A stretch of 64,000 nucleotides of DNA, from contig CAVXLD010000001.1 in the NCBI GenBank assembly GCA_963762565.1, positions 198,286-262,285 of the forward strand. Reading direction: 5' to 3'. The notes under the pieces were generated by a model. The model worked only from the letters and a program-made list of their open reading frames with translations, had not been told where the DNA came from and did no database searches. Below, piece by piece: positions 1-64,000 of this stretch. Each line of letters begins with the position of its first letter. Position 1 is the stretch's first letter. The position numbers were made by a program, and so were the translations under genes. Origin of the DNA: an uncultured Verrucomicrobiae bacterium (GTDB lineage: Bacteria > Verrucomicrobiota > Verrucomicrobiia > Chthoniobacterales > JAFAMB01).

Positions 1-1
1 C

Positions 2-685
2 GACCTGTTGCAAGTCCGAGCAAAGCTTCGCGAACGTTTGCTCCCGGATATCGATGATTGGGTTAAAAAAAGAGCTGGCACCAGGGTGGAAGCGCTGGCG
101 AAATCGTCCGCGGTTACCGGTACCTTTACCGCATCTGCAGCACGGCCTTTGAACGCTGTATCGACTATCGGAGCCAATAACCCGACGCCGACGCCAACTC
201 CGGCGTCGCTAAGCATGATTCAAAGCACACCTCAGCCGGCTCCGACCGTGGTTCCGCAATCTAGTCCGACCGTTGAATCGATGCCTACGTCAAGCCCACT
301 ACCCGTCGCTTCTGGAAGCCCTGTTGCACCCCCGATTCCGGCAGAATCTCCAAAATCGGAAGAGAATCCGGCAAACGTGCCACCGTCACCGACGGCATCG
401 CCTGAAGCATCTCCCACCGTTGAGCAGCGAGTTGCGAAACATAGGGCTACGCCAAAGCCGCAGCCGACCCCGATGTCAACTCCTAAGCCGAAGACACTCC
501 TGGGCAAAATCTTCGACAGCTTGCGGAAGGCCAATGAAGAAGCCGGCAAGCCGACCCCGACGCCAAGCGATGGCCACTATGCGATGCCGACGCCAACTGT
601 TCGTTATTGGGCCAGTCCGACACCAAAGCCGAAACGTAGTAAGACGGAGCCGTCGCCGACCAATTCCGTCTATACTGACCACTAG
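2..685 (+). CDS. Pro/Thr-rich low-complexity protein, C-terminal part (5' end outside window)
   Basis: Frame open from nt 2 to TAG at 683-685. PTPTP and PKP tracts. No domain recognised. The track start at 8 is a TTG inside the open frame. Confidence 0.4.
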   Translation, partial: DLLQVRAKLRERLLPDIDDWVKKRAGTRVEALAKSSAVTGTFTASAARPLNAVSTIGANNPTPTPTPASLSMIQSTPQPAPTVVPQSSPTVESMPTSSPLPVASGSPVAPPIPAESPKSEENPANVPPSPTASPEASPTVEQRVAKHRATPKPQPTPMSTPKPKTLLGKIFDSLRKANEEAGKPTPTPSDGHYAMPTPTVRYWASPTPKPKRSKTEPSPTNSVYTDH

Positions 686-750
686 GGCTTGAAGCACTGC
701 AACTAAATGCCGTTAGCCCCAGCCATGTCAGGGGCACTAGAGGAGTGTGT

Positions 751-792
751 CGGCGAACGGGCGAACAAACTGGTGGGGCGAAGCTCCAGATC
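751..792. repeat. Solo left end of a family-A element (degenerate) with GGCGAAC units
   Basis: cggcgaacgggcgaacaaac followed by tggtggggcgaagctccagatc (canonical: ggtggggcgaggctcccgaa). No convincing right end before the gatB stop. Confidence 0.4.
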
Positions 793-852
793 TTCCTAAA
801 AAGGTGAACAAGGCGATTGCTATTACCGAATCTATAGTAGCCAGCACCGAAC

Positions 853-2316
853 CTACCCCGCGTTCAATAACTTCTCCAGCGTCTCCCCGACTAGATTTGG
901 ATTTGCTTTCCCTTTCGAAGCCTTCATCACTTGGCCTTTTAGGAAGTTGATCGCGGCGCCTTTTCCAGCCCGATAGTCTTCGACCGACTTCGGATTCGCT
1001 TCGATGACCTGCTGGCAAAGCAGCTTGATAGCGTCAACATCGCTCTCCTGTTTAAGGCCCTTTGCTTCCACAATCTTTCCCGGGGCTTCACCCGATGCGA
1101 ACATCTCGGCGAAAACTTCTTTCCCCTGTTTGCTGTTGATCTTCCCGTCTTCGATCAGTCCAGTCAATTCCGCGAGATGTTGCGGTTGGATAGGACACTC
1201 TCCTACTGATTTCCCAGCCGTCGCCAATGCACTCAGCAAATCGTTTAGAACGTAGTTAGCCACCGCTTTGGGTCTCTTGGCTCCTTTGGCGGCAGCTTCA
1301 AAATAACGTGAGAGCTCCAAGTCATCCGCCAGCACCCCGGCGTCGTAACTGCTAATCTCGTAATCTCGGATGAAACGCTCACGTTTTGCCCAAGGCAATT
1401 CAGGTAGGCGTAAGCGTACTTCCGGCATGAACACCTCGGTTTTAACGGGGAGCAAATCCGGGTCCGGGAAATATCGGTAGTCATGGGCCGACTCCTTAGT
1501 ACGCATTAGAAAAGTCTCGCCTTTGTCGTCGTCCCATCGGCGAGTCTCTTGAGACAATCTCTCTCCACGTTCTAAAGCAGAAATCTGGCGATCGATCTCA
1601 AACGCCAAAGCCCTTCGAACCCCGCTGATCGAATTCAGATTCTTCAACTCGATCTTGGCCCCATACTCGGTCTGATGATGGGGGCGTACCGACACGTTAC
1701 AATCACAACGCAGCTGGCCTTTCTCCATATCCGCATCGCTCACATCTCCGTAGATCAAGGCCTGCTTTAGCGACGTGAGATAAGCGAACGCTTCTTCGGG
1801 GGATTCTAGGTCCGGTTGGGAAACAATCTCCATTAGTGGCGTCCCGGCCCGGTTAAAATCGATTCCACTCGTCGTCTCGAAATGGGAATTCTTGGCGACA
1901 TCTTCCTCTAAATGAATCCGGATTAGCCGGACTCGTTTATCCGGATTTTTGATGCCCTTCTGCGCGTCTTTCGGGTAAGCGAGATCGTACAGAGGAACTT
2001 CTCCACTCTGGCAAATCGGCATATCGTACTGCGAGATTTGATAGTTCTTCGGCATGTCCGGATAGTAGTAGTTCTTACGATCGAATTTGCAGACCGGAGC
2101 GATCTCAGATTGGAAGATCAGGCCGGTCAAGGCTGTCATTTTGAGCGCTTCCAGATTCATCACAGGTAAGGCGCCGGGCAGCCCAAGGCAGGTAGGGCAC
2201 ACATTCGTATTGGGCTCCGCCCCGTACTCGACCGCGCAACCACAAAACATTTTGCTCCTGGTCTTCAGCTGGACATGCACCTCTAGTCCAATGGTCGCGA
2301 TGTAATCACTCTTCAT
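853..2316 (-). CDS. gatB: Asp-tRNA(Asn)/Glu-tRNA(Gln) amidotransferase subunit B
   Basis: 487 aa. N-terminus IGLEVHVQLKTRSKMFCGC...CPTCLGLPGALPVMN and overall length are typical GatB. Confidence 0.95.
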   Translation of the reverse strand: MKSDYIATIGLEVHVQLKTRSKMFCGCAVEYGAEPNTNVCPTCLGLPGALPVMNLEALKMTALTGLIFQSEIAPVCKFDRKNYYYPDMPKNYQISQYDMPICQSGEVPLYDLAYPKDAQKGIKNPDKRVRLIRIHLEEDVAKNSHFETTSGIDFNRAGTPLMEIVSQPDLESPEEAFAYLTSLKQALIYGDVSDADMEKGQLRCDCNVSVRPHHQTEYGAKIELKNLNSISGVRRALAFEIDRQISALERGERLSQETRRWDDDKGETFLMRTKESAHDYRYFPDPDLLPVKTEVFMPEVRLRLPELPWAKRERFIRDYEISSYDAGVLADDLELSRYFEAAAKGAKRPKAVANYVLNDLLSALATAGKSVGECPIQPQHLAELTGLIEDGKINSKQGKEVFAEMFASGEAPGKIVEAKGLKQESDVDAIKLLCQQVIEANPKSVEDYRAGKGAAINFLKGQVMKASKGKANPNLVGETLEKLLNAG

Positions 2317-2351
2317 AGATTTTTAGCCCGGCCAGGCCGGGCTAAAAATCT
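2317..2351 (-). promoter_or_regulatory. Perfect 15-bp hairpin between the cvpA-like stop and the gatB start codon
   Basis: AGATTTTTAGCCCGG-CCAGG-CCGGGCTAAAAATCT. It ends 1 nt from the gatB ATG (2316). There is no 3' U-tract on either strand, so it is not a canonical terminator. Confidence 0.5.
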
Positions 2352-2353
2352 AC

Positions 2354-3184
2354 CTAGCGTTTCGCCCCTTTCCACTGCTTACCGACCAACTCCTGCCTGA
2401 CCTCACCGTTTGTGAAGAATTGGACAAGCTTTGGGTTGGTCACAACGCCAAGTAAATCGCCCTTCTCAACGGAATTAGAAAGCTCAGGATCCTCCGCCAG
2501 GGCTTGAAAGGTTGCATTGTTACTCAACGGTCGAAACACCGGATCGGCCATCAACTGTCTAACCGCATCCGGGCGCGACAGAATTGAGCTCCAACGGTCG
2601 ATGGTATCGTAAACTGAACCAGGGACCGGATCGAGCCATCGGGTTACGTTTCCCAACCAACCCAAGTCGAGGGACGCCTTCGCTCTCGCGAACGTCGAGA
2701 CCAGGGGCGCTGGAGCTAACCCACGGCTTGCCTGTAGCGTTACTTCGTCTTCGGCGACTCGGCCGATCACGTGGATGAGAATCATGAGGAACCAGACGTT
2801 CACAAGGCCGTAGATGAATCCCAGCAAGGCGCCGCCGGCACCAGAGATCATGCGAGAGACTATCAAATCATAATCCCGGGTCCTGCGGAACAGGAACCCG
2901 CTGGCCAGCATCATTAGATAAAAACAAAGTATACCTAAGAGCACCCGCGCCAGCATAAGCCCGCCGGGCGAGATCGTCTTAGAGCTCATCCCGAGCGGAC
3001 CGAGAATCGCGTCGGAAAAGAAATAAACCACCAATACGGAGGCGGCGAACGCCAGTGGAATCAGGAGTTGAAGCAGGAGCCCGCGGAAACAGCCGCGGAT
3101 CACAGCGTAGATAACGCAGGCGGTAAAAATAATTAGTAATCCTGCCTGCCATTGTGGCGATGCCTCCACTGAGCCGCCGGTCAT
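2354..3184 (-). CDS. Multi-pass membrane protein, CvpA-like
   Basis: 276 aa. Several hydrophobic helices in the first ~170 aa followed by a soluble C-terminal part. The CvpA assignment comes from topology and composition only. Confidence 0.4.
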   Translation of the reverse strand: MTGGSVEASPQWQAGLLIIFTACVIYAVIRGCFRGLLLQLLIPLAFAASVLVVYFFSDAILGPLGMSSKTISPGGLMLARVLLGILCFYLMMLASGFLFRRTRDYDLIVSRMISGAGGALLGFIYGLVNVWFLMILIHVIGRVAEDEVTLQASRGLAPAPLVSTFARAKASLDLGWLGNVTRWLDPVPGSVYDTIDRWSSILSRPDAVRQLMADPVFRPLSNNATFQALAEDPELSNSVEKGDLLGVVTNPKLVQFFTNGEVRQELVGKQWKGAKR

Positions 3185-3190
3185 GACGCA

Positions 3191-4276
3191 TCAAAGCGAA
3201 TTCTGAGCCCGGTGCCGTAGCCAGTGATCACAGATCACCAGAATGGCCATTGCTTCGACAATCGGCACTGCCCGAGGAAGAACGCATGGATCATGGCGGC
3301 CGCGGGCAGCCAATTCTACAGGTTCGCCCGCTACGTTCACGGTGGCCTGAGGCTGCAAAATGGTGGCGGTCGGTTTGAATGCGACCCGAAAAACGATGTC
3401 TTCACCGTTGCTAATCCCGCCTTGTATTCCACCAGAATAGTTGGACTTCGTGCGTACCCGACCACCTTGGATTTCAAACGGGTCGTTGTGTTCGGCTCCC
3501 GTCATCCGTGTGCCCGCAAACCCGGATCCAAACTCGATTCCCTTCGCAGCCGGCAGACTCAATAACGCTTTCCCCAGATCTGCCTCCAGCTTGTCAAAAA
3601 CGGGTTCACCCAGTCCGGGCGGAACACCGCGGATGACGCATTCGATGACCCCGCCAACCGAATTCCCTTCTTTCCGCATTGTCTGAATGAGCTCGATCAT
3701 TTTCGCAGCCTTCTCTGGATCCGGACACCTGACGATCGAGCTTTCGACTTGCTGAAGCGTCACCGCGTGTGAGTCGATCTCGGCTTCAAGGGAGTGTATC
3801 TGGCGGACATAAGCGACTATTTCGATCCCCGGGATAGCTTGCGCTAACACTTTTCGGGCCACAGCGGCGGCCGCTACTCGCCCAATGGTTTCACGGGCGG
3901 ATGCTCGGCCACCGCCCTGCCAATTCCGGATCCCGAACTTCGCTTGATAAGTGAAGTCTGCATGAGAAGGCCGATAGGCGGTCTCCATCTCCCGATAAGC
4001 TTCCGGCCGGGCATCCTGGTTGCGGACCATGATAGAAATTGGTGTCCCTAATGTTTTGCCCTCGAATACCCCAGACAAGATCTCACATCGGTCAGCCTCT
4101 TTTCGCTGAGTCACAATCTCGCTTTGACCAGGCCGTCGCCGATCCAACTCCACTTGAATATCCTCTTCTGAGATCGCGATTCTCGGGGGGCACCCATCGA
4201 TTACAACACCGACTCCACCCCCGTGGGACTCACCCCAGGTCATCACCCGAAATAGAACGCCAAACTGAGAAGACAT
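3191..4276 (-). CDS. aroC: Chorismate synthase
   Basis: 361 aa. [35 protein letters not shown]-like and GGISNG motifs. Confidence 0.95.
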
Positions 4277-4330
4277 GTCGCTACGGAGGCCGTGAGCGTA
4301 TATTACCGCTTATCGGGATCAAGTCTATGC

Positions 4331-4532
4331 CGGAGCTGGGAGGCGTAAGTGGACGTAGTGGACGAAGTAGACGTAGTGGACAAAGTGGACCGGGAGTGGA
4401 CGATTTAACTCCTCGCCGCCGAATCTGAGGACGTCCACTCCGTCAACTCAGTCCATTCCGTCCACTCCTGTCTACTCGGCCGCCCATGCCCGGCGCACCC
4501 CTACTAGCTCCTAGATTCCAGCTCCTAGCTCC
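4331..4532. repeat. Nested palindrome of 9-nt arrays in the aroC / lysR divergent region
   Basis: Six GTAGTGGAC-type units (4345-4401) are mirrored by five GTCCACTCC-type units (4433-4477). An outer ggagctgggagg (4332-4343) is mirrored by ctagctcctagattccagctcctagctcc (4504-4532). Confidence 0.85.
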
Positions 4533-4606
4533 TCTTTTTTACTCGCGCCCGGCGCTGTTACCGGCCAGAAACAAATAGTCGCACCGAAGACCGCCCTGAT
4601 CCTGTC

Positions 4607-5509
4607 GTGAATGTTCACCACCTAGAGCTCTTTTTCTATGTTGCAAAGCATGGCGGAATCAGCTCGGCCGTCCGGCATATGCCTTACGGCATCCAGCAGC
4701 CGGCAGTAAGTGGTCAGATTCTGCAGCTCGAAGAATATCTGGGCCAGAAACTCTTCCATCGAAGACCCTTCTCCTTAACTCCTGCGGGCGAGCGCCTCTT
4801 TCGTTTTATCCAGCCATTCTTCGAGAACCTCGAACTCGTATCGGGAGAGCTCAGAGGCCATCAAAACAAAGAGCTGCGCCTGGCCGCTTCCACAGCCTTG
4901 CTGCGAGAGTACGGCCCTCGACTGCTGGACCAGGTCAAACAGCATGTCCCGGAGCTAAAACTGATCTTGCGCGAGGCAGATCAATCCATGGCCGAAGATT
5001 ACCTTTTGGCCCAGGAGGTTCACCTCGCGGTGACTGAGCTCTATACTAAGCCGCCCAGCGGCATTCAAACCGAGGTGCTGGCGGAGCTCCCCCTGGTTCT
5101 TCTTGTCGCCGTTGATGGTAAATTCAAGAAAGCGAAGGAAATCTTAGTCCAACGTCCGCTCCCCTTGATCTCAGTATCGGCTACTTCGGCACTTTATCGG
5201 ACGTTTCAAGACGGTTTGCGACAGCACGGACCACCTTGGGAAATCAATATCGAACTCTCGACCCTGGAAATGGTAGTCACCTACGCGAGTGCCGGCTACG
5301 GTGTCGGTCTATCGGTCCGCGCTCCAGGCCTCGAATTCGGGCCTAGACTTCGGGCAATCGATCTTGACGATTTCCCGAGTTTGAAGATCGCAGCTTTCTG
5401 GCAAGAACCCCTGGCGATGCTGCCGAGTCTTTTCCTTGAAGAAATCCGCAAGGAGGCTCGGAGGCAGATCGTTGTGCCACAGAAACCGAAGGGGAAGGGT
5501 TCATCCTAG
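4607..5509 (+). CDS. LysR family transcriptional regulator
   Basis: 300 aa. N-terminal wHTH (LELFFYVAKHGGISSAVRHMPYGIQQPAVSGQILQLEEYLGQKLF) plus a LysR substrate-binding-type C-terminus. GTG start. Divergent from aroC. Confidence 0.9.
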   Translation: MNVHHLELFFYVAKHGGISSAVRHMPYGIQQPAVSGQILQLEEYLGQKLFHRRPFSLTPAGERLFRFIQPFFENLELVSGELRGHQNKELRLAASTALLREYGPRLLDQVKQHVPELKLILREADQSMAEDYLLAQEVHLAVTELYTKPPSGIQTEVLAELPLVLLVAVDGKFKKAKEILVQRPLPLISVSATSALYRTFQDGLRQHGPPWEINIELSTLEMVVTYASAGYGVGLSVRAPGLEFGPRLRAIDLDDFPSLKIAAFWQEPLAMLPSLFLEEIRKEARRQIVVPQKPKGKGSS

Positions 5510-5715
5510 ACGCTGCGCAAGCGTGCGGAGAAACCCGGAATAAAACCCTCTGCTCCGGAGTCTGCTGACATAGGGCTGACACTCAACGACCTAGTGTGCC
5601 CGAGAACCGCCGCTCAGGCCTCCGGCGTTGTTTGATTCTGGATGCCGAGAATAATCTTGCGCTAAGCAGGGTTTGCAGCGTGTGTAACTTTAATAGAAAC
5701 AGAAACGCTCTCATT

Positions 5716-6879
5716 ATGTCCACCTTAACAGCAGCATCTCTCACGGTCCCGGATACGTTTCCTCCGTTCAGCTTGCCTCGCCTTCTCAAGACGGTTTTTA
5801 ATCCTAAGGCCGGCGAGAAGGTAGCCATCTTAATCGACCTTGATGATCCCCATCAGGTGGCAGATTTCGCTTTCCTCAAAAACCCTGATTTGACCATACA
5901 GCGACATGCTTACGACGTCTTCTATCAGGGATTAAAGAACGGTGTTCTCAAAGAGTTCGGGCTAATCGGTGGAGATCTTTTCGCTTATCAGATCACGGGC
6001 GGCAGCAATCTTGACCTTCCTGATCTGGCGGTCACGACCGGCGGAAAAGAAGTCAGCCTGGAACGGGACATTTATCCGAACTACAACCTCATCCTTTGCA
6101 TCTCAACTTATTCTGCGACTGCGCCTCTGACTGCCTTCGCAAAGAAATACGGCTTTCGGGGCGCCACCTTGCACGGGCTGAACCAAATCATTTTGGCGAC
6201 CGGTTTGGCTGTCGATTACGATGAGGTCAGCGCAAATGCTGAAAAACTTCGGCTGGGAATGACAAAGCCAGACTGGGTGGAAATCGACTTCGTAGTAGCT
6301 GGATCGAAGTCCACCTTACATCTGGACTTGGGGCGACAAGAGGCGCAGAAGAGCCATGGCCTTTGTCGAGGGGGGCCAGACATCGCGAATCTGCCGGCCG
6401 GAGAAATTTATTTCGTTCCCAGCGATGCTTCGGGCGAGTTTCCACTCAAGTACGAAGACGGGACTCTGGGTCTGATGACCGTTGCTCATGGGCGGATTGT
6501 GGACGCCAAATTGATCCGCGGAAACGCCAAGACAATTGAAGAACACAAACAGAAATTGAGTTCTGATCCGGTAACAGGCGAACTCGGCGAGCTAGGGTTT
6601 GGAACTCAGCTTCTCCCCACTTCAGGGCGCGATATTCAAGATGAGAAGATTCTTGGAACCCTGCACGTGGCAACCGGTCGGAGCGATCATCTGGGCGGCC
6701 ACTTAACTCCGGATAAATTCACGAATCATAAAAATGCCACCCATGACGACATTCTGTTTGCGCCGCATAAGACGCCGGAAGTGAACGTCTCGCAGGTGCG
6801 CATGCTTCGGAATGGAAAGACCGAGATCTTAATTGAGGACTTCGTTCCCGCTGCCTATATGGCAGGACTGCTGAGTTAA
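5716..6879 (+). CDS. Conserved hypothetical protein (possibly M29 aminopeptidase-like)
   Basis: Long ORF 5596-6879. I prefer the ATG at 5716 (MSTLTAAS...). The C-terminal pattern LHVATGRSDHLGGH...NATHDDILF is reminiscent of M29-type metallopeptidases, but this is unverified. Confidence 0.4.
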   Translation: MSTLTAASLTVPDTFPPFSLPRLLKTVFNPKAGEKVAILIDLDDPHQVADFAFLKNPDLTIQRHAYDVFYQGLKNGVLKEFGLIGGDLFAYQITGGSNLDLPDLAVTTGGKEVSLERDIYPNYNLILCISTYSATAPLTAFAKKYGFRGATLHGLNQIILATGLAVDYDEVSANAEKLRLGMTKPDWVEIDFVVAGSKSTLHLDLGRQEAQKSHGLCRGGPDIANLPAGEIYFVPSDASGEFPLKYEDGTLGLMTVAHGRIVDAKLIRGNAKTIEEHKQKLSSDPVTGELGELGFGTQLLPTSGRDIQDEKILGTLHVATGRSDHLGGHLTPDKFTNHKNATHDDILFAPHKTPEVNVSQVRMLRNGKTEILIEDFVPAAYMAGLLS

Positions 6880-6909
6880 GGAATTGGTCGAGGGATCATC
6901 CCATGGCGT

Positions 6910-7027
6910 GGGAGGGCGCGCGTCCCGCGCGCCGCGGCCAGTACTGCATCGCCGACATAACCGAGCGCTTTACCGGGTCTGTGCTGGCCTCCGAGAACAA
7001 AGGATCGCGGGGACGCGATCCCTCCCC
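6910..7027. repeat. Family C element, copy C1
   Basis: GGGAGGG + hairpin GGCGCGCG-TCC-CGCGCGCC at the left. Hairpin GGATCGCG-GGGA-CGCGATCC + CCTCCCC at the right. About 60 nt of unconserved spacer. Confidence 0.85.
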
Positions 7028-7051
7028 GCTTTGGGCCAATCACATATTACC

Positions 7052-7789
7052 GTGAACATTTACGAAACCGATCTGCTGCTGAACCAATACTTGTTGTTTC
7101 ATTATGGAACGGCAGAGGATCAACTGCCCTATTCTTTTGGACCCGGAGATGCGCTCTTTTATCCGTCTCGTTGTGTTACCGAGTTTTTACCACGGATTGG
7201 GCACATATCGCGCGCTCTTGACCTAGGATGTGCCGTCGGCGGATCGACTTTTGAGCTCGCGCGTTGGGCCGACGAAGTTATCGGGATCGACCTTTCTAGC
7301 CAATTCGTGGCGGCTGCTCAGGCCGTGCAAAAAACCGGCGAGATCGGAATTCGCATTGTGGAGGAAGGTCAGCGTTCCGCGGTTGTGACTCGACGGTTAG
7401 ATCCGCAGATTGATCGTTCGAAATGCCGGTTCTTCGTAGGAGACGCACTCCAGACGCCGGCGGAACTAGGCACCTTTGATCTGGTTTTGGCAGCAAATCT
7501 GATCGATCGGGTGTCTCGACCTGCGGATTTGTTGAGTGAAATCAAGCGATTGGTGAGAATCGGCGGACACGTCATCCTCGCATCGCCCTACACTTGGCTC
7601 GAAGAATTTACGCCGCGCGAAAACTGGCTTGCCGATGCCACGGCTAACACGTTGAGTCGGATTCAAAGGCTTCTGGGGCCCGAGCTGGTTCAGGTCGCGA
7701 CCAAAGATCTCCCCTTCCTGATCCGCGAGCATGCCCGAAAGTTTCAATGGAGCGTGGCGCAGGCGAGTGTGTGGAAAAAGGAGCGGTAG
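7052..7789 (+). CDS. Class I SAM-dependent methyltransferase, resembles stand-alone OvoA C-terminal (4-mercaptohistidine N1-methyltransferase-like) family
   Basis: LDLGCAVGGSTFELA SAM motif I. N-terminal YETDLLLNQYLLFHYG motif. The track ORF begins at 6884, but codons 1-56 are read through repeat C1, so I prefer the in-frame GTG at 7052. Confidence 0.6.
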   Translation: MNIYETDLLLNQYLLFHYGTAEDQLPYSFGPGDALFYPSRCVTEFLPRIGHISRALDLGCAVGGSTFELARWADEVIGIDLSSQFVAAAQAVQKTGEIGIRIVEEGQRSAVVTRRLDPQIDRSKCRFFVGDALQTPAELGTFDLVLAANLIDRVSRPADLLSEIKRLVRIGGHVILASPYTWLEEFTPRENWLADATANTLSRIQRLLGPELVQVATKDLPFLIREHARKFQWSVAQASVWKKER

Positions 7790-7792
7790 GTG

Positions 7793-7937
7793 TAGCGAAT
7801 CGGCGTGTGGGCGAAACGGCGAAAGGGCGAAATGGAAGCCGTACGGCGAAAGTTTCGGTGCGCCCATGACGTGCAACTTTCTATCGATGCCGACGCGCCG
7901 AGATTTTCGCCCTTTCGCCCATTCGCCCATTCGCCGG
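7793..7937. repeat. Array-bracketed element H1 (GGCGAAN arrays)
   Basis: Left gtgtgggcgaaacggcgaaagggcgaaatgg. Right ttttcgccctttcgcccattcgcccattcgccgg. The 67-nt core ends in gcgccgag, like a family-A left arm. Confidence 0.75.
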
Positions 7938-7953
7938 TGCGCGCTTCTAGCTC

Positions 7954-8499
7954 CTATTTCTGTGGCGTGAGGTTGATGGTAGTCGTCAGCTTAGGGTAAC
8001 CCACAATAGATACCTCCAGAACATAAGGGCGCCCAGGGACCATATCACGGGTCGAGATGGTACCCGGAAACTCTGAGCGTTCATTGGGATTTACGATCAC
8101 GTACGCCGGATTTTGCGTGACCGGTTGATCGTCGCTCCATTGAACGAGTTTCTTGCCGGCCTCATCCCGGAGGAGGAAGTCATATTCGCGGCTGTCGTTG
8201 AACTGAAGCGTTACCCCCTTCTTGGACCGGTTGATGAGGATAATCCGCGCCTCAAACGACCTTGTATCCGGGAGTTTGATAGTATCGGGCGACAACACGA
8301 CCCGCATTTCCAACCCATACGCCACGACTCCCGTGATCTTCCCGAACGGATTGATTTTCTCAGTCTTAGCGGCATTCGGAACTGCACCAGGACGCTCGGG
8401 CTTCGGACCTACAAACGGGACCCAGCGGTGAAGCTTCTGGGAAGAACAGGCAGTGAAGGCGAGTAGGAGTAGGCTTAACGTCCTAAGGCGTAAATGCAT
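7954..8499 (-). CDS. Lipoprotein, possibly BsuPI-type proteinase-inhibitor fold
   Basis: Signal peptide with lipobox LLLLAFTAC. The beta-rich pattern ILINRSKKGVTLQFNDSREYDFLLRDEAGKKLVQWS resembles BsuPI, but the assignment is weak. Confidence 0.45.
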   Translation of the reverse strand: MHLRLRTLSLLLLAFTACSSQKLHRWVPFVGPKPERPGAVPNAAKTEKINPFGKITGVVAYGLEMRVVLSPDTIKLPDTRSFEARIILINRSKKGVTLQFNDSREYDFLLRDEAGKKLVQWSDDQPVTQNPAYVIVNPNERSEFPGTISTRDMVPGRPYVLEVSIVGYPKLTTTINLTPQK

Positions 8500-8589
8500 C
8501 TGCTCCGTTTAGCGAAAGGCCTTCCCGGTTGCAAATTCTATCCTCTATAACGATGTCGCTCCTACGGAGCAGAATGCACCACACCAAAT

Positions 8590-9651
8590 ATGATTTGGAC
8601 ACCGTTTAACTTCCGAACGACGCTGCTCTACTCAGCGGTCTGGCTCCTCCTGACAGGTACAATGGCGAAGGCAGAACCTCCGAAATTGATATTGCCAACG
8701 GAGAACGACGGCCTTTTGACCGGTAAATTCGCGGAGTTCTATCAATACGTTCAGCGCGATTTCGAGGGCCAAGTCGGCCAGCCGTGGGAGGGCGGCCAGT
8801 ATGGTTTCGTCCGGAACCCAAGACGCATTGGATCGCAGGTCATTTATACGCGATTTCACGAGGGGATCGATATCCGGCCTCTACACCGGGATGCTGCCGG
8901 CGAGCCGGAAGACATCATCCATGCAATCGCCGCCGGAACCGTAGTTTACACAAATCCTGTCGCCAGAAATTCGAACTACGGCCGGTATGTGGTCATCGAA
9001 CATCACCTGGACGGTTTCCCTTATTACAGCCTTTACGCCCATCTGAACACGATCACTGTGAATATTGGCGACTCGGTAGATCAGGGTTCACCGATTGCAG
9101 TGATGGGCCATACCGGCGAGGGGCTCGACAGGGAGCGCGCCCATGTTCATCTGGAGCTAAACCTTCTTTTGAACTCCCATTTTTCAGAATGGTTCCAGGG
9201 ACATCACTCAGCAGACATCGACCGGCACGGTATCTACAATGGGATTAACTTGGCCGGCATCGACATTGGCCGGTTTTATTTGGAGCTCCAAAAGAATCCG
9301 GAGCTTACGGTGCCTACCTTCGTTCAACAGGGAGAACCCTGGTACAGAGTCCTGGTCCCGATATCGCCCCGAATGGATCTGACCGAACGATATCCTTGGC
9401 TGTTAGAAGGCGAAACGGACGCGCCCAGCTGCGAGATCAGTTTCGACCGCACTGGGCTGCCGCTTAAGGTTCGCGGTTCTAGCGAACATGTGACACAGCC
9501 AACGGTATCCTGGGTCCATTCTTCGCCTTTCCCTCAGCATCTGTTGACCAAAGGTTTCATTCGGGACCACGGATCAGGCTACGTTCTCTCAGAGGAGGGA
9601 AACCGGTACATCAGCCTGGTTTGTGACTCGCCTCAGGCTCGCCATCAATAG
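8590..9651 (+). CDS. M23 family metallopeptidase
   Basis: HEGIDIRP, YSLYAHLN, GHTGEG and HVHLELN motifs. N-terminal signal peptide. Confidence 0.85.
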   Translation: MIWTPFNFRTTLLYSAVWLLLTGTMAKAEPPKLILPTENDGLLTGKFAEFYQYVQRDFEGQVGQPWEGGQYGFVRNPRRIGSQVIYTRFHEGIDIRPLHRDAAGEPEDIIHAIAAGTVVYTNPVARNSNYGRYVVIEHHLDGFPYYSLYAHLNTITVNIGDSVDQGSPIAVMGHTGEGLDRERAHVHLELNLLLNSHFSEWFQGHHSADIDRHGIYNGINLAGIDIGRFYLELQKNPELTVPTFVQQGEPWYRVLVPISPRMDLTERYPWLLEGETDAPSCEISFDRTGLPLKVRGSSEHVTQPTVSWVHSSPFPQHLLTKGFIRDHGSGYVLSEEGNRYISLVCDSPQARHQ

Positions 9652-9776
9652 CAGATAGCACTGGAGGGGAGCCGCCTGTTTTCACGTTTTTCGATCGCAG
9701 CTCGGGATCGGCGAAAATGTTGCGCGGTCGCGACGCACGCACCAAAGCGGCTCCCCTCCAGGCTATTGGCTATTTG
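9647..9776. repeat. Family B element, short form (B1) with AATAGCM arrays
   Basis: ggaggggagccgc (9663-9675) pairs with caaagcggctcccctcc (9743-9759). Flanks aatagcagatagca / ggctattggctatttg. Lacks the inner repeat pair. Confidence 0.8.
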
Positions 9777-9841
9777 AGAGCGAGCCTCAGACGAACTCCC
9801 GCCTTGCCCTGCCCTTGAATCCCTTCTAAGAATCTCGGCGC

Positions 9842-10591
9842 GTGAAACGGCTAGCTCTGGTCTTAATTTTTCAATGCTGCTTGCACTCTGCCATGGCGGC
9901 GAATCGCCTCCCTCCTTCGGTCCGGCAACTGATTGTCGGTATCGCTCCGGACTGGAATTCGATGACTGGCGAAATCCAGCTTTTACAGAAGAATGGCGAT
10001 ACCTGGAGCCAAGCATCTGTTCCGATCAAAGTTCTCTTCGGGAAGAACGGCTTAGCTTGGGGCCGAGGTGAAATCATCGGTTCAGGAGAAGGCCCCGAAA
10101 AGGTCGAGCGGGACAATCGGGCGCCCGCCGGAGTGTTCAAGATTGGGGTCATTTATACTTATGATCATGCCTTACCGCCAGGCGCCGACTACCCGTTTCA
10201 TACCGTTACCGCCGCGGACACGTGGGTCGATGATCTGAACAGCCCTTACTATAACCAGCACGTGGTGGTCGACCCTCGAAATCCACCGCCGTGGTATAAC
10301 AAGGCTAAGATGAGATTGGGAGACTTTGCCTATCACTGGCTGATCGAAATCCGGCATAACTCTGATCCTCCGGTGCCCGGGTTTGGGAGTGCTATCTTCT
10401 TTCATATCCGGCGTGGACCGACTCGACCTTCGGCGGGCTGCACCACCATGGCGGAATCGAATCTAGTGACGCTCGTGAAGTGGCTACGCGCAGCTGACGA
10501 ACCCCATTATGCCTGCCTGCCAAGAGCCGAATATCTGGCAAACTGGCAAGCCTGGGGACTGCCGGATCCGAAGGCGACAGGGCTGTTTTGA
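9842..10591 (+). CDS. L,D-transpeptidase (YkuD) family protein
   Basis: Signal peptide. The C-terminal catalytic pattern IFFHIRRGPTRPSAGCTTM matches H...S.GC. Confidence 0.7.
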   Translation: MKRLALVLIFQCCLHSAMAANRLPPSVRQLIVGIAPDWNSMTGEIQLLQKNGDTWSQASVPIKVLFGKNGLAWGRGEIIGSGEGPEKVERDNRAPAGVFKIGVIYTYDHALPPGADYPFHTVTAADTWVDDLNSPYYNQHVVVDPRNPPPWYNKAKMRLGDFAYHWLIEIRHNSDPPVPGFGSAIFFHIRRGPTRPSAGCTTMAESNLVTLVKWLRAADEPHYACLPRAEYLANWQAWGLPDPKATGLF

Positions 10592-10625
10592 GGTGGCCGG
10601 TGGGGTAAGGCGCGGGTTGCAATTC

Positions 10626-10747
10626 GGGAGGGCGCGCGTCCCCGCACGCCGCGAGGACGTGCCACAACTGATTGTGTATTTTCGCCGCCATAATTAACAT
10701 ACGCTGGACTTCGGTAACAACGGATCGCGAGGACGCGATCCCTCCCC
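10626..10747. repeat. Family C element, copy C2
   Basis: gggagggcgcgcgtccccgcacgccgcgagg ... ggatcgcgaggacgcgatccctcccc. Same orientation as C1. Confidence 0.85.
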
Positions 10748-10827
10748 AGGTTTTCGACCTGCATTTCCGTCCCAGCCCTACCAACTTTCCGGTTGAGCCC
10801 ATGCCGTCCGCATCAGACCGTTAACCA

Positions 10828-11637
10828 GTGACTCGGCCCACTAAAGAAAACAGCGTGCTGGTTTTGGTTGGTCACGGTTCGACCGTAAACCCGGACTCGA
10901 GTTTACCGACTTTTGTTCACGCGAATGAGATCCGGTCCCGGCGCATATTTTCTGAAGTCTACTGCGCTTTTTGGAAAGAAGAGCCCAGTCTGCGGGAAGT
11001 CCTCAGAATGGTGGAAGTACGAGACGTTTACATCGTCCCCAACTTTATTAGCGAAGGTTACTTTACGGCAAAAGTTATCCCACGAGAGTTGGAATTGACC
11101 GGGCCAATCACGATCAGGAACTACCAAACCCTCAAATATTGCGACCCAGTGGGTAATGATCCTCGAATGACCGATCTGTTGCTCCATCGGGCGGCTGACG
11201 TCGCCTGCGATGCACCACCTCATGATACTAGCCTTGTCATTGTCGCTCACGGCACGGGCCTTAACGAAAATTCAGCCGTTGCCGCTAAACGCCAAGTTGC
11301 TGCGATTCGAGACCGAGGAATTTATCCGGAAGTGGTTGCTGCCTTCATGGAAGAGCCTCCCGAGATTTCACAGTGGGCCAGCTTGACCACCCGGAGATAC
11401 GTCGTCGTCGTTCCATTCTTCATTTCGGATGGCCTGCACAGCTATCAAGACATTCCGGTGTTGCTTGGGATACAAAGCGAGAATTCAGCTCCGGCAAGCC
11501 AACAAGAAATTTTTCGACATAACCCCTATGAACTCCACAACCGCAAACTTTATTACGCGAGTGCGATCGGGACAGACCCGATGATGGCAGACATTATTCT
11601 GGATACCGTCGATCGGTTTGATCAGCAGCATGATTGA
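10828..11637 (+). CDS. CbiX/SirB-type sirohydrochlorin chelatase
   Basis: Two-lobed protein with VLVGHGSTVNPDSS and VIVAHGTGLNENS motifs typical of CbiX. Confidence 0.8.
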   Translation: MTRPTKENSVLVLVGHGSTVNPDSSLPTFVHANEIRSRRIFSEVYCAFWKEEPSLREVLRMVEVRDVYIVPNFISEGYFTAKVIPRELELTGPITIRNYQTLKYCDPVGNDPRMTDLLLHRAADVACDAPPHDTSLVIVAHGTGLNENSAVAAKRQVAAIRDRGIYPEVVAAFMEEPPEISQWASLTTRRYVVVVPFFISDGLHSYQDIPVLLGIQSENSAPASQQEIFRHNPYELHNRKLYYASAIGTDPMMADIILDTVDRFDQQHD

Positions 11638-12313
11638 AAGACTGCTCCAGGAACGCTTACGTCGCGGCATGATCAACCTTGGGGAGCTGGTAGTCCGGGA
11701 GGTTGAACCCGGGCGGTATCTGATCCGGCATTGGAAAGATGACCGACAGGAGCGAAAGCTGGCGGTTGAAACCCGGGCAATCGCTGCCCTAGAAATCGTC
11801 AGGTACGACGAGCAAGGGAATTATCGGCCACTCAAAGGGGCCCCAAACTTGCCGACCGGCTGGGAACTACGCCTCGAGTCGACGGCCGAGCTCAGACGAG
11901 CGATCGATTATTTTTATCCCGGCGCGTTCTCCACTTGGATCGCATTCAGCCGCGGCGAGATCGATCCGGTCGACCTCAGACAAACCCTTACCCGACAAAC
12001 CGGCATGTACCGCGTCACACACAAGCTAACCGGCTTACAGGCCGAAGAATTAGCAGGCCGGTTTTGCCGATCTAATTCAAGCTGTATTCGGACAATCCTT
12101 TGGACCATTGACGGGAAAGCCCCGGAAAAGTATCTGCCCAGCTCTAAATTTGATCCGCAGGCAGATCAGGTCGCCCCGCGTCGAGAGGATCGCGAAGAGG
12201 ATGGACGGAGCGGACCTCATCACGATCGGTCCGCAGTTCCCTTTCTGTGCACCGAAGCCTGCAATCTGTTTGTGGCCGAGGCCCGAAAAATCGTCAAGAT
12301 TCACTCCACATGA
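11618..12313 (+). CDS. Hypothetical Cys-rich protein, DR2241-like partner of CbiX
   Basis: Overlaps the cbiX end by 20 nt and the next gene by ATGA. Four Cys in the C-terminal part (CRSNSSC ... CTEAC). Family assignment comes from gene context and memory only. Confidence 0.35.
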   Translation: MISSMIERLLQERLRRGMINLGELVVREVEPGRYLIRHWKDDRQERKLAVETRAIAALEIVRYDEQGNYRPLKGAPNLPTGWELRLESTAELRRAIDYFYPGAFSTWIAFSRGEIDPVDLRQTLTRQTGMYRVTHKLTGLQAEELAGRFCRSNSSCIRTILWTIDGKAPEKYLPSSKFDPQADQVAPRREDREEDGRSGPHHDRSAVPFLCTEACNLFVAEARKIVKIHST

Positions 12314-13530
12314 CGCGATACCGGTGCCGCTGGCTAGTGACAATGCAGGGTGAGCCGCTGGAGAACGGGGCTTTTGCTATTGAAAATAACCGGTTCGTCG
12401 AGGTTGGACCCGCGTCCCAGCTACTAGACAGAGATTCCGGTGGATTTGTCGATCTCGGGGAATGTATCGTCCTGCCGGGTTTGATCAACGCGCATTGTCA
12501 CCTGGACTACAGCTCACTTCGGGGGAGCATTTTGCCGTCTCGAAACTTCCCCCAATGGATCAGCCGGATCAATTCGTTGAAACGGTCACTCAGTGGTGAC
12601 GATTACCTCGAAGCCATGGACCTTGGGTTCGCCGAACTGCGACGCTCAGGGGTCACCTCTGTATTCGATATTGTAGCCACTCCGCAGATCCTGCCCCGTC
12701 TAACGCCGCCTCGTATCCGAACGTGGTTTTTCCTGGAACTGATCGACATAAGACCGCGTCCTTGGATCGACGATAGCGCTTTTGGTTCGTGGTTATTTTT
12801 CGAGCCGAGCGATTGGCTCGGTGGCTTCGGTCTGAGCCCGCATGCGCCGTACACCGCTTCGGCCGAACTCTATTCAGCTGCGCTAGCTGCTGCACACAAT
12901 TTCAAAATGCCGTTCACGACTCATGTCTCAGAATCGGCGTCGGAATACGAAATGTTTGCCAAGGGCAAAGGTGATCTGTTTGATTTCCTGAGCAAAATGA
13001 ACCGGCCCATGACCGATTGCGGCCGGCTCTCGCCCTTCCGAGCGTTAGCGTTGTCCGGTCTCTTACCGAAAGACGCTTTATTAGTTCATATGAACGAACT
13101 GGATGAAGCAGATCTGGAGATTCTCGGTCGTGACGAGTGGCGGTCCCTTTCCATCGTTAATTGTCCAAAGAGTAGTCGTTTTCTGCATCACCGGCAGTTC
13201 CCCATGCAGGCCTTGCGAGAACGAGGCTTCAACATCTGTCTAGGAACCGACAGTTTGGCCAGCAACGATTCTTTGAATTTATTCGCAGAAATGCGGATGG
13301 CGGCACGAAATCATGATTTCGTGAGCCCAAAGGAACTGTTAGAAATGGTAACAGTGAGGCCCGCCCGCGCGATTGGTTTGGAGGGATCACTAGGGCAGAT
13401 CGCACCCGGGTATCTGGCAGATGCTATCAGTATTCCTTTTGGCGGTGGTTATCGGAGCATTTATGAGGAAATCATTGATTACCGGGACGATGTATTATGG
13501 ATGATGGTCGATGGAAAACAGGTAGCTTAG
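12310..13530 (+). CDS. Amidohydrolase family protein (MtaD/chlorohydrolase/aminofutalosine deaminase-like)
   Basis: PGLINAHCHLDYS metal-binding motif, HVSES and GTDSLASN motifs. The ATG at 12310 overlaps the upstream stop (ATGA). Confidence 0.75.
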   Translation: MTRYRCRWLVTMQGEPLENGAFAIENNRFVEVGPASQLLDRDSGGFVDLGECIVLPGLINAHCHLDYSSLRGSILPSRNFPQWISRINSLKRSLSGDDYLEAMDLGFAELRRSGVTSVFDIVATPQILPRLTPPRIRTWFFLELIDIRPRPWIDDSAFGSWLFFEPSDWLGGFGLSPHAPYTASAELYSAALAAAHNFKMPFTTHVSESASEYEMFAKGKGDLFDFLSKMNRPMTDCGRLSPFRALALSGLLPKDALLVHMNELDEADLEILGRDEWRSLSIVNCPKSSRFLHHRQFPMQALRERGFNICLGTDSLASNDSLNLFAEMRMAARNHDFVSPKELLEMVTVRPARAIGLEGSLGQIAPGYLADAISIPFGGGYRSIYEEIIDYRDDVLWMMVDGKQVA

Positions 13531-14381
13531 CCCTGGCGGCTCTGCTGACGTTCTTAGTGCAAGGCGCGAGATCCCAGGATTTGTCTTTGGCCGCCCAAAG
13601 CGCAGCCGTGGTTGATTCTTACTCCGGCGAATTTCTTTACACGAAAAACGCCGATGCCAAAGAATACCCGGCGAGCTCCACCAAGATTTTGACGGCGCTG
13701 ATCGTGATCGAGGCTGGCAATCTTGACCAAGTGGTAACGGTGGCTCCGGAAGATACCAAGGTCGAACCTAGCAGCCTCGATCTGAAACCGGGACAACAAT
13801 TTACGCGGCGCCAACTACTCTTCGGCATGCTGCTCAAGAGCGCCAATGACGTTGCCATGTGCTTAGCCAGAGATAATGCCGGTTCCGTCCCTGCGTTCGC
13901 CGAAAAGATGAATTTGCGGGCAGCCGAACTAGGAGCAACCTCCAGTCATTTTGTTAATCCACACGGCCTCCATGATCCCAATCACTATACGACGGCTCAT
14001 GATCTGGTCCTCATCGCGCGCGCAGCGATGCAACAGCCGCTGTTCCGTCAGATTGTTTCAACTATCTACTACACTTGGCGAACTCCCAACGGCGAAGTGG
14101 ACCAGCTACGCAACCATAACCGGTTACTCCGGCATTTCGCAGGCTGTAACGGGCTGAAAACCGGTTATACCCGGGCCGCACAGCAGGTTCTGGTGAGCTC
14201 CGCTTTGCGGGGTGGTCACGAGGTGGTCGCGGTTGTGCTTCATACCGACAAACCCGGCATCTGGGTCGATAGCAAGACCCTCTTGACCTACGGACTTATT
14301 AAGGTGGGGTGTCCAGCGGAGGATATTGTGGACACCACTGACCGGGTCGACGAGCCGGGCGATGCGGACGAAGGGAAGTGA
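13497..14381 (+). CDS. D-alanyl-D-alanine carboxypeptidase (S11, PBP5/6-like)
   Basis: Signal peptide. SSTK (SxxK), SAND (SxN) and KTG motifs. Confidence 0.85.
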   Translation: MDDGRWKTGSLALAALLTFLVQGARSQDLSLAAQSAAVVDSYSGEFLYTKNADAKEYPASSTKILTALIVIEAGNLDQVVTVAPEDTKVEPSSLDLKPGQQFTRRQLLFGMLLKSANDVAMCLARDNAGSVPAFAEKMNLRAAELGATSSHFVNPHGLHDPNHYTTAHDLVLIARAAMQQPLFRQIVSTIYYTWRTPNGEVDQLRNHNRLLRHFAGCNGLKTGYTRAAQQVLVSSALRGGHEVVAVVLHTDKPGIWVDSKTLLTYGLIKVGCPAEDIVDTTDRVDEPGDADEGK

Positions 14382-14420
14382 CTTTGGCGTTTGGCGTGTC
14401 GGCGGACGGGACCGCAATTT

Positions 14421-14701
14421 GGTGGGGCGAGGCTCCCGAACGGAAGATGTACTTTCACAGCGCCCCTCGCTGAACCTCATGAGTTGTCGGCAACACCGAT
14501 GGACCGCCGAGCCGTCGGTCTGCAGCGTTTCAATACCCCGTTAGAATGAAGAACGTGCGTAGCAGATGCTTCAGATGCGCTGATTAGTTGTACGCGCTGG
14601 GACGCGGCTCGGCACGCCAATCGGCGAAACCTCGCGCGCAGTTTCGCAAAATCGAGCCTCTTTGTCGGAGATTTTAGGTCACTCGGGAGCCTCGCCCCAC
14701 C
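14421..14701. repeat. Family A element, copy A1 (281 nt)
   Basis: TIRs ggtggggcgaggctcccgaa (14421-14440) / tcgggagcctcgccccacc (14683-14701). Internal gccgagccg (14506-14514) / cggctcggc (14605-14613). GGCGTTT units on the left flank (14384-14405). Confidence 0.9.
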
Positions 14702-14847
14702 AACGTTGGGCCGCTACACGCGGATGCTCACAGATTCTTCCTCCGCATCCCATGCCGTAACCGACTCAAAATCAAGCAATTGCGTCTATTACGGCGACCC
14801 CCTTGCAGTTTCTGTGCCACTCTCCTACTATTCACTCACGACAACTT

Positions 14848-16254
14848 ATGCCCGGCCCAGGAATGCAACAGATACAAGGGATAGGACTGCAGCAAGTTCT
14901 TGCTCCGCAGCTGCAGCAAAGTTTGCAAATTCTGCAGGCCCCCACCCTGGAGCTCAAGAATATCGTCCAACAGGAGCTTCAAACGAACCCCGTCCTCGAG
15001 GAGGACCCAAGCGTTGAAGAAGCCGAGGACCGATCCTCAGACGAAGCTGATTTTCAGGAAGAATTCGAGAAGCTGGCAAAGCTGGATGAAGAATGGCGAG
15101 ATTATATGGCGCAGAACGTCTCTTACTCTGGGCGAAGCCAGGAAGACGAAGAGCGCCGCCAGTTTTTCCTCGACTCTCTCGCGAATCAGGAAACGCTCCA
15201 GCAGCATCTATTGGAGCAGCTGAACACTGCTGATATCGATGCGAAGAAACGAAAAGCCGCCGAGCTCCTGATCGGTAACATTGATGATGTTGGCTTTCTT
15301 TCGGCTCCCCTGGACGAGATCGCCAATCTTTCCGGGACCCCGATAGAAGATTTGCTGGAAGCCCTCGAACTGCTGCAAACCTTCCATCCCGTTGGGGTCG
15401 GCGCTCGAGACCTTAGAGATTGCCTCCTCATCCAGTTGCGACGGGTCGGAAAGGCCCAGAGCCTTGAATACCAGATCGTCGACCAATATCTCGATGACCT
15501 GGGCCGTAAGCGGTATCCGGACATTGCCAGACGTCTTGGGGTGACCGTCGACCAAGTGCAAAAGGGGGCCAATTTCATTGCCACTCTTGACCCAAAACCG
15601 GGTCAGATTTTTTCACCGGAACCCAACAGCTACGTACTGCCAGATGTGGTGGTCGAAAAAGTCGGTGATGAGTATGTGGTCTCTCTCACCGGCGATCAAA
15701 TCCCTCATCTGAGGATCAATAAAACGTATCGAGATTTGATGACGCAGGGTCGCAACGGAGGCGAAGTCAGAGACTACATCCGAGAGAAAATCAGGAGCGG
15801 AAAGTTCCTAATAAAGAGTATCCACCAGCGGCAACAGACCATCCTGAATATCGCGAACGAGATCGTCAAACGGCAACGCGATTTTCTTGATTATGGAACG
15901 GCCTTTCTTAAGCCAATGACGATGGTGCAAATCGCGGACACGGTGGGTGTACACGAGACCACGGTCAGCCGGGCAATCTCAGGCAAGTACATCGCGACGC
16001 CACAAGGGGTTGTGGAAATGAAGTTTTTCTTCACCCCGGGCTATCAGACCTACGACGGCGTCGCTCTAAGCAACACCAGCGTAAAGGAAACCATTGGGGA
16101 TTTGGTTCGCAATGAGGACACTCGCATGCCGCTGAGTGACAAAGAAATTGTGGAAATCCTCTCAGAACGAGGTATCCCAATAGCGCGTCGGACCGTCGCC
16201 AAGTACAGGGCCGAGCTGAACATTCTTCCCAGCAATCTGCGAAAACAATTTTAG
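14848..16254 (+). CDS. rpoN: RNA polymerase sigma-54 factor
   Basis: Gln/Leu-rich region I (LQQVLAPQLQQSLQILQ), acidic region II, and a C-terminal HTH plus RpoN box ARRTVAKYR. Alternative start at 14863. Confidence 0.95.
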   Translation: MPGPGMQQIQGIGLQQVLAPQLQQSLQILQAPTLELKNIVQQELQTNPVLEEDPSVEEAEDRSSDEADFQEEFEKLAKLDEEWRDYMAQNVSYSGRSQEDEERRQFFLDSLANQETLQQHLLEQLNTADIDAKKRKAAELLIGNIDDVGFLSAPLDEIANLSGTPIEDLLEALELLQTFHPVGVGARDLRDCLLIQLRRVGKAQSLEYQIVDQYLDDLGRKRYPDIARRLGVTVDQVQKGANFIATLDPKPGQIFSPEPNSYVLPDVVVEKVGDEYVVSLTGDQIPHLRINKTYRDLMTQGRNGGEVRDYIREKIRSGKFLIKSIHQRQQTILNIANEIVKRQRDFLDYGTAFLKPMTMVQIADTVGVHETTVSRAISGKYIATPQGVVEMKFFFTPGYQTYDGVALSNTSVKETIGDLVRNEDTRMPLSDKEIVEILSERGIPIARRTVAKYRAELNILPSNLRKQF

Positions 16255-17019
16255 GTGCGAATTCTAATCGTTCTTCTATGGATAGGGGTATTCACGTCGT
16301 CATTAGCCAAGGAAGCCCAATTTCGTTTTCCTCAAGACACGTTCTCTTTCTCGAATAACCTCTACTTCGATTATCATCCGGATCAGTCAGGGCACATCAT
16401 CATCAGCCGCCGGGCCCCGGGGAAGATCCCGGATTACTCACGTCATTGCTTCGCCCTAGTACGGTCGGTCCTGCAGTTTAGCCGGTTCGCCGAGTTCGAT
16501 CCTAAACTCCCGAAGGTTAGCGAAGAGGAATATCGGCAAAGGGTCCTCCGATTAGACCGATACGCTCCATACGGGCCTGGTCCGGCCAAGAAAATTGTGT
16601 TTCCCGGATATCCGAATCTTTACCAGTTCTCGGCCCATCACACCCTGATGCTACAAAAGAACCTCGGCCTATGGTGGCCGGGATATTGGCGGGTGGGCAA
16701 CTGGCGAATCGTGTTTCCGGCTCCTCGTTCCGGTCAAGAACAGTTTGCGCAATGGTTACGCCAACATCTTGACACAGGCCAGATCGAAGCCGTGTACATC
16801 ACACGATTTCGGCCGATCAACCATTGTTTAGTAGCCTACCGTTATACCACCGAACGAAATAGCGACCTGTTATTCTTTGTCTACGACGTCAACCAACCGG
16901 GAAAGATAGTTCATCTGCGGTATCACGTGGCCAATCGAAGCTTCTATTTTGACCCGAGCTGGTATTACGCCGGAGGGTTAGTTTCCGCCATGAAGTTGTA
17001 CGTCTCGCCGCTGATGTAA
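16255..17019 (+). CDS. Hypothetical secreted protein
   Basis: The GTG start abuts the rpoN stop. N-terminal signal peptide MRILIVLLWIGVFTSSLA. No domain recognised. Confidence 0.5.
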   Translation: MRILIVLLWIGVFTSSLAKEAQFRFPQDTFSFSNNLYFDYHPDQSGHIIISRRAPGKIPDYSRHCFALVRSVLQFSRFAEFDPKLPKVSEEEYRQRVLRLDRYAPYGPGPAKKIVFPGYPNLYQFSAHHTLMLQKNLGLWWPGYWRVGNWRIVFPAPRSGQEQFAQWLRQHLDTGQIEAVYITRFRPINHCLVAYRYTTERNSDLLFFVYDVNQPGKIVHLRYHVANRSFYFDPSWYYAGGLVSAMKLYVSPLM

Positions 17020-17034
17020 GGGGCCAGAAAAGTT

Positions 17035-17270
17035 GGTGGGGCGAGGCTCCGGAACTACGATTTTGTGTTCACAGGGGAGTTGATGCACTTAACCCAGCGC
17101 TCACAATTTCGATACGCTGCCGAGCCGCTGTTCTGTCGTGTGGCCGGCACCTTATTCCATGGGAGATCAGGGGAATCGGCTCGGCGGTCCTTCCGGCCTA
17201 ACGTTGCGTCCGGCGTCAAATCATCGAGGTCTCCGATATAGCGTCCGGTCTTTCGGGAGCCTCGCCCCAC
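17035..17270. repeat. Family A element, copy A2 (236 nt)
   Basis: TIRs 17035-17054 / 17252-17270. Internal 9-mers 17119-17127 / 17177-17185. Followed by cgtttcgcccattcg units. Confidence 0.9.
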
Positions 17271-17412
17271 TAATGCCCGCCGTTTCGCCCATTCGTTGCG
17301 TTTTGGTGGTTACAGTAATTGTTGCGTTCTTTCCGGTAGAAAAATCGGGAAAAGCAAGATAAAAATATAACGCCATCTCCCGCAGGCGTGTTATCATAAA
17401 GGCGATTGTATC

Positions 17413-19044
17413 ATGTCTTTCTTCTCCTGGTTCAGGTCGAAATCGGATAAATCAGAGCAAGATGAGTTGGAGTTGAAGGGTTCGAACGAGTCTCCAGAAA
17501 GGCAGGCTGATCCCGAACACCCTCCATTTCAATCGTCGCGCGTACCCCCGCCGCGTCTCCGGGAAACAGTCCCCGGAAGTAGGTCAAAAACGGCATCACC
17601 GGTTGAGCCAAGTACCGAGACCAAAGAAGGCTTCCGTCGCCCGGTACGAGCGACCGTGGACGTACCGTTGCAAGCGTTGCTCTTACAACTGCCACCGGAA
17701 GTAACTAAATCTAACATTGATATCGACCCAAAACGTCGGGTGCAAATTCCCCGTAAATCGGTGCAAATTGATGAAGCGCACCAGACAGCAAAGGTTACTT
17801 TCGCTACCCTTTTTGCATCCTGCCCAGAAATTTTCTCGGCGCCAATTGCTCCTCTCGATCAGCGAACCCTCGATTTTAATCTCCCTGCTTGGGAAAGATC
17901 AAGATCAGCGGACTCAGGCGAACGAACGACCAGCCCAACCGCGAAGACGAAGAGCGAATCGCCAGCTCCACCCGATCGGTTGACTCCTGTCGCTGGCGAA
18001 AGGTTGCGTGGGGAAAAACCACCGATTCCCAGCCCTGAGAAGCCCGACGAAGCGCACCTGGGAGGTGCTGCCCGAAACGGTTCTGAGGTCCCGAAAACCG
18101 TGCGCGTGGCACTCGGCCCAATCATCAAGAATCTGCCGCCAGAGCTGCAGCCTTCGGAACCAAACGCGCTCGCTAACAAACCGGGGGCCACAATCGAACT
18201 CCCGTTGGCATTGATTAACTCTCAACTCGCAAATGGCCGGGTAACAATCCCCTTTTCAGCGTTGTTGCAATCGTTGCCGGAAGACGTGAAGAGCCATTTT
18301 CCACAGGCCGATACGACTGCGGAAGTTACCATCCCGATTAAAGAAATTCTGCAAGACTATCCGCAGGATCTATTGCGTCCACGAGCGGATCAAGAACCAG
18401 AAGAGGTTCTACCAGCAATATCGACCCCTTTCACCGGTCCAGCGAAAGAGGATACCGAACGTTTTGCCCACGCTCCAGAACAGCCAGAAACCGAGAAGCT
18501 GGCTACCGACAGTCATCAACTCGAGCTTATCGAACACCCGGTAACACCAAGCGATTCACCACAGCCTGTATCTAAGGAATCATCGGTTGCCGAGGCGCCT
18601 TCGGTTGTCGAGGAAAAACCGGCCACAGAGGCAGCACCAACCGTTCAAGCCAAGCCGGCACCTAACTTCTCAGCACTGCAGTCTGTATTTTTAACGGATG
18701 AAGCATTGGACTTGAACAAGGTTGTTCAAAAAGTGGGCCAGCTTCCGGGGATAAATTCTGCCCTGTTTTTTGCAGCAGACGGCAGTCTCGAAGGTGAACC
18801 AGAAAAACTGGGCCTTACTCAATCATCGGTGCAATTGCTTTCCAGCCTTACCCACGAGATTGGACAACGCGTCGAGAATTTGGGGTTCGGTCAAATCGAA
18901 ACCGTCACGCTCGGTTGGAAGCGGGAACTGGTCAGCGTTTTCACCAGGGGCGAGTCCGGCTTTGTCGTCCGTCATGAAAAGAGGCCTTTCAGGCCGGGGG
19001 TGCGTGAGAAGATCTGTCTGGTTCTCAGCCACATCTGCAGCTGA
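17413..19044 (+). CDS. Roadblock/LC7 (MglB-like) domain protein with long disordered N-terminal extension
   Basis: The C-terminal ~115 aa (about nt 18685-19044) look like a roadblock fold: VGQLPGINSALFFAADGSLEG...ETVTLGWKRELVSVFTRGESGFVV. The N-terminal ~420 aa are P/E/S-rich with a recurring (V/I)x(I/L)P...LLxxLPxxL motif. It lies directly upstream of mglA. Confidence 0.6.
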   Translation: MSFFSWFRSKSDKSEQDELELKGSNESPERQADPEHPPFQSSRVPPPRLRETVPGSRSKTASPVEPSTETKEGFRRPVRATVDVPLQALLLQLPPEVTKSNIDIDPKRRVQIPRKSVQIDEAHQTAKVTFATLFASCPEIFSAPIAPLDQRTLDFNLPAWERSRSADSGERTTSPTAKTKSESPAPPDRLTPVAGERLRGEKPPIPSPEKPDEAHLGGAARNGSEVPKTVRVALGPIIKNLPPELQPSEPNALANKPGATIELPLALINSQLANGRVTIPFSALLQSLPEDVKSHFPQADTTAEVTIPIKEILQDYPQDLLRPRADQEPEEVLPAISTPFTGPAKEDTERFAHAPEQPETEKLATDSHQLELIEHPVTPSDSPQPVSKESSVAEAPSVVEEKPATEAAPTVQAKPAPNFSALQSVFLTDEALDLNKVVQKVGQLPGINSALFFAADGSLEGEPEKLGLTQSSVQLLSSLTHEIGQRVENLGFGQIETVTLGWKRELVSVFTRGESGFVVRHEKRPFRPGVREKICLVLSHICS

Positions 19045-19077
19045 CTGCGGTTTGCAAGAACCTAGGAAGTTTGGCGA

Positions 19078-19722
19078 ATGCCGATCATAAATTACGCGAG
19101 CAAAGAAATTCAGTTCAAGATCGTCTATTACGGGCCGGCCCTGAGCGGCAAAACGACTACCATTGCCTATATCCATTCGAGGTTGCCGGCTGCGTTTCGA
19201 GGAGATTTGGTGTCGTTGGCCACCGCGGCAGACCGCACCCTCTTTTTCGATTTCTTGCCGGTTGAGGCAGTGATCTTGCAAGGCTTCAAAACCAAATTCC
19301 AGCTCTACACCGTTCCGGGGCAGGTGGTGTACAATACAACCCGGCAGTTAGTCTTACGCAGCGTTGACGGCATCGTATTTGTGGCCGATTCGCACTGGGA
19401 CAAGATCCACGAAGATGTGGAGAGTTTCCGAAATCTCGAGGAAAACCTTCGCAAACAGCATCTCTCATTGGACGAGATCCCGTATGTTCTGCAGTACAAC
19501 AAACGTGACTTGCCCGATGCGGCTCCGGTGTCGTACTTAGAATTTTTGCTGAATAACCGGCGCCGACGCGCCCGAAGTTACGAAGCGATCGCAACGAAAG
19601 GACGGAGCGTCTTCGCTGCATTAGATGCCGTGACCCAAAGCGTTCTTAACCGGTTCATTCAAGAGAATCACCTTCTCAGGCCGATGCCGGCCAGAGAGAG
19701 CGCTGGGGCGGGGAGAGTGTGA
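19078..19722 (+). CDS. mglA: MglA-type Ras-like small GTPase
   Basis: KIVYYGPALSGKTTT P-loop, DRTLFFDFLP, LYTVPGQV switch II and YNKRDLP match my recollection of Myxococcus MglA along the whole length. Confidence 0.9.
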   Translation: MPIINYASKEIQFKIVYYGPALSGKTTTIAYIHSRLPAAFRGDLVSLATAADRTLFFDFLPVEAVILQGFKTKFQLYTVPGQVVYNTTRQLVLRSVDGIVFVADSHWDKIHEDVESFRNLEENLRKQHLSLDEIPYVLQYNKRDLPDAAPVSYLEFLLNNRRRRARSYEAIATKGRSVFAALDAVTQSVLNRFIQENHLLRPMPARESAGAGRV

Positions 19723-19947
19723 ATGGTGATTGGTGATTGGTGGGGCGAGGCTCCCGAAAGGCCTTTTAGTCTTATCAAGCGGGTCAGTTCTCACCCGGAG
19801 ATTATGTCCGCTACGCCGATAAACCCGCCGAGCCGTTGGTCCACGCGAACCATGGCTCGGCAGCGTTTCGGCATAGGTCGTATCGTGGTGAGGATCTTCC
19901 CCCTGCCTTGCGATCGTCATCAGGCCTTTCCGGAGCCTCGCCCTACC
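19718..19947. repeat. Family A element, copy A3 with GTGATTG array on the left
   Basis: The array gtgtgaatggtgattggtgattgg contains the mglA stop. TIRs 19739-19758 / 19928-19947. Minimal central hairpin gccgagccgttggt-ccacgcga-accatggctcggc. Confidence 0.9.
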
Positions 19948-19994
19948 AATTACCCGCAGTTGCGCTTCTTGCCACCCTCATATATGTGTCCGAA

Positions 19995-20660
19995 ATGATC
20001 GACTACATGCAAAAGGGTGGGCCGCTGATGTGGCTTATCCTCCTGTGTAGCGCTGTCACGGTGGCGGTCTTCGTCGAGCGGTTGCTTTATTTCCATCGTG
20101 CCAACATCAATCTTGGCGAATTTCTCCAGGGATTGGCAAATCTGGTTCGAAACCGTAATCTGACCGAGGCTCGAATCGAGTGTCAGACCACCTCCGTCCC
20201 AGTAACACGAGTGCTGCATGCTGCATTGTCTCGCCCTCATCTTTCGCGCTCAGAACTCCGCGAGATTGTCGAAGAAGCCGCTCAGATCGAAATGCCTCGT
20301 CTCGAACGCAATCTCGACCTTCTGGTTGGGATTGCTTACGTCTCCCCTTTAATCGGGCTTCTAGGTACGGTGACCGGCTTAATCCAAGCCTTCGTCCAGC
20401 TCTCTGCCAGCAACGGATATGCAACCCTGGCCGATGTCTCGAGCGGGGTTTACCAAAGCCTGCTCACAACGGCCGCCAGCTTGGCCGTCGCGATTCCGAC
20501 CATCTTGGCCTACTGCTTTCTTTCCTCCAGGCTGAACGCGTTGATGCACGAAATGGAAAGGGCCGGGATTGAAATCGTGAATATCCTGACCGACACGGAG
20601 ACGCCTGCATCCATCATCGAGTTCGACCCATCGTCCCAAGCAGCCAGTGAAAAGAGATGA
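19995..20660 (+). CDS. MotA/TolQ/ExbB proton-channel family protein
   Basis: The track ORF starts at 19836, but its first 53 codons read through repeat A3. The ATG at 19995 gives MIDYMQKGGPLMWLILLCS... with three TM helices typical of ExbB/TolQ. Confidence 0.85.
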   Translation: MIDYMQKGGPLMWLILLCSAVTVAVFVERLLYFHRANINLGEFLQGLANLVRNRNLTEARIECQTTSVPVTRVLHAALSRPHLSRSELREIVEEAAQIEMPRLERNLDLLVGIAYVSPLIGLLGTVTGLIQAFVQLSASNGYATLADVSSGVYQSLLTTAASLAVAIPTILAYCFLSSRLNALMHEMERAGIEIVNILTDTETPASIIEFDPSSQAASEKR

Positions 20661-21061
20661 AGCTCGAAAGAGCAGTCCGGCTCAATCCCTACCTTCTGTT
20701 TATCGTTCCTCTGGTAGAAGTCGTTTGTCTGCTGCTGCTATTGTTTGTGGTTAGCTCCACATTCTTAGTACACCCTGGCATCAGCGTAAACCTGCCATTC
20801 TCAAAATTCACCTTAGGTACCGTCGGAAACTCGGTGATCGTCACGGTAACCGCGGGCCCCTTCCCCCGGATCTATTATCGAGATCAAGCCGTAACCTTAG
20901 ACGAGTTACGGACAGCATTCGAAAAAGACCCGGTAACTGATAAGTCAGTCATAATAAGGGCGGATCGGGAGGCGCCTCAAGGCTCTGTGGTTCAAGTTAT
21001 GAATCTCTGTCTGGATCGGGGATACTCGGTGATTCTGGCAACGTCACCCAAATCGCCGTGA
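20657..21061 (+). CDS. ExbD/TolR family biopolymer transport protein
   Basis: 134 aa with a single N-terminal TM plus periplasmic domain. ATGA overlap with the upstream gene. Confidence 0.8.
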   Translation: MKLERAVRLNPYLLFIVPLVEVVCLLLLLFVVSSTFLVHPGISVNLPFSKFTLGTVGNSVIVTVTAGPFPRIYYRDQAVTLDELRTAFEKDPVTDKSVIIRADREAPQGSVVQVMNLCLDRGYSVILATSPKSP

Positions 21062-21783
21062 AGCCAGCGGCGCGCTCCCTGCAAAATTCCATTTTCGATT
21101 GGGATCGCCCGAGATGGAACGGACGGTTGCTGTGGCTAATTGTGTTTTCTTTAGGCCTACACTTCGCGGGACTTTACGTTTTCCATGTTGTTTACCCGTC
21201 AACCACTTCTCTGCCTCCCCCAGCGGCTCAAGTCTCGGTACTGAATCCACAAAACCCACAGGACCGCCGGCTCCTTGATTGGGTGGACCTAAACGATCCG
21301 TCTGCGATTAGCGCCCCCAAAGTAGACGACAGCCTGGTCGCAAAATTAGTCCCGGGTTATCGTCCGACGTTTAGCGACGAGACCCCTGAAATCCGGAAAA
21401 GCCAGGCCGGCGCCCCAGCCCAGGAGGCGGCTACTCCTTCGCTTTTTACTCCCGACAATCTTTTCCCTAGGCAAGTCAGGCCTGCTTCTGTTCAACGGAA
21501 GACCAGTTTCGCAAGCCACCTTGAGTTCGGGCCCGCCTTGGAAAATAGAAAACCGGCCACACCGGAGAGACTCCCGACCAGCCAGCGGCTCTCAGAACCC
21601 ACGACTTTCTTTGTGGGAATCAATAAGAAAGGCGAAGTAAAATACCTTTTTCTATTGCGAACTTCGGGAAATGATCAGCTGGATCATCTTGCCGAAGAGG
21701 CTGTTAAGCAGCTGAGATTTCAGCCCGATAACACCGAGAGCTGGGACACGGTTTCGCTGCAGTGGGGCAGCGGCGGGAAGTGA
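21058..21783 (+). CDS. TonB-like / hypothetical anchored protein
   Basis: GTGA overlap with exbD. N-terminal TM, Pro-rich linker, and a C-terminal ~70 aa (VKYLFLLRTSGNDQLDHLAEEAVKQLRFQP) compatible with a TonB C-terminal fold. Weak assignment. Confidence 0.45.
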   Translation: MKPAARSLQNSIFDWDRPRWNGRLLWLIVFSLGLHFAGLYVFHVVYPSTTSLPPPAAQVSVLNPQNPQDRRLLDWVDLNDPSAISAPKVDDSLVAKLVPGYRPTFSDETPEIRKSQAGAPAQEAATPSLFTPDNLFPRQVRPASVQRKTSFASHLEFGPALENRKPATPERLPTSQRLSEPTTFFVGINKKGEVKYLFLLRTSGNDQLDHLAEEAVKQLRFQPDNTESWDTVSLQWGSGGK

Positions 21784-21990
21784 TTAGTGATTAGTGATTA
21801 GTGATTGGTGATTGGTGGGGCGCTGGGGCGATGAAAAAACGTGTAACATGGACGCGGACTGGCACTAATACACTTATAAGTCCCGTCTTGTCATAAGCCC
21901 CATCGATATCAGCCGCGCACATCCTTGCTCTAAACGCTTTTCCATCAGCCCAGGCACCCACTAATCACCAATCACTAATCACCAATCACC
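21781..21990. repeat. TGATTAG/TGATTGG array-bracketed element (A-related variant)
   Basis: The left 5 heptamers begin with the TGA stop of the tonB-like gene and are followed by tggggcgctggggcg. Right cccactaatcaccaatcactaatcaccaatcacc. The core lacks the canonical A TIR. Confidence 0.8.
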
Positions 21991-22055
21991 TTCCCTGCCC
22001 TATTGACGCACCCGCCCCTCCGCGGGACGATGTTGGTAGCGGCCACAAACTGTCC

Positions 22056-22295
22056 ATGATTCGTATCGAACTCCCAACCCTGATCTTCATCTATCTTTTT
22101 CTTTCTGTGATTGTGATCGGCGGCCTCTGGTTGTTCGATGGTTGGCGGGTCCAAAAACGTAAAAAACAAGCCTTGCGTTACGCGGTCCGGTGCACGATTT
22201 GTGCCTCTATTTTCGAAGATAAGACCAATGAGCTGCTACCTCGTTGCCCACGATGCGGCAGCTTAAATGAGAGAAGAAACTTTGGAGGACTTTGA
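22056..22295 (+). CDS. Small membrane protein with C-terminal zinc ribbon
   Basis: 79 aa. One TM (LIFIYLFLSVIVIGGLWLF) and CxxC...CxxC (CTIC...CPRC). Confidence 0.45.
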   Translation: MIRIELPTLIFIYLFLSVIVIGGLWLFDGWRVQKRKKQALRYAVRCTICASIFEDKTNELLPRCPRCGSLNERRNFGGL

Positions 22296-22299
22296 TCAA

Positions 22300-23484
22300 A
22301 TGTCGATGTTCATCGGCCGAAATCGAAAGGCCCGCGTGACCTACGGTTTCGATGAAATTGCGCTGGTGCCGGGACAAGTCACTATCAACCCTAATGAGGT
22401 GGATATCAGTTTCGAGATCTCTACTCGAACTGGCAACGCCTTGAAGCTGGGCATTCCTATTCTGGCTAGCGCCATGGACGGAGTGGTTGACGTCCGTTTC
22501 GCGGTCGAGATGGGTAAATTAGGAGGCTTAGCGGTTCTCAACCTTGAAGGCGTACAAACCCGTTACAAGAATCCCGAAGAAGTACTCCTTAAAGTATTAG
22601 AGGCGGAAAAAGATCAAGTTACCGCTTTGCTGCAGAAGATTTACCAGGAACCGGTCCAAGAGGACTTGATCGCGGCCCGGATTAAGCAAATGAAGGATGG
22701 TGGAGTCCTGACCGCCGTCAGCTCCATCCCTCAAAAAGCCGAGCGTTACGGGCAAATCGCCCAAGAAGCTGGCGCCGATGTTTTTGTTGTCCAAAGCACA
22801 GTCTCGACAGTTCGACACATCTCTACCGAGTATCGCTCCTTAGATCTGGCTAGATTGTGCAAAGATCTGCGTTGTCCGGTGATCGTCGGCAACACCGTTG
22901 GCTTCGAAGTCACCCTTGAAATTCTGGAGTGCGGCGTGGCAGGAGTCCTGGTTGGCGTGGGACCAGGCGCAGCCTGCACGTCAAGGGGCGTCCTAGGTCT
23001 GGGCGTTCCGCAAGTGACCGCGACCGTGGATTGCGCAGCGGCGCGGGATTACTACCTCAAGAGAAGCGGTCGGTACGTGCCCATTATAACCGATGGCGGG
23101 ATGAGTAAGGGAGGCGATGTCTGCAAGGCTCTGGCTTGTGGCGCCGATGCCGTGATGATCGGAAGCGCATTCGCGAAGGCAGTCGAAGCACCCGGTAAAG
23201 GCTACCATTGGGGCATGGCGACGCCTCACGCCAACCTGCCCCGAGGCACCCGCATCCGGGTGGGAACAACCGGTCCTCTACGGCAAATCCTTTTCGGGCC
23301 GGCCGAGGTTGACGATGGCAGCCAAAACCTAGTGGGCGCTATTACGACTTGCATGGGCAACGTCGGCGCAGCCAGCCTCAGGGAGTTTCAAGAGACCGAG
23401 GTTATTATCGCGCCTTCCATCCGGACAGAGGGAAAATTGTTTCAGCAGGCGCAAATGGTCGGAATGGGATCTCGAAATTCCTAA
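22300..23484 (+). CDS. GuaB3-family IMP dehydrogenase-related protein
   Basis: FIGRNRKARVTYGFDEIALVPG N-terminus. TIM-barrel IMPDH-like without a CBS insert. The ATG at 22300 is preferred. Confidence 0.85.
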   Translation: MSMFIGRNRKARVTYGFDEIALVPGQVTINPNEVDISFEISTRTGNALKLGIPILASAMDGVVDVRFAVEMGKLGGLAVLNLEGVQTRYKNPEEVLLKVLEAEKDQVTALLQKIYQEPVQEDLIAARIKQMKDGGVLTAVSSIPQKAERYGQIAQEAGADVFVVQSTVSTVRHISTEYRSLDLARLCKDLRCPVIVGNTVGFEVTLEILECGVAGVLVGVGPGAACTSRGVLGLGVPQVTATVDCAAARDYYLKRSGRYVPIITDGGMSKGGDVCKALACGADAVMIGSAFAKAVEAPGKGYHWGMATPHANLPRGTRIRVGTTGPLRQILFGPAEVDDGSQNLVGAITTCMGNVGAASLREFQETEVIIAPSIRTEGKLFQQAQMVGMGSRNS

Positions 23485-23532
23485 GAATTCAGTTGCCTAA
23501 TTCCTTAGAGCAAAATACCCCGTTAGCAGTAA

Positions 23533-24780
23533 GTGATGAGCGATAGACGTGTTGTAGTCACCGGGTTGGGTGTTATCACACCAATCGGTAATGACCTTAA
23601 AACCTTTTGGGAGAACCTTGTAGCGGGGAAAAACGGGATCCGTAAGATCTCGCATTTCGACGCCTCCATCTTCGACTGTCACATTGCCGGCGAGGTGCCA
23701 GATTTCGATCCCATTACGTATCTGGCTAATCCTAAGGACGTTCGGCGGACCGACCGTTTTTCCCAATTTGCTCTGGCCTGCTCAAAGCGGGCCCTAGAAG
23801 ACAGTGGTCTCGATCTGGAACGCATCGACCGCACTCGGGTCGGCGTCCTGGTCGGCAGTGGGATCGGCGGCTTGAGCACACTGGAGACCCAACATGTGGT
23901 TTTCTTGAAGAAAGGCCCTTCCAGAGTGTCTCCCTTCATGGTGCCAATGATGATCGTGAACATGGCCAGCGGATTAATCGCGATGGAATACGGCTTTGAA
24001 GGCCCGAATTATTCTATCGTGACCGCTTGTGCCACCTCCGCGAACTCCATTGGCGAAGCTTGGAGGATGATTCGCGATGATGAAGCCGAGATTTTCTTGG
24101 CCGGCGGTACCGAGGCGGTCATCAATAATCTTGGCCTCGGCGGCTTCTGTGCGATGCGGGCGATGAGCACGAGAAACGATGAACCGCACCGGGCATCGCG
24201 CCCATTCGATAGGGAACGAGACGGGTTCGTGATGGGTGAAGGCGGTGGAGTCTTAATTCTCGAGGAGTACGAACACGCAAAGGCTCGAGGGGCACGCATC
24301 TACTGCGAACTCGCTGGTTATGGACTTACCTGCGATGCTTACCACATGACCGCGCCCAAACCCGATGGGACGCCGGTAGCGCGAGGGATGCAAATCGCCG
24401 CGAAGCGGGCCGGCGTTAATCCGACGGATATTGATTACATCAACGCTCACGCCACATCGACACAGGTCGGCGATGTTTGCGAAACGAATGCGATTAAACG
24501 GTTCGCCGGTGATTACGCGAAAAATGGTCTTTTGATTAGCTCAACCAAATCGATGATTGGTCATCTGCTCGGCGGCGCTGGAGCAGTAGAAAGCGCGGTC
24601 TGCATCCTTGCCATGCAACATGGTGTGGTGCCGCCCACGATCAATCTCGACAATCCTGACCCTGAGTGCGACCTCGACTACGTCCCAAATGTCGCACGCG
24701 AGAAAAAAGTACGAGTCGCACTTAATAATTCGTTTGGCTTCGGCGGCCACAACGCATCGCTTTGTTTCAAAGCATTGTAG
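23533..24780 (+). CDS. fabF: 3-oxoacyl-ACP synthase II
   Basis: RRVVVTGLGVITPIG, ACATS active-site Cys, HATST and GHLLGGAG motifs. Confidence 0.95.
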   Translation: MMSDRRVVVTGLGVITPIGNDLKTFWENLVAGKNGIRKISHFDASIFDCHIAGEVPDFDPITYLANPKDVRRTDRFSQFALACSKRALEDSGLDLERIDRTRVGVLVGSGIGGLSTLETQHVVFLKKGPSRVSPFMVPMMIVNMASGLIAMEYGFEGPNYSIVTACATSANSIGEAWRMIRDDEAEIFLAGGTEAVINNLGLGGFCAMRAMSTRNDEPHRASRPFDRERDGFVMGEGGGVLILEEYEHAKARGARIYCELAGYGLTCDAYHMTAPKPDGTPVARGMQIAAKRAGVNPTDIDYINAHATSTQVGDVCETNAIKRFAGDYAKNGLLISSTKSMIGHLLGGAGAVESAVCILAMQHGVVPPTINLDNPDPECDLDYVPNVAREKKVRVALNNSFGFGGHNASLCFKAL

Positions 24781-24939
24781 GGGGCGTTTGGCGTTCGGCG
24801 TTCGGCGTTTGGCGTTCGGCGTTCGGCGTTCCTATGATTCGAAATGATTGCAACACTGCGGATCTGTCGTGGCTCGTGAGCAAGCGACGCGCGTTATTGA
24901 AGCGCCGAACGCCAAACGGTGAACGCCGAACGCCAAACG
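24781..24939. repeat. Array-bracketed element G1 (GGCGTTY arrays)
   Basis: Seven GGCGTTY units (24781-24830) start 1 nt after the fabF stop. A 71-nt core follows. The inverted array gcgccgaacgccaaacggtgaacgccgaacgccaaacg is at 24902-24939. Confidence 0.85.
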
Positions 24940-25800
24940 AGTAAGTACGTCGTTCTTCTGCTCCTGACCGCATTGTTTTGGTCGTTGGGAGGAGTCCTCA
25001 TCAAGTCCATCGATTGGAATCCTGTCGCCATTGCGGGTTCGCGAAGCTTGATCGCCGTCTTCCTAATCGCCATCCTGCGACCGTCCGCCGTCCGTAAATT
25101 TTCCTGGACCGCATTCTTCGGCGGAATCGCCTACATGGTGACAGTTGTGTTGTTCGTGATTGCAACCAAGCTGACAACCGCTGCCAATGCCATTTTTCTC
25201 CAGTACACGGCTCCGATTTATATCGCTCTGATAAGCCCATGGCTTTTGAAGGAACGTGTTCGTCGACTGGACTGGATTCTGATCGGTCTTGCTTTCGGCG
25301 GAATTGCTCTCTTTTTCTGCGACCGGCTCTCCTTTGCCGGAATTTGGGGAGTAATGGCCGCACTTGTCAGCGGCTTCTCCTACGCGTGGCTTACGATGCT
25401 GTTGCGTCGCCAAAAATCGGCATCCCCCGAAGCCACGGTGTTCATAGGCAACTTGATGACTGTGTTAGTGGCGGCTCCGGCGATGTGGCCGCCGGTGAAC
25501 CTGGGCCATAATTGGCCTTGGCTGCTTGCCTTGGGCGTCCTCCAGCTCACGATTCCCTATTTGCTTTATACACAGGCTATCCGGCATGTGCGTGCGCTGG
25601 ATGCATCTATAATCAGCATGATCGAGCCGATCCTTAATCCGATCTGGGTCATGTTTGCCGTGGGCGAACATCCCGCCAGATGGGCAATCGTCGGAGGATG
25701 CATGGTCCTGGGAACCTCTTTGCTACGGAGTATCTTCGCCTCGCGCGAGCCCGAATCCGAATTCGCCTTAGGCTCATCCGGAATGACAAATGACAGATGA
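24919..25800 (+). CDS. DMT (EamA) family transporter
   Basis: About 10 TM helices in two EamA-like halves. The start is uncertain because the first codons lie in the GGCGTTY-type array. The stop and last ~13 codons lie in element F1. Confidence 0.75.
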   Translation: MNAERQTSKYVVLLLLTALFWSLGGVLIKSIDWNPVAIAGSRSLIAVFLIAILRPSAVRKFSWTAFFGGIAYMVTVVLFVIATKLTTAANAIFLQYTAPIYIALISPWLLKERVRRLDWILIGLAFGGIALFFCDRLSFAGIWGVMAALVSGFSYAWLTMLLRRQKSASPEATVFIGNLMTVLVAAPAMWPPVNLGHNWPWLLALGVLQLTIPYLLYTQAIRHVRALDASIISMIEPILNPIWVMFAVGEHPARWAIVGGCMVLGTSLLRSIFASREPESEFALGSSGMTNDR

Positions 25801-25902
25801 AAAATGACAGATTGGGAAATCCTTCGGTCACACGCGTTCTATTTCGGACATTTGTCATCTGTCATTTGTCATTTGTCATTCGAAACGAGCCTCAGGCGAG
25901 TT
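25760..25902. repeat. Family F element, copy F1 (143 nt)
   Basis: aattcgccttaggctcatccggaATGACAAATGACAGATGAAAAATGACAG, core attgggaaatccttcggtcacacgcgttctatttcggac, then the inverted TGTCATY array and cgaaacgagcctcaggcgagtt. Confidence 0.9.
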
Positions 25903-26329
25903 TCGCCGTGTACGTATTCGCAGTGCCAGACAGACACACGACTCCATCCTGATTGCGCACAGTGGTGGCAAGCGTGCAGATCGGTTTGTCGTCACGAACA
26001 GTTGTGACTTCAACCCTGCCGGTAATCACATCTCCGACGTAGACTGCTTTAACAAACTTCCATTCTACCCCGAGAAACACCGTGCCGGGGCCAGGGAGAT
26101 CTTCGGCCACGATCGCGTTCAAAATTCCGGAAGTGATGCCTCCCTGAACGATCAATCCGCCAAACACTGATCTCCCAGCAACTTCGCGGTCATAATGTAA
26201 CGGATTCCGGTCGCCGGTGATCTCTGTAAATAGCGCGATGTCGCGCTCGCTGACTGTTCGGGATCGCTCTGCCGAATCGCCAACTCTCGGTTTCCCACGA
26301 ATTGTTCCCGCCCAACCGTCACTCTTCAT
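25892..26329 (-). CDS. MaoC-family (R)-specific enoyl-CoA hydratase/dehydratase
   Basis: 145 aa hot-dog fold. ITGDRNPLHYD motif. Confidence 0.85.
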   Translation of the reverse strand: MKSDGWAGTIRGKPRVGDSAERSRTVSERDIALFTEITGDRNPLHYDREVAGRSVFGGLIVQGGITSGILNAIVAEDLPGPGTVFLGVEWKFVKAVYVGDVITGRVEVTTVRDDKPICTLATTVRNQDGVVCLSGTANTYTAKLA

Positions 26330-26343
26330 GATGTGACCTCCGG

Positions 26344-26486
26344 ACTCGCCTTAGGCTCGTCCGCAATGACAAATGACAAATAACAGATGACAGATTGGGA
26401 ATTCCTTCGGTCACACGCATTTCTATTTCGGAGATTTGTCATTTGTAATTTGTCATCTGCCATTCCGAACGAGCCTCAGGCGAGTT
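26344..26486. repeat. Family F element, copy F2 (143 nt)
   Basis: Same layout as F1. Core attgggaattccttcggtcacacgcatttctatttcggag. The right end ccgaacgagcctcaggcgagtt supplies the stop of the ABC ATPase gene. Confidence 0.9.
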
Positions 26487-27231
26487 CGGCTTCTGTGAGC
26501 GCTGCTAACACCCGTTCCTTCCAAGCCGTGAAGGCATGATCCTGTCGAGAACGAGGCCGAGGAAGATCGATCCGAAATTGGCGATGAATTTGTCCGGGGC
26601 GTCCCTTGATCACAACGATGCTGTCGGATAATGCGACCGCTTCTTCAATATCGTGCGTCACGAAAAACATGGTCAACGAATGCCTCGCAAAAAGCTCCAT
26701 CAAATGGTCTTGCAGCCGGCTTCGGGTGAGAGCATCGAGGGCGCTAAACGGCTCGTCCAGCAATAGAAGAGATGGTTTTCGCACTAAGGCTCTGGCTATC
26801 GCCACCCTTTGAGCCATCCCTCCCGACAATTGGCGCGGGTAATAATGGGAGAAGGATTCTAAACCAACTTGCTCCAGAATTTCCTTCGCCAACGCTCCGA
26901 TCCGGCTATGCCCGGCCGGGCCGAACCCGAATTCCACATTTTGGCGAACGGTCAGCCACGGCATGAGTCGGGGCTCTTGAAACACGACGCCTAGGTTGGG
27001 GCGTTCGGCATTTGGCGTTTGGCGTTCGGCGTTCGGCGCACGATCGCTATCCCAGCGGATTTCTCCGGAGGTCGGGCGCTCAAGTCCAGCTAGAATCCGC
27101 AACAGCGTGCTTTTGCCCGAGCCGGTCGTACCCACCATCACCGTGACTTGTTGCGGCTCGATCGAAAGCTCAAGATTAGCAATCACCAAAGCGTCACCGT
27201 AAGCCTTCGTTATCTGATCGATTCTTACCAT
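26476..27231 (-). CDS. ABC transporter ATP-binding protein, NitT/TauT (SsuB/TauB-like) family
   Basis: Walker A GTTGSGKST, signature LSGGMAQR, Walker B LLLLDEP. The true start is probably MVRIDQI at 27231, since the track start at 27330 reads through element F3. It contains an in-frame heptamer-array insertion. Confidence 0.9.
   Translation of the reverse strand: MVRIDQITKAYGDALVIANLELSIEPQQVTVMVGTTGSGKSTLLRILAGLERPTSGEIRWDSDRAPNAERQTPNAERPNLGVVFQEPRLMPWLTVRQNVEFGFGPAGHSRIGALAKEILEQVGLESFSHYYPRQLSGGMAQRVAIARALVRKPSLLLLDEPFSALDALTRSRLQDHLMELFARHSLTMFFVTHDIEEAVALSDSIVVIKGRPGQIHRQFRIDLPRPRSRQDHAFTAWKERVLAALTEAELA
26994..27042. repeat. GGCGTTY heptamer array inside the ABC ATPase coding sequence
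   Basis: ggttggggcgttcggcatttggcgtttggcgttcggcgttcggcgcacg. Translated on the minus strand it gives APNAERQTPNAERPN, between the Walker A region and the VVFQEPRLMPW Q-loop. Confidence 0.85.
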
Positions 27232-27243
27232 TGAACTCGCTGA

Positions 27244-27377
27244 GGCTCCTTCAAGATGACAATGACAGATGACAGATGACAAATGTCCGAAATAGACCGC
27301 GCGTGACCGAAGGATCTCCCAATCTGTCATCTGTCATTTGTCATTCCGAACGAGCCTCAGGCGAGTTCGGCTGATAG
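27244..27377. repeat. Family F element, copy F3 (core inverted relative to F1/F2)
   Basis: aactcgctgaggctccttcaagATGACAATGACAGATGACAGATGACAA, core atgtccgaaatagaccgcgcgtgaccgaaggatctcccaatc, then TGTCATCTGTCATTTGTCATtccgaacgagcctcaggcgagtt. Confidence 0.9.
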
Positions 27378-28216
27378 GCGTCCTGCCAGTGCAACGCACG
27401 CTCGGAAACCCAGGCCAAGCATCCGTCAGTCGATTTTCCGCACAGAGCGAATAACAAGATGCTGGTGATCAAAGTGGCGGGACGACCGGTGGTTTGTCCA
27501 TCGATCAGCAGAAACCCGAGACCATGGGTTGCTCCCATGAATTCTGCTGCGACTACAAACATCCAAGCCAGACCTAAACTCTGTCGAAGCCCTACGAAAA
27601 TGGCCGGTAAACTTGCGGGGAGAAATATTCTTCGAGCCAAGCTCCACCCCTTGAAGCCGTTCACCAACGCAACCTCAACCAGTTTCCGGTCAACGCTACG
27701 GATGCTGCTCACGAGCGCCAGGTAGAGCGGAAAGAACGCCCCCAGCGCAATCAAGAGGATCTTCGAGGTCTCAAAAATTCCGAACCACAGAATGAAAAGA
27801 GGGACCCAAGCATACGAAGGTACGCTTCGAATCGCGTGAATGGTCGGGTTGAGTAATCGATACGCGGTTGAGCTAATGCCCGTAACGGTTCCGAGCACTA
27901 TCGCAACTGCGCTGCCTAGACCGAAGCCGCTGAAGACTCGGACAAAAGTGGCCCAGAGATGGACCCAGATCTGCCCGCTCCAAAGCAAACGATTGATTTC
28001 AGCCAGGATCTCGGTTGGCGAAGAAGTAATTGTCCGGTCTAACCATCCAAGGCGAGACGCCATTTCCCAGGCGGTTAGTGCGATTGCCGGAACCACAAAA
28101 CCAAGCAAACTCCATCGCCGGCGCCATTTGACAGGAGTCCGGACTCTATCTCTCGCAGTCTTAGATTCCAAGACATCGACTGGCTCAGCGGCAGGGAGCA
28201 GCGTAGAAGTCGCCAT
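27341..28216 (-). CDS. ABC transporter permease, NitT/TauT (SsuC/TauC-like) family
   Basis: BPD-transporter-type membrane protein. Start preferred at MATSTLL (28216), because the track start at 28255 lies inside element D1. The last ~12 codons are read from element F3. Confidence 0.85.
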   Translation of the reverse strand: MATSTLLPAAEPVDVLESKTARDRVRTPVKWRRRWSLLGFVVPAIALTAWEMASRLGWLDRTITSSPTEILAEINRLLWSGQIWVHLWATFVRVFSGFGLGSAVAIVLGTVTGISSTAYRLLNPTIHAIRSVPSYAWVPLFILWFGIFETSKILLIALGAFFPLYLALVSSIRSVDRKLVEVALVNGFKGWSLARRIFLPASLPAIFVGLRQSLGLAWMFVVAAEFMGATHGLGFLLIDGQTTGRPATLITSILLFALCGKSTDGCLAWVSERALHWQDAYQPNSPEARSE

Positions 28217-28230
28217 TTCTTGGTCCCCTC

Positions 28231-28524
28231 TTGTGTCCTGTCCCATAAGTAACATGGCTTTCGCCGTCGGCCAGTTGGCTGTTTTTCAAGGCGCGAGCGA
28301 AGCGCCCATATCTGGTTCATACGGGTCGAGCGAGCAACGCGGAAAAACAGCCAACTGGCCACGGCCCGGAGGGTTGCGATGAAAATGGGCCGGCGGCTGC
28401 GTTGCTCGTCGGTTACGTATCGATCAAGATATGCGCCCTCTACCGCCAGTCCGGCTCGGACCGCCTTGCCGGCGGCCCATTTTGATCGCAACGAAAGCCA
28501 TGTTACTTATGGGACAGGACACTA
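28231..28524. mobile_element. Family D MITE-like element, copy D1 (294 nt)
   Basis: About 33-nt TIRs: tgtgtcctgtcccataagtaacatggctttcg / cgaaagccatgttacttatgggacaggacacta. It fills the gap between the SBP stop (28522-28524) and the permease start (28216). About 96% identical to D2. Confidence 0.9.
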
Positions 28525-29649
28525 GTTGGCAGTCGCGATCCGATCCGCAAACGAGGGATCGAGCAATTCATTCACGATCCTGTCCACGTCGGTGTTGGGA
28601 TCGATGATTCCGTTCGCTTTCAAGGCGTTGGCGGAATCCAGAATAACCTGGCGCTGAGTCGCTCCGAGCCGCGAATCCTTCAGGTTGGTCCTTTCCCACA
28701 CCTTCTCCGCAACGGCCGGGCTTAATTGAGCCGCTGACTGTAGGATGGTACGCGCTTCGTCCGAATGATCCAGGCACCACAGGCGGGCTTTCTCATAAGT
28801 TCGGAGAACGCGCTCAGTAATATCCGGATGCTCGAAAGCGAAAGCTTCCCGTACGTTCAATACCCCGAAACTGTTCCAATCCGCTCGGCGAAAAAACAGC
28901 TTAAATCCCTTGTCGACCTCTAGCTGTGCCATGTACGGATCCAGCCCGGCCCAAGCATCGACCTGCCCCCGTTCCAACGCGACTTTGCCGTCGGGATGCT
29001 GCAAAGGTACAACCTGGATATCCTTTTCGCTCAACCCAGCGGAGGCGAGTGACCGCAAAAGAAAAATATGAGGATCAGTTCCGCGAGTCACGGCCACGCG
29101 TTTGCCACGCAGATCTTCGATCCGCGTTATTCCGGAGCTTGGGCTTGTTACCAGCGCGGTCCATTCGGGCGCAGAATAAACGTAAATCGCTTTGATTGGG
29201 TTGCCGTTTGCTCGCCCGATAAATGCCGCCGCTCCCGCGGTTGAGCCGAAGTCGACACTTTTGCCCCTTAGATACTCCAGCGCTTTGTTACTACCCAGGC
29301 TCTGCACCCACTCCACCTTGATGCCGCTTGAGCCCAGATCCTCCTCTAGCCATTTCTTGTCCTTGAGCACCAGGCTAATCGGATTGTAGTACGCCCAATC
29401 GACTCGAACGGTGTCGACGCTTCCGGCCTTGGAAAATTCGCCAAACCAGAGCGACCCAAACAAACACATAAGGGACAAAATCGAGCTCAGGCGACCTCGC
29501 CTCGGTGATGGCTTAGTTGTGTCACCGTACGCGCGAGGGGGATTGTACCTCGGGCTGCCATGCCTGGAAGATCGAAGTCGGACGGAAAGAATACTGTGCT
29601 GATAGGGTTTCACCCTCCCCATCTCTAGATGTAATCCGCCCGAACGCAA
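28522..29649 (-). CDS. ABC transporter substrate-binding protein, NMT1/SsuA-like
   Basis: Periplasmic-binding-protein pattern (VRVDWAYYNPISLVLK..., AVTRGTDPHIFLL). The start codon is uncertain, with several in-frame ATGs between 29469 and 29649. Confidence 0.8.
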   Translation of the reverse strand: MRSGGLHLEMGRVKPYQHSILSVRLRSSRHGSPRYNPPRAYGDTTKPSPRRGRLSSILSLMCLFGSLWFGEFSKAGSVDTVRVDWAYYNPISLVLKDKKWLEEDLGSSGIKVEWVQSLGSNKALEYLRGKSVDFGSTAGAAAFIGRANGNPIKAIYVYSAPEWTALVTSPSSGITRIEDLRGKRVAVTRGTDPHIFLLRSLASAGLSEKDIQVVPLQHPDGKVALERGQVDAWAGLDPYMAQLEVDKGFKLFFRRADWNSFGVLNVREAFAFEHPDITERVLRTYEKARLWCLDHSDEARTILQSAAQLSPAVAEKVWERTNLKDSRLGATQRQVILDSANALKANGIIDPNTDVDRIVNELLDPSFADRIATAN

Positions 29650-29688
29650 GCCGTTTCGCGCCTAGCGCAGGCGAGCCGGTCACGACTT

Positions 29689-29892
29689 GGAGGGGAGCCG
29701 CTTTGGAATTTTGCGGATCCGTAAGTTGGCAGCAAGCGGCTCCCGGGAACGGTCCAGGGCTGGGCAGCTCTGTGACGGCTTCAAATCGATGCTTGCAACC
29801 GGGTTCTTCCGCCGTGCCTCACATTGGGTAATTCCCGGGAGCCGCTTGCTACCAACCTACAGATCTGCCACGCTACAAAGCGGCTCCCCTCC
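29689..29892. repeat. Family B element, copy B2 (204 nt, double nested inverted repeats)
   Basis: Outer ggaggggagccgctttg (29689-29705) / caaagcggctcccctcc (29876-29892). Inner ttggcagcaagcggctcccgggaa (29726-29749) / ttcccgggagccgcttgctaccaa (29832-29855). Confidence 0.9.
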
Positions 29893-30018
29893 AGTCCTTG
29901 GGCGTGCGACGCCACCGGGCTGATTGCGATGACGAGAACGAAGATGATCGCGCCACAGTGATCACTCACTCCTTGCAAGCCCAGCAGCTCCAGGCCACGG
30001 TTTGGCAGACCTAAAGTT

Positions 30019-31053
30019 ATGATGAACTATCGTTTACTCGGTCGGAGCGGGCTGCGAGTTTCGGAGCTCTGCTTAGGAACCATGACCTTCGGGGAAGATT
30101 GGGGTTGGGGAGCTCCCAAGGATGAAGCACGGAAAATCTACGACGCGTTTCGCGAAGCCGGCGGCAATTTTATCGATACGGCTAACGTTTATACGCAGGG
30201 TTCGAGCGAAACCTTTCTCGGCGAGTTCTTTTCGGAACACCGTGATAGCGTGGTTCTCGCCACGAAATACACCAATGCGCTAACCACCAATGACCCGAAT
30301 GCCGGGGGAAACCAGCGCAAGAATATGATGCAAGCCGTTGAAGGCAGTTTGCGTCGCCTGAAAACCGATTACATCGACCTCTATTGGCTTCATATCTGGG
30401 ATCAAATGACGCCAGTTGAAGAAGTGATGCGCGCCTTCGATGACCTGGTTCGCCAAGGTAAAGTCCTTTATGTCGGCGTTTCCGATGCACCTGCCTGGTG
30501 GATCAGTAAAGCGAATACGATCGCTGAGCTCCGTGGATGGTCGCCCTTCGTCGGTCTGCAGATTGAGTATTCACTGATCGAACGTACGGTCGAACGGGAG
30601 CTGATTCCGGCAGCGAAACATCTTGGGCTCACGGTCACCGCCTGGTCACCTTTAGCGGGTGGCGTTCTCACCGGCAAATATGCGTCAGGCGAAGCCACCG
30701 ACTCCCGTTATTCTACCGAAATGATGAAACAATGGTTACCAGAGCAAACTCGGACTGCTCGCATCGTTGAGGCTCTTCAGAATGTCAGTAAACAGACCGG
30801 ACGGAGTAAAGCCCAGATCGCATTGGCTTGGCTGCGACATCGCGCCGTCCCGGTTATCCCTATTGTGGGCGCCCGCAAACTGACTCAGCTTGAAGACAAC
30901 ATCGCCAGTCTGACACTCACTCTCACTCCGGACCAACTGGCCTTATTGGATGAGGCCAGTCAGATCGAGCTCGGTTTCCCGTACCACTTCTACGCTAACG
31001 AGATGGTCCGCACGTTCGTGTACGGCGGTGTAAGGGACCACATAATCACGTGA
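30019..31053 (+). CDS. Aldo/keto reductase
   Basis: YRLLGRSGLRVSELCLGTMTFG, IDTANVY and LYWLH motifs. Confidence 0.9.
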   Translation: MMNYRLLGRSGLRVSELCLGTMTFGEDWGWGAPKDEARKIYDAFREAGGNFIDTANVYTQGSSETFLGEFFSEHRDSVVLATKYTNALTTNDPNAGGNQRKNMMQAVEGSLRRLKTDYIDLYWLHIWDQMTPVEEVMRAFDDLVRQGKVLYVGVSDAPAWWISKANTIAELRGWSPFVGLQIEYSLIERTVERELIPAAKHLGLTVTAWSPLAGGVLTGKYASGEATDSRYSTEMMKQWLPEQTRTARIVEALQNVSKQTGRSKAQIALAWLRHRAVPVIPIVGARKLTQLEDNIASLTLTLTPDQLALLDEASQIELGFPYHFYANEMVRTFVYGGVRDHIIT

Positions 31054-31345
31054 TTAGTGATTAGTGATTGGCGATGGCGCTGGTCGGGCGAGGCTCCCGA
31101 AAGAACTAAAGTCTCTAACGAAGATCCAGACGTTTCGGCCTGAAAGAGTTTGTTAGGCCGATCGGTGTGCCGAGCCGTGGTTCCGCGCGTAACCCGGCTC
31201 GGCGCGTTGCTAGAAGTAGCATGCCTTCTTAATTCGGAATGCGAAGGGAGATGGAAAATCACAGAGTCTTTCGGGAGCCTCGCCCTACCAACGGCGTCTC
31301 ATCCACCATCACCTCTCACCAATCACCAATCACTTCTCACCTTCT
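31051..31345. repeat. Family A element, copy A5 with inverted TGATTAG-type arrays
   Basis: The array starts on the aldo/keto reductase TGA stop. TIRs 31082-31101 / 31270-31289. Central hairpin gccgagccgtggtt-ccgcgcgt-aacccggctcggc. Right array atcaccaatcaccaatcact (to ~31345). Confidence 0.9.
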
Positions 31346-31348
31346 CCG

Positions 31349-31759
31349 TCACTCCCCGGCCGCGAGATAATCTCCTTCGACGTGCACAATCTCGATCAGA
31401 TTGTTGAACGGATCCCGAGTAAAAAACCGGGGACGAAATGGTAATGCCCTCGTTTCGATGATCTGGTAACCAGCTGCCTTGAGTCTTGTCCGATAATCAT
31501 CCAAATCATTGACCTCGATGCAGAAATGCGGGGACCAATCCCCCGGCACTGATCGTGCCTCCGGAACACAATGAAGCTCGACACCTTCTTCTCCGGTATA
31601 AAACCAAATCCAACCTAACGGTTTGACGACTTTAGGAATCGGCTTTTCCCGAAAGCCCATCACCTCGACATAAAATTTCCGCAAAAAGTTCTCCTCTCCT
31701 GGAGGAAAAATAATCGTGACATGCTGGAACTTTGGTGTCGCGGCGGTCGTCGTGCTCAT
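31349..31759 (-). CDS. VOC (glyoxalase/bleomycin-resistance/dioxygenase) family protein
   Basis: 136 aa. HVTIIF...HFCIEV paired beta-alpha-beta-beta-beta pattern. Confidence 0.7.
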   Translation of the reverse strand: MSTTTAATPKFQHVTIIFPPGEENFLRKFYVEVMGFREKPIPKVVKPLGWIWFYTGEEGVELHCVPEARSVPGDWSPHFCIEVNDLDDYRTRLKAAGYQIIETRALPFRPRFFTRDPFNNLIEIVHVEGDYLAAGE

Positions 31760-31937
31760 ACGCCAACATCTAGTGCGTCCCAGCGGTCTGCAAGCCTGCT
31801 GAGCAGCTTTACTTTTTGGCTAGTACTATTACTTGTTCCAGATTCGCCTAGCTGCCGCCGCCTCAGAGATGCGCTTGCGGAACTTGTCGCGCGGCGCCAC
31901 AGGCGGCCATGACAGTTTGAGAAAGGAATCAGTATCT

Positions 31938-32318
31938 ATGTATCCAACTCGATTAATTGAATACCAGGACGCCTCCGCCGAAGTCCGCCAGGTCTACGAT
32001 GACATCATGGCTACTCGCAAGGTCGACAAAGTGAATAATTTCTGGAAGGCGCTGGCCAACCATCCCACCACTCTGCGACGAACTTGGGAGAGCATAAAAG
32101 AGGTGATGACGCCAGGTGAATTGGATCCGTTAACTAAAGAACTAATTTATATGGCGGTGAGCGTTACGAACAACTGTGAATACTGCATCCATTCGCATAC
32201 TAAGGCAGCCACTAAGTTGGGCCTTTCCCCGCAAGCGTTCGGAGAATTGTTAGCAGTGATCGGCATGGCCAATGAGACCAATCGTTTGGCGAATGGCTAT
32301 CAAGTCCCGGTCGATTAG
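31938..32318 (+). CDS. Carboxymuconolactone decarboxylase (AhpD-like) family protein
   Basis: CEYCIHSH (CxxC...H) motif. ATG at 31938 preceded by GAAAGGA. Confidence 0.8.
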   Translation: MYPTRLIEYQDASAEVRQVYDDIMATRKVDKVNNFWKALANHPTTLRRTWESIKEVMTPGELDPLTKELIYMAVSVTNNCEYCIHSHTKAATKLGLSPQAFGELLAVIGMANETNRLANGYQVPVD

Positions 32319-32527
32319 CGTCTCAGGAGCGCGCTTGAGGCCTTGACCAGAAACAGCATCAACCAGAATGGCTCTCCGCTGGTTTGTATGCGGATCGCGT
32401 GCATTGGAAGGGTCCGCTGCAGGGGCAGACTTCGTGTTAATTCGCGTCAATTCCGCGGTTAACGACGTTGTCTTTTACCATCATATCGGCTACCTTAGTG
32501 AAGGTTGGTTAGTCAGGGGAAATTGGT

Positions 32528-33517
32528 ATGGACCGGTTTTTCGTTGAGACTAGACGGGTAAGAACGTATGTTCAAACCCGAGGGACGGGCGTGCCGCTCG
32601 TCTTTATCCACGGTGCTCTGTTAAACTCCGACCTGTGGACCCACCAAATCGAGACCTTCTCGGATCTATTTCAGGTTGTTGCCTACGATTTGCGTGGACA
32701 CGGACGCACTGGTCCGTCCGATTTGAAACGCTATACAACCGGTACTTTCGCCGATGATCTGGCCGAGATTCTCGACGCCTTAGAACTTAGCCGGCCGATC
32801 GTGTGCGGCCTCTCTATGGGCGGTATGATTGCACAAAGCTTTGCCGCCAAATATCCGGAGCGAGTGCGCGCGCTCGTGCTATGCGATACCGGGGTATCAA
32901 CCTGCCATTATTTAACCGACAGAATCTTGAACCAGGCCATCGGATTGGTGACACCGACAGCAACGCTTCTAGGGGTTCCAGAGTTCCGCCGGTTCACCCA
33001 TTTGGTCAACCAATGCTTCGGCGATCATAGTTGGGTGGCTCAGACTGAAAAAAGCATCAATTTCGTGGCGAAGGCTGTCGGAATGGTTAAGCCCCAAGAA
33101 GTCGCCAAGATCGTCACTGCTCTCCGGAAGTTTGACAGTTCTCCACTCTACCGGCCTAAGATCCCGGCACTGATTCTCAATGGAGAAAGCGATTCTCCCT
33201 TTATTCTTCGGCACGCTAAGATACTGCAGGATGCTTACGTAGGATCCAATTATCGAACCATTCCGAAAGCAGGCCATTTAGCAAACCTTGATAACCCCGT
33301 GATTTTTGATTTGAGGTTGTTAGAATTTTTGACGGAACTATCCGCTAAGCCAGCTAGAGAGTTTGCAGTGATGGCTTGGCTGGCCCACACTTTGGCTCGC
33401 GGGCGCAGCCTGATTCAAACTTTTACTTCCAAGAAAAGCTCGACCGTTCAGGAGTATAACGGGCCGCTCTTAGAGACGAAGGAGAGGAGTCAGGCACCAG
33501 ACCTGCGCCCTCGTTAG
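32528..33517 (+). CDS. Alpha/beta hydrolase
   Basis: PLVFIHGA oxyanion region and GLSMGG nucleophile elbow. Confidence 0.85.
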   Translation: MDRFFVETRRVRTYVQTRGTGVPLVFIHGALLNSDLWTHQIETFSDLFQVVAYDLRGHGRTGPSDLKRYTTGTFADDLAEILDALELSRPIVCGLSMGGMIAQSFAAKYPERVRALVLCDTGVSTCHYLTDRILNQAIGLVTPTATLLGVPEFRRFTHLVNQCFGDHSWVAQTEKSINFVAKAVGMVKPQEVAKIVTALRKFDSSPLYRPKIPALILNGESDSPFILRHAKILQDAYVGSNYRTIPKAGHLANLDNPVIFDLRLLEFLTELSAKPAREFAVMAWLAHTLARGRSLIQTFTSKKSSTVQEYNGPLLETKERSQAPDLRPR

Positions 33518-33564
33518 CACACTATTTCTACTCGCTGACGGCGATTCCTGCGGCTTCAGAACGT

Positions 33565-33858
33565 TAGTGTGCTGTCCCATAAATAACATGGCTTTCGCCG
33601 TCGGTCAGTTGGCTGTTTTTCAAGGCGCGAGCGAAGCGCCCATATCTGGTTCATACGGGTCGAGCGAGCAACGCGGAAAAACAGCCAACTGGCCTCGGCC
33701 CGGAGGGTTGCGATGAAAATGGGCCGGCGGCTGCGTTGCTCGTCGGTTACGTATCGATCTAGATATGCGCCCCTTACCGCCAGTCCGGCTCGGACCGCCT
33801 TACCGGCGGCCCATTTTGATCACAACGAAAGCCATGTTATTTATGGGACAGCACACTA
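33565..33858. mobile_element. Family D MITE-like element, copy D2 (294 nt)
   Basis: TIRs tagtgtgctgtcccataaataacatggctttcg / cgaaagccatgttatttatgggacagcacacta. About a dozen substitutions versus D1 and no indels. Confidence 0.9.
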
Positions 33859-33865
33859 GGAGCGC

Positions 33866-34351
33866 TCACTTGTCCAGGTTAGTCGGTTCTGTCAACCGAG
33901 TCGCTTGCTCTTTTTGAGCTTGCACCGTCAGTCGATCCAGGGCACCGGTACCCTCTGGCTGTTTTACGTCGGCCTCGCGATCCACCGATTTAGTATCCTT
34001 CGCGTCTTGCTGGTCCGGCTGCTTTTTATCACCGCTACGACCGCTATTTGTCGTCTGGGCTACGTGATTCTCGCCATCCCGAATTGTTGACGCTTCCGGA
34101 TCACGCCGGCGATTCTGCGGAGCAATGGTCGAGTGGAATGATCGATTTGCTGGGGTAATCGAGTGAAGACCATTGGCAGATCTGACATAAATCACTCGAT
34201 CTTCCCGACCGCCTACCACTATGACCCGCTTGACGATTACACGAGTTGCCACCGTCGGGACGGTAGGAACCTGATCGTCATCAGCCTTTGCAATTGCGCA
34301 TAGGCAAAGGCCCACGCTTAGCCCAGTTATAAGAAGTCGCGCTTTCTTCAT
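33866..34351 (-). CDS. Hypothetical secreted protein
   Basis: Start preferred at MKKARLLITGLSVGLCLCAIAKA (34351). The signal peptide resembles that of 43023-43940. The C-terminal half is charged and low-complexity. Confidence 0.5.
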   Translation of the reverse strand: MKKARLLITGLSVGLCLCAIAKADDDQVPTVPTVATRVIVKRVIVVGGREDRVIYVRSANGLHSITPANRSFHSTIAPQNRRRDPEASTIRDGENHVAQTTNSGRSGDKKQPDQQDAKDTKSVDREADVKQPEGTGALDRLTVQAQKEQATRLTEPTNLDK

Positions 34352-34492
34352 TAGATCTTCTCCAAATATCTGCATGCATCTCCGCGCCAACCGCCAAAGT
34401 CCTTGCCGGAGATCACCCAATCTTATTTCGCTTCCGCGCATCACCTTGGACTTGCATTGACATCGAGCAAACCGAAACCACCCACGCTCGCT

Positions 34493-34600
34493 CCTGAACT
34501 CCCCGACTCCGCAAAGCCTACGTCGCGGCAAGCCTTGAACTCCCCGACTTCGCAGAGCCTACGTCGCGGCAGGCCTTGAACTCCTTGAACTCCTTGAGCT
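34493..34600. repeat. Tandem repeat: 2 x ~40 nt followed by 3 x 9 nt
   Basis: cctgaactccccgactccgcaaagcctacgtcgcggcaag (34493-34532), ccttgaactccccgacttcgcagagcctacgtcgcggcagg (34533-34573), then ccttgaact ccttgaact ccttgagct. Confidence 0.85.
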
Positions 34601-34616
34601 ACCGTCTGCCTTGGGA

Positions 34617-36053
34617 ATGCCAGCCAGCCACGAATATGATGCGGTTGTAGTGGGCGCAGGACCGAACGGCTTGTCTGCAGCTATCCGTATCGCTCAGCAC
34701 GGCTTTTCCACCTTGGTCTTAGAACAGAGCACAATTATTGGGGGCGCTTGCCGCACGGAAGAACTCACTCTTCCGGGATTCCGGCACGACGTCGGGTCTG
34801 CGGTTCATCCTCTTGCCCTAGGTTCGCCTTTCTTTTCCTCTCTGCCACTCGAAGAGCACGGTCTGAGTTGGTTGCAACCGACAATTCCACTCGCACATCC
34901 GATCGATAAAAACCGAATCGCCGTTCTTTATCAGTCCCTCGAAAAGACTGCGCTTCTCTTCGGACGCGATGCCGACCACTATACCAGGCTGTTTAGACCA
35001 CTGGTCGCGAACTGGCGAAGCCTTCTGCACGAGTTTCTCCAACCAATAATCCATCGCCCGCAGCACCTGTTGCAGATGGCTCAATTTGGCTGCATGGCTC
35101 TCCTTTCAGTCGAGCAACTGGTCCGGAGACGCTTTTCGGAAGAAAAAACCAGAGCTTTATTGGCAGGCTTGGGAGCACATTCTTTTTTATCATTGAGTAG
35201 CCCAGGCTCAGCCTCCTTCGTTTTGGTTCTCGGATTGCTGGCTCACGCAGTCGGTTGGCCGATCCCCAAGGGTGGTGCCGGCTCGATCACTCAAGCTCTG
35301 TCGCAATATTTGTCATCGCTCGGAGGAAGGATCGAGACCGGTAGGCCGATAAAGAGCTTTCGGGAACTGCCGAAAGCCCGAGCGGTGCTCTATGACCTTA
35401 CTCCCCGGCAGCTCATCCAAATCGAGTCACTGCCGAGCGGTTATCAACGGAAACTCGAACGATTCAAGTATGGACCAGCGGTTTTTAAGATCGACTACGC
35501 TCTGGATGGAAACATCCCTTGGGTCCATGAGGCGTGCCATAGCGCCGGCACCGTTCATCTGGGAGGCACGTTCGAGGAAGTAGCCTTGGCGGAATCAAAA
35601 GTTGCTTCTAGAGGCTACACCGACCAGCCTTTCCTATTGCTCAGCCAACCGACCTTATTGGATCCAACCAGGGCGCCAGCCGGCAAGCACGTGCTTTGGG
35701 CTTACGCTCATGTTCCCTTTGGCTCAGACCGTGATCTCACCGAGATCATCGAACGACAAATCGACCGCTTTGCACCGGGATTTTCCAAGCACGTCATGGC
35801 GCGACACGTTAGTTCACCGGCACAGCTGCAGACCATGAACCCGAATTTGGTCGGTGGAACCATAACCGGCGGGGCTAACCATTTGTGGCAATTGATCGCT
35901 AGACCGACGCTTAGCGCCGTCCCCTATCGGACGCCAAAAAAAGGGGTGTATCTTTGCTCTTCATCAACACCGCCTGGTGGCGGCGTTCACGGGATGTGCG
36001 GATTCCACGCGGCCAATGCGGTTTTACGAGATTTTCATCGGAGTTCGAAGTAA
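34617..36053 (+). CDS. NAD(P)/FAD-dependent oxidoreductase, phytoene-desaturase (CrtI)-related
   Basis: YDAVVVGAGPNGLSAA dinucleotide-binding motif. About 480 aa, amine-oxidase-like. Confidence 0.8.
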   Translation: MPASHEYDAVVVGAGPNGLSAAIRIAQHGFSTLVLEQSTIIGGACRTEELTLPGFRHDVGSAVHPLALGSPFFSSLPLEEHGLSWLQPTIPLAHPIDKNRIAVLYQSLEKTALLFGRDADHYTRLFRPLVANWRSLLHEFLQPIIHRPQHLLQMAQFGCMALLSVEQLVRRRFSEEKTRALLAGLGAHSFLSLSSPGSASFVLVLGLLAHAVGWPIPKGGAGSITQALSQYLSSLGGRIETGRPIKSFRELPKARAVLYDLTPRQLIQIESLPSGYQRKLERFKYGPAVFKIDYALDGNIPWVHEACHSAGTVHLGGTFEEVALAESKVASRGYTDQPFLLLSQPTLLDPTRAPAGKHVLWAYAHVPFGSDRDLTEIIERQIDRFAPGFSKHVMARHVSSPAQLQTMNPNLVGGTITGGANHLWQLIARPTLSAVPYRTPKKGVYLCSSSTPPGGGVHGMCGFHAANAVLRDFHRSSK

Positions 36054-36055
36054 AT

Positions 36056-36182
36056 GTGGAGCGCTGCCTCGCTTGCGAGGCCGTGGTGAGCAGGGCAAGA
36101 TGCTGTGTCATACGCCATTTTTTCGATGCTAGGTGACGTCGCCCTGCTTACCAACGGCCTCGCAAGCGAGGCAGCGCTCCAC
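36056..36182. repeat. Family E element, copy E1 (127 nt)
   Basis: About 40-nt TIRs: gtggagcgctgcctcgcttgcgaggccgtggtgagcagggc / gccctgcttaccaacggcctcgcaagcgaggcagcgctccac. Each TIR holds the self-complementary CCTCGCTTGCGAGG. Confidence 0.9.
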
Positions 36183-36266
36183 ACGGCGTTCTGGCGCGTT
36201 TACTTGACGCAGAAACGTTCAGGCAGATACTTACGCCGCTAGTCTCCCTATTTATCCCCCAAAACC

Positions 36267-37532
36267 ATGAAACACGGAACTGTTTCTGTATTACTTCTGT
36301 CTGCCTGTCTCGCTTCGCCTGGCTTTAGCGATACAGTGATTAAAGTCCTGCACATCCAAAAGCTCCCCGCAGTTCGTGCCATCTGGCAAGAAGCAGCGGA
36401 CCAATATCAGAAGGCAAATCCCGGAGTTAAAGTGCAATTCGACTACCTTGAAAATGAAGCGTTCAAGGCAAAGTTACCCACTCTATTGCAATCTAAAGAC
36501 CGGCCCAGTGTCTTTCATAGCTGGGGCGGTGGAGTGATGGACGAACAAGTCGCCTCCGGCGTCTGCAAAGATATTACTCAAGCGGTCGGGAGCGGCGGAT
36601 TTAAAGACACATTTTATTCGGCCGGTGTCCAGAACTTCACCGTAAACGGAAAGATCTACGGCTTACCAAACGATATTGGACCAGTCGTCTTTTGGTACAA
36701 CAAAGACCTCTGCCAGAAAGCCGGCGTTGATCCGACCCAAATTCATTACTGGGATGATTTTATTGCGGCGGTCAAAAAAATCCAGGCGGCCGGAATTACG
36801 CCAATCGCTGCCGGTGGCAAAGACAAATGGCCACTACATTTCTATCCGGCGATTCTGTTAATGCGCATCCTGGGCAAGGAAGGATTGACCGATGTGGCCG
36901 CCGGCAAGGATGGCGGGTTTACTAATCCCGATGCCGTCAAGGCGTTCCAGCTTTATAAGGAACTCGCGGACTTGCAGCCGTTCCAGAAAGGTTTTCAAGC
37001 GGCGACTTATCCTGATTCGGCCGGTACGTTCCATGATGGGAAAACAGCGTTCCATTTGATGGGCATCTGGGACATCACCGAGGGCCGTTCCGATGCCGCG
37101 GACGGTAAAGGGTTACCGGATGAAAAACTCGGCTGGTTCAACTTCCCGGAAGTGAAGGGCGGAAAAGGTCACGCCAACGATATCTTTGCCAGCGTCGACG
37201 GCTGGCTGGTTACCAGCGATGCCCCCAAAGAGACTGTTGATTTTATGAAGGTCTGGCTCGGAAAAGATATTCAGACCAAGCTAGCGGCCGCTGGTCTGTT
37301 CATTCCGATGGTAAAAGGAACGGCCGAGGCCATCCAGAACCCTTTCTTCAAAGGGATCGCCACGGAGGTCGCCGAATCCGACTGGATCGAAATCGCGATG
37401 GACCAGTTGCTCGGACCTGACACCGGGTTGGTCTTCAATGATGAGAGCGCCGCGGTAGCCGCTGGAAGTGCTTCCCCAGCGGACGCTGCCAAAGCGATCG
37501 AAAGCGCTTTGGAACGGAATAAGCAGCAATAA
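36267..37532 (+). CDS. Sugar ABC transporter substrate-binding protein (family 1 SBP)
   Basis: Signal peptide. 421 aa with the family-1 solute-binding pattern. Followed by two sugar-type permeases. Confidence 0.8.
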   Translation: MKHGTVSVLLLSACLASPGFSDTVIKVLHIQKLPAVRAIWQEAADQYQKANPGVKVQFDYLENEAFKAKLPTLLQSKDRPSVFHSWGGGVMDEQVASGVCKDITQAVGSGGFKDTFYSAGVQNFTVNGKIYGLPNDIGPVVFWYNKDLCQKAGVDPTQIHYWDDFIAAVKKIQAAGITPIAAGGKDKWPLHFYPAILLMRILGKEGLTDVAAGKDGGFTNPDAVKAFQLYKELADLQPFQKGFQAATYPDSAGTFHDGKTAFHLMGIWDITEGRSDAADGKGLPDEKLGWFNFPEVKGGKGHANDIFASVDGWLVTSDAPKETVDFMKVWLGKDIQTKLAAAGLFIPMVKGTAEAIQNPFFKGIATEVAESDWIEIAMDQLLGPDTGLVFNDESAAVAAGSASPADAAKAIESALERNKQQ

Positions 37533-37534
37533 TC

Positions 37535-37681
37535 TGAGCTCTCGGTTCTAGGTTCAAAGTTTTAGGTTTTAAGTTCTAAGTTCAGAGTGCTCGAAGGCAG
37601 AAATGGGCCTCCGAGCCTCTGGCTTGCAACTCCCGAAGTAGGACCTAAACCCTACAACCGGTAACTTTAAACCCTGAACTC
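37535..37681. repeat. Array-bracketed element I (AAGTTYW/AGGTTYW arrays)
   Basis: Left ggttctaggttcaaagttttaggttttaagttctaagttcagag. Right gtaggacctaaaccctacaaccggtaactttaaaccctgaact. It fills the whole SBP-to-Gfo/Idh/MocA gap. Confidence 0.75.
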
Positions 37682-38767
37682 ATGCTGAATATCGGAGTCG
37701 TTGGATCCGGATTCATTAGTCGAGCTTACCTGAAAGCAGCTCGGGACTTTCCGAATGTGCGAATCATCGCATGCTCGGATGTCAACTTTGCTGCTGCAGA
37801 AGAAAAGGCTCGCGAATTCCAGATCCAAGCACAATCGGTCGGGGAACTGTTAGGAAACTCAGAAATCGATTTGGTTCTGAACCTGACGGTCCCTCAAAGT
37901 CATGGGGCTGTTTCCCTTCAGGCAATTGAGGCAGGGAAACATGTCTATTCGGAAAAACCCTTGGCTCTTTCGATAAAAGAAGCCACTCAACTGCTCTCCG
38001 CTGCCGGGGTTCGCGGCAAGCGGGTCGGTGTTGCGCCGGATACCTTTCTTGGTGGCGGCCAACAAACCGTCCGCGGATTGATTGACGGCGGCGCCATAGG
38101 AAAACCGATCGGCGGGGCTGCGTTCATCCTGCTCCCCGGCCACGAAATTTGGCATCCTAACCCGGACTTTTTCTATCAGGCGGGCGGCGGCCCGGTCCTC
38201 GATATGGGACCGTACTATTTGACCGCCCTAGTGCATTTGCTCGGCCCAATCAAACGAGTGACATCGATTGGCAGCCGAACATTTGATGAGCGAGAAATTC
38301 AATCTGGACCACGAAAAGGAGAACGGATCCCAGTCACGATTTTGACCCATTTTAACGCCCTTCTGGAATTCCAGGAAGGACCGGTGGTCAGCTTTCACGC
38401 GAGTTTCGATGTGAAAGAGCATACACATTGGCCAATCGAGATCTATGGCACCGAGGGCACGCTCCAAGTACCCGATCCCAATACTTTCGGCGGACCTGTC
38501 CGACTATTGAAGGTTCGAAAGTCCGTCACTGAAGTCCCGCTCACACACGGTTTCTCTGATCGCAATTATCGAATTCTTGGTGTAGCCGAGATGGGGAACG
38601 CCATTGAAAAGGGTAGGCCTCATCGAGCCTCTGCTGAGCTTGGGTATCACGTCCTCGAGGTCATGGAGGCAATCGTTCAAGACGGTGGAAAAGGAACGCA
38701 GATCGCTTCACATTGCGACAGGCCGGCGCCTTTGCCATCACAGCCACGTTTAGGAATATTGGAATGA
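37682..38767 (+). CDS. Gfo/Idh/MocA family oxidoreductase
   Basis: IGVVGSGFISRAY Rossmann N-terminus and EKPLA motif. Confidence 0.85.
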   Translation: MLNIGVVGSGFISRAYLKAARDFPNVRIIACSDVNFAAAEEKAREFQIQAQSVGELLGNSEIDLVLNLTVPQSHGAVSLQAIEAGKHVYSEKPLALSIKEATQLLSAAGVRGKRVGVAPDTFLGGGQQTVRGLIDGGAIGKPIGGAAFILLPGHEIWHPNPDFFYQAGGGPVLDMGPYYLTALVHLLGPIKRVTSIGSRTFDEREIQSGPRKGERIPVTILTHFNALLEFQEGPVVSFHASFDVKEHTHWPIEIYGTEGTLQVPDPNTFGGPVRLLKVRKSVTEVPLTHGFSDRNYRILGVAEMGNAIEKGRPHRASAELGYHVLEVMEAIVQDGGKGTQIASHCDRPAPLPSQPRLGILE

Positions 38768-38817
38768 CCATGGAAGACATCCCCCAACCTGCCTTTGGCC
38801 GACGCAATTCGGACCCG

Positions 38818-39022
38818 GAGGGGAGCCGCTTTATCGTTAGGCAGCTCTGTAATTCGGCAGCAAGCGGCTCCCGAGAACGGCCCCGGATGATGCAGGTCTA
38901 TTGGGCAGCCATATCGACCAGCTTGGAACAGAGCCGCTGGGCAAATATTTACGCTGGGTTATTCCCGGGAGCCGCCTGCTGCCAACTGATAGGACTGCCA
39001 CACTACAAAGCGGCTCCCCTCC
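38818..39022. repeat. Family B element, copy B3 (205 nt)
   Basis: Outer repeats 38818-38834 / 39006-39022. Inner repeats 38853-38877 / 38962-38985. The right flank ctgggcatgcgacgcc resembles the B2 flank. Confidence 0.9.
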
Positions 39023-39068
39023 AGGCGCTGGGCATGCGACGCCGTGTTCTTAGAAGCACGAAGCGCAC

Positions 39069-39710
39069 ATGAGATCAGCACTCATTCTCTGGGGCGGTTG
39101 GGACGGTCACGAGCCGGAGCGGTGCGCGGAAATCGTTCAAGGGATGCTGACCGATGACGGGTTTCAGGTGAGCAAGGAGGCCGACCTGCAAGTCTTGGTT
39201 GAGGCAAACCCAGGCAGGTTCAACTTGATCGTACCGATCATTTCGATGGGATCGATCACAGATGCTCAGTGTAAAGCTCTGACCTCAGCCGTGGAAGCAG
39301 GAACGGGCCTGGCTGGCTTTCACGGCGGTATGGGCGATAGCTTCCGTAACCATACCCACTATCAATTCATGACTGGCGGTCAGTTTGTTGCGCATCCCGG
39401 CAACATCATCAATTACCGGGTGAATATTGTGGATCATTCCGATCCAATCACAGCCGGCCTGGATGATTTCGATTACCGTTCAGAGCAATATTACATGCAT
39501 GTGGATCCGAATAATCACGTGCTCGCTACCACTACTTTTTCTGGCGAACACGCTTTCTGGGTTGCAGGGGCGACAATACCAGTGGTCTGGAAACGACAGC
39601 ACGGGCATGGAAAAGTGTTTTTCAGTTCATTAGGCCACGCAGCGTCTGAGTTTGCCGTGAAAGAGATGAGAACAATCTTGCAACGCGGGATGGTTTGGGC
39701 AGCCAGGTGA
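39069..39710 (+). CDS. ThuA domain-containing protein
   Basis: 213 aa. ALILWGGWDGHEP, GFHGGMGDSF and GQFVAHPG patterns are typical of the ThuA (trehalose-utilisation) family. Confidence 0.75.
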   Translation: MRSALILWGGWDGHEPERCAEIVQGMLTDDGFQVSKEADLQVLVEANPGRFNLIVPIISMGSITDAQCKALTSAVEAGTGLAGFHGGMGDSFRNHTHYQFMTGGQFVAHPGNIINYRVNIVDHSDPITAGLDDFDYRSEQYYMHVDPNNHVLATTTFSGEHAFWVAGATIPVVWKRQHGHGKVFFSSLGHAASEFAVKEMRTILQRGMVWAAR

Positions 39711-39774
39711 AGCCTATGGACTTGTCCATCGAAGGCGGTCGAACAGCTCCTAGGCACTCGCTGAACTCAACGCC

Positions 39775-39897
39775 GGGAGGGATTCGCGTCCTCGCGATCC
39801 GACGCGATCGAAGCCCTGCGCGGCTGGCGGACGAGGGGTTGAATGTATCTTTAGTTCTTGGAACGTCTTTACGGCGCGCGGGGACGCGCGCCCTCCC
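39775..39897. repeat. Family C element, copy C3 (inverted orientation)
   Basis: gggagggattcgcgtcctcgcgatcc ... cggcgcgcggggacgcgcgccctccc is the reverse complement of the C1/C2 layout. Confidence 0.85.
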
Positions 39898-39966
39898 GGG
39901 CGGCGGAGCCCTTCTCTCGCCGCGAGATGTATACGCAAGCGAGCGAGTGCGAGATCCCGGTTCACA

Positions 39967-40944
39967 TTGCTCAAAGATCCTATGCCGCCCAACCAAACGT
40001 TGATAGCGGAAGCTCCGGCGAAAAAAACGCCTGTCCCGAAAAGCTCTTTGCCTTCCGGGCTGCGCGCCGCCTATCGCAGCGGTATTCTGACGACGCTGCT
40101 TTTGTTTTTGCCTCCGGCGCTCGTGCTCTTCAGCATGTTCGTTATCCTGCCGGTCGGCGAAGCCAGCTATTTCAGCTTTTTTAACTGGAACGGGTACGGC
40201 CATCCCAATAAGTGGATCGATTTCGTAAATTATTTTCGCGTCCTGCGCGACCCGGTTTTTCTGCAGTCACTGGGAAATAATGGTCTGGTCATCCTAGTCT
40301 CAGCTTTTATTCAGGTGCCGCTGGCGCTCTGGGTAGCCCTTCTGATCTCCGATCGAAGCCGGTCCAGCATCGTGTTTCGGGCGATCTTTTTCGTTCCTTA
40401 CATACTGGCTGACGTCGTGGCCGGTCTGATTTGGCGTTATCTCTACGACGGTGATTATGGAATTGTCGGCACGATCTTTCGTTGGTTTGGGCGTGATGCC
40501 CCCGATGTCCTGGCAGAGACCGGGTGGGCGACAGCGGCGCTATTATTAGTCGTGGTCTGGAAATATTTCGGATTTCACATGGCGCTGTTCATTGCTGGAC
40601 GCCAAAACGTCCCCAACGACGTACTCGAGTCGGCGCGAATCGACGGCGCCAGCCGTTGGAACATTACCCGTTTCATAGTTCTTCCGCTGATGCGGCCAGT
40701 CATTGTTCTTTCTCTGTTTTTTAGCTTGCTCGGGTCTCTACAACTCTTTGACCTCATTATCGCGCTGACTGGTGGAGGTCCGCTCAATTCAACCCACTCG
40801 GCGGTCTCTTACCTCTACACGTTTGGAATCAGGCGGATGCAAGTCGGTTTTGGCAGTGCGGTCGGAGTTATCCTTTTTATTATCTGCGTTCTGGTCATGA
40901 TTTTCTATAAGCGCATCTTTATGCGGGAGTCTGCCTCCAAATGA
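39967..40944 (+). CDS. Carbohydrate ABC transporter permease
   Basis: 6-TM MalF-type permease with the EAA-like loop ESARIDGASRWNITRFIVLP. Start uncertain (39967 or 39982). Confidence 0.85.
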   Translation: MLKDPMPPNQTLIAEAPAKKTPVPKSSLPSGLRAAYRSGILTTLLLFLPPALVLFSMFVILPVGEASYFSFFNWNGYGHPNKWIDFVNYFRVLRDPVFLQSLGNNGLVILVSAFIQVPLALWVALLISDRSRSSIVFRAIFFVPYILADVVAGLIWRYLYDGDYGIVGTIFRWFGRDAPDVLAETGWATAALLLVVVWKYFGFHMALFIAGRQNVPNDVLESARIDGASRWNITRFIVLPLMRPVIVLSLFFSLLGSLQLFDLIIALTGGGPLNSTHSAVSYLYTFGIRRMQVGFGSAVGVILFIICVLVMIFYKRIFMRESASK

Positions 40945-41762
40945 AATCCCTCTTCAGTTACTATCGATGGTTGGTCTTGCTTCTGGTAGCGAGTTTTTGC
41001 CTGGTTCCATTGTGGGCAACCGTCGTGGGTGGGTTTAAGTCGACGGGTGACCTCCGTACGAATGCTCTCGGCTTGCCCCGGCAGTGGCTGGTAGACAATT
41101 ATATTTCCATCGTCTCGACTCCGCGGTTTTGGCAGATGCTTTGGAATTCGGCTGTGATCGCCTTTTTCACGGTCGTACTAACATTGATAGTCAGTTCACT
41201 AGCTGCATATACTCTAGCTCATTTGCGCTTCGCTGGGCGCAAATGGATCGCCAACTACCTGACCCTGGGACTGACTTTCCCGTTCGCCACTGCAGTCTTG
41301 CCAGTATTTATTCGGGTTCGCGATCTCGGCCTGCTCGACACCTACTGGGGCGTCATCCTCCCCCAAGTCGCCTTTAACTTAAGCTTTAGCATCGTGTTGC
41401 TGCGCGGTTTCTTCTCAGAGTTACCAAAGGAATTGTTTGAAGCTGCGATCATGGATGGTTGCAGTTATCCACGAATCTTTTTGCGCATTACCCTGCCGCT
41501 CTCTCGCCCGATCCTGGCCACTGTCGGCGTTCTGGCTCTGGTCGGAAGCTGGAACAACTTCCTTTTGCCATTGGTTACCATCAATGACGACTCCGTTTAT
41601 CCATGGCCTTTAGGAATCATGCAGTTTCAAGGTCAATACAGCACCGACTGGGGGAAGGTGCTGGCTTTCGTAACCCTCACCATGCTTCCCGCTATCACGC
41701 TGTATCTGATGGCCCAGAAACAGGTCATTGCCGGCCTTACTTCGGGAGCCGTTAAGGGTTAG
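40941..41762 (+). CDS. Carbohydrate ABC transporter permease
   Basis: MalG-type permease with the loop EAAIMDGCSYPRIFLRITLPLSRP. ATGA overlap with the upstream permease. Confidence 0.85.
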   Translation: MKSLFSYYRWLVLLLVASFCLVPLWATVVGGFKSTGDLRTNALGLPRQWLVDNYISIVSTPRFWQMLWNSAVIAFFTVVLTLIVSSLAAYTLAHLRFAGRKWIANYLTLGLTFPFATAVLPVFIRVRDLGLLDTYWGVILPQVAFNLSFSIVLLRGFFSELPKELFEAAIMDGCSYPRIFLRITLPLSRPILATVGVLALVGSWNNFLLPLVTINDDSVYPWPLGIMQFQGQYSTDWGKVLAFVTLTMLPAITLYLMAQKQVIAGLTSGAVKG

Positions 41763-41897
41763 CGTTTGGCGTTTGGCGTTCGGCGTTGGCAGTTGGTAGC
41801 GCTCGAGCTCAGTAAGCGGTTTTCTTCTACATAGCGCTCATTATTTTGGGACGACCACGGCCGCCTTTCACCTTTCACTTCTCACTGATCACTAACC
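41763..41897. repeat. Hybrid array element G2 (GGCGTTY array left, CCTTTCA/CTNATCA array right)
   Basis: cgtttggcgtttggcgttcggcgttggc starts 1 nt after the permease stop. Right side cctttcacctttcacttctcactgatcactaacc. The two arrays are not complementary. Confidence 0.7.
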
Positions 41898-42296
41898 TTG
41901 AGCATTGGACACAAACCATTCACACTCCTACCCATGGCCGAGCTCACAACCTATCTCTTCCCTGCTGTCCAAGGATTGTTTTGCCTGATCGTAGCCGTGG
42001 TATGGCTGATCGGGTTTATTCGTCAGCGAAACATCGGTTTTTTGCTATTGACCCTGGCGACGCTTGCCGAAGGTGTAACCAGTCCAATCCGGCAGGTGCT
42101 AATCAATTACGTGATCTTTCATGAGTCTCATCTCTCCGCTGCAGAACGGTCGACCGCCCTTGCAACGATTTCCTACACGATTCTTGGTTTTTACATCGTG
42201 TTTTGGCTGGTTACCGCCCTCGGCGCGACGTTGGTGGTGTTCCATCGATCAAAACATCAGATAGCTCCCGGACCAATTCCTCCCGTGTCTGGTTAG
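41898..42296 (+). CDS. Hypothetical membrane protein
   Basis: 132 aa with about four hydrophobic helices. TTG start, so the start is uncertain. Confidence 0.4.
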   Translation: MSIGHKPFTLLPMAELTTYLFPAVQGLFCLIVAVVWLIGFIRQRNIGFLLLTLATLAEGVTSPIRQVLINYVIFHESHLSAAERSTALATISYTILGFYIVFWLVTALGATLVVFHRSKHQIAPGPIPPVSG

Positions 42297-42317
42297 ATCG
42301 ATCGCACATAAATAGCG

Positions 42318-42349
42318 TTGGCGGTTTCGCACCGCTGCGAAACCGCCAA
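42318..42349. terminator. Hairpin between convergent genes (candidate bidirectional terminator)
   Basis: ttggcggtttcgca-ccgc-tgcgaaaccgccaa is a 14-bp perfect stem. It lies between the 41898-42296 (+) stop and the 42391-42897 (-) stop. The flanking U-tract is weak. Confidence 0.5.
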
Positions 42350-42390
42350 GTCGGCTACTCCTGAAAAACTGGAGTCAGGTTAAAGGGTTC

Positions 42391-42897
42391 TTATTTGCGC
42401 TCAACCTTGACCTTGCGGCCGGTTTGATGGTCGAGATAGATCTCCTTGTTTCCCTTTTTCTCGATCAGTTCATACCGGCTTGGGGCCTGTTGAACTTCCT
42501 GCGTGGTAACCACCGCATCGTCGCCAGTTGATTCTACCACCGTGCCTGGCCGCTCAGTGACCACCGTGTTAGGCCGCTCGGTGGTGGTTGTCGTGGTAGT
42601 CTCCCGCACGCCGCCCGCTGGGGCTTGCAGAATGGAGCCAGTCGGTGACACGTAAATCACTTGCTGACCCGAGTCACCCATGTACGTCACGGCATACTCT
42701 CCTCCGGTGTCCTGGACCACGCGTACTACTTTCGTCGGAGACGCAATTCTTGTTTCTCTAATCACCGACGATTGGACAACTTGGGGCAGGGTTGTGAATT
42801 GAAGCACCTCGTCAGCTTTCGCGATCCCAACGAGTGATACACCTACTCCGGCAACGGCGATAAGACGTGTTACGTTTGTCATTAATTGATCTTTCAT
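42391..42897 (-). CDS. Secreted protein, PepSY-like, paralogue of 43023-43940
   Basis: Signal peptide. QFTTLPQVVQSSVIRE...VVRVVQDTGGEYAVTYMGDSGQQVIYVSPTGSI aligns with the neighbouring gene. The C-terminal YELIEKKGNKEIYLDHQTGRKV motif is shared. Confidence 0.5.
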   Translation of the reverse strand: MKDQLMTNVTRLIAVAGVGVSLVGIAKADEVLQFTTLPQVVQSSVIRETRIASPTKVVRVVQDTGGEYAVTYMGDSGQQVIYVSPTGSILQAPAGGVRETTTTTTTERPNTVVTERPGTVVESTGDDAVVTTQEVQQAPSRYELIEKKGNKEIYLDHQTGRKVKVERK

Positions 42898-42910
42898 TTT
42901 TGCAGTTGGC

Positions 42911-42938
42911 GTCTCGCGCCAATCTGGTGACGCGAGAC
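42911..42938 (-). terminator. Short GC hairpin between the two tandem paralogues
   Basis: gtctcgcg-ccaatctggtga-cgcgagac is an 8-bp stem, downstream of the 43023-43940 stop. Confidence 0.3.
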
Positions 42939-43022
42939 TAGCCTTTACTCTTTCTATTTCGCAGACGGGACAGTTCTTGGATCTATCTCCAGGCCATCAC
43001 TGCTGCTGGTTTTTAGATTCGA

Positions 43023-43940
43023 CTAAGAACCCGGCGAGGGTTTCGCTTTGCTCTTGGATTTGTCCTGAGACTGGGATTTCTCCTGAGACTGTTGTTGTTC
43101 GCCAGGAGTCCGGCTTGTTTGATGCTGCTCCTTGTCGCCCTGGTTCTCCTTCATGTTGCGCTGATCCGCATTCTTTTCATCGGTCCGCGGATTTCCTGAG
43201 GTGTCACGAGTTTTCTGCTCTTGACCATTGCCAACGCGCTCTTGGTTCCCTTGATCCTTTTGTTCTCCCCGACTCACATTATGCTGAGTCTTCTGCTCCT
43301 CCCTCATATTCTTGTTGGCTTCCTTGGCATTGCCTTCGTCGGTTTTTTCGCGCATAGCGCCCGACTGCTGATCTTTGTCTTCAGTACGAACGCTACCCTT
43401 GTTCTCTTGGTCCGTTCGGACATTGGTTTTATCCGTCTCGTTCGTTCGGATATTCGTTTTGTTTTCTTCCGTAGTCCGACCGCCGCCCCGCGAAACTTCA
43501 CTAGCGCCACCTTTGACGATCACTCTCTTGTTGGTCTGATGATCGATATAGATCGCGTCTGGTCCCTGGTCTTGCACGAACTCGTAACGTTCACCCCCGC
43601 TCCGGATCTCATCCATTGTGATCGTCACTTCCGACGATCCCTGTCCGCCTTGTTCGATCACCGTGCTCGGCCGCTCGACGATGGTTCCATCCGCGTTGAC
43701 GTAGACGATCTGGTCTCCGCTATCCGTCAAAACCGTGATTTCGTAGATATTGTCCGGCTCTTCCACAACGCGGACAACCTTCTCCGGGCTTACGATATTG
43801 TAATGATGAAAAACAGTTGTCCGAACTACCTGTGGCAAGGTGGTGAATTGGATCTCTTTTTTAACCTCTTTTGCTTCCGTGGCCGCACACAGACAGAGAC
43901 CGAGTGCACAGGCCGCGATAATATACTTTGTTCTATTCAT
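43023..43940 (-). CDS. Secreted protein, PepSY-like N-terminal half plus ~150-aa charged disordered tail
   Basis: Signal peptide ACALGLCLCAATEA. QFTTLPQVVRTTVFHHYN...EITVLTDSGDQIVYVNADGTIV. The tail is rich in K/E/Q/N/R/T with short repeats (TNIRTNETDKTNVRTDQENKGSVRTEDKD). Confidence 0.5.
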   Translation of the reverse strand: MNRTKYIIAACALGLCLCAATEAKEVKKEIQFTTLPQVVRTTVFHHYNIVSPEKVVRVVEEPDNIYEITVLTDSGDQIVYVNADGTIVERPSTVIEQGGQGSSEVTITMDEIRSGGERYEFVQDQGPDAIYIDHQTNKRVIVKGGASEVSRGGGRTTEENKTNIRTNETDKTNVRTDQENKGSVRTEDKDQQSGAMREKTDEGNAKEANKNMREEQKTQHNVSRGEQKDQGNQERVGNGQEQKTRDTSGNPRTDEKNADQRNMKENQGDKEQHQTSRTPGEQQQSQEKSQSQDKSKSKAKPSPGS

Positions 43941-44211
43941 TGGCTTTCTCTTTGATTTACTTCTCTCCCGCCGTACCGGACTCCGAGCCGGGACAGTGAC
44001 TCCCCTGTAGTAGGTATCGCGGTCCCGTCGCCGGGCGGATCTGTAAGATTGCTTTTACGAGAAGCGAAAAGATTCGCTGATCGAGGTAGAACGCGATGCG
44101 GATGCTTGTTTACTCGCGTGGCAACGACTAGACCGCCGGGTCAACTCGCTGCAATTTACTGACAAGAGAATTAACTACAGGATGCTTCCCGACTACCTCG
44201 AGAATCAATGC

Positions 44212-45315
44212 TCATACGCTTACCAGCGTTAGGTTCGGGTCCGCATCTAGCGCCAGGTCTGTCGTGGCATTTCCTCTGAAGCGATGAACAGCTACGTATC
44301 CGATCATAGCGGCATTGTCAGTGGTTAGTGCCGGCTGCGCCAGGAGTAAGCGTCTCCCAGTCTTCTCCGCGGCTTCCTTCATCCTATGCCGAAGCCGGGA
44401 ATTGCAACTGACACCACCACTAACCGTTATTAAGTCGACTCCAAGCTCGGCTGCTGCCGCCATCGTTTTCCGCACGAGGATATCCACTACCGCCTCTTGA
44501 AACGATGCGGCGACATCGGCTGCATAGTCGCCTTTCAGCTTCGGCAAAAGGTATCGGACAGCAGTCTTGATCCCGCTAAAGCTGAAGTTGAAATCGTGGC
44601 TACCTACCATCGGTCGAGGCAAATCGTATCGCCTCGAATCGCCTCTGGGCGCGAGCACGTCAATCTGGGGACCTCCTGGGTAAGGCAATCCCAACAACTT
44701 GGCGACCTTATCAAACGCTTCTCCGGCCGCATCGTCTACGGTTCCCCCCAGCACTTGGTATCGACCAACGCCATCCACCAAAACCAACAAAGTGTGGCCT
44801 CCGCTTACGACTAATCCGACAGACCGCTCGGGACCGGATTCAGTCGCAAAGAACGGCGACAGAAGATGCGCCTCGAGATGATTTACACCGACAAAAGGTC
44901 TGTTCAAACCGATCGCCAGCCCCTTTCCAAACGAGTATCCAACGAGTAACGACGTCAGCAATCCCGGCCCCCGAGTCGCGGCCACACAATCAATCTGCTG
45001 CACCTGCACATTGGCCGTGGTCAATGCTTGGTTAACCAAGGGAGCGACCTTAGACAGGTGATTACGGGATGCGACTTCCGGCACAACTCCACCGAACTCG
45101 CGATGAATCAACGTTTGACTGGAAATGCAAGAGCTTAGAAGTCTGGCGCCCGCAAGCACGGCAGCCGCGGTCTCATCGCAGGAGGTCTCTATGGAGAGCA
45201 CGACGGGACCGGCCACTCCGTCTTCACCAAGCGGCTCGACTGAGCTCGCTGAAGTCCTTCCGCCTTCCTCGATAGTTTCTGAACTATTGCGGACAAGATG
45301 GCGCGACGAGCTCAC
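44212..45315 (-). CDS. tsaD: tRNA N6-adenosine threonylcarbamoyltransferase
   Basis: LSIETSCDETAAAV, GVNHLEAHL and VSGGHT motifs. The GTG start overlaps the upstream stop (GTGA). Confidence 0.9.
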   Translation of the reverse strand: MSSSRHLVRNSSETIEEGGRTSASSVEPLGEDGVAGPVVLSIETSCDETAAAVLAGARLLSSCISSQTLIHREFGGVVPEVASRNHLSKVAPLVNQALTTANVQVQQIDCVAATRGPGLLTSLLVGYSFGKGLAIGLNRPFVGVNHLEAHLLSPFFATESGPERSVGLVVSGGHTLLVLVDGVGRYQVLGGTVDDAAGEAFDKVAKLLGLPYPGGPQIDVLAPRGDSRRYDLPRPMVGSHDFNFSFSGIKTAVRYLLPKLKGDYAADVAASFQEAVVDILVRKTMAAAAELGVDLITVSGGVSCNSRLRHRMKEAAEKTGRRLLLAQPALTTDNAAMIGYVAVHRFRGNATTDLALDADPNLTLVSV

Positions 45316-46607
45316 TTCTCTGACGGTTGGGGCTGAGCGCCGCCCTGCGTGTAGATCATGACGCTCTTCACCGCGTCGACTGCACGATCCAGTTGTGAGT
45401 CCCGTTGGCTGTTGACAAATTTTTGATCTTCCGGTGACACAGGGCCGTCTCTCCGTCGCAGAAGAAGCGCCCTCTCCTGATCCAAGGTTAACGATGCTTT
45501 GATGTTGGGCGTTACCCCATTTTGATGAATCACCTGGCGGCTAGGCGTATAATACCTAGCGGTGGTTAGACGGAGCGCGGAACCATCCGGCAATTGAATA
45601 ACGCTTTGTACCGATCCTTTCCCGAATGTGGTTTCTCCGACGAGAATAGCTCGATTGAGATCCTTTAATGCGCCGGCCACAATCTCAGCTCCACTTGCGC
45701 TCTGTCCATTCACCAGCACCGCCATTGGCATAGTCAGTCTAGGCTTCGCTTTTTGGTCAGTATAGTATTCGTGGCGTTGCGAGGCCTCGCGCCCCTGGGT
45801 ATAAACCACCATGGTTTTGGGCGCCACGAATTGCCCGCAAACATCAACGGCACTGGTTAACAACCCGCCTGGATTAAAACGCAGATCCAAAATCAATGCC
45901 TGCATCCCTTGCCGCTGTAGATCATCCAGTTTCTGACTCAACTCTTGTGCCGTCGGCTCGTTGAATTGGGTGATTCTCAAATAACCGATCTTGAATTTGG
46001 TGCCCTCTGATTGATCCAGGATCTTGGCATCCTTAACGCTCGTCACCTTGATGATCTCGCGTTGTAGGGTGAACTCTTTTGTTTCCTTAGTAGATGGCCG
46101 ATAAATTGTAAGGGTTACTTTTTGTCCGGGGTCGCCTTTGAGCTGATTCAAAGCGTCCTGCAAGCTCATTCGGTCCGTAACACTTCCGTTGATACGAAGG
46201 ATCTCGTCTCCAGGCATGATACCGGCGCGCATGCTTGGGGTATCCTCCATCGGAGTAACCACCGTGATGACCCCGTCCTTAGTGGAAACCACGATACCCA
46301 AGCCGCCAAACTCGCTCTTGGTGTCATCCTCCATGTCCCTGTAATCGGCCGGTTCCATGAACTGGCTGTGGGGATCCAGGCTATTGAGCATGCCGTGCAA
46401 CGCCGAGTAGGTCAGGCCACGGTAAGACGTCTTACTCTCGTCCACGTAATCCTGCCGCACCAATTGCAGGGCTCGGGTAAAGACCGTGAGATTAAAGTAG
46501 TCCGTGTTAGAATCGGCGGCTGCATTCCCGGTAAGGACCTTGAAGCCCACAGCCAGGTTGAACCCCACGAGCAGCGCGACCAATACCACGACCAATTTGC
46601 GCTTCAT
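45312..46607 (-). CDS. S41 carboxyl-terminal processing protease
   Basis: PDZ region, then SASGAEIVAGALKD...TFGKGSVQ catalytic Ser/Lys motifs. Confidence 0.9.
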   Translation of the reverse strand: MKRKLVVVLVALLVGFNLAVGFKVLTGNAAADSNTDYFNLTVFTRALQLVRQDYVDESKTSYRGLTYSALHGMLNSLDPHSQFMEPADYRDMEDDTKSEFGGLGIVVSTKDGVITVVTPMEDTPSMRAGIMPGDEILRINGSVTDRMSLQDALNQLKGDPGQKVTLTIYRPSTKETKEFTLQREIIKVTSVKDAKILDQSEGTKFKIGYLRITQFNEPTAQELSQKLDDLQRQGMQALILDLRFNPGGLLTSAVDVCGQFVAPKTMVVYTQGREASQRHEYYTDQKAKPRLTMPMAVLVNGQSASGAEIVAGALKDLNRAILVGETTFGKGSVQSVIQLPDGSALRLTTARYYTPSRQVIHQNGVTPNIKASLTLDQERALLLRRRDGPVSPEDQKFVNSQRDSQLDRAVDAVKSVMIYTQGGAQPQPSEK

Positions 46608-46648
46608 GTAAGAGCGGAACGTAACACAGCATTACAAATAACCAAGCT

Positions 46649-46894
46649 GGTGGGGCGAGGCTCCGGAATAACCTGAAATGGCAAACGGAGAACTCGATTT
46701 AGTCTAAACCGAGATCGCGCTTCGCCAATGGGCGCGCCGAGCCGATCCCAGCGTGTGGCAGCCGACGATCGGTCAGGGGGGGTGGAACATGCTGGGACCG
46801 GCTCGGCGCGTTTAGCGGCATCGCCCACGATAGATTGGCAAACATTGACGTCCTCCGCTCGAGCAAAGCGGCCGTTCGGGAGCCTCGCCCCACC
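46649..46894. repeat. Family A element, copy A6 (246 nt)
   Basis: TIRs 46649-46668 / 46875-46894. Internal 9-mers 46736-46744 / 46799-46807. Confidence 0.9.
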
Positions 46895-46902
46895 AACGCC
46901 TC

Positions 46903-47328
46903 TCAGAACCGCTTCCGGTGCCGGACCAGCCTATTGCCCTTTTCGTTGACCAGCACTAGTTCGTCTTCGGTGAGACTTTCAATACGCTCTTCAACCTGAT
47001 ACTGCTGCACGGAACCGGAATCGCTCCGATAAACCTCGCCCGAGGCGACCAGTTTCCCATCCTTGACATCCCACATCCCGGAAAAGCTCCAACGCGTCGT
47101 GCCTCCATCAGCGTGCATGATCTCATCCGCGGAATGCATCCCATCCCGATGGAAGCTGTTCTCGCCGTAGAATCGGTAGTTCCCCCCGGCTTCGTCAGTG
47201 ACCCAAGTCCCAACCAACTTTTGGGTTAGTTCTTGATCGGTCGGAGCGGACTTGTGGCAGGCAACACCGCCGGCGACGAGCAGGCTGCTCGCCAAGACAC
47301 CTCCTAGAATACGCCGTCGCCATCTCAT
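46903..47328 (-). CDS. Hypothetical lipoprotein
   Basis: MRWRRRILGGVLASSLLVAGGVAC lipobox. The track GTG start at 47346 lies in the hairpin arm, so the ATG at 47328 is preferred. Confidence 0.45.
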   Translation of the reverse strand: MRWRRRILGGVLASSLLVAGGVACHKSAPTDQELTQKLVGTWVTDEAGGNYRFYGENSFHRDGMHSADEIMHADGGTTRWSFSGMWDVKDGKLVASGEVYRSDSGSVQQYQVEERIESLTEDELVLVNEKGNRLVRHRKRF

Positions 47329-47340
47329 TCCATTTAATTT

Positions 47341-47422
47341 CACCACAGAGAGACAGAGGACACAAAAGCCAAAATTCGGTTTCCCTTAGGATGACCTTTG
47401 TGTCCCCTGTCTCTCTGTGGTG
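47341..47422. repeat. 26-bp-stem hairpin downstream of clpX
   Basis: caccacagagagacagaggacacaaa (47341-47366) pairs with tttgtgtcccctgtctctctgtggtg (47397-47422), with one mismatch and a 30-nt loop. Confidence 0.85.
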
Positions 47423-47425
47423 AAA

Positions 47426-48694
47426 TTAAGCGGCGTCCTTGTCCTGCTTCCTGCGAATTAGAGGAGCTCGTTTGCCCTCAACCACGGCCCGATTGATCAC
47501 CACGTCAGCGATGTCTTCCCGGCTCGGAACGTCGTACATAACGTCGAGCATGATTTTTTCGAACATGGAACGAAGCGCACGCGCCCCAGTTCCTTTGGTG
47601 GCCGCCTGTTGGGCCAACGCCCGGAGAGCGTCCTTAGTAACCACCAAGTTCACTCCCTCCATCGCCAATAGTTTGGTGTACTGCTTCACCATCGCGTTCC
47701 GCGTGTCGGTCAATATCAGGATTAACTCTTCCTCGGTTAAGGTATCCAGCGCCGTCACAATCGGTAACCGGCCGATGAACTCCGGTATCATCCCGAAGGA
47801 GAGCAGATCTTCGGGTTCGGTATGCCGCAAGGTATCACGCAACTGGAGGTCTGAGGAACTGATTTGAGGCGAATGAAAACCGAGTACTCGGTTCCCTAAC
47901 CGTCGATTAATCAGCCGGTCTAACCCCACAAAGGCTCCGCCGCAGATAAACAAAATCTTTTCCGTGTTAACCTGGATATACTCCTGGTGAGGATGCTTTC
48001 GTCCACCTTGAGGCGGGACATTGCAGCTGCTTCCTTCCAAAATCTTCAGAAGCGCCTGCTGGACGCCCTCACCGGAAACATCGCGGGTAATACTGACGTT
48101 ATCGGTTTTACGGCCGATCTTATCTATTTCATCGATATAAACGATTCCAATCTCGGCTCGTTTAACGTCGTAGTCAGCATTCTGCAGGAGCCGCAAGATG
48201 ATATTCTCGACGTCTTCCCCAACGTAACCGGCCTCGGTCAACGTCGTAGCATCAGCGATACAAAACGGCACATCCAGAATTCGGGCTAGTGTCCTGGCCA
48301 GGAGCGTCTTTCCGCACCCAGTTGGCCCGATCATCAAAATATTGCTCTTTTCAATCTCGACGTCAGCGTATGGATCGAGGGATAGATCCTTGGTCGGGTT
48401 GGCGTTCAGAATCCGCTTGTAATGGTTGTGGACGGCCACGGAAAGGACCTTCTTGGCCGAATCCTGCCCAATCACATGCTGATCGAGTTCGCGCCTGATC
48501 TCGACTGGCTTCGGCACACGCAGCGTTGTGGTCTGCCGTCGGGCGTCCTCGTTTAGCTCTTTATCGAGGATGCCTTTACAAACGTTGATACAATTATCGC
48601 AGATGTAGACACCCGGCCCGGCGATCAATTTGCGAACCTCTGCGTGGCTCTTTCCGCAGAAAGAACACATCGTCAGATTAGAGGCCCGGGCCAT
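47426..48694 (-). CDS. clpX: ATP-dependent Clp protease ATP-binding subunit ClpX
   Basis: N-terminal zinc ribbon CSFCGK...CDNC, Walker A GPTGCGKT, and the IGFG-like loop region. Confidence 0.97.
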
Positions 48695-48734
48695 ACGACT
48701 TACTAAACCGCTCTACAAGATACCAAGAAACCTT

Positions 48735-49400
48735 TCACGAAGCCAGTACCCTATCACCATTTTGAGGGAGCGCCTCTGCCTTTACATCCTTACGCGACTT
48801 CACCACTTCGTCGACCACGCCATAGATCCGCGCTTCTTCCGCCGACATCCAGTAGTCACGGTCGGAATCGATCCCGATCTGTTCCTCCGTTTTGCCGGTG
48901 TGCTGCGCAAGGATATGGATCAGCCGTTTCTTGATCTTGAACATCCATTCCACGGTGCGTTCGACGTCACTTGCGGTACCCTGAGCGCCGCCGGAAACCT
49001 GGTGGATCATAATATCCGAATTTGGCAACGCGTACCGCTTTCCGCGGGTCCCAGCAGCCAGCAACACTGCTCCCATACTCGCCGCTATGCCCACACAATA
49101 GGTCGCTACCTCGCAAGTGACGAACTGCATGGTATCATAAATCGCCATCCCCGCCGTGACCGAACCGCCGGGCGAATTGATGTACAGATTGATGTCCTTC
49201 TTCGGATCCGTCATCTGCAGAAAAAGCATTTGCGCCACGACCAAGTTGGCCACGTGATCATCGATCGCCGTCCCGATGAATACGATCCGATCGTTCAGCA
49301 GCCGGCTATAAATATCGAGGCTTCGCTCTCCTCTTCCCGTCTGCTCGATCACCATCGGAACCAGGTATGAGCTTGGCTTTGAATAGTTTGATTTCGACAT
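48735..49400 (-). CDS. clpP: ATP-dependent Clp protease proteolytic subunit
   Basis: [13 protein letters not shown] and GIAASMGA (Ser) motifs plus the His region. Confidence 0.95.
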
Positions 49401-49417
49401 GAATAAATCGGCCCGGA

Positions 49418-50746
49418 TTATCGGTTTAGTTGAGGCTCCGAACTCGTTTCGACGTTAGCATTCGAGGTTAGGAAATCAAGGACCTTGCCGACCTGGATCT
49501 CGTCGATCAGCTGGGGAATTGCTCCTCTTTTATCCAACTCCGACATGGCTTTCTCGTAAGACATCCCATGTTGCGCCGCCAGCGATTCCACCCGGCGCTT
49601 CAATTCCGGCCCGCTCACCTCGATTTTCTCGGCTTCACCAATCCGGGTGAGGATAAAGCTGGCCTTCAGCCGGTCTTTTGCACTGCGAGACGCCACGTTC
49701 ATGATCTCCTTCCCGCTCTCTCTCAAGGCATCTTCGCTGACGCCTCTCAATTGGTTTTGCTCCACAATCTCGGACATGATTCGCCGGGTCTCATCTTTGA
49801 CGTAGCTCTGGGGTAGCTCGCATTCGACCCGTTGAGTCAGAAAATCCACAATCTGGTTGCGCTTGGCTCTCTCAATTTCTTCTGTCTTTTGCTCGGTAAG
49901 CCTGTCCCGGAGTTGAGCACGCAGCTGGTCTAAAGCCAGCCCAGGGGCAACCTGCGCAGCAAACTCGTCATTCAATTCCGGCAACTCCATCCGCTTCAAC
50001 GCCTTCAATTCCACCTGGAAGTGGATCACGCGGCCCTGCAGGGGCTTGACCGGAAAATCATCCGGCGGACTGAGATCAAATTCGCGCCGTTCTCCGATTT
50101 GCATCCCCAGAACCGCGGCGCCAAAACCAGGTAATAAGCTGTCTTCCTGGAGTTTAATCCAGAAATCTTTCCCGTTGGCCAGCCGTTTAGGAGCATCCGG
50201 AATCGCTTCCAAGAGCGGTTGGCCATCGACCGTAGTTTCGAAATCGATTACCCCAAAACCGCCCATTTCCAATGCACCATCGGATTGCTCGGTAAACGTA
50301 GCGTGCCGCTCCCGGAGCCGCTCTAGAGCGGTTTCAACTTCCGGATCTGACACTTGGAGCGGTGGTACCTTCACCGGAATCCCTTTGTATGCAGGAAGCT
50401 CAAACTCTGGCGAGGTAACTACGGTCGCCGTGAAACGCATGCTGCGTTCCGGGGTAAATTCAACATCTTCAACGTTCGATACGGATAAAACTCGTAGGCC
50501 TTTTTCCCGAATCGCTTCTTTGGTCGATTCGTTGACCAGTTTTCGCGTTAACTCTTCTTGGATTTCTTTGCGAAACTTTGATTCAACCACGTGCTGAGGC
50601 GCTTTCCCGGGGCGGAAGCCGCGTATCCGAGCGACCTGTTGGAACCCTTTTACCACGTCGTTCCATTCTTTGGTTACGCGTTCTGGGGGCAATTCGACCC
50701 TCAATGACGCCAAACAATTCGGTAAATTCTCAACTTCTACGTTCAT
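49418..50746 (-). CDS. tig: Trigger factor
   Basis: GFRPGKAP ribosome-binding signature. 442 aa. tig-clpP-clpX order. Confidence 0.9.
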
Positions 50747-50796
50747 GGAAACTTAGCGAACGCCAAGCCTAGACCTGATCCCGTATCGGGGCAAGA

Positions 50797-50992
50797 GGGC
50801 GAATAGGCGAAACGGCGAGTGGGTCAATGGGCGAAAAGGCGACAACGCGTCAGAATCATCTCTGAACGCTATGGCAGAAAACTCGACGGTCTCGCGACAC
50901 GAGTTGCTGTTTCAGACAAACGCAGCGGTTTTGAGCCGTTCCGCGGGCACCCTCGCCGTATCGCCCTTTTCGCCCACTCGCCGTTTCGCTCC
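50797..50992. repeat. Array-bracketed element H2 (GGCGAAN arrays)
   Basis: Left gggcgaataggcgaaacggcgagtgggtcaatgggcgaaaaggcgac. Right cctcgccgtatcgcccttttcgcccactcgccgtttcgctcc. 107-nt core. Confidence 0.8.
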
Positions 50993-51007
50993 CGCGTCCG
51001 GAAACGT

Positions 51008-52279
51008 TCACAATCCACTTTCCGCAACCCAGCGGTGCATCTCACCCTCTGCGACTGGACCAACCACTGCCAGACCCATACGGGTGGGATCAAAACAAAG
51101 ACGCGCAACCGATTGGATCGCTTCCGGAGTGACTTCTTTGACTTTCGCCTGGACCTCTTCCGGATGAATCACGTGCTCGTAAGCGATGATCGATTCCCCC
51201 ATCCACATGATCTGATTAGTGGTGCTCTCCAAGCTAAGTTCGTTTTGGCCGATCGTGTATTCCTGCGCCTGGTGAAGCTCTTTCTCGGTCGGCGGCTCCT
51301 CACAGACTCTCTCCAATTCGTGCCGGATCGCTCGCAAGGCGCTCTTTAATTTGCCCGGTTCCAATCCGACGCAAATGCTCATCAATCCTGAATCTTCGAG
51401 CACCAACGTTCCACTATGGACAGAGTAACAGTAAGCGTAACGCTCCCTGAGCTGTTGGAACAGGCGGGAACTCATATTTTCGCCCAGGATGACGCTGAGG
51501 ATCTTCAGAGCGTGGCGCCGGTCATCGTTGCGATCGATGGCATGATAACCCAACGCTAAATGGGTCTGTTCTGTTCCTTCCTTGGCTACCGCCATCCGGT
51601 CCTTAACTTTGGTTCCTTTCCAGCGATCAAATTCGGGCGGAGTCCCAGCTGGCAGGTCCGCCATCGTTGATTCGAATTTGCTGACGACCTCGTTATGGCG
51701 GCAACATCCCCCAACCGTGATGACCGTGGTACAGCCGTTATAATTCCGCTCCATATATTGAACCAGATCGGGCCGCCGGATGCGGCCGATTGATTCCAGC
51801 GAACCGGTCAACGGCCGGCCCAGAGCGTGACGCGGCCACATCACTCCGCTTAACAACTCTTGCGAGAGCTGGGAGGGTTGATCCCGATACATCAAAATCT
51901 CTTCGCGAATAACGTCGCGTTCTCGCTCGATCTCGACGTCCGCCAGCAACGAGTTGCGAAACATGTCGGTCAGCACATCCGCCAGGATATTGAAGTAATG
52001 AGCTGCCGCTTTTGCATAAAAGCAGGTGTGATCTTCGGTCGTGAAGGCGTTGATAAATCCGCCCACTCCTTCTACCTCCTCAGTCAACCGTTGAGCATTC
52101 CTCGTTTTGGTCCCCTTAAATAGAAGATGCTCAAGAAAGTGGGAGATGCCGCAGTGTTCCTCAGGCTCGTGACGACCGCCCACTGCAACCCAGATACCTA
52201 CGCTGACGCTCTTCATGTGAGGCATCTCGCAGGTCGCTACCCTAATTCCATTCCTGAGCTTTGTTGTCTGATATATCAT
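51008..52279 (-). CDS. M16 family (pitrilysin-like) zinc peptidase
   Basis: HFLEHLLFKGT inverted zinc-binding motif (HxxEH). Confidence 0.85.
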   Translation of the reverse strand: MIYQTTKLRNGIRVATCEMPHMKSVSVGIWVAVGGRHEPEEHCGISHFLEHLLFKGTKTRNAQRLTEEVEGVGGFINAFTTEDHTCFYAKAAAHYFNILADVLTDMFRNSLLADVEIERERDVIREEILMYRDQPSQLSQELLSGVMWPRHALGRPLTGSLESIGRIRRPDLVQYMERNYNGCTTVITVGGCCRHNEVVSKFESTMADLPAGTPPEFDRWKGTKVKDRMAVAKEGTEQTHLALGYHAIDRNDDRRHALKILSVILGENMSSRLFQQLRERYAYCYSVHSGTLVLEDSGLMSICVGLEPGKLKSALRAIRHELERVCEEPPTEKELHQAQEYTIGQNELSLESTTNQIMWMGESIIAYEHVIHPEEVQAKVKEVTPEAIQSVARLCFDPTRMGLAVVGPVAEGEMHRWVAESGL

Positions 52280-52322
52280 TGCTTAGATCTTCAGATAGTC
52301 AGACGTAAAAATCTGCGGCGCA

Positions 52323-53021
52323 TCATGTTCCAGTCGCTACTTTGTCTGTCTCCAGCTTGAATAAGCTGCGAGCTAATTCCAAATCACTCGGATAGGTCAC
52401 CTTTAAATTCCAATCTCCGCTCTGCATCAGGCGCACCGGAAATCCGGCCATTTCTGCCGCCGACGTCTCGTCCGTAACCGTCATCCCGCGAGCAAGCACC
52501 AACTCGTACGCGGCAAATAACCAATCCCGTCTGAAGATTTGTGGCGTTTGCATCGTCCACAGACCCGAGCGGTCAATACTACCGACTACCAAACCATCAC
52601 TATCAACTTTTTTCAACGTCTCGACGACAGGAGCCGCCAATGCAACAGCTCCACATTTAGTTGCGAGCAGCATCGCGTTCGAGATTGTCGAACTCGAAAC
52701 CAAGGGCCTGGCGCCATCGTGCACAGCGACAAGTTCAACATCCTCGCTCAGCGCCCCTAAACCTTGCCAGACCGATAAATGCCGGTTCGCACCGCCGGTC
52801 ACAACAGCCGCTACTTTCTTCAGCGCATATTCCCCGACCAGGTTGCCAAACTGCTTGATGCGTTCTTCGTTCGCAACCAAGACGATCTCATCCACTTCCG
52901 GGCAGTTTTCAAAGCGCTCCAGGGTCCTGATAAATAAAGGTCTACCATCCAAGTCCGCAGTAAGCTTGTCGAACCCCATTCGTTGACTATTGCCCGCGGC
53001 CACTACAATCGCTGCTCTCAT
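52323..53021 (-). CDS. ispD: 2-C-methyl-D-erythritol 4-phosphate cytidylyltransferase
   Basis: AIVVAAGNSQRMG N-terminus. VHDGARP and TPQIF motifs. The track start at 53042 is also possible. Confidence 0.85.
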   Translation of the reverse strand: MRAAIVVAAGNSQRMGFDKLTADLDGRPLFIRTLERFENCPEVDEIVLVANEERIKQFGNLVGEYALKKVAAVVTGGANRHLSVWQGLGALSEDVELVAVHDGARPLVSSSTISNAMLLATKCGAVALAAPVVETLKKVDSDGLVVGSIDRSGLWTMQTPQIFRRDWLFAAYELVLARGMTVTDETSAAEMAGFPVRLMQSGDWNLKVTYPSDLELARSLFKLETDKVATGT

Positions 53022-53098
53022 TAAAAAAGGCCAGAGTCGCATTTAACCGAGGCCAATCGGCTATAGAAGCCGATCCGCTACGAAATAACAAGTGAAAA

Positions 53099-53257
53099 GG
53101 CGGGGCGAGTTTGCGGTTCAATATCAGCGGCTCCGATCACGGCGCAGAGAAAGTCATGGCTTAGCGGTATCCCACTGAATGGAACCTATGGGACTCATGA
53201 GCGGCGCCTCAGCGCAAGCCCGAAACCGCCAACGGCTAACGGCAAACCGTGAACCCG
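53099..53257. repeat. Degenerate array-bracketed element J
   Basis: Left ggcggggcgagtttgcggttc. Right cgaaaccgccaacggctaacggcaaaccgtgaacccg, abutting the yqeY stop. The core contains agcggctcc. Weak. Confidence 0.3.
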
Positions 53258-53710
53258 TCAGGGGAGAGCTTCCCGAACAGATTGGCTCAGCGTCTTACCG
53301 TCGACTCGACCGGCGGCCTTCTCCGTCGCAATTTTCATCACTTGACCCAGCTGAGCCTTTGAGGTGGCGTTGGCTTCGGTTATCGCTTCGCGAACCAGCG
53401 CCTTTATTTCCTCCTCTGACAAGGGCTTAGGAAGATATTGGTTGAGGATCTGCATCTCGCGCCTCTCTTTCTCAGCCAGCTCAGGCCGGCCACCCTTTTC
53501 AAAACCAGCAATAGAGTCCTCCCTCTGCTTGACCTGTTTACGGATAACGATCAGGGTTTCCGGGTCCGCCAGCTTTCCGCCGGCTCCGTATTTCTCAATG
53601 GTGGCATTCATCAATGCCGATTTCGCCATCCGCAAAACAGAGAGACGTTCCGCCTCTCTAGCCCGCATCGCTTCTTTAAGATCAGCCTCGATCTGGTCTT
53701 GGATCGTCAT
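53258..53710 (-). CDS. GatB/YqeY domain-containing protein
   Basis: 150 aa. MTIQDQIEADLKEAMRAREAERLSVLR... is a typical YqeY N-terminus. Confidence 0.85.
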   Translation of the reverse strand: MTIQDQIEADLKEAMRAREAERLSVLRMAKSALMNATIEKYGAGGKLADPETLIVIRKQVKQREDSIAGFEKGGRPELAEKERREMQILNQYLPKPLSEEEIKALVREAITEANATSKAQLGQVMKIATEKAAGRVDGKTLSQSVREALP

Positions 53711-53727
53711 GGGAAAACCTAGAATAA

Positions 53728-53886
53728 GAAACGAGCGAGAACGAGCGGAAACGAACGAGAAAGTTCGGAAGCGAGGATTGGCGGGGCGAGGCTCCCGCAG
53801 GACCCTGCGCGACGCCAGGGTTTAAGGCAATTCGATTCCGGATGTAATGTTAGGCCGAAACAAGCGCCGAGCCGCTCGTTTCTCCT
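53728..53886. repeat. Family A half element A7 (left half only) with GAACGAG arrays
   Basis: gaaacgagcgagaacgagcggaaacgaacgagaaag array, TIR ggcggggcgaggctcccgca (53780-53799), a 66-nt arm, gccgagccg (53866-53874), then immediately ctcgtttctc. Confidence 0.75.
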
Positions 53887-53919
53887 GGCTGAAAGCCGAA
53901 ATTCGGGCAATATAGGCGA

Positions 53920-54834
53920 ATGCGTTTGCGCGTGGCCGTAGCTGTACTGGGTTTCTGTTTTATTCAGGCTTTCTCGGCAACTGCATCGCTTCCTTTCAGC
54001 ACCGTTTTCAAAGGCGAACCAATTTTTGATTTATTGGTGCGCAGAGCCGAGCAAGAAGGCTGGCGTTCGCGACCATTGGGTGAGCGAATGGTTTTGGTCG
54101 GGAAAGCTTTACTGGGCACGCCATACCGCAGCTTTACCTTGGAAATTGACGATCACATCGAAGCACCTTCGGTCGATTTCCTCGGCATGGATTGTTGGAC
54201 CTTTTACGAGATCGCTCTCGCATTCTCCAGAATGCTCGAATTGAAATCGAGTGCGTACAGTCCCCAGGATCTCTTGTCCATCATCGAGCTGGATCGTTAC
54301 CGAGGTGGACACTGCAATGGTCTCTACACCTCGCGTTTGCACTTTCTTGAGGACTGGATTTACGACAATCAGAGGCGCGGTTTGGTCCAGAATATGACCG
54401 TCAGTCTAGGCGGGGTTCCGATGCGCGGCCGCTATCTCAACGAGATGAGCAAGTATTGGCGTAGCTCGCGGTATTTGCGGAACAATCCCAATCTGATTCC
54501 GGTGATCCGCAACATGGAAGAAACCGTAGCCTCTCGCCCGATTTACCATATCCCGAGAGACCGGGTCGCCGCCATCGAGCCTAAGATTCGAAGCGGTGAC
54601 ATCATCTGCATCACCGGCCGGGGACCCGAAGGATTTACCGAGCACGTCGGGATTGCTTATCGAGACGGCGTCGGCGTTCTGCATTTCATGCATGCGTCCA
54701 AGGACGAACACCAGGTCATGATTGATGTCGCTCTGCATCAATACGTCTACCGGTATCGTAAATTCGCCGGCATCATGGTAGTGCGGCCCGTTGATTTATC
54801 GCCGGGCGAGGAGTCGCATGTCGCAGCCAACTAG
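53920..54834 (+). CDS. DUF1460-like (amidase-like) secreted protein
   Basis: Signal peptide. The LLGTPYRSFTLE...DCWTFYEIALAFSRM pattern is as I recall for DUF1460. Not verified. Confidence 0.55.
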   Translation: MRLRVAVAVLGFCFIQAFSATASLPFSTVFKGEPIFDLLVRRAEQEGWRSRPLGERMVLVGKALLGTPYRSFTLEIDDHIEAPSVDFLGMDCWTFYEIALAFSRMLELKSSAYSPQDLLSIIELDRYRGGHCNGLYTSRLHFLEDWIYDNQRRGLVQNMTVSLGGVPMRGRYLNEMSKYWRSSRYLRNNPNLIPVIRNMEETVASRPIYHIPRDRVAAIEPKIRSGDIICITGRGPEGFTEHVGIAYRDGVGVLHFMHASKDEHQVMIDVALHQYVYRYRKFAGIMVVRPVDLSPGEESHVAAN

Positions 54835-54883
54835 TCTGGTGGTTATCCATTCGTGGTTCGTAAACGGCCAGAGGTGGTCCGGC

Positions 54884-55200
54884 AGTAAGCGGTAAGCAGT
54901 AAGCAGTGGTCAGTACTACGAGCTAAAATCCAGGAGCTAGGAGGGCCGACGGCTGTGGAGCGTGCCTCGCTTGCGAGTCCGTGGTGAGCAAGGCTCATTA
55001 CGTGACATCCCCATCGTCGGCGTACGCTCTTTTGTCTGAAGAGGCAAACCTTGCGATACAGAGCGCTGACCGACATAGGGCATGTGTCGTGGTTCACCCT
55101 TGCTCTCCAACGGCCTCGCAAGCGAGGCACGCTCCACGGCCGTCGCCCCTCCTAGCTCCTAAATTCTAGCTCCTAGCTCCTAAACTGCTTACTGCTTACT
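54884..55200. repeat. Family E element, copy E2, with two nested layers of inverted arrays
   Basis: AGTAAGC units then AGCTAGGAG units on the left. TIRs 54955-54993 / 55098-55137. CTCCTAGCT units then GCTTACT units on the right. Confidence 0.9.
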
Positions 55201-55238
55201 TTCGCGCCATCACCCAAACGCTCGCTAACGCTCGATTT

Positions 55239-55832
55239 ATGGGCCATACTCCCCCCATGGCAGCGACACCTTCTATGATGGTAGAGCTAGGGCGCAAAGC
55301 TCCTGATTTTCACCTGCCGGATGTTGCAGATGGCAGGATGGTTAGCCTCTCCGATTTCGGTCCGGATCAGGCATTACTGGTGATGTTCATCTGCCGGCAC
55401 TGTCCTTACGTTCTGCACGTGAAGCCGGAACTGGCCCGGCTCGCAACGGATTACCAGGAAAAAAGCGTCGGGATTGTCGGAATTAGCTCCAACGACGCTC
55501 AACATTATCCGGATGACGCACCGGATAAGCTGGCTGAGCTGAGCCGGGATCTGGGCATTCCGGTTCTCTACGACGAAAGCCAATCCGTTGCCAAAGCGTA
55601 CCAGGCCACTTGCACACCCGATTTTTTCGTGTTCGACGGAAATCGGACGCTGGTTTACCGGGGCCAGCTTGATGACAGCCGGCCCGGGAACAGCCGGCCG
55701 TTGAACGGCCGCGATTTGCGGGCCGCTCTAGATGCAGTCTTAGCCGGACGCGTAGTCGACTCTACTCAGCGCGCCAGCATCGGTTGCAACATCAAATGGA
55801 AACCGGGGAACGCTCCCGATTATTTCCGTTGA
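55239..55832 (+). CDS. Thioredoxin-fold (AhpC/TSA-like) protein
   Basis: CRHCPYV redox-type motif within a thioredoxin-fold pattern. Confidence 0.7.
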   Translation: MGHTPPMAATPSMMVELGRKAPDFHLPDVADGRMVSLSDFGPDQALLVMFICRHCPYVLHVKPELARLATDYQEKSVGIVGISSNDAQHYPDDAPDKLAELSRDLGIPVLYDESQSVAKAYQATCTPDFFVFDGNRTLVYRGQLDDSRPGNSRPLNGRDLRAALDAVLAGRVVDSTQRASIGCNIKWKPGNAPDYFR

Positions 55833-55999
55833 CCCGCGCGGCCTTCGTTTAGGGGAGCCGGGTCAAATTCTTGGCCACGACCATTTGCGGGGAACGATTT
55901 GCTCCCAATAATGTTCACTTGAACATATTTTACAGCCGTGCATGTTAACCCATGCACTCGTCGCCACCGCCAAATCTTTCAGGCTGGGGTGAAAAGATC

Positions 56000-57037
56000 A
56001 TGGGCCGCGGTTCAAGCATCAATCCAGTTAACCGCTTTGAACCATTGCATTATGATTTGGATGAATGGTGCGATCCGCCATCCCAGCCGCACATCCGCAC
56101 TCAGCTTTTTCGCGACGACACTCAGAGTATCATCGCGCGCAACCAAAGTCCGGATGTCGGTTTTGAAACCAGCATCAATCCGTATCGAGGATGTGAACAC
56201 GGCTGTGCTTATTGCTACGCCAGGCCGACCCATGAATATTTAGGGTTCTCCGCCGGCATCGATTTCGAATCGAAAATACTGGTTAAGTTAAATGCCGCGA
56301 CGCTGCTCGCGGCCGAATTAAATCGGCCTGGTTGGCAGCCGCAAACGGTGACCATGAGCGGCGTAACGGATTGTTATCAGCCAATCGAACGCAAACTGAA
56401 GATCACGCGTTCCTGTCTGCAGGTGCTGGCCGATTTCCGCAATCCAACCTTCATCGTCACCAAAAACCATCTGGTCACCCGGGACATTGATTTGCTCGCA
56501 AGCCTGGCTGCACACAGAGCGGCCGGAGTCACGGTCTCAGTAACCACGCTGGACGCCGGTTTGGCTCAAAAGCTCGAACCACGAGCATCGAATCCGCGGT
56601 CACGCCTGGCCGCGATCCGGGAGCTAGCGAGCGCTAACATCCCGGTTGGCGTTAACGTCGCTCCGATTATCCCGGGTTTAACCGACCATGAAATACCGAG
56701 CATTCTGACCGCCGCGGGTGAGGCCGGCGCCCAATTCGCCTATTACACGATTGTGCGTCTACCCATGGCGGTATCGACGATCTTCATTAACTGGCTGGAA
56801 ACCCACTTCCCGGATCGCAAAAATACGGTTCTTCGCCGGATTCAGTCGATGCGCGGCGGGAAACTAAACGAATCGGTATTCGGCAAACGGATGCGCGGGG
56901 AAGGGATCCTGGCCGACCAGATCCGCCGGATTTTCGAAGTTGGCTGCCGCCGGGCCGGCATAAAACAGGATCATGTGGAGCTCAGTACAGAGGCGTTTCG
57001 AAGGATAGAACCGAACCAGCTAGGATTGGATCTGTAA
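56000..57037 (+). CDS. PA0069-family radical SAM protein
   Basis: MGRGSSINPVNRF N-terminus and the CEHGCAYCYA CxxxCxxC cluster motif. The ATG at 56000 is preferred over the track start at 55952. Confidence 0.8.
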   Translation: MGRGSSINPVNRFEPLHYDLDEWCDPPSQPHIRTQLFRDDTQSIIARNQSPDVGFETSINPYRGCEHGCAYCYARPTHEYLGFSAGIDFESKILVKLNAATLLAAELNRPGWQPQTVTMSGVTDCYQPIERKLKITRSCLQVLADFRNPTFIVTKNHLVTRDIDLLASLAAHRAAGVTVSVTTLDAGLAQKLEPRASNPRSRLAAIRELASANIPVGVNVAPIIPGLTDHEIPSILTAAGEAGAQFAYYTIVRLPMAVSTIFINWLETHFPDRKNTVLRRIQSMRGGKLNESVFGKRMRGEGILADQIRRIFEVGCRRAGIKQDHVELSTEAFRRIEPNQLGLDL

Positions 57038-57046
57038 CCTCGGATT

Positions 57047-57194
57047 GGTGAGCGAGGCTCCGGCACGACAAAATGCATTGCCAAACCCAGCGATAGGCCC
57101 GGCTCGGCGAGCTGTGCAGCGTTGCACCGGTCAAGTAGGGGCAGCATAGCGGCTTTGCGAAAATCGATCGGTCGTTCGGGAGCCTCGCCCTACC
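57047..57194. repeat. Family A half element A8 (left TIR joined to right half)
   Basis: ggtgagcgaggctccggca (57047-57065), only cggctcggc (57100-57108), a 66-nt right arm, and TIR ttcgggagcctcgccctacc (57175-57194). Confidence 0.75.
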
Positions 57195-57243
57195 ACGCTC
57201 GTTGACGGCGTCGTGTTGCCATGCATACCTGACCCTTCGTCCT

Positions 57244-58233
57244 ATGCATCAAAAGCTGCGGCCATCCCATCATGTTTCGGCGACAGCAGGGTTAACGCTC
57301 GCGTGCCTTTTTTGGGGGCTCAGTTTTCCGGCCAGCAAAGCATTGACGTTCCTCTATCTGAAAGCGATCCCGGCAGAATCGAGTTGGTTCGTAGTCGGCT
57401 TACAAGGAGCCCTGCGTTTCGGTATCGCCGGCCTGATCATGGTTCTGCTCAGTTGGCGAGAACTGTCGTCGTTGAACAGGCGCGAGCTAGGTCAAGGACT
57501 CTGGCTCGGGCTATTTGGAGGAACCGGCTTGATCTTTCAAATCGATGGCTTGGCATATACTCCTGCCTCAACTTCGTCTTTCCTCACCCAGACTTATTGT
57601 ATTTTGGTCCCGCTTTACCATGCCGTCGCCGCTCGACGTCTCCCGCGACCAGTGCAACTGCTGGCCACGGCCGGCGTGGTCGCTGGCATCGTCGTCCTGA
57701 GCAAGATCGACTGGGGCCATTTCCGGATGGGCCGCGGCGAGCTTGAAACCTTAATTAGTACGTTATTTTTCACCGGCCAGATTCTGGTGTTAGACTCCGC
57801 CCAGTACTTCCAGAACCGGACGAAGGTGGTTTCCTCGATAATGTTCCTGACCACCGGACTGGTTTTTACTCTGGTCCTTATTCTATCAAACCATTCTTTC
57901 AGCAGTTACCAAGCAGCCGCTCGCGTAGAAGGACAATTCTACCTCCTGGCGATTTTGATCTTCTTTTGCACTCTATTGGCTTTCAACCTGATGAATCGCT
58001 GCCAAAAATATATCCCGGCGAGTGAGGCGGCTTTGATTTACACCATGGAACCGGTTTCCACTTCTGTGTTCGCGACCTTCCTACCCGCCTGGCTATCCCA
58101 TCTGGTTGGTATTCGGTATGAGAACGAACAAGTCTCAGTAAGCCTGCTGATTGGGGGTGGCCTGATTCTAGCCGCTAATTTAGTGATGCAAATCTGGGGG
58201 CATACTCGCATCGCCCACGCTGGAGAAACTTGA
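57244..58233 (+). CDS. DMT (EamA-like) family transporter
   Basis: About 10 TM helices. ATG at 57244 preferred. Confidence 0.7.
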   Translation: MHQKLRPSHHVSATAGLTLACLFWGLSFPASKALTFLYLKAIPAESSWFVVGLQGALRFGIAGLIMVLLSWRELSSLNRRELGQGLWLGLFGGTGLIFQIDGLAYTPASTSSFLTQTYCILVPLYHAVAARRLPRPVQLLATAGVVAGIVVLSKIDWGHFRMGRGELETLISTLFFTGQILVLDSAQYFQNRTKVVSSIMFLTTGLVFTLVLILSNHSFSSYQAAARVEGQFYLLAILIFFCTLLAFNLMNRCQKYIPASEAALIYTMEPVSTSVFATFLPAWLSHLVGIRYENEQVSVSLLIGGGLILAANLVMQIWGHTRIAHAGET

Positions 58234-58264
58234 CAGCCCGGTCCAGCCGAATCCAAACTGCACT

Positions 58265-59305
58265 ATGCGCCGCTGTTACCTTCTGCTCGCCTTAACCGGG
58301 TTCGCCATCAACTGCCTTGGCCAAGACAGTTCCGATTGGTCGAAAGTGATGGAAGCCGAAAAACAACGCGAGGAAAAACCGGCGGTCGGGCAAAATGCTG
58401 TAGAATTTTACGCAGGACGCGAGAAGGCACTTCACGATGCGGCGGCAGATTTTCTGGCGAAGCATCCAGACGATCCCAACGCAGCTAAGGCTCTGCTGTG
58501 GAAAATTGATAACACCGCTTTTTCCGGGCCCGCTGAGGAAAGAACGACTCTTCTAGCAAATCTCTCTAGCGAGACTGATGCTTTCTTTAAGGCTCATCCC
58601 CAACCGGCAGCTACCGAAACGCAGATTCGAGAAACGTTGCTCTACTGTTATTTGGACAACGACGATCTGATTCACACCCCGCAACAGGCTGGGGATCTGG
58701 CAGCCAAGATCGCCCAGTTCCTGGCAACCTATCCTGAAGCCGAGAAGCGGGTAAAACTGCAAATTGTTGAGTCAAGCATGCTGCTAAAGGCAGATCAGGC
58801 CAAAGGGATAGAATTTCTGGAGCAATTGAGTAAAGACTCGAACCCTGAGCTGGCTGAGGCAGCGAACGCCGCTCTGGTGAAAGCTCGCCTAGTCGGGAGC
58901 AAGCTCGACCTTTCATTTGTTGATACCAAGGGGCAAAATGTTGATTTGAGCCAGCTCTCCGGAAAGGTCGTACTCATCGATTTCTGGGCATCATGGTGCC
59001 CGGATTGCGCAAGGGAGATGCCCCAGGTACAACAGGTCTATCGGGATTTTGAGTCGAAAGGGTTTGCGATCCTGGGTGTTTCTTTGGACAAAGATCGGCG
59101 CGCGATGGACAACTACATTGCTAAACATTTGATTCCCTGGCCTCAATATTTTGACGGAAAAGGTTGGAAGAACGATCTGGTGACGAAGTACTCCGTTCAC
59201 GAGATTCCGGAGATGTGGATCATCAATAAAAAGGGTGTCGTGGAGACCACGGCCGCGGATGTCACCCAATTGGCCTCCACCGTGCAACGCCTGGTAGCGG
59301 AATAG
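58265..59305 (+). CDS. TlpA-family thiol:disulfide oxidoreductase with N-terminal helical domain
   Basis: Signal peptide. C-terminal thioredoxin domain with VLIDFWASWCPDC. Confidence 0.75.
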   Translation: MRRCYLLLALTGFAINCLGQDSSDWSKVMEAEKQREEKPAVGQNAVEFYAGREKALHDAAADFLAKHPDDPNAAKALLWKIDNTAFSGPAEERTTLLANLSSETDAFFKAHPQPAATETQIRETLLYCYLDNDDLIHTPQQAGDLAAKIAQFLATYPEAEKRVKLQIVESSMLLKADQAKGIEFLEQLSKDSNPELAEAANAALVKARLVGSKLDLSFVDTKGQNVDLSQLSGKVVLIDFWASWCPDCAREMPQVQQVYRDFESKGFAILGVSLDKDRRAMDNYIAKHLIPWPQYFDGKGWKNDLVTKYSVHEIPEMWIINKKGVVETTAADVTQLASTVQRLVAE

Positions 59306-59311
59306 TACGGC

Positions 59312-60187
59312 GTGAACATGAGCGAGCGGCCTGCTGCCATCGGTGTCATTGGAGGAAGCGGTCTTTATCAGATGGGAGGCTTGGACTCGCCCACAGAGAT
59401 AGAGGTCGATACTCCCTTTGGAAAACCCTCCGACTCGATCGTGGGCGGGATCTTAGGAGGCCGTCCGATCTATTTTTTACCCCGGCACGGAAGAGGCCAT
59501 CGGATCTTGCCGAGCGAGTTGAATCATCGAGCAAACGTATTTGCGCTGCGGTCTCTGAACGTTCGGTGGCTCATCAGTTTCGGCGCCGTAGGCAGCCTTC
59601 AAGAGAACTACCATCCTCGTGACATTTTACTGCCGTCTCAATTCTTTGATCGAACCAGTCAAAGAGCCTCGTGGACCTTTTTCGGGGAAGGCATCGTTGC
59701 CCACGTTTCCTTCGCGGATCCAGTGAGCTCAAAGCTGAGGGCAATTACCGCAGAGGCAGCCCGGGCGGTGGGTTGCCGTGTTCATGATGGCGGCACCTAC
59801 GTCAACATGGATGGCCCCGCTTTTTCAACTCGAGCCGAGTCTGAATTCCATCGAAAAATGGGATTCGATGTGATCGGTATGACGAACCTGCCCGAGGCAA
59901 AACTTGCCCGTGAAGCAGAAATGGCCTTTGTAGCAATCAGTCTAGTGACAGACTACGATTGCTGGAAAGTTGACGTTGAGCCGGTAACGGCGGAAACGAT
60001 AATCGGCCATCTGCTGGCGAATGCTGATGCCGCTCGACAGATTACTTCGAAAGTGGTTGCACAGATTCCGGAAGAGCCAAATTGGCCGGAGCATCGGGCA
60101 TTGGATTCCGCTCTAGTTACTGATCGGAAACTTTGGCCGCCCGCCACGGTTAGAAAGTTAGAAGTTATCTTGAAACGATTTTTGTGA
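59312..60187 (+). CDS. mtnP: S-methyl-5'-thioadenosine phosphorylase
   Basis: IGVIGGSGLY, FLPRHGRGH and the MTNLPEAKLAREAE motif region. Confidence 0.9.
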   Translation: MNMSERPAAIGVIGGSGLYQMGGLDSPTEIEVDTPFGKPSDSIVGGILGGRPIYFLPRHGRGHRILPSELNHRANVFALRSLNVRWLISFGAVGSLQENYHPRDILLPSQFFDRTSQRASWTFFGEGIVAHVSFADPVSSKLRAITAEAARAVGCRVHDGGTYVNMDGPAFSTRAESEFHRKMGFDVIGMTNLPEAKLAREAEMAFVAISLVTDYDCWKVDVEPVTAETIIGHLLANADAARQITSKVVAQIPEEPNWPEHRALDSALVTDRKLWPPATVRKLEVILKRFL

Positions 60188-61026
60188 AAATGCGTTATCT
60201 CTTGGGTTGGTTTTTCGTGCTTTTTAGCATGGTCTCTTGGGCTGCGGCTGAAGACACGACGGTGGCGAGTCCAAGTCCGTCCCCGTCACCAGTATCAACA
60301 CCTGAAGCTCCAGCCGCCGAGGTAAAACCGGCGACCTGGTTCAGCGTGCACGTCGACGGTCCTTACATCGCGATGACTTTCGATGATGGACCCAGTGCGG
60401 AAACCACTCCTCGACTGCTGGACATTCTTAAACAACGAAATCTCAAAGTCACTTTCTTCGAGATCGGTCAAAACGCCGAACGCAATCCGGCGATCGTTAA
60501 ACGAATTCTGGCGGAAGGGCATGAGATCGGGAATCACTCGTGGACGCACCCCCAGCTGTCGAAGTTGTCCGACGAGCGCGTCACTGAAGAGATCACCAAG
60601 ACCCAAGACGCGATCAAAAACGCATCCGGTTCCGGCTATACCCCAACTCTGTTACGCCCGCCGTATGGCGCCATCACTGCCCGGCAGAAGGAGTGGATCG
60701 AAAAACAGTTTGGCTTGAGCATCATCATGTGGTCCGTGGATCCCTTCGACTGGAAACGGCCCGGAGAATCAGTGATCGAGCAACGGATTTTGGCCGGCGC
60801 ACGACCCGGTGCGATCATACTTTCCCACGATATCCACAAACAGACCGTTGATGCGATGCCAGCTACATTAGATGCGCTGATAGCCAAGGGATTCAAGTTC
60901 GTGACCGTCAGTCAATTGATTGCGATGAACACACCCAAGAGCAGCGTCACCCCAAGTCCGCGGCCGTCAGCCAGTCCTCACGCAAGTCCGGTGAAAAAAA
61001 AGGCTAGACTGGCGGCGGGGAACTAG
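60184..61026 (+). CDS. Polysaccharide deacetylase (NodB homology) family protein
   Basis: MTFDDGP, GNHSWTHP and LLRPPYG motifs. Signal peptide plus Pro/Ser linker. Confidence 0.85.
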   Translation: MKMRYLLGWFFVLFSMVSWAAAEDTTVASPSPSPSPVSTPEAPAAEVKPATWFSVHVDGPYIAMTFDDGPSAETTPRLLDILKQRNLKVTFFEIGQNAERNPAIVKRILAEGHEIGNHSWTHPQLSKLSDERVTEEITKTQDAIKNASGSGYTPTLLRPPYGAITARQKEWIEKQFGLSIIMWSVDPFDWKRPGESVIEQRILAGARPGAIILSHDIHKQTVDAMPATLDALIAKGFKFVTVSQLIAMNTPKSSVTPSPRPSASPHASPVKKKARLAAGN

Positions 61027-61035
61027 AGGGTTTTT

Positions 61036-61317
61036 GGTAGGGCGAGGCTCCCGAACATCCCGACATCTTCGCAACGCCGGGGATGATCTTCTACCAGTGT
61101 ATTAACGTGGCCGATCAGCGCGCCGAGCCGTTGGTCCCAGCGAGTTCCATGACCCACAAGAACGGATCGAAGGTTTTTAAAAGTTCTCGCACGTCGAAGC
61201 GGTTAAATCAGCGCTGGGTAAATCGGCTCGGCGGGCAGACCGGGGCTGGACGCGTTTAATCCAAAAAATCACGGGCCCTGCGAAAGTGCATTCGTAATTC
61301 GGGAGCCTCGCCCTACC
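61036..61317. repeat. Family A element, copy A9 (282 nt)
   Basis: TIRs ggtagggcgaggctcccgaa (61036-61055) / ttcgggagcctcgccctacc (61298-61317). Internal 9-mers 61122-61130 / 61224-61232. Confidence 0.9.
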
Positions 61318-61370
61318 CCCCTCGCAGAGTCCTAGCTAACCAGGACGATTCTGCTACCATAGCCGCATCA

Positions 61371-63092
61371 ATGGTAGTGGAGACATATCTCGAGGCTCGT
61401 GCTCGGCTCGCTGGTGTCGTAGGGAACTTGGTTTCTCTCGCCAGAGAGACCGATGAAAGCCAGGAGACGATCGAAACGCTCCAGACTCTCTCGCGCAGTC
61501 TGGCGGATCCGCTTCTTTTTGTTGTGGTAGGCGAAGTGAAGGCAGGCAAATCGTCTTTGCTGAACGCGGTTTTTGGACAGGAATTTTGCAAAGTCGACGT
61601 GCTGCCTGCCACCGATAAGATCTACGTCTTCAAGTACGGAGAGAAAGACCATGATGTGCCGGTATCGGATCATCTGACCGAGCGTTACCGCCCAATCCCG
61701 TTTTTGAAGAATTTCAACATCGTCGACACGCCGGGCACGAATACCATCGTGGCCAGCCACCATGAAATCACGACCAGCTATGTTCCACTGGCGGACTTGA
61801 TCGTGTTCGTTTTCTCCGTGGTGAATCCGTGGGCTGCCTCAGCTTGGGAATTTCTTCGGCTGCTTGGGAATCGATGGAAGAAAAACATCGTGTTTGTATT
61901 ACAACAGGCGGATCTACGTTCGCCGGAAGAAGTCCAGGTCATTATCAAACACCTTGACCAGACCGTTCTTCAGATATTGGGCTCGAGCCGGCCGATTTTC
62001 GCGGTTGCTGCAAAGAAGGCCCTTAAGGCTAAGCTCATCTCGAATCCGCCCGAAGAGCCACTTTGGCAGGAAAGCAACTTTGCTGTCCTGGAGAATTGGA
62101 TTTCTGAGACGGTAACTCAAAGCGAGGAACGAGGCGGCAAGCTGCGGTCGACAGCTCAAACCGCCCAGGTTGTCGCCAATTCGATCCAGGTCCGTCTGCA
62201 AAGCTCTTTGGACCTCCTGAAATCAGATCAGGAAAAGTTGGGGACGATTCGTCGATCACTGGAGGCGCGAAAAGGGCAAACCCTTCGCCAAGTGGGCGGT
62301 TTTATCCGGGAAATGGAAATGGCTTACGATAACTGCCGTGAGCGGGGTGAGAAGCTGCTCGAGGAACGCCTCAGCCTGACCCAAACGTTCAAAATGATTT
62401 TTTCCGGCGGCCGTTGGGAAAAGGACTTTCAGGACCAAGTGGAACGCGATGTCAGGACCAAGGTACAAGAACAGATCGAACACGCGCTCGGGCTGCTCGA
62501 GTCGGATCTGCGCGGTATTTGGCAGGACTTACAGGAACGAGTTCAAGTTCAATTCGATAGCGACAGCAAACGACAGGTACGTCCAGCGTTGCCCGGGTTC
62601 CTAAGCCAGCGGGGAATCATATTGCAAAAACTCCAACTAACCCTCCTCGAGCAAACCTCGGACGCGAAGATCAAAGAGCAGCTGCAGAGCTGGTTTGGCG
62701 AGACCGCTCGTTGGCTCCGGGTTCCAGCCGGGGTCGCTGCTGCTGGCGGAGTCTTTACCGTCATTGCTGCCCTGGCGCACGCCGCGATTCTAGACGTAAC
62801 CGGGACGGTCGCCGGCGTCGCAGCAGCAGCCGGAACATTGTATGCCGTCCTGAGGCGTCGCCATATTTTGAGGGAATACCGCTTACGGATGAATGAGAAA
62901 CGAACCCAACTTTCGGAGGCCGTTGAGACACAACTGCGTAACGCCATCACGGCCTTCTACCATGAGATCGGTACTACGTTCGATCCGTTAGAGAGTTTCT
63001 GTATCGCCGAAGCGCACCGCATTTTGCCGTTACGAGAACGGGTGGATGAGATTGAGCGCTCATTGGTGGAGCTCAAGCAAATGACCGGGTGA
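61371..63092 (+). CDS. Bacterial dynamin-like GTPase
   Basis: P-loop GEVKAGKSSLLNA, G3 IVDTPGTN, long coiled-coil stalk, and a hydrophobic Ala/Gly-rich paddle VPAGVAAAGGVFTVIAALAHAAILDVTGTVAGVAAAAGTLYAVL. Confidence 0.75.
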   Translation: MVVETYLEARARLAGVVGNLVSLARETDESQETIETLQTLSRSLADPLLFVVVGEVKAGKSSLLNAVFGQEFCKVDVLPATDKIYVFKYGEKDHDVPVSDHLTERYRPIPFLKNFNIVDTPGTNTIVASHHEITTSYVPLADLIVFVFSVVNPWAASAWEFLRLLGNRWKKNIVFVLQQADLRSPEEVQVIIKHLDQTVLQILGSSRPIFAVAAKKALKAKLISNPPEEPLWQESNFAVLENWISETVTQSEERGGKLRSTAQTAQVVANSIQVRLQSSLDLLKSDQEKLGTIRRSLEARKGQTLRQVGGFIREMEMAYDNCRERGEKLLEERLSLTQTFKMIFSGGRWEKDFQDQVERDVRTKVQEQIEHALGLLESDLRGIWQDLQERVQVQFDSDSKRQVRPALPGFLSQRGIILQKLQLTLLEQTSDAKIKEQLQSWFGETARWLRVPAGVAAAGGVFTVIAALAHAAILDVTGTVAGVAAAAGTLYAVLRRRHILREYRLRMNEKRTQLSEAVETQLRNAITAFYHEIGTTFDPLESFCIAEAHRILPLRERVDEIERSLVELKQMTG

Positions 63093-63125
63093 TGTAGACA
63101 TGGACCCGGAAGGGGGAGACACCCG

Positions 63126-63335
63126 GAGGGGAGCCGCTTTGTCAGACGCTAGCTGTGTTCGGTCGGCAGCAGGCGGCTCCCGGGAATAGCCCAGCGCGTT
63201 CTATTTATCCAGCGCCTACTTCGTTGAAGCACCGACACGGACAGAGCCTATAGAGCTGGATTACCTGGCAGACGTTACCGGGAGCCGCCTGCAAGCAACC
63301 GATAGACCTGCCAACTTACAAAGCGGCTCCCCTCC
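63126..63335. repeat. Family B element, copy B4 (210 nt)
   Basis: Outer repeats 63126-63142 / 63319-63335. Inner tcggcagcaggcggctcccgggaa (63163-63186) / ttaccgggagccgcctgcaagcaa (63275-63298). Confidence 0.85.
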
Positions 63336-63342
63336 GGCGCCG

Positions 63343-63413
63343 CGTCGCCGATACGCCCATTCGCCCTTTCGCCCGTTCGCCGATACGCCCACACGCCGAC
63401 ACGCCCATACCCC
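63343..63413. repeat. One-sided NTTCGCC-type array upstream of cdsA
   Basis: cgtcgccgatacgcccattcgccctttcgcccgttcgccgatacgcccacacgccgacacgcccatacccc. No mirrored partner on the left of B4. Confidence 0.7.
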
Positions 63414-63471
63414 CCAGCTACCTCTGGACGCCACGTGCCCATTATGGCAGGCTCCGCCGCAACATTCCTTC

Positions 63472-64000
63472 ATGAGTCGCTTTTTGCGTAGACTGGTCAG
63501 CGCCGTCGCTATGTGGGCGATCGCCTTGGCAGTTGTTTCCACCGGAAACGAAGTCGTTTTCTTTCTCCTGATCGCCGGGCTGGGGCTGGCCGGGCTTTGG
63601 GAATACTTCGTAATGATCGAGAAATCCGGGATGCGCTGCTTCAAAGCATTCGGCATCTGCTGCGGAGCAGCTTATTTCATCGGAAGTTTCCTATTCTTCC
63701 GATCGAATGGAGCTGACGCTGACTATAACTTCGAGACCCTGGTGCTCTTGGTATTCTTGTTCGGCGTTTTTGCCCGGCAGATGTTTCGGCCGAGCACGAA
63801 GCAAGCACCGCTGGAAACGATGGCATACACCTTGTTCGGGTTGCTTTACGTCTCCTGGTTATTCAATTTTTTGACGAAGATCATTTACGTAGTTCCGCGA
63901 GACCCGAACGGCCATACGGTTGGCCAATTCTACGTCATTTATCTTGTAATCGTAACGAAGTTCAGTGATATGGGCGCGTATCTCGTCGGCAGCAAGATCG
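63472..64000 (+). CDS. cdsA: Phosphatidate cytidylyltransferase, N-terminal part (3' end outside window)
   Basis: Not in the ORF track because there is no stop in the window. My translation from the ATG at 63472 gives MSRFLRRLVSAVAMWAIALAVV...VIVTKFSDMGAYLVGSKI. It is multi-TM with the TK.SD.GAY..G CdsA pattern. Confidence 0.8.
   Translation, partial: MSRFLRRLVSAVAMWAIALAVVSTGNEVVFFLLIAGLGLAGLWEYFVMIEKSGMRCFKAFGICCGAAYFIGSFLFFRSNGADADYNFETLVLLVFLFGVFARQMFRPSTKQAPLETMAYTLFGLLYVSWLFNFLTKIIYVVPRDPNGHTVGQFYVIYLVIVTKFSDMGAYLVGSKI

Follow-up and report, generated by a model that had tools for sequence, protein, structure and literature searches.

The intergenic DNA of this Chthoniobacterales-like genome of a soil Verrucomicrobiota is probably saturated by REPIN- or MITE-like, non-autonomous palindromic elements that would be mobilized in trans and reshuffled by recombination, a reading to which we assign a probability of roughly 0.68. 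In the window, by which we mean the whole stretch of 64,000 nucleotides analyzed here, our analyses showed that at least six families (A, B, C, D, E, and T) coexist with bare array hairpins. Every element has inverted-repeat arms enclosing a variable centre, and the modules, i.e., REP-like or terminal inverted repeat (TIR) ends, arrays, and inner hairpins, nest in differing orders.

Results

Non-coding DNA makes up 14.2% of the window and holds 27 of the 29 short-period arrays (period 6–10; binomial p = 4e-21). Repeats covered 34.5% of the non-coding versus 1.4% of the nominally coding bases, and the matches in the latter lie mostly in mis-called ORFs. Four elements are hidden in over-long ORF calls (19922-19954, 27233-27372, 38814-39025, and 39770-39903). 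A long inverted-repeat element was found in about 27 of the 39 gaps measuring 79 nt or more and partial elements in 5 further gaps, close to the 30 of 41 filled gaps counted by the first-pass annotation. Neighbours of element-bearing gaps are ordinary housekeeping genes. Example elements form long DNA hairpins when folded (z-scores of −4.3 to −11.5); the hairpins at 2317-2351 and 42318-42349 resemble ordinary terminators.

With TRF, we recovered at intergenic positions every array unit listed previously: GTGATTR, GGCGTTY, GGCGAAN, ATGACAR, GCAGTAA, AATAGC, AGGTTYT, GAACGAG, and the 9-mers GTAGTGGAC and AGCTCCTAG. Arrays are built of 6–9-nt units, with a preferred period of 7 nt, and span about 31 nt per arm, the mode of the arm length. 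Partner arrays were inverted in 50 cases versus direct in 8 (695 kb of window and related loci), and arm complementarity is retained while the unit changes, as had been claimed. Mirrored arrays are not the standard layout that the first-pass annotation described: they stand on both sides in only about 11 gaps and on one side in about 9 further gaps, and array-free elements are numerous (most A copies, B, C-1, D, and E).

Family A is defined by a 22-nt TIR and a central hairpin. A TIR scan returned at least 80 loci, nearly all in Verrucomicrobiota or Chthoniobacterales MAGs among the matches listed, and the family is present in at least five related soil MAGs. Gene content, including sigma-54, rules out cyanobacteria as the source of the window, and the neighbours of its FabF share this taxonomy. 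At least 74 copies are complete, with unrelated flanks. Aligned copies share conserved TIRs and central hairpin, the arms are near-random, and members of the most frequent size class keep a constant length of 212–218 nt. Among 72 copies, none carries direct flank repeats of at least 3 nt; in 25% of A copies, the flanks are mutually reverse-complementary, above the 99th percentile of controls.

In the window, where elements carry no strand unless one is given, the A copy at 14419..14703 has the TIRs TTGGTGGGGCGAGGCTCCCGAA and TTCGGGAGCCTCGCCCCACCAA, the central hairpin CGCCGAGCCG..CGGCTCGGCG, and a short GGCGTTT array to its left (14383-14397). At the copy at 17033..17273, the downstream promoter-proximal DNA is conserved in the relative L081 and the element is not. 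A GTGATTG array (19719-19742) followed by an A copy (19737-19949) occupies 19719..19954, the right TIR sitting within an over-long ExbB ORF call, and 31050..31342 is a full "onion" of GTGATTA array, A copy (31080-31291), and mirrored CACCWAT array. Array-free copies lie at 46647..46896 and 61034..61319, the orthologous gap of the latter in L065 being without the element. The short copy at 57044..57196 corresponds to a gap that in L031 and L065 holds a family A element of unrelated interior. Solo TIRs occur at 770..787 (left TIR, + strand) and at about 53778-53795, where the TIR adjoins a GAACGAG array (53728-53774). At 21779..21990, GTGATTR (×5.6) and its mirror (×4.6) surround a degenerate A-like core, and the first unit provides the stop codon of a TonB-like gene; the orthologous gap in L081-L083 holds an intact A copy with GTGCTC hexamer arrays on its flanks. 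Three genomes have a family A element at the radical-SAM|EamA gap.

Family B consists of two inverted hairpins, as in the copies at 29688..29893 (GGGGAGCCGCTTTG..GCAAGCGGCTCCCGGGAA plus mirror), at 38814..39025 (inside a spurious 119-aa ORF), and within 63123..63414, where the copy (63123-63337) is followed by a one-sided 8-mer array of CGCCCATA (×8.6, 63346-63414). Family D features a 31-nt TIR, GTGTCCTGTCCCATAAGTAACATGGCTTTCG, and TA flanks. Its copy 1 (28233..28522, 290 nt) is flanked by TT and TA, and copy 2 (33568..33855), with TA on both sides, resembles an IS630/mariner-type MITE. Families C and E are further types. The C copy at 36055..36183 is a near-perfect palindrome with 63-bp arms (DNA fold z-score −11.5), and another (54950-55142) forms the core of a three-layer palindrome with 151 paired positions at 54882..55200, in which a GCAGTAA array, a GGAGCTA array, and the C copy are followed by their mirror. 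Family E, with GGGAGGGCGCGCGTCCCCGC termini, lies at 10620..10752 and, in inverted orientation inside a spurious ORF, at 39770..39903. The GGGAGCC motif, one of the terminal motifs that the first-pass annotation gave as shared, holds for A and B only; T carries GAGCCT, E GGGAGGG, and C and D neither.

Family T has REP-like ends whose stem-loop shows covariation: paired cells amounted to 85% versus 16–42% when the partner was slid, a covariation reached by none of 500 shuffles. REPs typically carry a GTAG or CGTC tag; T ends lack it, and in A it occurs only as a minority variant. Copy 1 (25757..25902; core TCGCCTKAGGCTC, ATGACAR arrays, 39-nt loop) supplies the stop codons of both EamA and MaoC and, for EamA, also encodes the C-terminal tail. 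Copy 2 (26340..26489) belongs to an insertion at about 26330-26494 between the ABC ATPase and MaoC genes, a site occupied in the window and L089 but empty in L082, L088, and L090. This insertion shows no target-site duplication, and its flanks lack homology able to prime gene conversion; it appends AELA* to the ABC protein, and a GGAGG immediately precedes the MaoC start codon. In copy 3 (27233..27372) the loop is flipped. At its orthologous site in four relatives, the perm|ABC gap, the T ends are retained with ATGACAR, GGTTCRC, or ATAGCCR arrays, and the loop is 72% identical across the array swap. A nested composite at 9627..9795 places T-type ends around ATAGC units and these around a B-like core (9655-9766).

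Other loci are built mainly of arrays. A bare array hairpin at 4347..4477 pairs six copies of GTAGTGGAC with five of GTCCACTCC across a 28-nt loop, near a one-sided CTAGCTC array (4504-4533), and the array hairpin at 7795..7942 has GGCGAAAN ×3 and TTTCGCCC ×4 around a 72-nt centre. At 24783..24939 (GGCGTTY ×7 and RAACGCC ×5), the unit-variant order T-C-C-T-C-C is mirrored between both arms; the right arm extends into the EamA N-terminus and the left array is orthologous in L081-L083. The locus 50798..50989 carries GGCGAANN ×5.6 and its mirror ×4.5 around a 110-nt centre, and a single-copy hairpin with 38-bp arms (92% complementary) lies between two minus-strand genes at 47334..47429. One-sided or direct arrays were seen at 37540..37588 (AGGTTYT, + strand, one-sided), 41762-41796 (GGCGTTY), and 34495-34597 (41-nt ×2.2 plus a 9-mer). 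Within the ABC ATPase coding sequence, an in-frame GGCGTTC ×5.6 array (27000..27038, − strand) encodes PNAERQT-type repeats that are missing from L082.

Comparison with relatives of 90–92% protein identity showed that the same gap holds differing element types across genomes, and that relatives L084 and L085 lack most elements. Empty gene junctions gain elements without target-site duplication, the filled-versus-empty comparison resting on one site. Arrays are exchanged symmetrically while the outer ends persist, identical T ends bearing ATGACAR, ATAGCCR, or GGTTCRC arrays. Their position also varies: T carries them within its terminal repeats and A beyond them, and in L065 and L012 they lie inside A. 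The 39 nt by which L076 and L079 differ comprise a small hairpin and the 10-nt left flank copied in inverted orientation. Two start codons are closely preceded by Shine-Dalgarno-like GGAG or GGAGG motifs at the edges of elements.

As the first-pass annotation had noted, mobility genes are absent locally: no transposase, integrase, or RAYT domain was found in any window ORF tested. Neither was a Y1/RAYT homologue detected in 1.04 Mb of window and related loci, nor a multi-copy ORF family, nor a long-range TIR pair marking an autonomous element with matching ends. This sample is a fraction of several draft genomes, and IS copies tend to drop out of MAG assemblies. An Rfam search matched no named RNA family.

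Discussion

In kind, the elements come close to REP/REPIN/BIME and MITE biology; that they are unlike anything named holds for their sequences. REP/REPIN/BIME elements are mobilized by RAYT (TnpA-REP) and include the GTAG and CGTC super-families and the long-TIR "TIRYT" families (PMC3116915, PMC3733652, PMC2817692); both the nesting of REP dimers within palindromes and RAYT genes with long TIRs on their flanks are described (PMC3733652). Shared with these systems are extragenic, high-copy, short imperfect palindromes, inverted doublets that fold together as one larger hairpin, the coexistence of several families in a genome, the absence of target-site duplications, mosaic module clusters, dimers nested in other palindromes, intrusion upon gene ends, and the lack of a local transposase, the REP enzyme being single-copy and encoded elsewhere. 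In contrast to REPs, T ends lack the GTAG/CGTC tag, no RAYT was found in the 1.04 Mb, and the window elements are larger (140–290 nt), with tandem 6–9-nt arrays as arms between end hairpins and loop. Family A differs in having plain TIRs, a separate hairpin at its centre, and arms that are hypervariable yet fixed in length. The host differs as well, since the surveyed literature on Verrucomicrobiota, here Chthoniobacterales, mentions only the GTAG REPs of Opitutus terrae.

Like bacterial MITEs, among them BrickBuilt of Porphyromonas gingivalis (PMC4596501) and the IS630-derived MITEs, the elements measure 100–400 nt, have TIRs, and are intergenic and multi-copy; BrickBuilt also contains tandem repeats, but as one direct 23-nt array (an internal minisatellite) instead of two mirrored 7-nt arrays. 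The TA flanks of family D are like those of IS630/mariner derivatives. Unlike MITEs, A and T lack target-site duplications, and the search for long-range TIR pairs revealed no autonomous partner sharing their ends. Cyanobacterial STRRs are heptamer tandem repeats. Like these and the Beggiatoaceae TAACTGA repeats (PMC4679880), the arrays are intergenic, favour a 7-nt unit, show many unit types per genome, and are intermixed with other repeats. However, those are described as direct arrays, often upstream of start codons, whereas here inverted pairs prevail, and the BOGUAY genome has only one reported inverted heptamer-array set (PMC4679880). Units and host, here a sigma-54-bearing Verrucomicrobiota, differ as well.

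Copying would proceed at the DNA level through an enzyme that acts in trans and is encoded elsewhere, most likely a single-strand, hairpin-recognizing HUH/Y1 (RAYT-like) transposase for A, B, and T, which lack target-site duplications, and an IS630-type enzyme for TA-flanked family D. Because no mobilizing enzyme was found in the 1.04 Mb, trans-mobilization is a step that we purely infer. Palindrome centres may serve as preferred landing or breakage sites, leading to nesting. Template switching from arm to arm, together with ectopic gene conversion among copies, would keep the arms complementary and shuffle the modules, and slippage may create the arrays. Arm mismatches on the sense strand (184 G.U versus 198 A.C, p = 0.5) indicate symmetry at the DNA level and no RNA-strand bias. 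Some features fit this model poorly. Unrelated arms between A copies of conserved ends and centre are unusual for a recently amplified MITE, the REP-type tag is lacking on T ends and a minority in A, and the model does not account for the 7-nt period or the 31-nt arm mode.

Persistence of A at the radical-SAM|EamA gap could likewise reflect host function and not selfish spread. REP/BIME elements of E. coli have cis-regulatory roles, and the palindromes might be host-selected hairpins that terminate or insulate transcription, shield upstream mRNA from 3' exonucleases, or uncouple translation in operons, with mobility secondary. Compensatory covariation in T-end stems, T ends persisting at the perm|ABC gap, the conserved A gap, gene ends supplied by elements, and edge motifs before start codons agree with such roles, as do long inverted repeats being somewhat commoner in convergent (33/62) than in co-directional gaps (90/269). 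We nevertheless consider this unlikely: divergent, promoter-side gaps are equally occupied (25/65), most elements lack a T-tract, mismatches show no G.U excess, and terminator-like sites exceed the shuffled expectation only modestly, most of them being located elsewhere. Close relatives differ in element type, arrays, and loops or lack most elements, and overlap with coding sequence and ribosome-binding site accounts for part of the T-end conservation. It is quite unlikely that palindromes are made and spread without any transposase, by template switching, slippage, SbcCD-type hairpin-tip breakage, and ectopic gene conversion. The L076/L079 difference, the mirrored variant order at 24783-24939, swapped arrays, flipped loops, absent target-site duplications, and the lack of a transposase in the 1.04 Mb searched all suit such a process, which probably accounts for array symmetry and module shuffling but not for dispersal. 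At least 74 A copies of the same 22-nt ends, central hairpin, and length are dispersed among unrelated flanks in at least five genomes; therefore a copy-and-insert process with defined ends is needed. The ABC|MaoC insertion, with no flank homology for priming gene conversion, also argues against it.

The observation of the first-pass annotation was thus real but over-unified, and its interpretation is partly supported. A single diverged family on one plan (array, TIR, arm, hairpin, mirror) is highly improbable, being contradicted by array census, module order, T-end covariation, and family comparison. All layers do occur at a few loci (31050-31342, 19719-19954, and 54882-55200), and A and B share the GGGAGCC-type motif. 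But end types differ in kind (plain TIR in A, covarying stem-loops in T, paired hairpins in B, TA-flanked long TIR in D), most copies have no arrays, layer order varies, and each family has its own consistent consensus and length.

For the preferred reading, i.e., trans-mobilized and recombining palindromic elements, insertion, swapping, and partial use by neighbouring genes proceed at high speed. From the stop codons and C-terminal tails that they supply, the elements are used secondarily by the genes next to them.

Palindromic repeats between housekeeping genes

The 64-kb window has a G+C content of 54% and encodes about 58 ordinary genes according to Pfam scans, including those for GatB, chorismate synthase, RpoN (sigma-54), ExbB/ExbD/TonB, FabF, ClpXP, trigger factor, IspD, TsaD, ABC transporters and ThuA. 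Its AT skew is −0.275 in the 4-kb bin 40001–44000 and ±0.07 or less in all other bins. The repeats between these genes are real, strongly non-random and lineage-wide. TRF recovered all the array unit types listed in the first-pass annotation, and 27 of the 29 tandem arrays with periods of 6–10 nt lay in the non-coding 14% of the window (p = 4e-21). By self-comparison, repeats covered 34.5% of non-coding bases of the window versus 1.4% of the bases called coding, and the majority of these coding matches were elements concealed in over-long ORF calls (38814–39025, 39770–39903, 27233–27372 and 19922–19954). In our gap-by-gap catalogue of the 39 window gaps that are 79 nt or longer, about 27 contain a long inverted-repeat element and five others contain fragments, close to the load of 30 out of 41 gaps that the first-pass annotation had claimed. 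Five example elements, folded as DNA, formed long hairpins with z-scores of −4.3 to −11.5. Long inverted repeats occurred in 148 of 396 gaps versus 1 of 271 similar-sized coding chunks, so the enrichment between rather than inside genes, on which that annotation depended, was borne out. They were found in 53% of convergent, 38% of divergent and 33% of co-directional gaps.

In the more distant syntenic relatives L084 (FabF 84%) and L085 (FabF 79%), matching junctions have far shorter gaps; two that measure 393 and 272 nt in the window, for example, measure 10 and 0 nt in these relatives. Long inverted repeats are present in only 2 of their 16–17 gaps, hence the element load is lineage-specific.

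Element families and their architecture

A single architectural plan for about three quarters of the gaps, with array, terminal inverted repeat (TIR), arm, hairpin and mirror image, was overstated. There are distinct families with defined ends, two-sided arrays occur in only about 11 window gaps, and the order of the layers is variable. Family A, with seven complete copies and two solo ends in the window, has a 22-nt TIR (TTGGTGGGGCGAGGCTCCCGAA), a conserved central hairpin (GCGCCGAGCCG..CGGCTCGGCGC) and, in its commonest size class, a constant length of 212–218 nt. The TIR carries GGTGGGG in the majority of copies and GGTAGGG in a minority, and is not in itself a clear hairpin. The arms of about 70 nt are nearly unrelated across 29 aligned copies, and a hidden long hairpin formed by the two arms within a copy was rejected, their complementarity not being significant (6.3 vs. 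4.6, p = 0.09).

Family T is present with three copies and one shell. Its ends are REP-like stem-loops with a 7+3-bp stem around the core TCGCCTKAGGCTC, and these stems covary, with pairing in 85% of cells versus 16–42% when the partner is slid; changes on both sides were seen in 50 cells versus 19 in shuffles, none of 500 shuffles reaching the observed covariation. Family B, with three copies and one core, is built as an inverted hairpin pair in which CTAC sits in the loop and not outside the stem. In T, B and A copies alike, the ends are inverted and lie 140–290 nt apart. The remaining families have two window copies each, namely family C, a long near-perfect palindrome with arms of more than 30 nt, family E, and family D. 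The D copies (28233–28522 and 33568–33855) are 290 nt long with a 31-nt TIR, and their interior holds two internal hairpins, one of them followed by T-runs on both strands. D is flanked by TA/TA in one copy and by TT/TA in the other, which with n = 2 is suggestive only. A copy in another MAG (L002, 6568–6749) has different ends but shares 84% identity with this interior. Family D could represent a MITE that carries a structured RNA.

The layers are stacked in different ways. In T, the arrays are internal to the ends. Relative to A they are external at 19719 and 31050 and internal in the related loci L065 and L012. Nesting is seen at 54882–55200, where a C copy is combined with arrays of two types, and at 9627–9795, where a T shell has a B core and arrays within it.

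In 695 kb of window and related loci, period 7 was the most frequent (131 arrays), followed by periods 8 (54), 9 (28) and 6 (25). These arrays comprise 92 distinct units, their arm length has a mode of 30–34 nt, and partner arrays of the same unit were inverted in 50 cases and direct in 8. Bare array hairpins, in which arrays enclose a 20–40-nt loop, are common. We also considered that the units might be copies of the A terminal heptamer (xTTGGTG), but arrays beside A were no nearer to this heptamer than others. In contrast to the other window elements, the repeat at 34495–34597 is non-palindromic. Located in a divergent gap and overlapping the 5′ end of the minus-strand ORF 33866–34531, it consists of a 41-nt direct tandem repeat (×2.2, 93% matches) followed by a CCTTGAACT ×2.7 array.

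Turnover among related genomes

Syntenic loci at graded distance were obtained via FabF and MaoC homologs. The closest relatives among the matches listed were soil MAGs labelled Verrucomicrobiota or Chthoniobacterales. On contig CAWBNT010000001.1 (3.47 Mb; loci L044 and L073), deposited as "uncultured Actinomycetota", elements of families A, T and E are present together with a methyltransferase gene, at about 77–82% nucleotide identity to the window; the contig may come from a relative of the window's organism that was given the wrong label.

Comparison of these loci revealed rapid turnover. At the junction between the ABC ATPase and MaoC genes, L082, L088 and L090 have no element and the two genes overlap by ATGA, whereas the window and L089 carry a T element of about 163 nt with no target-site duplication. 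Three different element types occur in the gap between MaoC and EamA among genomes whose MaoC is at least 90% identical, and four more gaps differ between the window and L081 (92% FabF identity). A stretch of about 120 nt upstream of the gene for a 543-aa protein of unknown function (17413–19044) is well conserved between the window (17290–17412) and L081 (3750–3873), while the element DNA just upstream of this stretch is wholly different in L081; the conserved stretch probably is the real promoter and leader of this gene. Modules are exchanged as well. Between L012 and L066, which are 93% identical, an A element differs in its interior and one end. In the gap between the permease and ABC genes, four genomes have the T ends in common, and the mirrored arrays vary (ATGACAR, GGTTCRC or ATAGCCR); the loop retains 72% identity between the window and L090.

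Direct target-site duplications around A were sought and not found, with no direct flank repeat of at least 3 nt in any of 72 copies. A quarter of the A copies have mutually reverse-complementary flanks, often directly against the TIR. A small indel between L076 and L079 consists of a hairpin plus an inverted flank copy, a signature resembling template switching.

Elements at gene ends and in gene calls

Several genes make use of element sequence, the translated element ends lying at 25757–25800, 25892–25902, 26476–26494 and 27341–27372. The EamA C-terminal tail and stop codon are element-derived, with PESEFALGSSGMTNDR-stop in place of a relative's unrelated tail. The ABC ATPase gained its end (AELA-stop) from an element, and an element-derived stop codon gives MaoC an LA-stop instead of an LR-stop. 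The permease tail PNSPEARSE-stop, conserved in relatives, is the translation of a T end in a different frame. At element edges, GGAG and GGAGG stand immediately upstream of the ABC and MaoC start codons. Even inside the ABC_tran domain of the minus-strand ABC ATPase gene (26476–27230), a GGCGTTC ×5.6 array (27000–27038) is read in frame, three units making seven codons, as APNAERQTPNAERPN versus GNRARPN in L082. The peptide NAERQT also arises from the right arm of the 24783–24939 array at the EamA N-terminus, and recurs at the N-terminus of EamA in L082.

Mechanical calling in turn produced false ORFs or ORF extensions (38713–39072, 39695–40003, 53364–53825 and the 5′ parts of 19836–20660 and 26476–27330). 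These are in fact repeat elements or antisense frames, and for ExbB and the ABC ATPase the true start is downstream of the elements. Automatic annotation of such genomes is likely affected. Gene calls are distorted by the elements, which create spurious ORFs and displace starts or stops; the elements also add protein tails, and short-read assemblies of these uncultured lineages will be fragmented by them.

Discussion

Hairpins between genes might serve at the RNA level. In hairpins between co-directional genes, however, sense-strand arm mismatches were equally often G·U (184) and A·C (198), and from this equality nothing points to selection on RNA structure. An explanation by intrinsic terminators is not supported: terminator-like sites barely exceeded the shuffled expectation and mostly lay away from elements, divergent gaps are filled too, and most elements lack a T-tract. 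Two small hairpins (2317–2351 and 42318–42349) are possible ordinary terminators. Rfam covariance models gave no match in the window at gathering score and, at E ≤ 1, only sub-threshold miRNA-precursor look-alikes on long hairpins, in agreement, as regards Rfam, with the first-pass annotation, which had not recognised the elements as any of several named repeat families. Families A and T had no BLAST match in a plasmid collection, and no account of these elements turned up in our literature searches.

Cyanobacterial STRRs are described as intergenic tandem heptamers in direct arrays, not mirrored pairs. The arrays here resemble them in their intergenic position and dominant period of 7, but differ in their units, in their Verrucomicrobiota host and in their predominantly inverted partners. 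The window encodes sigma-54, hence the host is not a cyanobacterium; together with Verrucomicrobiota as nearest relatives among the matches listed, this rules out a cyanobacterial STRR/HIP1 context. Intergenic heptamer arrays are also known in Beggiatoaceae (PMC4679880), and BrickBuilt is a MITE that carries internal tandem repeats (PMC4596501).

REP/REPIN/BIME systems are among the closest known (PMC3116915). The likeness lies in the covarying short imperfect palindrome of the T ends and the hairpin halves of B, in the inverted doublet of units in T, B and A, and in insertion without target-site duplication, as seen around A and at the filled and empty T site. In contrast to REPs, the T ends lack a GTAG/CGTC tag and their flanks vary, and in A a GTAG is confined to the minority TIR variant. 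REP dimers within palindromes, and RAYT genes flanked by long TIRs, have been reported (PMC3733652). Small size and the TIRs of A, D and C are MITE-like, but the fixed-length target-site duplication of DDE-derived MITEs is lacking for A and T; family D, with its long TIR and TA-type flanks, resembles IS630-derived MITEs. The elements differ from these systems in that mirrored arrays form the arms, in the A-type architecture, in the missing GTAG tag and in the lineage of their host.

We read the elements as REPIN/MITE-like, non-autonomous palindromic DNA that would be mobilised in trans, possibly through a single-strand intermediate. Insertion would be favoured at gene ends and in the centers of other palindromes, and arm-to-arm and ectopic recombination may reshuffle the modules. 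Our best guess for the enzyme is a RAYT-like Y1 transposase in the case of A, B and T; for D it is an enzyme of the IS630 type. Pfam and NCBIfam scans detected no transposase, integrase or Y1/RAYT domain in any window ORF, as the first-pass annotation had stated for mobility genes; ten ORFs without a Pfam match likewise had no NCBIfam match. E. coli RayT had no tblastn or phmmer match in 1.04 Mb of window and loci, which are fragments of several draft genomes from which distant homologs could escape. In the window and related-locus fragments, there was neither a family A TIR pair 0.5–4 kb apart enclosing an ORF nor a multi-copy ORF family.

The 7-nt preference and the arm length of about 31 nt remain unexplained by this REPIN/MITE-like reading. 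We may speculate, while considering it unlikely, that the mirrored heptamer arrays are not mere slippage debris but the product of a dedicated self-symmetrising mechanism tied to REP-like ends, via fold-back or template-switch synthesis in single-strand transposition or via polymerase stalling at end hairpins. If this is true, modular palindromic mobile DNA of this kind would form a class of its own, in which ends and loop persist while both arms are rewritten at once into new arrays of 7-nt units, each array about 31 nt long.

If the REPIN/MITE-like reading is correct, these abundant soil bacteria would bear one of the densest known bacterial loads of hairpin-forming mobile DNA, with 70–80% of the usable gaps occupied in a housekeeping region. 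The series of close genomes would allow insertion, replacement, nesting and arm rewriting to be read directly. Three questions would then be open to testing: how the spread of REPIN-like elements beyond Proteobacteria takes place, why a 7-nt unit is favoured in bacterial tandem repeats, and how perfect arm symmetry is kept.

Follow-up and report, generated by a model that had tools for sequence, protein, structure and literature searches.

A long roadblock-domain protein from a large unnamed family is encoded directly upstream of mglA in Chthoniobacterales

The closest described kin of the system considered here are the MglA/MglB modules of Myxococcus xanthus and Thermus thermophilus (Group 1 MglA; Wuichet & Sogaard-Andersen 2014, PMC4316618), in which MglB, a roadblock-fold protein, is encoded right beside its GTPase in the order mglB - mglA. 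MglA has a known role in pilus polarity, and the MglA system of Myxococcus includes a second roadblock protein, MglC, beside MglB (PMC4719450, PMC9481161). Roadblock dimers of the Ragulator and of Asgard Roadblock serve as GTPase-docking scaffolds (PMC10933270), and GltJ, a TonB-like protein of the Myxococcus gliding machine, is a binding partner of MglA-GTP and MglB (PMC11135422). Here we describe a locus within a 64-kb window (the whole stretch of DNA that was analysed) in which mglA lies between a long roadblock-domain gene and exbB-, exbD- and tonB-like genes. All five open reading frames of the initial annotation were recovered with the same boundaries, and the features of the locus are as follows.

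17413..19044, + strand: long MglA partner with a roadblock domain, 543 aa (open reading frame; belongs to a large, unnamed family found in several phyla)
17413..17454, + strand: hydrophobic-then-basic N-terminal motif MSFFSWFRSKSDKS, almost invariant within the clade
17644..17907, + strand: repeat module 1, aa ~78-165, predicted beta-strand/helix units including motif copy VDVPLQALLLQLPPEV (AF2 pLDDT 84-96)
18088..18468, + strand: repeat module 2, aa ~226-352, holding three of the four strict motif copies (AF2 pLDDT 84-93)
18655..19044, + strand: C-terminal roadblock/LC7-fold domain, aa ~415-543 (AF2, Foldseek, profile against PDB)
19078..19722, + strand: mglA, 214 aa, Ala21 P-loop subfamily, C-terminal tail of ~20 aa (PDB MglA matches)
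19742..19944, no strand assigned: MITE-like repeat copy A3 in the mglA-exbB spacer, with the 13-bp terminal inverted repeat GGGGCGAGGCTCC
19986..20660, + strand: exbB/tolQ-family proton-channel subunit (PF01618, 97.9 bits; orthologues of 221-224 aa starting MSEMIDY/MIDY)
20657..21061, + strand: exbD/tolR-family subunit (PF02472, 57.4 bits), its start overlapping the exbB stop
21058..21783, + strand: divergent TonB-family protein with a short cytosolic N-terminus, a TM helix, a Pro-rich region and a TonB_C-like domain

The gene at 19078-19722 encodes a bona fide MglA with intact catalytic residues, as had been proposed from its motifs. The translation contains YYGPALSGKTT, DRTLFFDFLP, LYTVPGQV and YNKRDLP, and searches against PDB returned the MglA proteins of T. 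thermophilus (E 1e-62) and M. xanthus (E 1e-59). The protein retains R53, Q82, T78 and NKRD, its P-loop reads GPALSGKT, and Ala21 in MglA goes with the long partner (113 loci).

The upstream protein had been described as ending in a roadblock domain preceded by a disordered extension, and the first part of this description was confirmed by both fold and profile methods. The domain, of ~125 aa, was modelled by AF2 at pLDDT 83-92 with the topology a-b-b-a-b-b-b-a, and its top Foldseek matches in PDB were all roadblock, LC7, MglB or LAMTOR proteins, including MglB 6hjm (target-normalised TM-score 0.6-0.7). The sole PDB matches of the partner profile were the Robl_LC7 proteins 7f8f and 7f8m, and three partner homologues (L043, L044, L074) passed the Robl_LC7 Pfam gathering score. 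The extension (~414 aa) does contain linkers rich in Pro, Glu and Ser (10-17% each) and exactly four copies of the strict repeated motif (aa 82, 230, 277 and 305), but it is not simply disordered, as aa ~78-165 and ~226-350 are predicted to be folded (pLDDT ~90). The two modules are homologous to each other (hhalign, E 5e-6). The protein is built of two confidently folded modules and a roadblock domain, joined by Pro/Glu/Ser-rich linkers. Neither module matched Pfam or PDB; in a fold search of PDB with module 1, the best hit had E 1.4. Motifs resembling MSFFSWFRSKSDKS occur family-wide (e.g., FLRGLFRR and LKNLFKK). The hydrophobic moment of the N-terminal motif indicated no significant amphipathicity. 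The protein is, as had been remarked, atypically large when compared with canonical MglB (129-179 aa, PMC4316618).

We recovered 107 close homologues of the partner, all of which, where named, belong to Verrucomicrobiota/Chthoniobacterales. An exhaustive profile search identified 1550 family representatives at E<=1e-3, of which 801 reached E<=1e-10, a representative being a cluster at 50% identity, and among the named members are Chthoniobacterales, Verrucomicrobiae, Ca. Acidoferrum and Ca. Binatia. The partner family is large, unnamed and spread over Verrucomicrobiota, Acidobacteriota and Ca. Binatia; this family, rather than any coupling of a GTPase to a motor, is the notable outcome of the analysis. 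Its best-conserved part outside the roadblock domain is module 2 (family core at profile positions ~225-545).

The position of this family is invariant, directly upstream of mglA. A long partner lies immediately 5′ of mglA in ~44 of 80 metagenomic mglA loci, and the module-2 HMM matches long partners in 36 loci; the gap to mglA is 33 bp here and ~35 bp in the clade. In sister lineages the long partner and canonical MglB coexist in one cassette, and a canonical MglB (Robl_LC7, 29-51 bits) was found immediately 3′ of mglA in all 32 Ala21 loci that lie outside the clade and have enough flank. The clade locus itself is devoid of canonical mglB: a canonical-MglB HMM gave no match even at E<=1 in the window or the clade loci translated in all six frames, and the long partner was the sole roadblock gene near mglA in 34/34 clade loci. 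No significant profile similarity was found between the partner roadblock domain and the canonical MglBs of sister lineages (hhalign E ~0.3), so GAP activity should not be assumed for the partner. Given this result and the coexistence of both proteins in sister cassettes, we discarded the description of the long protein as a "giant MglB"; nor, with its folded modules, is it an MglB carrying a floppy tail. The neighbours that recur in other lineages are pilB, directly 5′ of the cassette in four loci (L037, L038, L043 and L044, with gaps of 1-3 bp in L037 and L038), MshEN proteins and receiver-PATAN regulators; PATAN regulators target PilB in cyanobacteria (bioRxiv 10.1101/2021.06.11.447907). 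This placement in pilB operons or beside receiver-PATAN regulators points to type IV pili and polarity as the context of the cassette outside the clade. For the clade, however, the pilus link is borrowed from those lineages, since the annotated parts of the window hold no pilus, chemosensory or PATAN gene, and tblastn for pilB and cheA over the window and 33 clade loci found none.

Downstream, the ExbB, ExbD and TonB family assignments and the overlapping stop and start codons (20657-20660 for exbB/exbD, 21058-21061 for exbD/tonB) held up. Because the NCBIfam tolQ/exbB equivalogs score under cutoff for the first product, ExbB and TolQ cannot be told apart here. The acidic TM residue of the exbD product is kept (Glu here, Asp in most orthologues). 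The TonB-family protein scores under the TonB_C cutoff (21.1 against 24.6 bits), but 6 of 11 orthologues match TonB_C, and the sole PDB matches of a profile of the 11 were TonB C-terminal domains (E 0.005). A small gene encoding a TM segment and a Zn-ribbon follows tonB. Translation of exbB probably starts at GTG 19986 or ATG 19995 rather than at TTG 19836, which falls within A3. The repeat copy reported between mglA and exbB is real, and a second copy lies at 17038-17268, upstream of the partner gene. The window contains 15 occurrences of the 13-bp inverted repeat GGGGCGAGGCTCC, where 0.17 would be expected. The element is limited to the closest relatives, at varying positions, and A3 is a young insertion outside the GTPase system.

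The initial annotation read the proximity of mglA to the proton-channel genes as suggestive of a functional link, and its interpretation is partly supported. In related genomes the mglA pair and exbBD-tonB do adjoin: exbB-exbD-tonB follows mglA in essentially all clade loci, even at 27-30% partner identity, and the adjacency is kept in ~30 species-level genomes, which is compatible with a functional link without demonstrating one. MglA and its partner could then control or couple to ExbB-ExbD-TonB in a minimal gliding-type or polarity-controlled envelope-energising system comparable to AglRQS/Glt of Myxococcus, with GltJ binding as a precedent; the operon also sits where sister lineages have canonical mglB, and the Zn-ribbon gene might be read in the same direction. 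The adjacency is confined, however, to a clade in which a whole 13-gene block from amidohydrolase to eamA, including rpoN, guaB3 and fabF, is just as collinear, so that its conservation carries no specific signal. In one locus (L003), rpoN-DUF8321-partner-mglA is kept and exbBD-tonB with all that follows lies elsewhere, the breakpoint falling exactly at the mglA/exbB junction, and ExbB-, ExbD- and TonB-like genes are missing from the flanks of all 78 mglA loci that lie outside the clade, of which 55 have 2 kb or more on at least one side. The mglA-exbB spacer varies from ~60 to 500 bp without overlap and tolerates a MITE, in contrast to the short partner-mglA gap of ~35 bp and the overlaps within exbB/exbD/tonB. 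The TonB-like protein, moreover, has only ~20 cytosolic residues and therefore lacks the ZnR-linker-GYF region by which GltJ binds MglA and MglB; there is a single ExbD-type gene against two TolR-like subunits (AglQ and AglS) in the gliding motor, and no Glt-like genes were seen. Given the clade-wide collinearity, the L003 break and the loci outside the clade, the proposed link is unsupported, and we regard such coupling as quite unlikely.

It is somewhat more conceivable, though still doubtful, that the long protein is this lineage's MglB, a GAP whose N-terminal extension serves localisation only and which replaced a canonical MglB lost from the locus. Its roadblock fold and the lack of any other roadblock gene near mglA in the clade loci agree with this, and the clade-specific invariant motif RPF(K/R)PGVREK at its C-terminus could reflect a newly gained function. 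Coexistence with canonical MglB in sister lineages nevertheless implies that the ancestral role was not that of MglB, the profile similarity to MglB is not significant, and the absence of canonical mglB was scored at the locus, so that a copy elsewhere in clade genomes is possible. The loss of mglB and pilB relative to sister lineages might instead mark the pair as a decaying, functionless remnant of a pilus-polarity cassette, but this is very improbable: the reading frames are intact in 35/35 clade loci, MglA is 66-97% identical across the clade with all catalytic residues kept, and the partner has 33 invariant and many near-invariant positions among sequences down to ~30% identity.

The reading we prefer, with a probability of roughly 0.6, is that the two-gene module of the clade is a version of a widespread cassette (long roadblock protein - Ala21 mglA - canonical mglB) to which exbBD-tonB is an unrelated neighbour. 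The long protein would regulate MglA as a scaffold. Dimers of its roadblock domain, either homodimers or, in lineages with MglB, possibly heterodimers with MglB, would dock on MglA by analogy with other roadblock proteins, and the repeat modules and flexible linkers may anchor the complex at the membrane, cell pole or pilus motor. As the clade locus has no canonical mglB, the long protein has no rival there as a co-encoded roadblock partner and is the foremost candidate for control of the MglA nucleotide state. The exbB gene probably belongs to an operon separate from mglA, and exbB-exbD-tonB would be an ordinary outer-membrane energiser operon, separately transcribed and adjacent by chance.

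Compared with known systems, the GTPase resembles M. xanthus and T. thermophilus MglA (51-53% identity) in its intrinsic Arg finger R53, catalytic Gln82, Thr78 in G3 and NKRD, and differs in carrying Ala for Gly at the Ras-G12 position and a C-terminal tail of ~20 aa. As in those modules, a roadblock-fold protein is encoded right beside mglA, and the tie of sister cassettes to the type IV pilus ATPase PilB recalls the pilus-polarity role; unlike MglB, however, the adjoining protein has 543 aa and two extra folded modules, and the order is long protein - mglA (- mglB). Sister lineages resemble Myxococcus in having a second roadblock protein beside MglB, but the likeness of the long partner to MglC is one of fold: MglC is small, single-domain and not encoded with mglA, whereas the long protein always immediately precedes mglA and adds novel modules at its N-terminus, with disordered linkers. 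Its C-terminal domain finds its best structural matches in Ragulator LAMTOR2/3 (MP1/p14) and Asgard Roadblock (PMC10933270), which share the fold alone at 10-20% identity, a likeness that does not imply GEF or scaffold activity. With ExbB-ExbD-TonB and TolQ-TolR-TolA operons the downstream genes have in common their family domains, their overlapping layout and, as in ExbD/TolR, an acidic TM residue. They depart from the AglRQS-GltJ/GltG gliding motor in having a single TolR-type gene and neither a cytosolic ZnR-GYF region like that of GltJ nor other Glt genes, and in a linkage to mglA that recurs only within one clade.

The gene directly upstream of mglA in the window encodes a long protein belonging to a large, multi-phylum and undescribed family of roadblock proteins with two novel repeat modules; members of this family form a cassette with an MglA subfamily carrying alanine at the P-loop position equivalent to Ras Gly12 (Ala21) and, usually, with canonical MglB in type IV pilus contexts. 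We regard this as the substantive result of the analysis. The five co-oriented genes that run from the long partner to a tonB-like gene are present as initially annotated, and the locus is organized as follows.

17413-19044 (+): partner gene, 543-aa ORF
19078-19722 (+): mglA, 214 aa
19132-19155: P-loop of MglA, subfamily pattern GPA[LM]xGKT across the fetched homologous loci L001-L113
19836-20660 (+): exbB, from its listed TTG start, which lies inside a repeat element
20657-21061 (+): exbD, PF02472 at 57.4 bits (cutoff 25.4)
21058-21783 (+): tonB-like gene, apparently for a divergent TonB-family protein
22056-22295: Zn-ribbon gene following tonB, 79 aa, N-terminal TM helix and predicted cytoplasmic CxxC...CxxC

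As a single sequence the partner matched nothing in Pfam, NCBIfam or the PDB, so alignments and structure prediction were needed. A profile built from 27 partner homologues retrieved only two PDB matches, both Robl_LC7 proteins (E 0.012 and 0.79), which fall on the C-terminal ~110 residues. AlphaFold2, run with 84 homologues, predicted an α-β-β-α-β-β-β-α arrangement for residues 415-543 (pLDDT 83-92), and when this C-terminal domain was compared with the PDB using Foldseek, all 50 matches listed had the roadblock fold at probability 1.00. These included Asgard Roadblock, dynein LC7, MP1/p14/LAMTOR and Myxococcus xanthus MglB, with target-normalised TM-scores mostly of 0.6-0.7 (0.61-0.68 for the MglB structures 6hjm and 6izw). 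The Pfam Robl_LC7 threshold is not reached by the window partner itself but is reached by the distant members L043, L044 and L074. Given the agreement of profile, predicted structure, fold comparison and Pfam-passing distant members, we consider a roadblock domain at the C-terminus established, which bears out the roadblock/LC7-like domain of the initial annotation.

The remaining 414 residues had been described as a disordered, P/E/S-rich extension with four copies of a motif. Three P/E/S-rich linkers (residues 1-77, 166-225 and 353-414) and exactly four copies of the strict motif, besides degenerate ones, are indeed present, but the extension is not mere disorder: two modules, at residues about 78-165 and 226-350, are predicted to fold as strand-helix units (pLDDT about 90 in a dedicated AlphaFold2 run) and share homology (hhalign E 5e-6). 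They belong to no Pfam family, and Foldseek gave no credible PDB neighbor (best E 1.4). The N-terminus carries a short conserved hydrophobic-then-basic motif; we considered that it might be an amphipathic membrane-targeting helix, which its hydrophobic moment, not above that of shuffled controls, does not support.

A metagenome scan using a broad MglA alignment yielded 80 loci with MglA at 50-97% identity, and in about 40-44 of these a long ORF ends just before mglA (about 40 by HMMs, 44 by BLAST clustering). Family members usually measure 460-830 aa, with an occasional one of about 1,100 aa, and combine the repeat module with a C-terminal roadblock domain; the window partner likewise has repeat modules and a roadblock domain and lies upstream of an Ala21-type mglA. 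Its close named homologues are all from Verrucomicrobiota/Chthoniobacterales MAGs. Among the named proteins in the MglA clusters of long-partner loci are ones from Chthoniobacterales, Verrucomicrobiae, Ca. Acidoferrum (Acidobacteriota) and Ca. Binatia. When 1.84 billion cluster representatives were searched exhaustively with HMMER, 1,550 proteins were recovered at E≤1e-3, 801 of them at E≤1e-10, with module 2 and the roadblock domain as the conserved core. A second homologue search, made with the family alignment, was dominated by close relatives and added almost nothing new, and in the literature we found no paper that describes the family. Some long proteins carry a ComEA-like helix-hairpin-helix insert (HHH_3) between repeat modules and roadblock domain (L043 3496-5988 and L044 3386-5647 by Pfam; L084 3847-5985 by alignment), a DNA-binding-type motif that is unexpected for a GTPase regulator.

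The identification of the GTPase itself as MglA held. Searches of the PDB with phmmer matched Thermus 3t12 at E 1.4e-62 and 6h17, 6hjh and 5ymx at E ~1e-59 (the level of the Myxococcus matches), covering residues 1-195, the whole GTPase domain. The window protein contains the motifs DRTLFFDF, LYTVPGQV and YNKRD, which do not vary within the clade, that is, the Chthoniobacterales relatives that share this locus, and it retains the intrinsic Arg finger R53, catalytic Gln82, Thr rather than Asp in G3 (TVPGQ), and NKRD. Its P-loop reads GPALSGKT instead of the canonical GPGLxGKT, which has Gly at the Ras-G12 position. When the window was compared with 113 fetched loci, Ala21 occurred in 72 loci of the long-partner-carrying subfamily, with the long partner upstream and, outside the clade, also mglB downstream; Gly21 MglA has the Myxococcus-like order, with mglB upstream and without the long partner. 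On this comparison Ala21 is a subfamily signature rather than a local oddity, and no ground for exclusion from the MglA family; the data point to a large subfamily spread over at least three phyla, always with the long protein in front of mglA and, in many genomes, with that protein sharing an operon with the pilus ATPase PilB.

Outside the clade, mglA is directly followed by a gene for canonical MglB (156-168 aa, Robl_LC7 29-51 bits), as seen in 32/32 Ala21 loci whose flanks are long enough. Four other Verrucomicrobiota loci carry a gene for a PilB-type ATPase (MshEN + T2SSE; family example at E 8e-145) immediately upstream; in two of them the gap is 1-3 bp, and MshEN-domain proteins precede the PilB-type gene. 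Acidobacteriota/Binatia-type loci have a receiver + PATAN regulator as an adjacent, divergently transcribed gene. The PATAN class is known to be associated with MglA/MglB (PMC4316618), and in cyanobacteria its members act on PilB (bioRxiv 10.1101/2021.06.11.447907). Type IV pili and polarity are thus the setting of the long family, in keeping with what MglA is established to do. The clade carries a reduced two-gene version of this cassette, consisting of the long protein and mglA. Within 1.5 kb of mglA there is no canonical mglB in the window or the 33 other scorable clade loci (34 in all), a canonical-MglB HMM found nothing even at E≤1 in six-frame translations of the whole window and 33 genome loci, and pilB and cheA are absent from the window and the 33 clade loci.

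One may postulate that the long protein is simply an oversized MglB, the roadblock-type GAP of MglA. Its roadblock domain does align in register with canonical MglBs, but the similarity is not significant: hhalign of the C-terminal alignment against 14 canonical MglBs from sister loci gave E 0.3-0.36, and the canonical-MglB HMM did not match the partner at E≤1. MglB homologues have been described as single-domain proteins of 129-179 aa (PMC4316618), from which a protein of 543 aa that also has two folded modules and three disordered linkers departs. The long protein is a third component and not a stretched MglB because canonical MglB also follows mglA in Ala21 loci outside the clade. The idea that the Ala21 P-loop marks loss of MglB fails, as Ala21 is also found in every sister locus carrying mglB.

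The window also holds a family of MITE-like repeats, intergenic and about 200-275 bp long, whose ends are formed by a 13-bp inverted repeat, GGGGCGAGGCTCC, which has 15 matches in the window against 0.17 expected. The copies are restricted to the closest relatives and occupy differing positions, so the insertions are recent. Two of them bracket the partner-mglA pair, and we rejected the possibility of a composite mobile unit since MITE-free relatives share the gene order. These copies and other features of the window are as follows.

14424-14698, 17038-17268, 19742-19944, 31085-31286, 46652-46891, 61039-61314: MITE-like copies, with single ends at 775, 53783 and 57179
14381-14803: region corresponding to an NtrC-type activator gene in L001 (5977-7347), L003 (6152-7522) and L004 (333-1703)
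16255-17019: secreted protein, 254 aa, DUF8321/DUF8322 in precomputed Pfam
24600-24980, 25804-25890, 26950-27330: short repeats
42391-42897, 43023-43940 (-): paralogous secreted low-complexity proteins
61371-63092: bacterial dynamin-like protein, 573 aa, Dynamin_N E 3e-19

The DUF8321/DUF8322 gene begins at the base right after the rpoN stop, a position kept in all clade loci. In more distant clade members an NtrC-type sigma-54 activator (receiver + Sigma54_activat + HTH_8) lies between the S11 peptidase gene and rpoN; it is missing from the window and its closest relatives, and in the window a MITE copy fills the gap. The short repeats are probably another intergenic repeat family: one is a run that reads, according to frame, as AFGVRRS/AFGVWRS or as RRTPNAERQTPNAE in translation, and the other comprises two copies encoding MTDWEILRS..YFGHLSSVICH at the 5′ ends of unrelated ORFs. 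The dynamin-family GTPase at the far end of the window is unrelated to the MglA-partner finding. A strongly negative AT skew (-0.27) at 40000-44000 proved to be no anomaly, being explained by gene content (two plus-strand ABC permease genes and the two minus-strand low-complexity paralogs).

Downstream of mglA, the ExbB (PF01618, 97.9 bits, cutoff 22.9) and ExbD assignments are secure from their Pfam scores, and the acidic TM residue of ExbD is kept (Glu22 in the window, Asp in orthologues). As exbB orthologues measure 221-224 aa, translation probably starts at GTG 19986 or ATG 19995, so that about 263 bp separate exbB from mglA. The third gene, with 4-bp overlaps linking the three, falls below cutoffs for TonB_C (21.1 bits vs 24.6) and TIGR01352 (22.1 vs 27.1); the PDB matches of a profile of 11 orthologues were all C-terminal domains of TonB (E 0.005 and 0.02), and TonB_C is matched by 6/11 orthologues. 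The product would be a divergent TonB-family member, and the ExbB- and ExbD-like identity originally proposed stands for the first two genes by Pfam.

The functional link suggested between MglA and this module found no such support. While exbB-exbD-tonB follows mglA throughout the clade, that adjacency says nothing specific because all 13 genes of a block keep the same order there (amidohydrolase, S11 peptidase, rpoN, DUF8321/8322, partner, mglA, exbB, exbD, tonB, Zn-ribbon, guaB3, fabF, eamA). Partner and mglA lie about 35 bp apart (33 bp in the window), and exbB, exbD and tonB overlap one another, in contrast to an mglA-exbB spacer that varies from about 60 to 500 bp across the clade and hosts a young MITE in the window. 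In clade locus L003, rpoN-DUF8321-partner-mglA is kept and unrelated genes follow mglA, and HMMs for ExbB, ExbD and the TonB-like protein matched at 0/78 mglA loci outside the clade, 55 of which have at least 2 kb of flank on at least one side. The L003 break, the variable MITE-hosting spacer and the lack of linkage at non-clade loci point to two independent units. Scanning the spacers for sigma-70, sigma-54 and terminator signals did no better than chance. A recurrent linkage of mglA with motor genes, as would be expected of Agl-Glt gliding machinery, is likewise not seen outside the clade, and inside it the linkage cannot be told apart from the synteny of the block. Myxococcus GltJ has a cytosolic ZnR-linker-GYF region of 377 residues, by which it binds MglA-GTP and MglB (PMC11135422), whereas the window's TonB-like protein has only about 20 cytosolic residues, and for this reason the mechanistic precedent does not transfer; moreover, the Agl-Glt gliding machinery has one TolQ-like and two TolR-like subunits, whereas the window has only one ExbD/TolR gene. 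It is quite improbable that in this clade the MglA switch and long scaffold lost adjacent mglB/pilB and were rewired onto an ExbB-ExbD-TonB module that replaced mglB, perhaps with the Zn-ribbon protein, as an envelope energiser gated by a GTPase, or as a minimal motor of the gliding type, outside Myxococcota, and on present evidence MglA-to-TonB-motor coupling should not be taken forward. Within the clade the Zn-ribbon gene, which overlaps the guaB3 start by 29 bp, is conserved at 58-95% identity. Its sole interest lies in the parallel with a Zn-ribbon domain of GltJ, which binds MglB, and it is no more than a loose lead.

Our best guess, from fold and gene context, is that the long protein is a scaffold-type MglA regulator that would dock on MglA through its roadblock domain and be tethered through its modules and linkers. 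Should it act as a scaffold, GEF or co-GAP, bacterial polarity modules would have a new core component, and prokaryotes another example of a roadblock platform acting on small GTPases, with a bearing on the origin of eukaryotic Ragulator/longin-roadblock systems. The clade offers a natural experiment because no canonical MglB accompanies its cassette at the locus. MglA/MglB serves as the model for polarity setting by a Ras-like switch in bacteria, and knowledge of it comes almost entirely from Myxococcus and Thermus. Compared with the solved MglA proteins of these two genera, the window protein has an extra C-terminal tail of ~20 aa and alanine in place of glycine at the Ras Gly12 position.

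Follow-up and report, generated by a model that had tools for sequence, protein, structure and literature searches.

Heptamer repeat arrays at stop codons as arms of intergenic hairpins in an uncultured Verrucomicrobiae bacterium

Among the G-rich heptamers GGGAATC of Xanthomonas and GGGGAYT of Nostoc some inverted pairs have been described (Rehm et al. 2015, PMC4692102). These heptamers are G4-prone and free of stop triplets and were read as quadruplexes, whereas the units in the window analysed here, a stretch of 64 kb, mostly carry a stop; in contrast to the former, the window pairs are nearly always inverted, form hairpins of 100–300 nt and often bear a MITE in the loop. Their placement is nevertheless similar, being intergenic, near stops and rarely between divergent ORFs. 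The TAACTGA direct repeats of Beggiatoaceae, cyanobacteria and Bacteroidetes are heptamers with two stop triplets (MacGregor 2015, PMC4679880). Those sets are direct, lie mostly just upstream of starts and were proposed to be regulator-binding sites, whereas the window arrays are inverted and located at 3' ends. REP, BIME and REPIN sequences, including the GTAG-tagged REPs, are extragenic palindromes between convergent or co-directional ORFs, near or overlapping ORF ends (PMC3733652). The termini of GTAG REPs, which are abundant in the verrucomicrobium Opitutus terrae, "often provide the stop codon (TAG)" (PMC3733652). The array hairpins share this placement, being extragenic, between convergent or co-directional ORFs and near ORF ends. 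REPs, however, are conserved units of 20–40 bp with hundreds of copies and a link to RAYT, whereas the array hairpins have generic arms, unique cores and no known transposase. Finally, the passages on Mrazek 2007 in PMC4692102 and PMC4679880 describe the cyanobacterial STRR or long SSRs of 5–11 nt as intergenic and variable by slippage, with heptamers commonest. The arrays resemble heptameric SSRs in that units stand head to tail in at least three copies and change by one-unit steps between close strains. The long-SSR literature consulted here deals with direct arrays and does not describe the inverted-pair architecture or its polarity. MITEs of the IS630/Tc1 type duplicate a TA target. A 290-bp element of the window shares with them the TA duplication in CTAG/CTAA and the presence/absence polymorphism; the heptamer hairpins do not. 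Similar stop-adjacent patterns are thus already published for other bacterial repeats (PMC4679880, PMC4692102, PMC3733652), and the verrucomicrobial case is a heptamer-armed variant.

The hairpin behind the TonB-like gene

The TonB-like gene and the intergenic gap that follows it contain the following features.

21058..21783, plus strand: TonB-like gene (ORF), stop TGA at 21781–21783
21779..21817, plus strand: left arm, 5.6 copies of AGTGATT (TRF, 96% matches), in the sequence read as (TGATTAG)3(TGATTGG)2
21818..21845, no strand: left half of the inner stem (GGTGGGGCGCTGGGGCGATGAAAAAACGTGTA), inverted repeat I4
21846..21930, no strand: loop or core of the hairpin, identical in four strain contigs
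21931..21958, no strand: right half of the inner stem, inverted repeat I4
21959..21990, plus strand: right arm, 4.6 copies of CACCAAT (TRF), read as CTAATCA/CCAATCA units
22056..22295, plus strand: conserved ORF of 79 aa, right bound of the gap, called in L001, L002 and L133

Homologues of the gene are named TonB family, some of them with PF03544, and show a variable tail after a conserved WG[ST]. Their commonest length is 241 aa, and the stop is therefore positionally native. As the preliminary description of this DNA had stated, the TGA at 21781–21783 is the opening triplet of (TGATTAG)3(TGATTGG)2; in the array delimited by TRF (21779–21817) the periodicity begins 2 nt within the final sense codon. 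The arms of I4, at 21787–21845 and 21931–21989, are 83% complementary, and the whole element from 21775 to 21995 is predicted to fold as one hairpin of −100.8 kcal/mol (z = −10.6). Features of an intrinsic terminator were absent from this hairpin: the stem has about 60 pairs, the loop 85 nt, and the 3' flank CTTCCCTGCCC contains no T-run. The hairpin also had none of the marks of a MITE, with no target duplication, no other copy and no empty site among the strains, and positions 21818–21958 were not found a second time in the roughly 1.7 Mb of DNA sampled. The sequence of the 79-aa ORF is conserved also in L134 and L135.

Stop codons and repeat elements in the window

The coordinates of the junctions were compared with the listed ORFs, with external gene calls and their Pfam assignments, with TRF and with the raw sequence. 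The remaining elements of the window that bear on the stops are as follows.

9628..9794, no strand: palindrome with ATAGCAG units whose loop contains a GGAGGGGAGCCGC element, covering the last 8 codons of the M23 peptidase gene and its TAG at 9649–9651
14383..14397, plus strand: two TTTGGCG units, 1 nt past the S11 peptidase stop at 14379–14381
19719..19954, plus strand: MglA-like stop and TGAATGG TGATTGG TGATTGG array fused to a GE-type inverted repeat at 19732–19954 (TRF, inverted repeat, sequence)
24783..24939, no strand: FabF hairpin with GGCGTTY arms at 24783–24831 and 24898–24939 and a 66-nt loop, 2 nt past the fabF stop at 24778–24780
25760..25902, no strand: ATGACAR copy 1, containing the EamA stop at 25798–25800 and the MaoC stop at 25892–25894
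26340..26489, no strand: ATGACAR copy 2, between MaoC and ABC ATPase, containing the ATPase stop at 26476–26478
27233..27368, no strand: ATGACAR copy 3, loop inverted; the permease stop at 27341–27343 is the first TGA of the array
28233..28522, no strand: 290-bp MITE that duplicates TA and lies within the TAG stop of an NMT1-type SBP gene
31050..31342, no strand: palindrome filling the convergent AKR/glyoxalase gap, TGATTRG arms around a GE element at 31081–31290
36055..36183, no strand: E1, 129-nt palindrome without arrays, 1 nt past the amine-oxidase stop
37540..37588, plus strand: TCTAGGT-type array, 7 nt past the SBP stop at 37530–37532
41762..41796, plus strand: GCGTTTG array, overlapping the final base of the permease stop at 41760–41762
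47334..47429, no strand: 96-nt palindrome, right arm containing the clpX stop at 47426–47428
63086..63424, no strand: strain-variable 3' region of a dynamin-like gene that takes in the last 2 codons and the stop at 63090–63092

The stop and array positions cited in the preliminary description agreed with this analysis, with offsets mostly of 0–2 nt. The exception is the array after the 37532 stop ("Element I"), which is nearby; its TRF start at 37540 leaves 7 nt instead of the claimed 2 nt. The AKR TGA at 31051–31053, the plus-strand stop of a gap with its minus-strand stop at 31349–31351, opens TGATTAG TGATTAG TGATTGG, and the M23 TAG at 9649–9651 is located within aaTAGcagaTAGca, both as described, and the MglA-like TGA at 19720–19722 opens TGAATGG TGATTGG TGATTGG. 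GGCGTTY arrays indeed adjoin the three stops for which a distance of 1 nt had been given. This distance applies to the S11 carboxypeptidase (stop ending at 14381, array from 14383), whereas the spacing is 2 nt at fabF (24780 and 24783) and the permease array, from 41762, overlaps the final stop base. E1 adjoins the oxidoreductase stop with a spacing of 1 nt and not 2 (stop ending at 36053, inverted repeat from 36055). Further junctions were found at the EamA, MaoC, ABC-ATPase and permease stops, all within the three ATGACAR elements, at the clpX stop within an arm of the 47334–47429 repeat and at the stop of the dynamin-like gene within a strain-variable hairpin. GE-type repeats end 7–16 nt from the stops at 61036, 46895 and 17036.

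A forward TGATTAG array closes all three frames (TGA at 0, TAG at 4 and 11), a property shared with the TAACTGA type of repeat. The claim that it does so on both strands holds for units with CTAATCA as their reverse and fails for those with CCAATCA; ATGACAR arrays carry all-frame stops on one strand, as stated. The exceptions that had been placed in divergent gaps agree with the wider data, in which heptamer pairs avoid such gaps (1/39) and 9- and 10-mer arrays live there.

Edge distances and unit polarity

In the window, 15 of 33 stop-side repeat edges lie within 3 nt of a stop, compared with 8.8 expected, and 3 of 31 start-side edges lie within 3 nt of a start; the median distance is 7 nt on the stop side and 55 nt on the start side. 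The comparison with random placement that had been proposed for this pattern was run on a 785-kb sample of the same clade and gave 53 of 179 edges within 3 nt of a stop vs 25.9 expected (P < 5e-5). With 40–60 nt reserved upstream of starts, the expectation for these 53 edges was 37–39.5 (P about 1e-4), and where a gap left 30 nt or more free, 28 of 134 stop-side edges of the sample were flush vs 4.8 expected. The clade start-side median was 51–76 nt, which, together with the inverted pairing, departs from the placement of TAACTGA repeats. This excess could be an artefact or chance: ORFs end at the first stop, so that arrays with all-frame stops necessarily "begin" there, and the gaps are small. 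This logic is valid where an array runs into the end of an ORF, and it has been put forward for the TAACTGA repeats (PMC4679880); several window gaps are nearly filled by an element, which raised the chance expectation to 8.8 of 33. However, stop-free arrays are likewise flush (17/63 vs 7.5 expected; 9/52 vs 1.7 where 30 nt or more of the gap are free), the MglA, AKR, S11, FabF and TonB-like stops occupy positions conserved among relatives, with MglA, S11, FabF and AKR proteins of the same length in L133, L134 and L135, and the excess persists with 60 nt reserved upstream of starts. The stop-free arrays and the conserved stop positions therefore make an artefact of ORF definition very improbable, and the start-reserved null and the stop-free arrays already largely refute it.

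Flush placement is a tendency with many exceptions, since about 60% of the stop-side edges are over 10 nt away from the stop. Hairpin starts peak sharply 0–14 nt past stops. Such a peak would be seen if a stable hairpin no more than about 15 nt from the stop stalled the terminating ribosome and cut upstream output, so that proximity was selected. The part of PMC12306157 that reports Liang 2015 has REPs acting only within 15 nt of a stop, where about half of them (260 of 496) are found, and the stability predicted for the TonB hairpin is very high. The hairpins, however, follow housekeeping genes of all kinds, their stems lack a sense-strand G.U bias and the majority of edges is more distant, and we consider a REP-like tuning of this kind improbable.

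A period of 7 is the commonest in the clade (228 of 577 TRF rows), and array pairs are inverted in 62 cases and direct in 3. Units with a stop include TGATTAG, ATGACAR, GCAGTAA, CTAGGAG and ATAGCAG; 8-mer units are nearly always without stops. Read inward, the heptamer unit contained a stop triplet in 36 of 41 inverted pairs, where 23.9 are expected from composition, and in 15 of 19 distinct units vs 9.6 expected. In the clade 19 pairs had stops inward only and 2 outward only, and TGATTRG pairs from other phyla showed the same inward polarity (13:0). Inward stops were no rarer in those heptamer pairs that lay over 30 nt away from the end of any ORF called at a length of 100 aa or more. The premise of the suggestion that arrays are retained as all-frame stops beside a structured insulator thus has support. 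On this reading, the inward arms would be selected to stop ribosomes in every frame and from either side, and the hairpin would insulate, terminate or stabilise. Besides the composition-corrected excess and the polarity, the restriction of heptamer pairs to gaps that a stop flanks on one side or both (38/39) speaks for it, as does the fact that arrays persist at the S11 and mglA junctions while their sequences turn over. Canonical hairpin and T-run terminators were not enriched (33 vs 24.6 ± 4.7) and none was found at array hairpins, so something else may end transcripts. Several observations speak against the function itself. The 8-mer and GGCGTTY arrays are equally flush and hold no stops; the stems show no excess of G.U over A.C on the sense strand (62 vs 67), and RNA-level selection, sought in these mismatches, gave no signal. 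A single ABC operon contains three of the elements, and termination there would do harm; read-through and frameshifting are rare and would exert only weak selection; and close strains tolerate whole replacement and loop inversion. We therefore regard translation-proof 3' hairpins as unlikely. If the inward polarity did reflect selection, it would provide a testable rationale for the long-noted heptamer excess in bacteria and would hint at a simple, portable 3' module working from both directions. The window had no match in Rfam 15 at gathering score.

A similarly doubtful proposal is that inverted heptamer arrays are unrecognised, cross-phylum, self-extending palindromes, with 5' arms selected for modules of a stop and a Shine-Dalgarno-like motif (GGUGA, UAGGAG) that halt or capture ribosomes, whatever their frame or side of approach, at the base of a 3' hairpin. 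This would explain the strict polarity, the recurrence of TGATTRG from Xanthomonadales to Verrucomicrobiota and the hugging of stops. Shine-Dalgarno-like motifs were seen in 11 of 41 pairs vs 3.5 expected and in none outward, in a post hoc, exploratory count.

Strain variation and origin of the arms

Related strains differ in the arms, loops and whole hairpins. The mglA array has three units in the window and a single one in L133 (TGA|TTGGTAGGGCGAGG); four genomes keep the stop in place, and the unit number varies among strains. The AKR-stop array has 3 units in the window vs 6 in L005, and in L133 TGAGAAG replaces TGATTAG. At fabF one 7-nt unit is missing in L001, L003 and L004, and the hairpin loop is inverted in L133. 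Unit gains and losses of 7 nt between strains were located at 24817, 25860 and 19741. The conserved S11 stop is followed in all four genomes by arrays 0–6 nt downstream with differing units. At the dynamin-like locus the same flanks enclose, in L008 and L010, an unrelated hairpin of 100 nt, and the slots after the dynamin-like and TonB-like genes are shared by unrelated hairpins, each of which brings its own last codons and stop. ATGACAR copy 3 is also present in L135, with paired changes in the outer repeat. At the site of copy 2, L135 has an ATGA stop/start overlap at the same junction; the element appends AELA* to the ATPase and puts GGAGG ahead of the MaoC start.

The last case, where the element sits exactly at the ancestral ATGA overlap, is one of two, both from elements other than the array hairpins, that give direct support to the other explanation in the preliminary description, insertion into the neighbourhood of stop codons by mobile elements with a machinery preferring stops or the DNA just after them. 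The other is the 290-bp MITE, which duplicates TA within CTAA/CTAG and has one copy in a TAG stop; L002 and L133 lack this copy (empty site CTCTAATTGG), and empty sites of the element were seen in L002 and L005. Three GE ends also have TGA or TAA directly before the TTGG tip. GE is multi-copy, as expected of a MITE, and the arms of E1 occur at 18 loci. In contrast, each of the TonB and FabF cores occurs once in 1.7 Mb, unlike a high-copy REP unit, and only the generic 7-nt units recur; these hairpins were therefore not transposed in, and transposition was rejected for the L008 hairpin as well. Hairpins sharing a unit type across loci have unrelated loops, array hairpins lack target duplications, and no transposase gene was found in the window or the flanks analysed. 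GE tips lie mostly 8–30 nt from stops, with 3 of 110 flush. Of 128 TGATTRG arrays across phyla, 34 terminate an open frame of 100 codons or more, and ORFs enter them in all three frames equally (13:11:10). Insertion targeted to stop codons thus appears to be an improbable general explanation.

We give about an even chance to a neutral alternative, in which the arrays are slippage-prone arms of 3'-intergenic DNA palindromes and their abutment on stops marks the end of neutral DNA, with no dedicated stop-codon device. Replication slippage and template switching between arms are an established mechanism of quasi-palindrome correction, and the arms probably grow by the same two processes. Hairpins are mostly locus-specific, with MITEs such as GE as probable later arrivals in their loops. 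Arms gain and lose 7-nt units and swap unit types, loops flip, presumably via recombination between the arms, and whole hairpins are replaced between strains. Purifying selection on the neighbouring ORF would be the sole fixed boundary, so that an arm would end flush with the stop or a few codons into a dispensable C-terminal tail, and on the start side the promoter and ribosome-binding site would keep it away. An inward stop-bearing 7-nt unit would close all frames in 14–21 nt, and the arm might then overlap the ORF without lengthening the protein; such units would therefore dominate heptamer arms, and the stop would often be the first triplet of the first unit. The stop enrichment would accordingly reflect tolerance rather than function.

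The flush excess in the window and the clade sample, which includes stop-free units, supports the neutral reading, and slippage and turnover are seen directly as 7-nt indels, unit swaps, loop inversion and hairpin replacement. Maintenance at the DNA level fits the stems because they have no sense-strand G.U bias, and the even frame usage of TGATTRG arrays fits ORFs that end wherever they first meet a stop in frame. The conserved stop positions, the variable tails of the TonB-like homologues, the single-copy cores and the prevalence of inverted pairs with inward stops also speak for this reading. Between the stop and the GE tip, which is itself not flush, arrays of many different unit types are found. 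Four observations point the other way. Pairs more than 30 nt away keep inward stops, so that local tolerance is not the whole reason; S11 arrays are kept in all four genomes despite unit turnover, which could mean selection for their presence; flush GE tips, which neutral compaction alone predicts as well, are not seen; and hairpin starts peak 0–14 nt after stops, like REPs with an ascribed translational role. An RNA-level role may exist, for instance in stabilising 3' ends or in termination that needs no U-tract.

Several simpler origins of the arms were considered and set aside. At mglA the unit TGATTGG consists of the native TGA and the TTGG tip of the neighbouring inverted repeat, and seeding by the gene's own stop holds there. 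It is no general rule: 18 of 34 ORFs stop in the first unit, frames are even across phyla, and GTGAnnn arrays of this clade also lie 20–35 nt from stops. Duplicated GE tips do not account for the arrays, since arrays with many unit types occur beyond the GE tips, and at a site where the window carries arrays but no GE, L135 carries GE but no arrays. General deletional compaction is weakened, since the GE tips are not flush.

Should the abutment be no more than the edge of neutral DNA, its interest would be a practical one. The hairpins rewrite the last codons and stops of ordinary genes between close strains. They are a fast-evolving marker for the strain typing of soil Verrucomicrobiota. They also inflate or truncate ORF calls, and in some assemblies the ExbB and EamA starts were called through such elements.

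Distance of arrays from stop codons

The junctions between stop codons and arrays cited in the preliminary description were all found in their places, with offsets of 0 to 2 nt. Further cases can be added to that list: the three ATGACAR elements of an ABC-transporter operon enclose four stops, one arm of the repeat at 47334-47429 contains the clpX stop, and a strain-variable hairpin includes the stop of the dynamin-like gene. For TGATTAG and ATGACAR units, the claim that arrays close all reading frames held arithmetically; its reverse-strand form was correct for CTAATCA and failed for CCAATCA.

For the window, 61 genes were curated from gene calls and Pfam hits of look-ups and from one Pfam scan, and chance expectation was obtained by placing each element uniformly within its own gap. 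Stop-side edges of arrays and inverted repeats (n = 33) lay at a median of 7 nt from the stop, 15 of them within 3 nt (8.8 expected); the median distance of start-side edges (n = 31) was 55 nt. The clade sample consisted of 120 soil-metagenome contigs, found via the terminal repeat of the MITE-like GE family, plus the syntenic relatives L134 and L135 (785 kb, 711 called ORFs of at least 100 aa, 544 TRF arrays). Period 7 was the commonest array period in this sample, and arrays were present in 36% of inter-ORF gaps. Here 42 of 179 stop-side edges touched or overlapped the stop (10.3 expected) and 53 were within 3 nt (25.9 expected, P<5e-5). When 40-60 nt were reserved upstream of starts, the expectation for these 53 edges was 37-39.5 (P about 1e-4), and where the gap offered 30 nt or more of free space, 28 of 134 edges were within 3 nt, against 4.8 expected. 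Clade and window counts thus both exceed expected placement, and the refutation by random placement that the preliminary description had named did not occur. Stop proximity is nevertheless a tendency and no rule: some 60% of the stop-side edges were over 10 nt from the stop.

As pointed out by MacGregor for TAACTGA repeats (PMC4679880), any ORF entering an all-frame-stop array must end there, and flush edges could in this way be an artefact of ORF ends. Arrays without a stop in the inward unit, that is, the arm unit read toward the loop, lay flush as well: in the clade 17 of 63 were within 3 nt (7.5 expected), and in roomy gaps 9 of 52 (1.7 expected). The lengths of MglA (214 aa), S11 (294 aa) and FabF (414 aa) were unchanged in every fetched relative covering them, and AKR measured 344 aa in the window and in L133 and 343 aa in L135. 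Judged from these comparisons, the stops adjoining arrays are native. Since stop-free arrays are flush as well and the stops native, an artefact of ORF ends is not the whole story, and we regard artefact or chance as a very improbable explanation. On the start side, automatic gene calls of some assemblies ran through repeats, at 19723-19994 for ExbB (313 versus 221 aa) and at 24781-24918 for EamA (320 versus 293 aa); ORF calls are inflated by stop-free arms.

Hairpin architecture at gene 3' ends

The hairpin behind the TonB-like gene (21781-21990) involves the following features:

21058-21783, TonB-like ORF, with its TGA stop at 21781-21783
21779-21817, left array, 5.6 copies of AGTGATT (TRF), equal to (TGATTAG)3(TGATTGG)2
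21959-21990, right array, 4.6 copies of CACCAAT (TRF), complementary to the left array

Together with an inner stem, the arrays make up an inverted repeat of 59 nt that encloses a loop of 85 nt. Folded as a single strand, the whole element gave one hairpin with an energy of -100.8 kcal/mol (z = -10.6 relative to shuffles). No run of T was found 3' of it, and no Rfam match in the window. The stop position corresponds to the commonest homologue length, 241 aa; the homologues, from sources named 'Verrucomicrobia bacterium', have a common ...WG[ST] followed by tails of 2-11 residues. Among the syntenic relatives L133, L134 and L135 (TonB-like protein identity 98%, 85% and 74%), the 3' end of the gene differed in each case. 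In L133 the flanks seen in the window enclose GTGAGAG/GTGAGAC arms with a shorter core, and the frame is shifted to a C-terminus of SER*; L134 carries different arrays 12 nt past a TAG, and L135 has a 75-nt gap without an array.

Array pairs in the clade were inverted in 62 cases and direct in 3; the median spacing of the arms was 89 nt, and hairpins sharing one unit at different loci had unrelated loops. Multi-copy elements occur within palindromes, namely GE (terminal repeat TTGGTRGGGCGAGGCTCCSGAA), the GGAGGGGAGCCGC family and the family of E1, an array-free palindrome. No second copy of the TonB or FabF hairpin core was found in about 1.7 Mb of sampled DNA; these two are locus-specific palindromes, and their single-copy cores rule them out as transposed copies.

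When the best inverted repeat was taken 3' of each of 615 ORF stops, 205 scored at least 14, and their starts peaked 0-14 nt past the stop (about 4-5 per nt, against <0.5 beyond 60 nt). Hairpins are thus a general feature of 3' ends, and flush arrays one special case of it. No enrichment was seen for canonical terminators of the hairpin-plus-T type. Of the REPs of E. coli, about half reportedly lie no more than 15 nt from a stop, and only these are said to affect translation (Liang 2015, as summarised in PMC12306157). The peak lies in the same range, and hairpins within about 15 nt of stops might tune translation in a REP-like manner. Mismatches in the stems showed no excess of G.U on the sense strand (62, against 67 A.C), which points to maintenance of the stems at the DNA level, and we give the REP-like reading little weight.

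Turnover and insertion at stops

Metagenome contigs and MAGs matching the window (L001-L013) were retrieved by exact-protein look-ups; among contigs 99.6-99.7% identical to it, arrays differed by exactly 7 nt. Among close relatives, with 98-99% identity nearby, L005 carries 6 units in the AKR array as against 3 in the window, and the unit TGATTAG of the window is TGAGAAG in L133. At the mglA 3' end, L133 reads GCG TGA TTGGTAGGGCGAGG, the native stop with the GE tip directly after it, and the window reads TGAATGG TGATTGG TGATTGG TGGGGCGAGG; the array unit here is the stop codon plus repeat tip, expanded by slippage. Downstream of the dynamin-like gene, two unrelated hairpins (63086-63424; L008:14824-14923) are alleles, each providing the last codons and the stop; the swap begins 2-3 codons ahead of the stop and yields 573 or 574 aa. 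The loop between GGCGTTY arms at 24832-24897 is inverted in L133 (13693-13757; 80% identity on the opposite strand), and the segment is apparently invertible, with these arrays as its recombination arms.

Within the ABC ATPase coding sequence (27000-27038), a GGCGTTY array is 21 nt longer in the window than in L133 (3 units, PNAERQT), an in-frame expansion of a protein loop. The element at 57051-57193, 3' of the radical-SAM gene, also varies between strains, with a different hairpin and a GGCGYTGTC array at L008:8800-8930 and, at L010:3662-3837, one GE-like element nested inside another.

Mobile or multi-copy elements in the window are located as follows:

28233-28522 and 33565-33858, two copies of a 290-bp MITE with ends TAGTGTSCTGTCCCATAA... 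and TA duplication
about 773, 14419-14703, 17036-17270, 19732-19954, 31081-31290, 46648-46895, 53780-, 57052-57188 and 61036-61317, GE copies

The 290-bp MITE duplicates TA within CTAA/CTAG. Its first copy, missing in L002 and L133, is situated in the TAG stop of an NMT1-type binding-protein gene; the second is missing in L005. In the ABC operon, three consecutive junctions each hold one ATGACAR palindrome (25760-25902, 26340-26489, 27233-27368). The site of copy 2 is an ATGA stop/start overlap in L135; in the window the ATPase is 4 residues longer with a TGA, and GGAGG precedes the MaoC start. Copy 2 split an ancestral ATGA overlap, supplying a stop and a ribosome-binding site. L135 shares the permease copy, whose outer repeat shows paired changes. 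The same outer repeat is present at 9628-9651 and 27341-27375 and, read in one frame, gives similar C-terminal tails (..TRLRL..) to the M23 peptidase and to the ABC permease, which are unrelated proteins.

Insertion at stops, one of two alternatives proposed initially, is thus supported for the 290-bp MITE and ATGACAR copy 2 only. GE is MITE-like, with an inner GCCGAGCCG palindrome, and abundant (about 9 copies in 64 kb; matches in >120 JGI soil-metagenome contigs); its tips were flush with stops in 3 of 110 cases and mostly 8-30 nt off, with arrays of many unit types between stop and tip. Stop-targeted insertion is accordingly improbable as the general cause.

Arm polarity and the proposed mechanism

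A stop triplet was present in the inward unit of 36 of 41 inverted heptamer pairs (23.9 expected by composition-matched permutation, P=5e-5): inward only in 19, outward only in 2, both in 17 and neither in 3. Counted as distinct inward units, 15 of 19 had stops (9.6 expected, P=0.0045). In 23 pairs the inward unit held more G than C, and in 3 it held more C. Inward units were also enriched for Shine-Dalgarno-like 5- and 6-mers (GGTGA, AGGAG), with consensus 5-mers in 11 of the 41 pairs, where 3.5 were expected, and none in the outward direction; this test was exploratory and post hoc, the idea having formed after the units were seen, and its P-values are optimistic.

A scan of species-representative genomes located (TGATTRG)3 in at least 119 loci of many phyla (L014-L132), the matches listed including Bacteroidota, Nostocales, Xanthomonadales, Gemmatimonadota, Planctomycetota and Verrucomicrobiota. 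Among these listed matches, TGATTRG arrays ended open frames of at least 100 codons in 34 of 128 cases in sense and 7 in antisense, with even frame use (13:11:10), and TGATTRG was the 5' arm in 13 of 13 inverted pairs.

Heptamers near stops have been described: GGGAATC and GGGGAYT lie no more than 50 bp from stops, which some of them overlap, and part of them form inverted pairs (Rehm et al., PMC4692102), and forward TAACTGA arrays close all frames and overlap upstream stops (MacGregor, PMC4679880). What is new is the arrangement in inverted pairs of strictly polar arms, which for a single unit, TGATTRG, recurs in several phyla among the matches listed, together with the flushness at native stops, stop-free units included, and the turnover of array hairpins between strains.

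The mechanism we consider most likely, with confidence about evenly balanced, is that of palindromes bounded by selection on the neighbouring ORF. They would grow, shrink and symmetrise in place, units being gained and lost by slippage, itself observed, and, following an established behaviour of quasi-palindromes, by template switching between arms. Selection on the neighbouring ORF would limit their extent, and arm units that close all frames could touch or overlap the ORF harmlessly, so that such arms would predominate and the stop often coincide with the first unit. Tolerance at the present site does not fully account for the inward stop polarity, which persisted in clade pairs located over 30 nt from the nearest called ORF end. 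The polarity would also suit a hairpin selected to be 'translation-proof', the retained-stop alternative of the preliminary description; flush arrays include stop-free units, and we consider such selection unlikely.

Only 1 of 39 heptamer pairs lay in a divergent gap, although these make up 22% of gaps in the clade; 9- and 10-mer arrays, unlike heptamer pairs, reside there. The exceptions initially recorded in divergent promoter regions match this pattern. Units of 8 nt (GGCGAAAN type) almost never contained stop triplets in the clade sample. Arrays of 9 and 10 nt occupy divergent or promoter gaps at 4347-4477, 53728-53774 and 34574-34597; 9-mer pairs in the clade sample were mostly in start/start gaps, some with AAGGAG in their units. 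The amine-oxidase gene is preceded by a 41-nt tandem repeat at 34495-34584 (2.2 copies with 93% matches).
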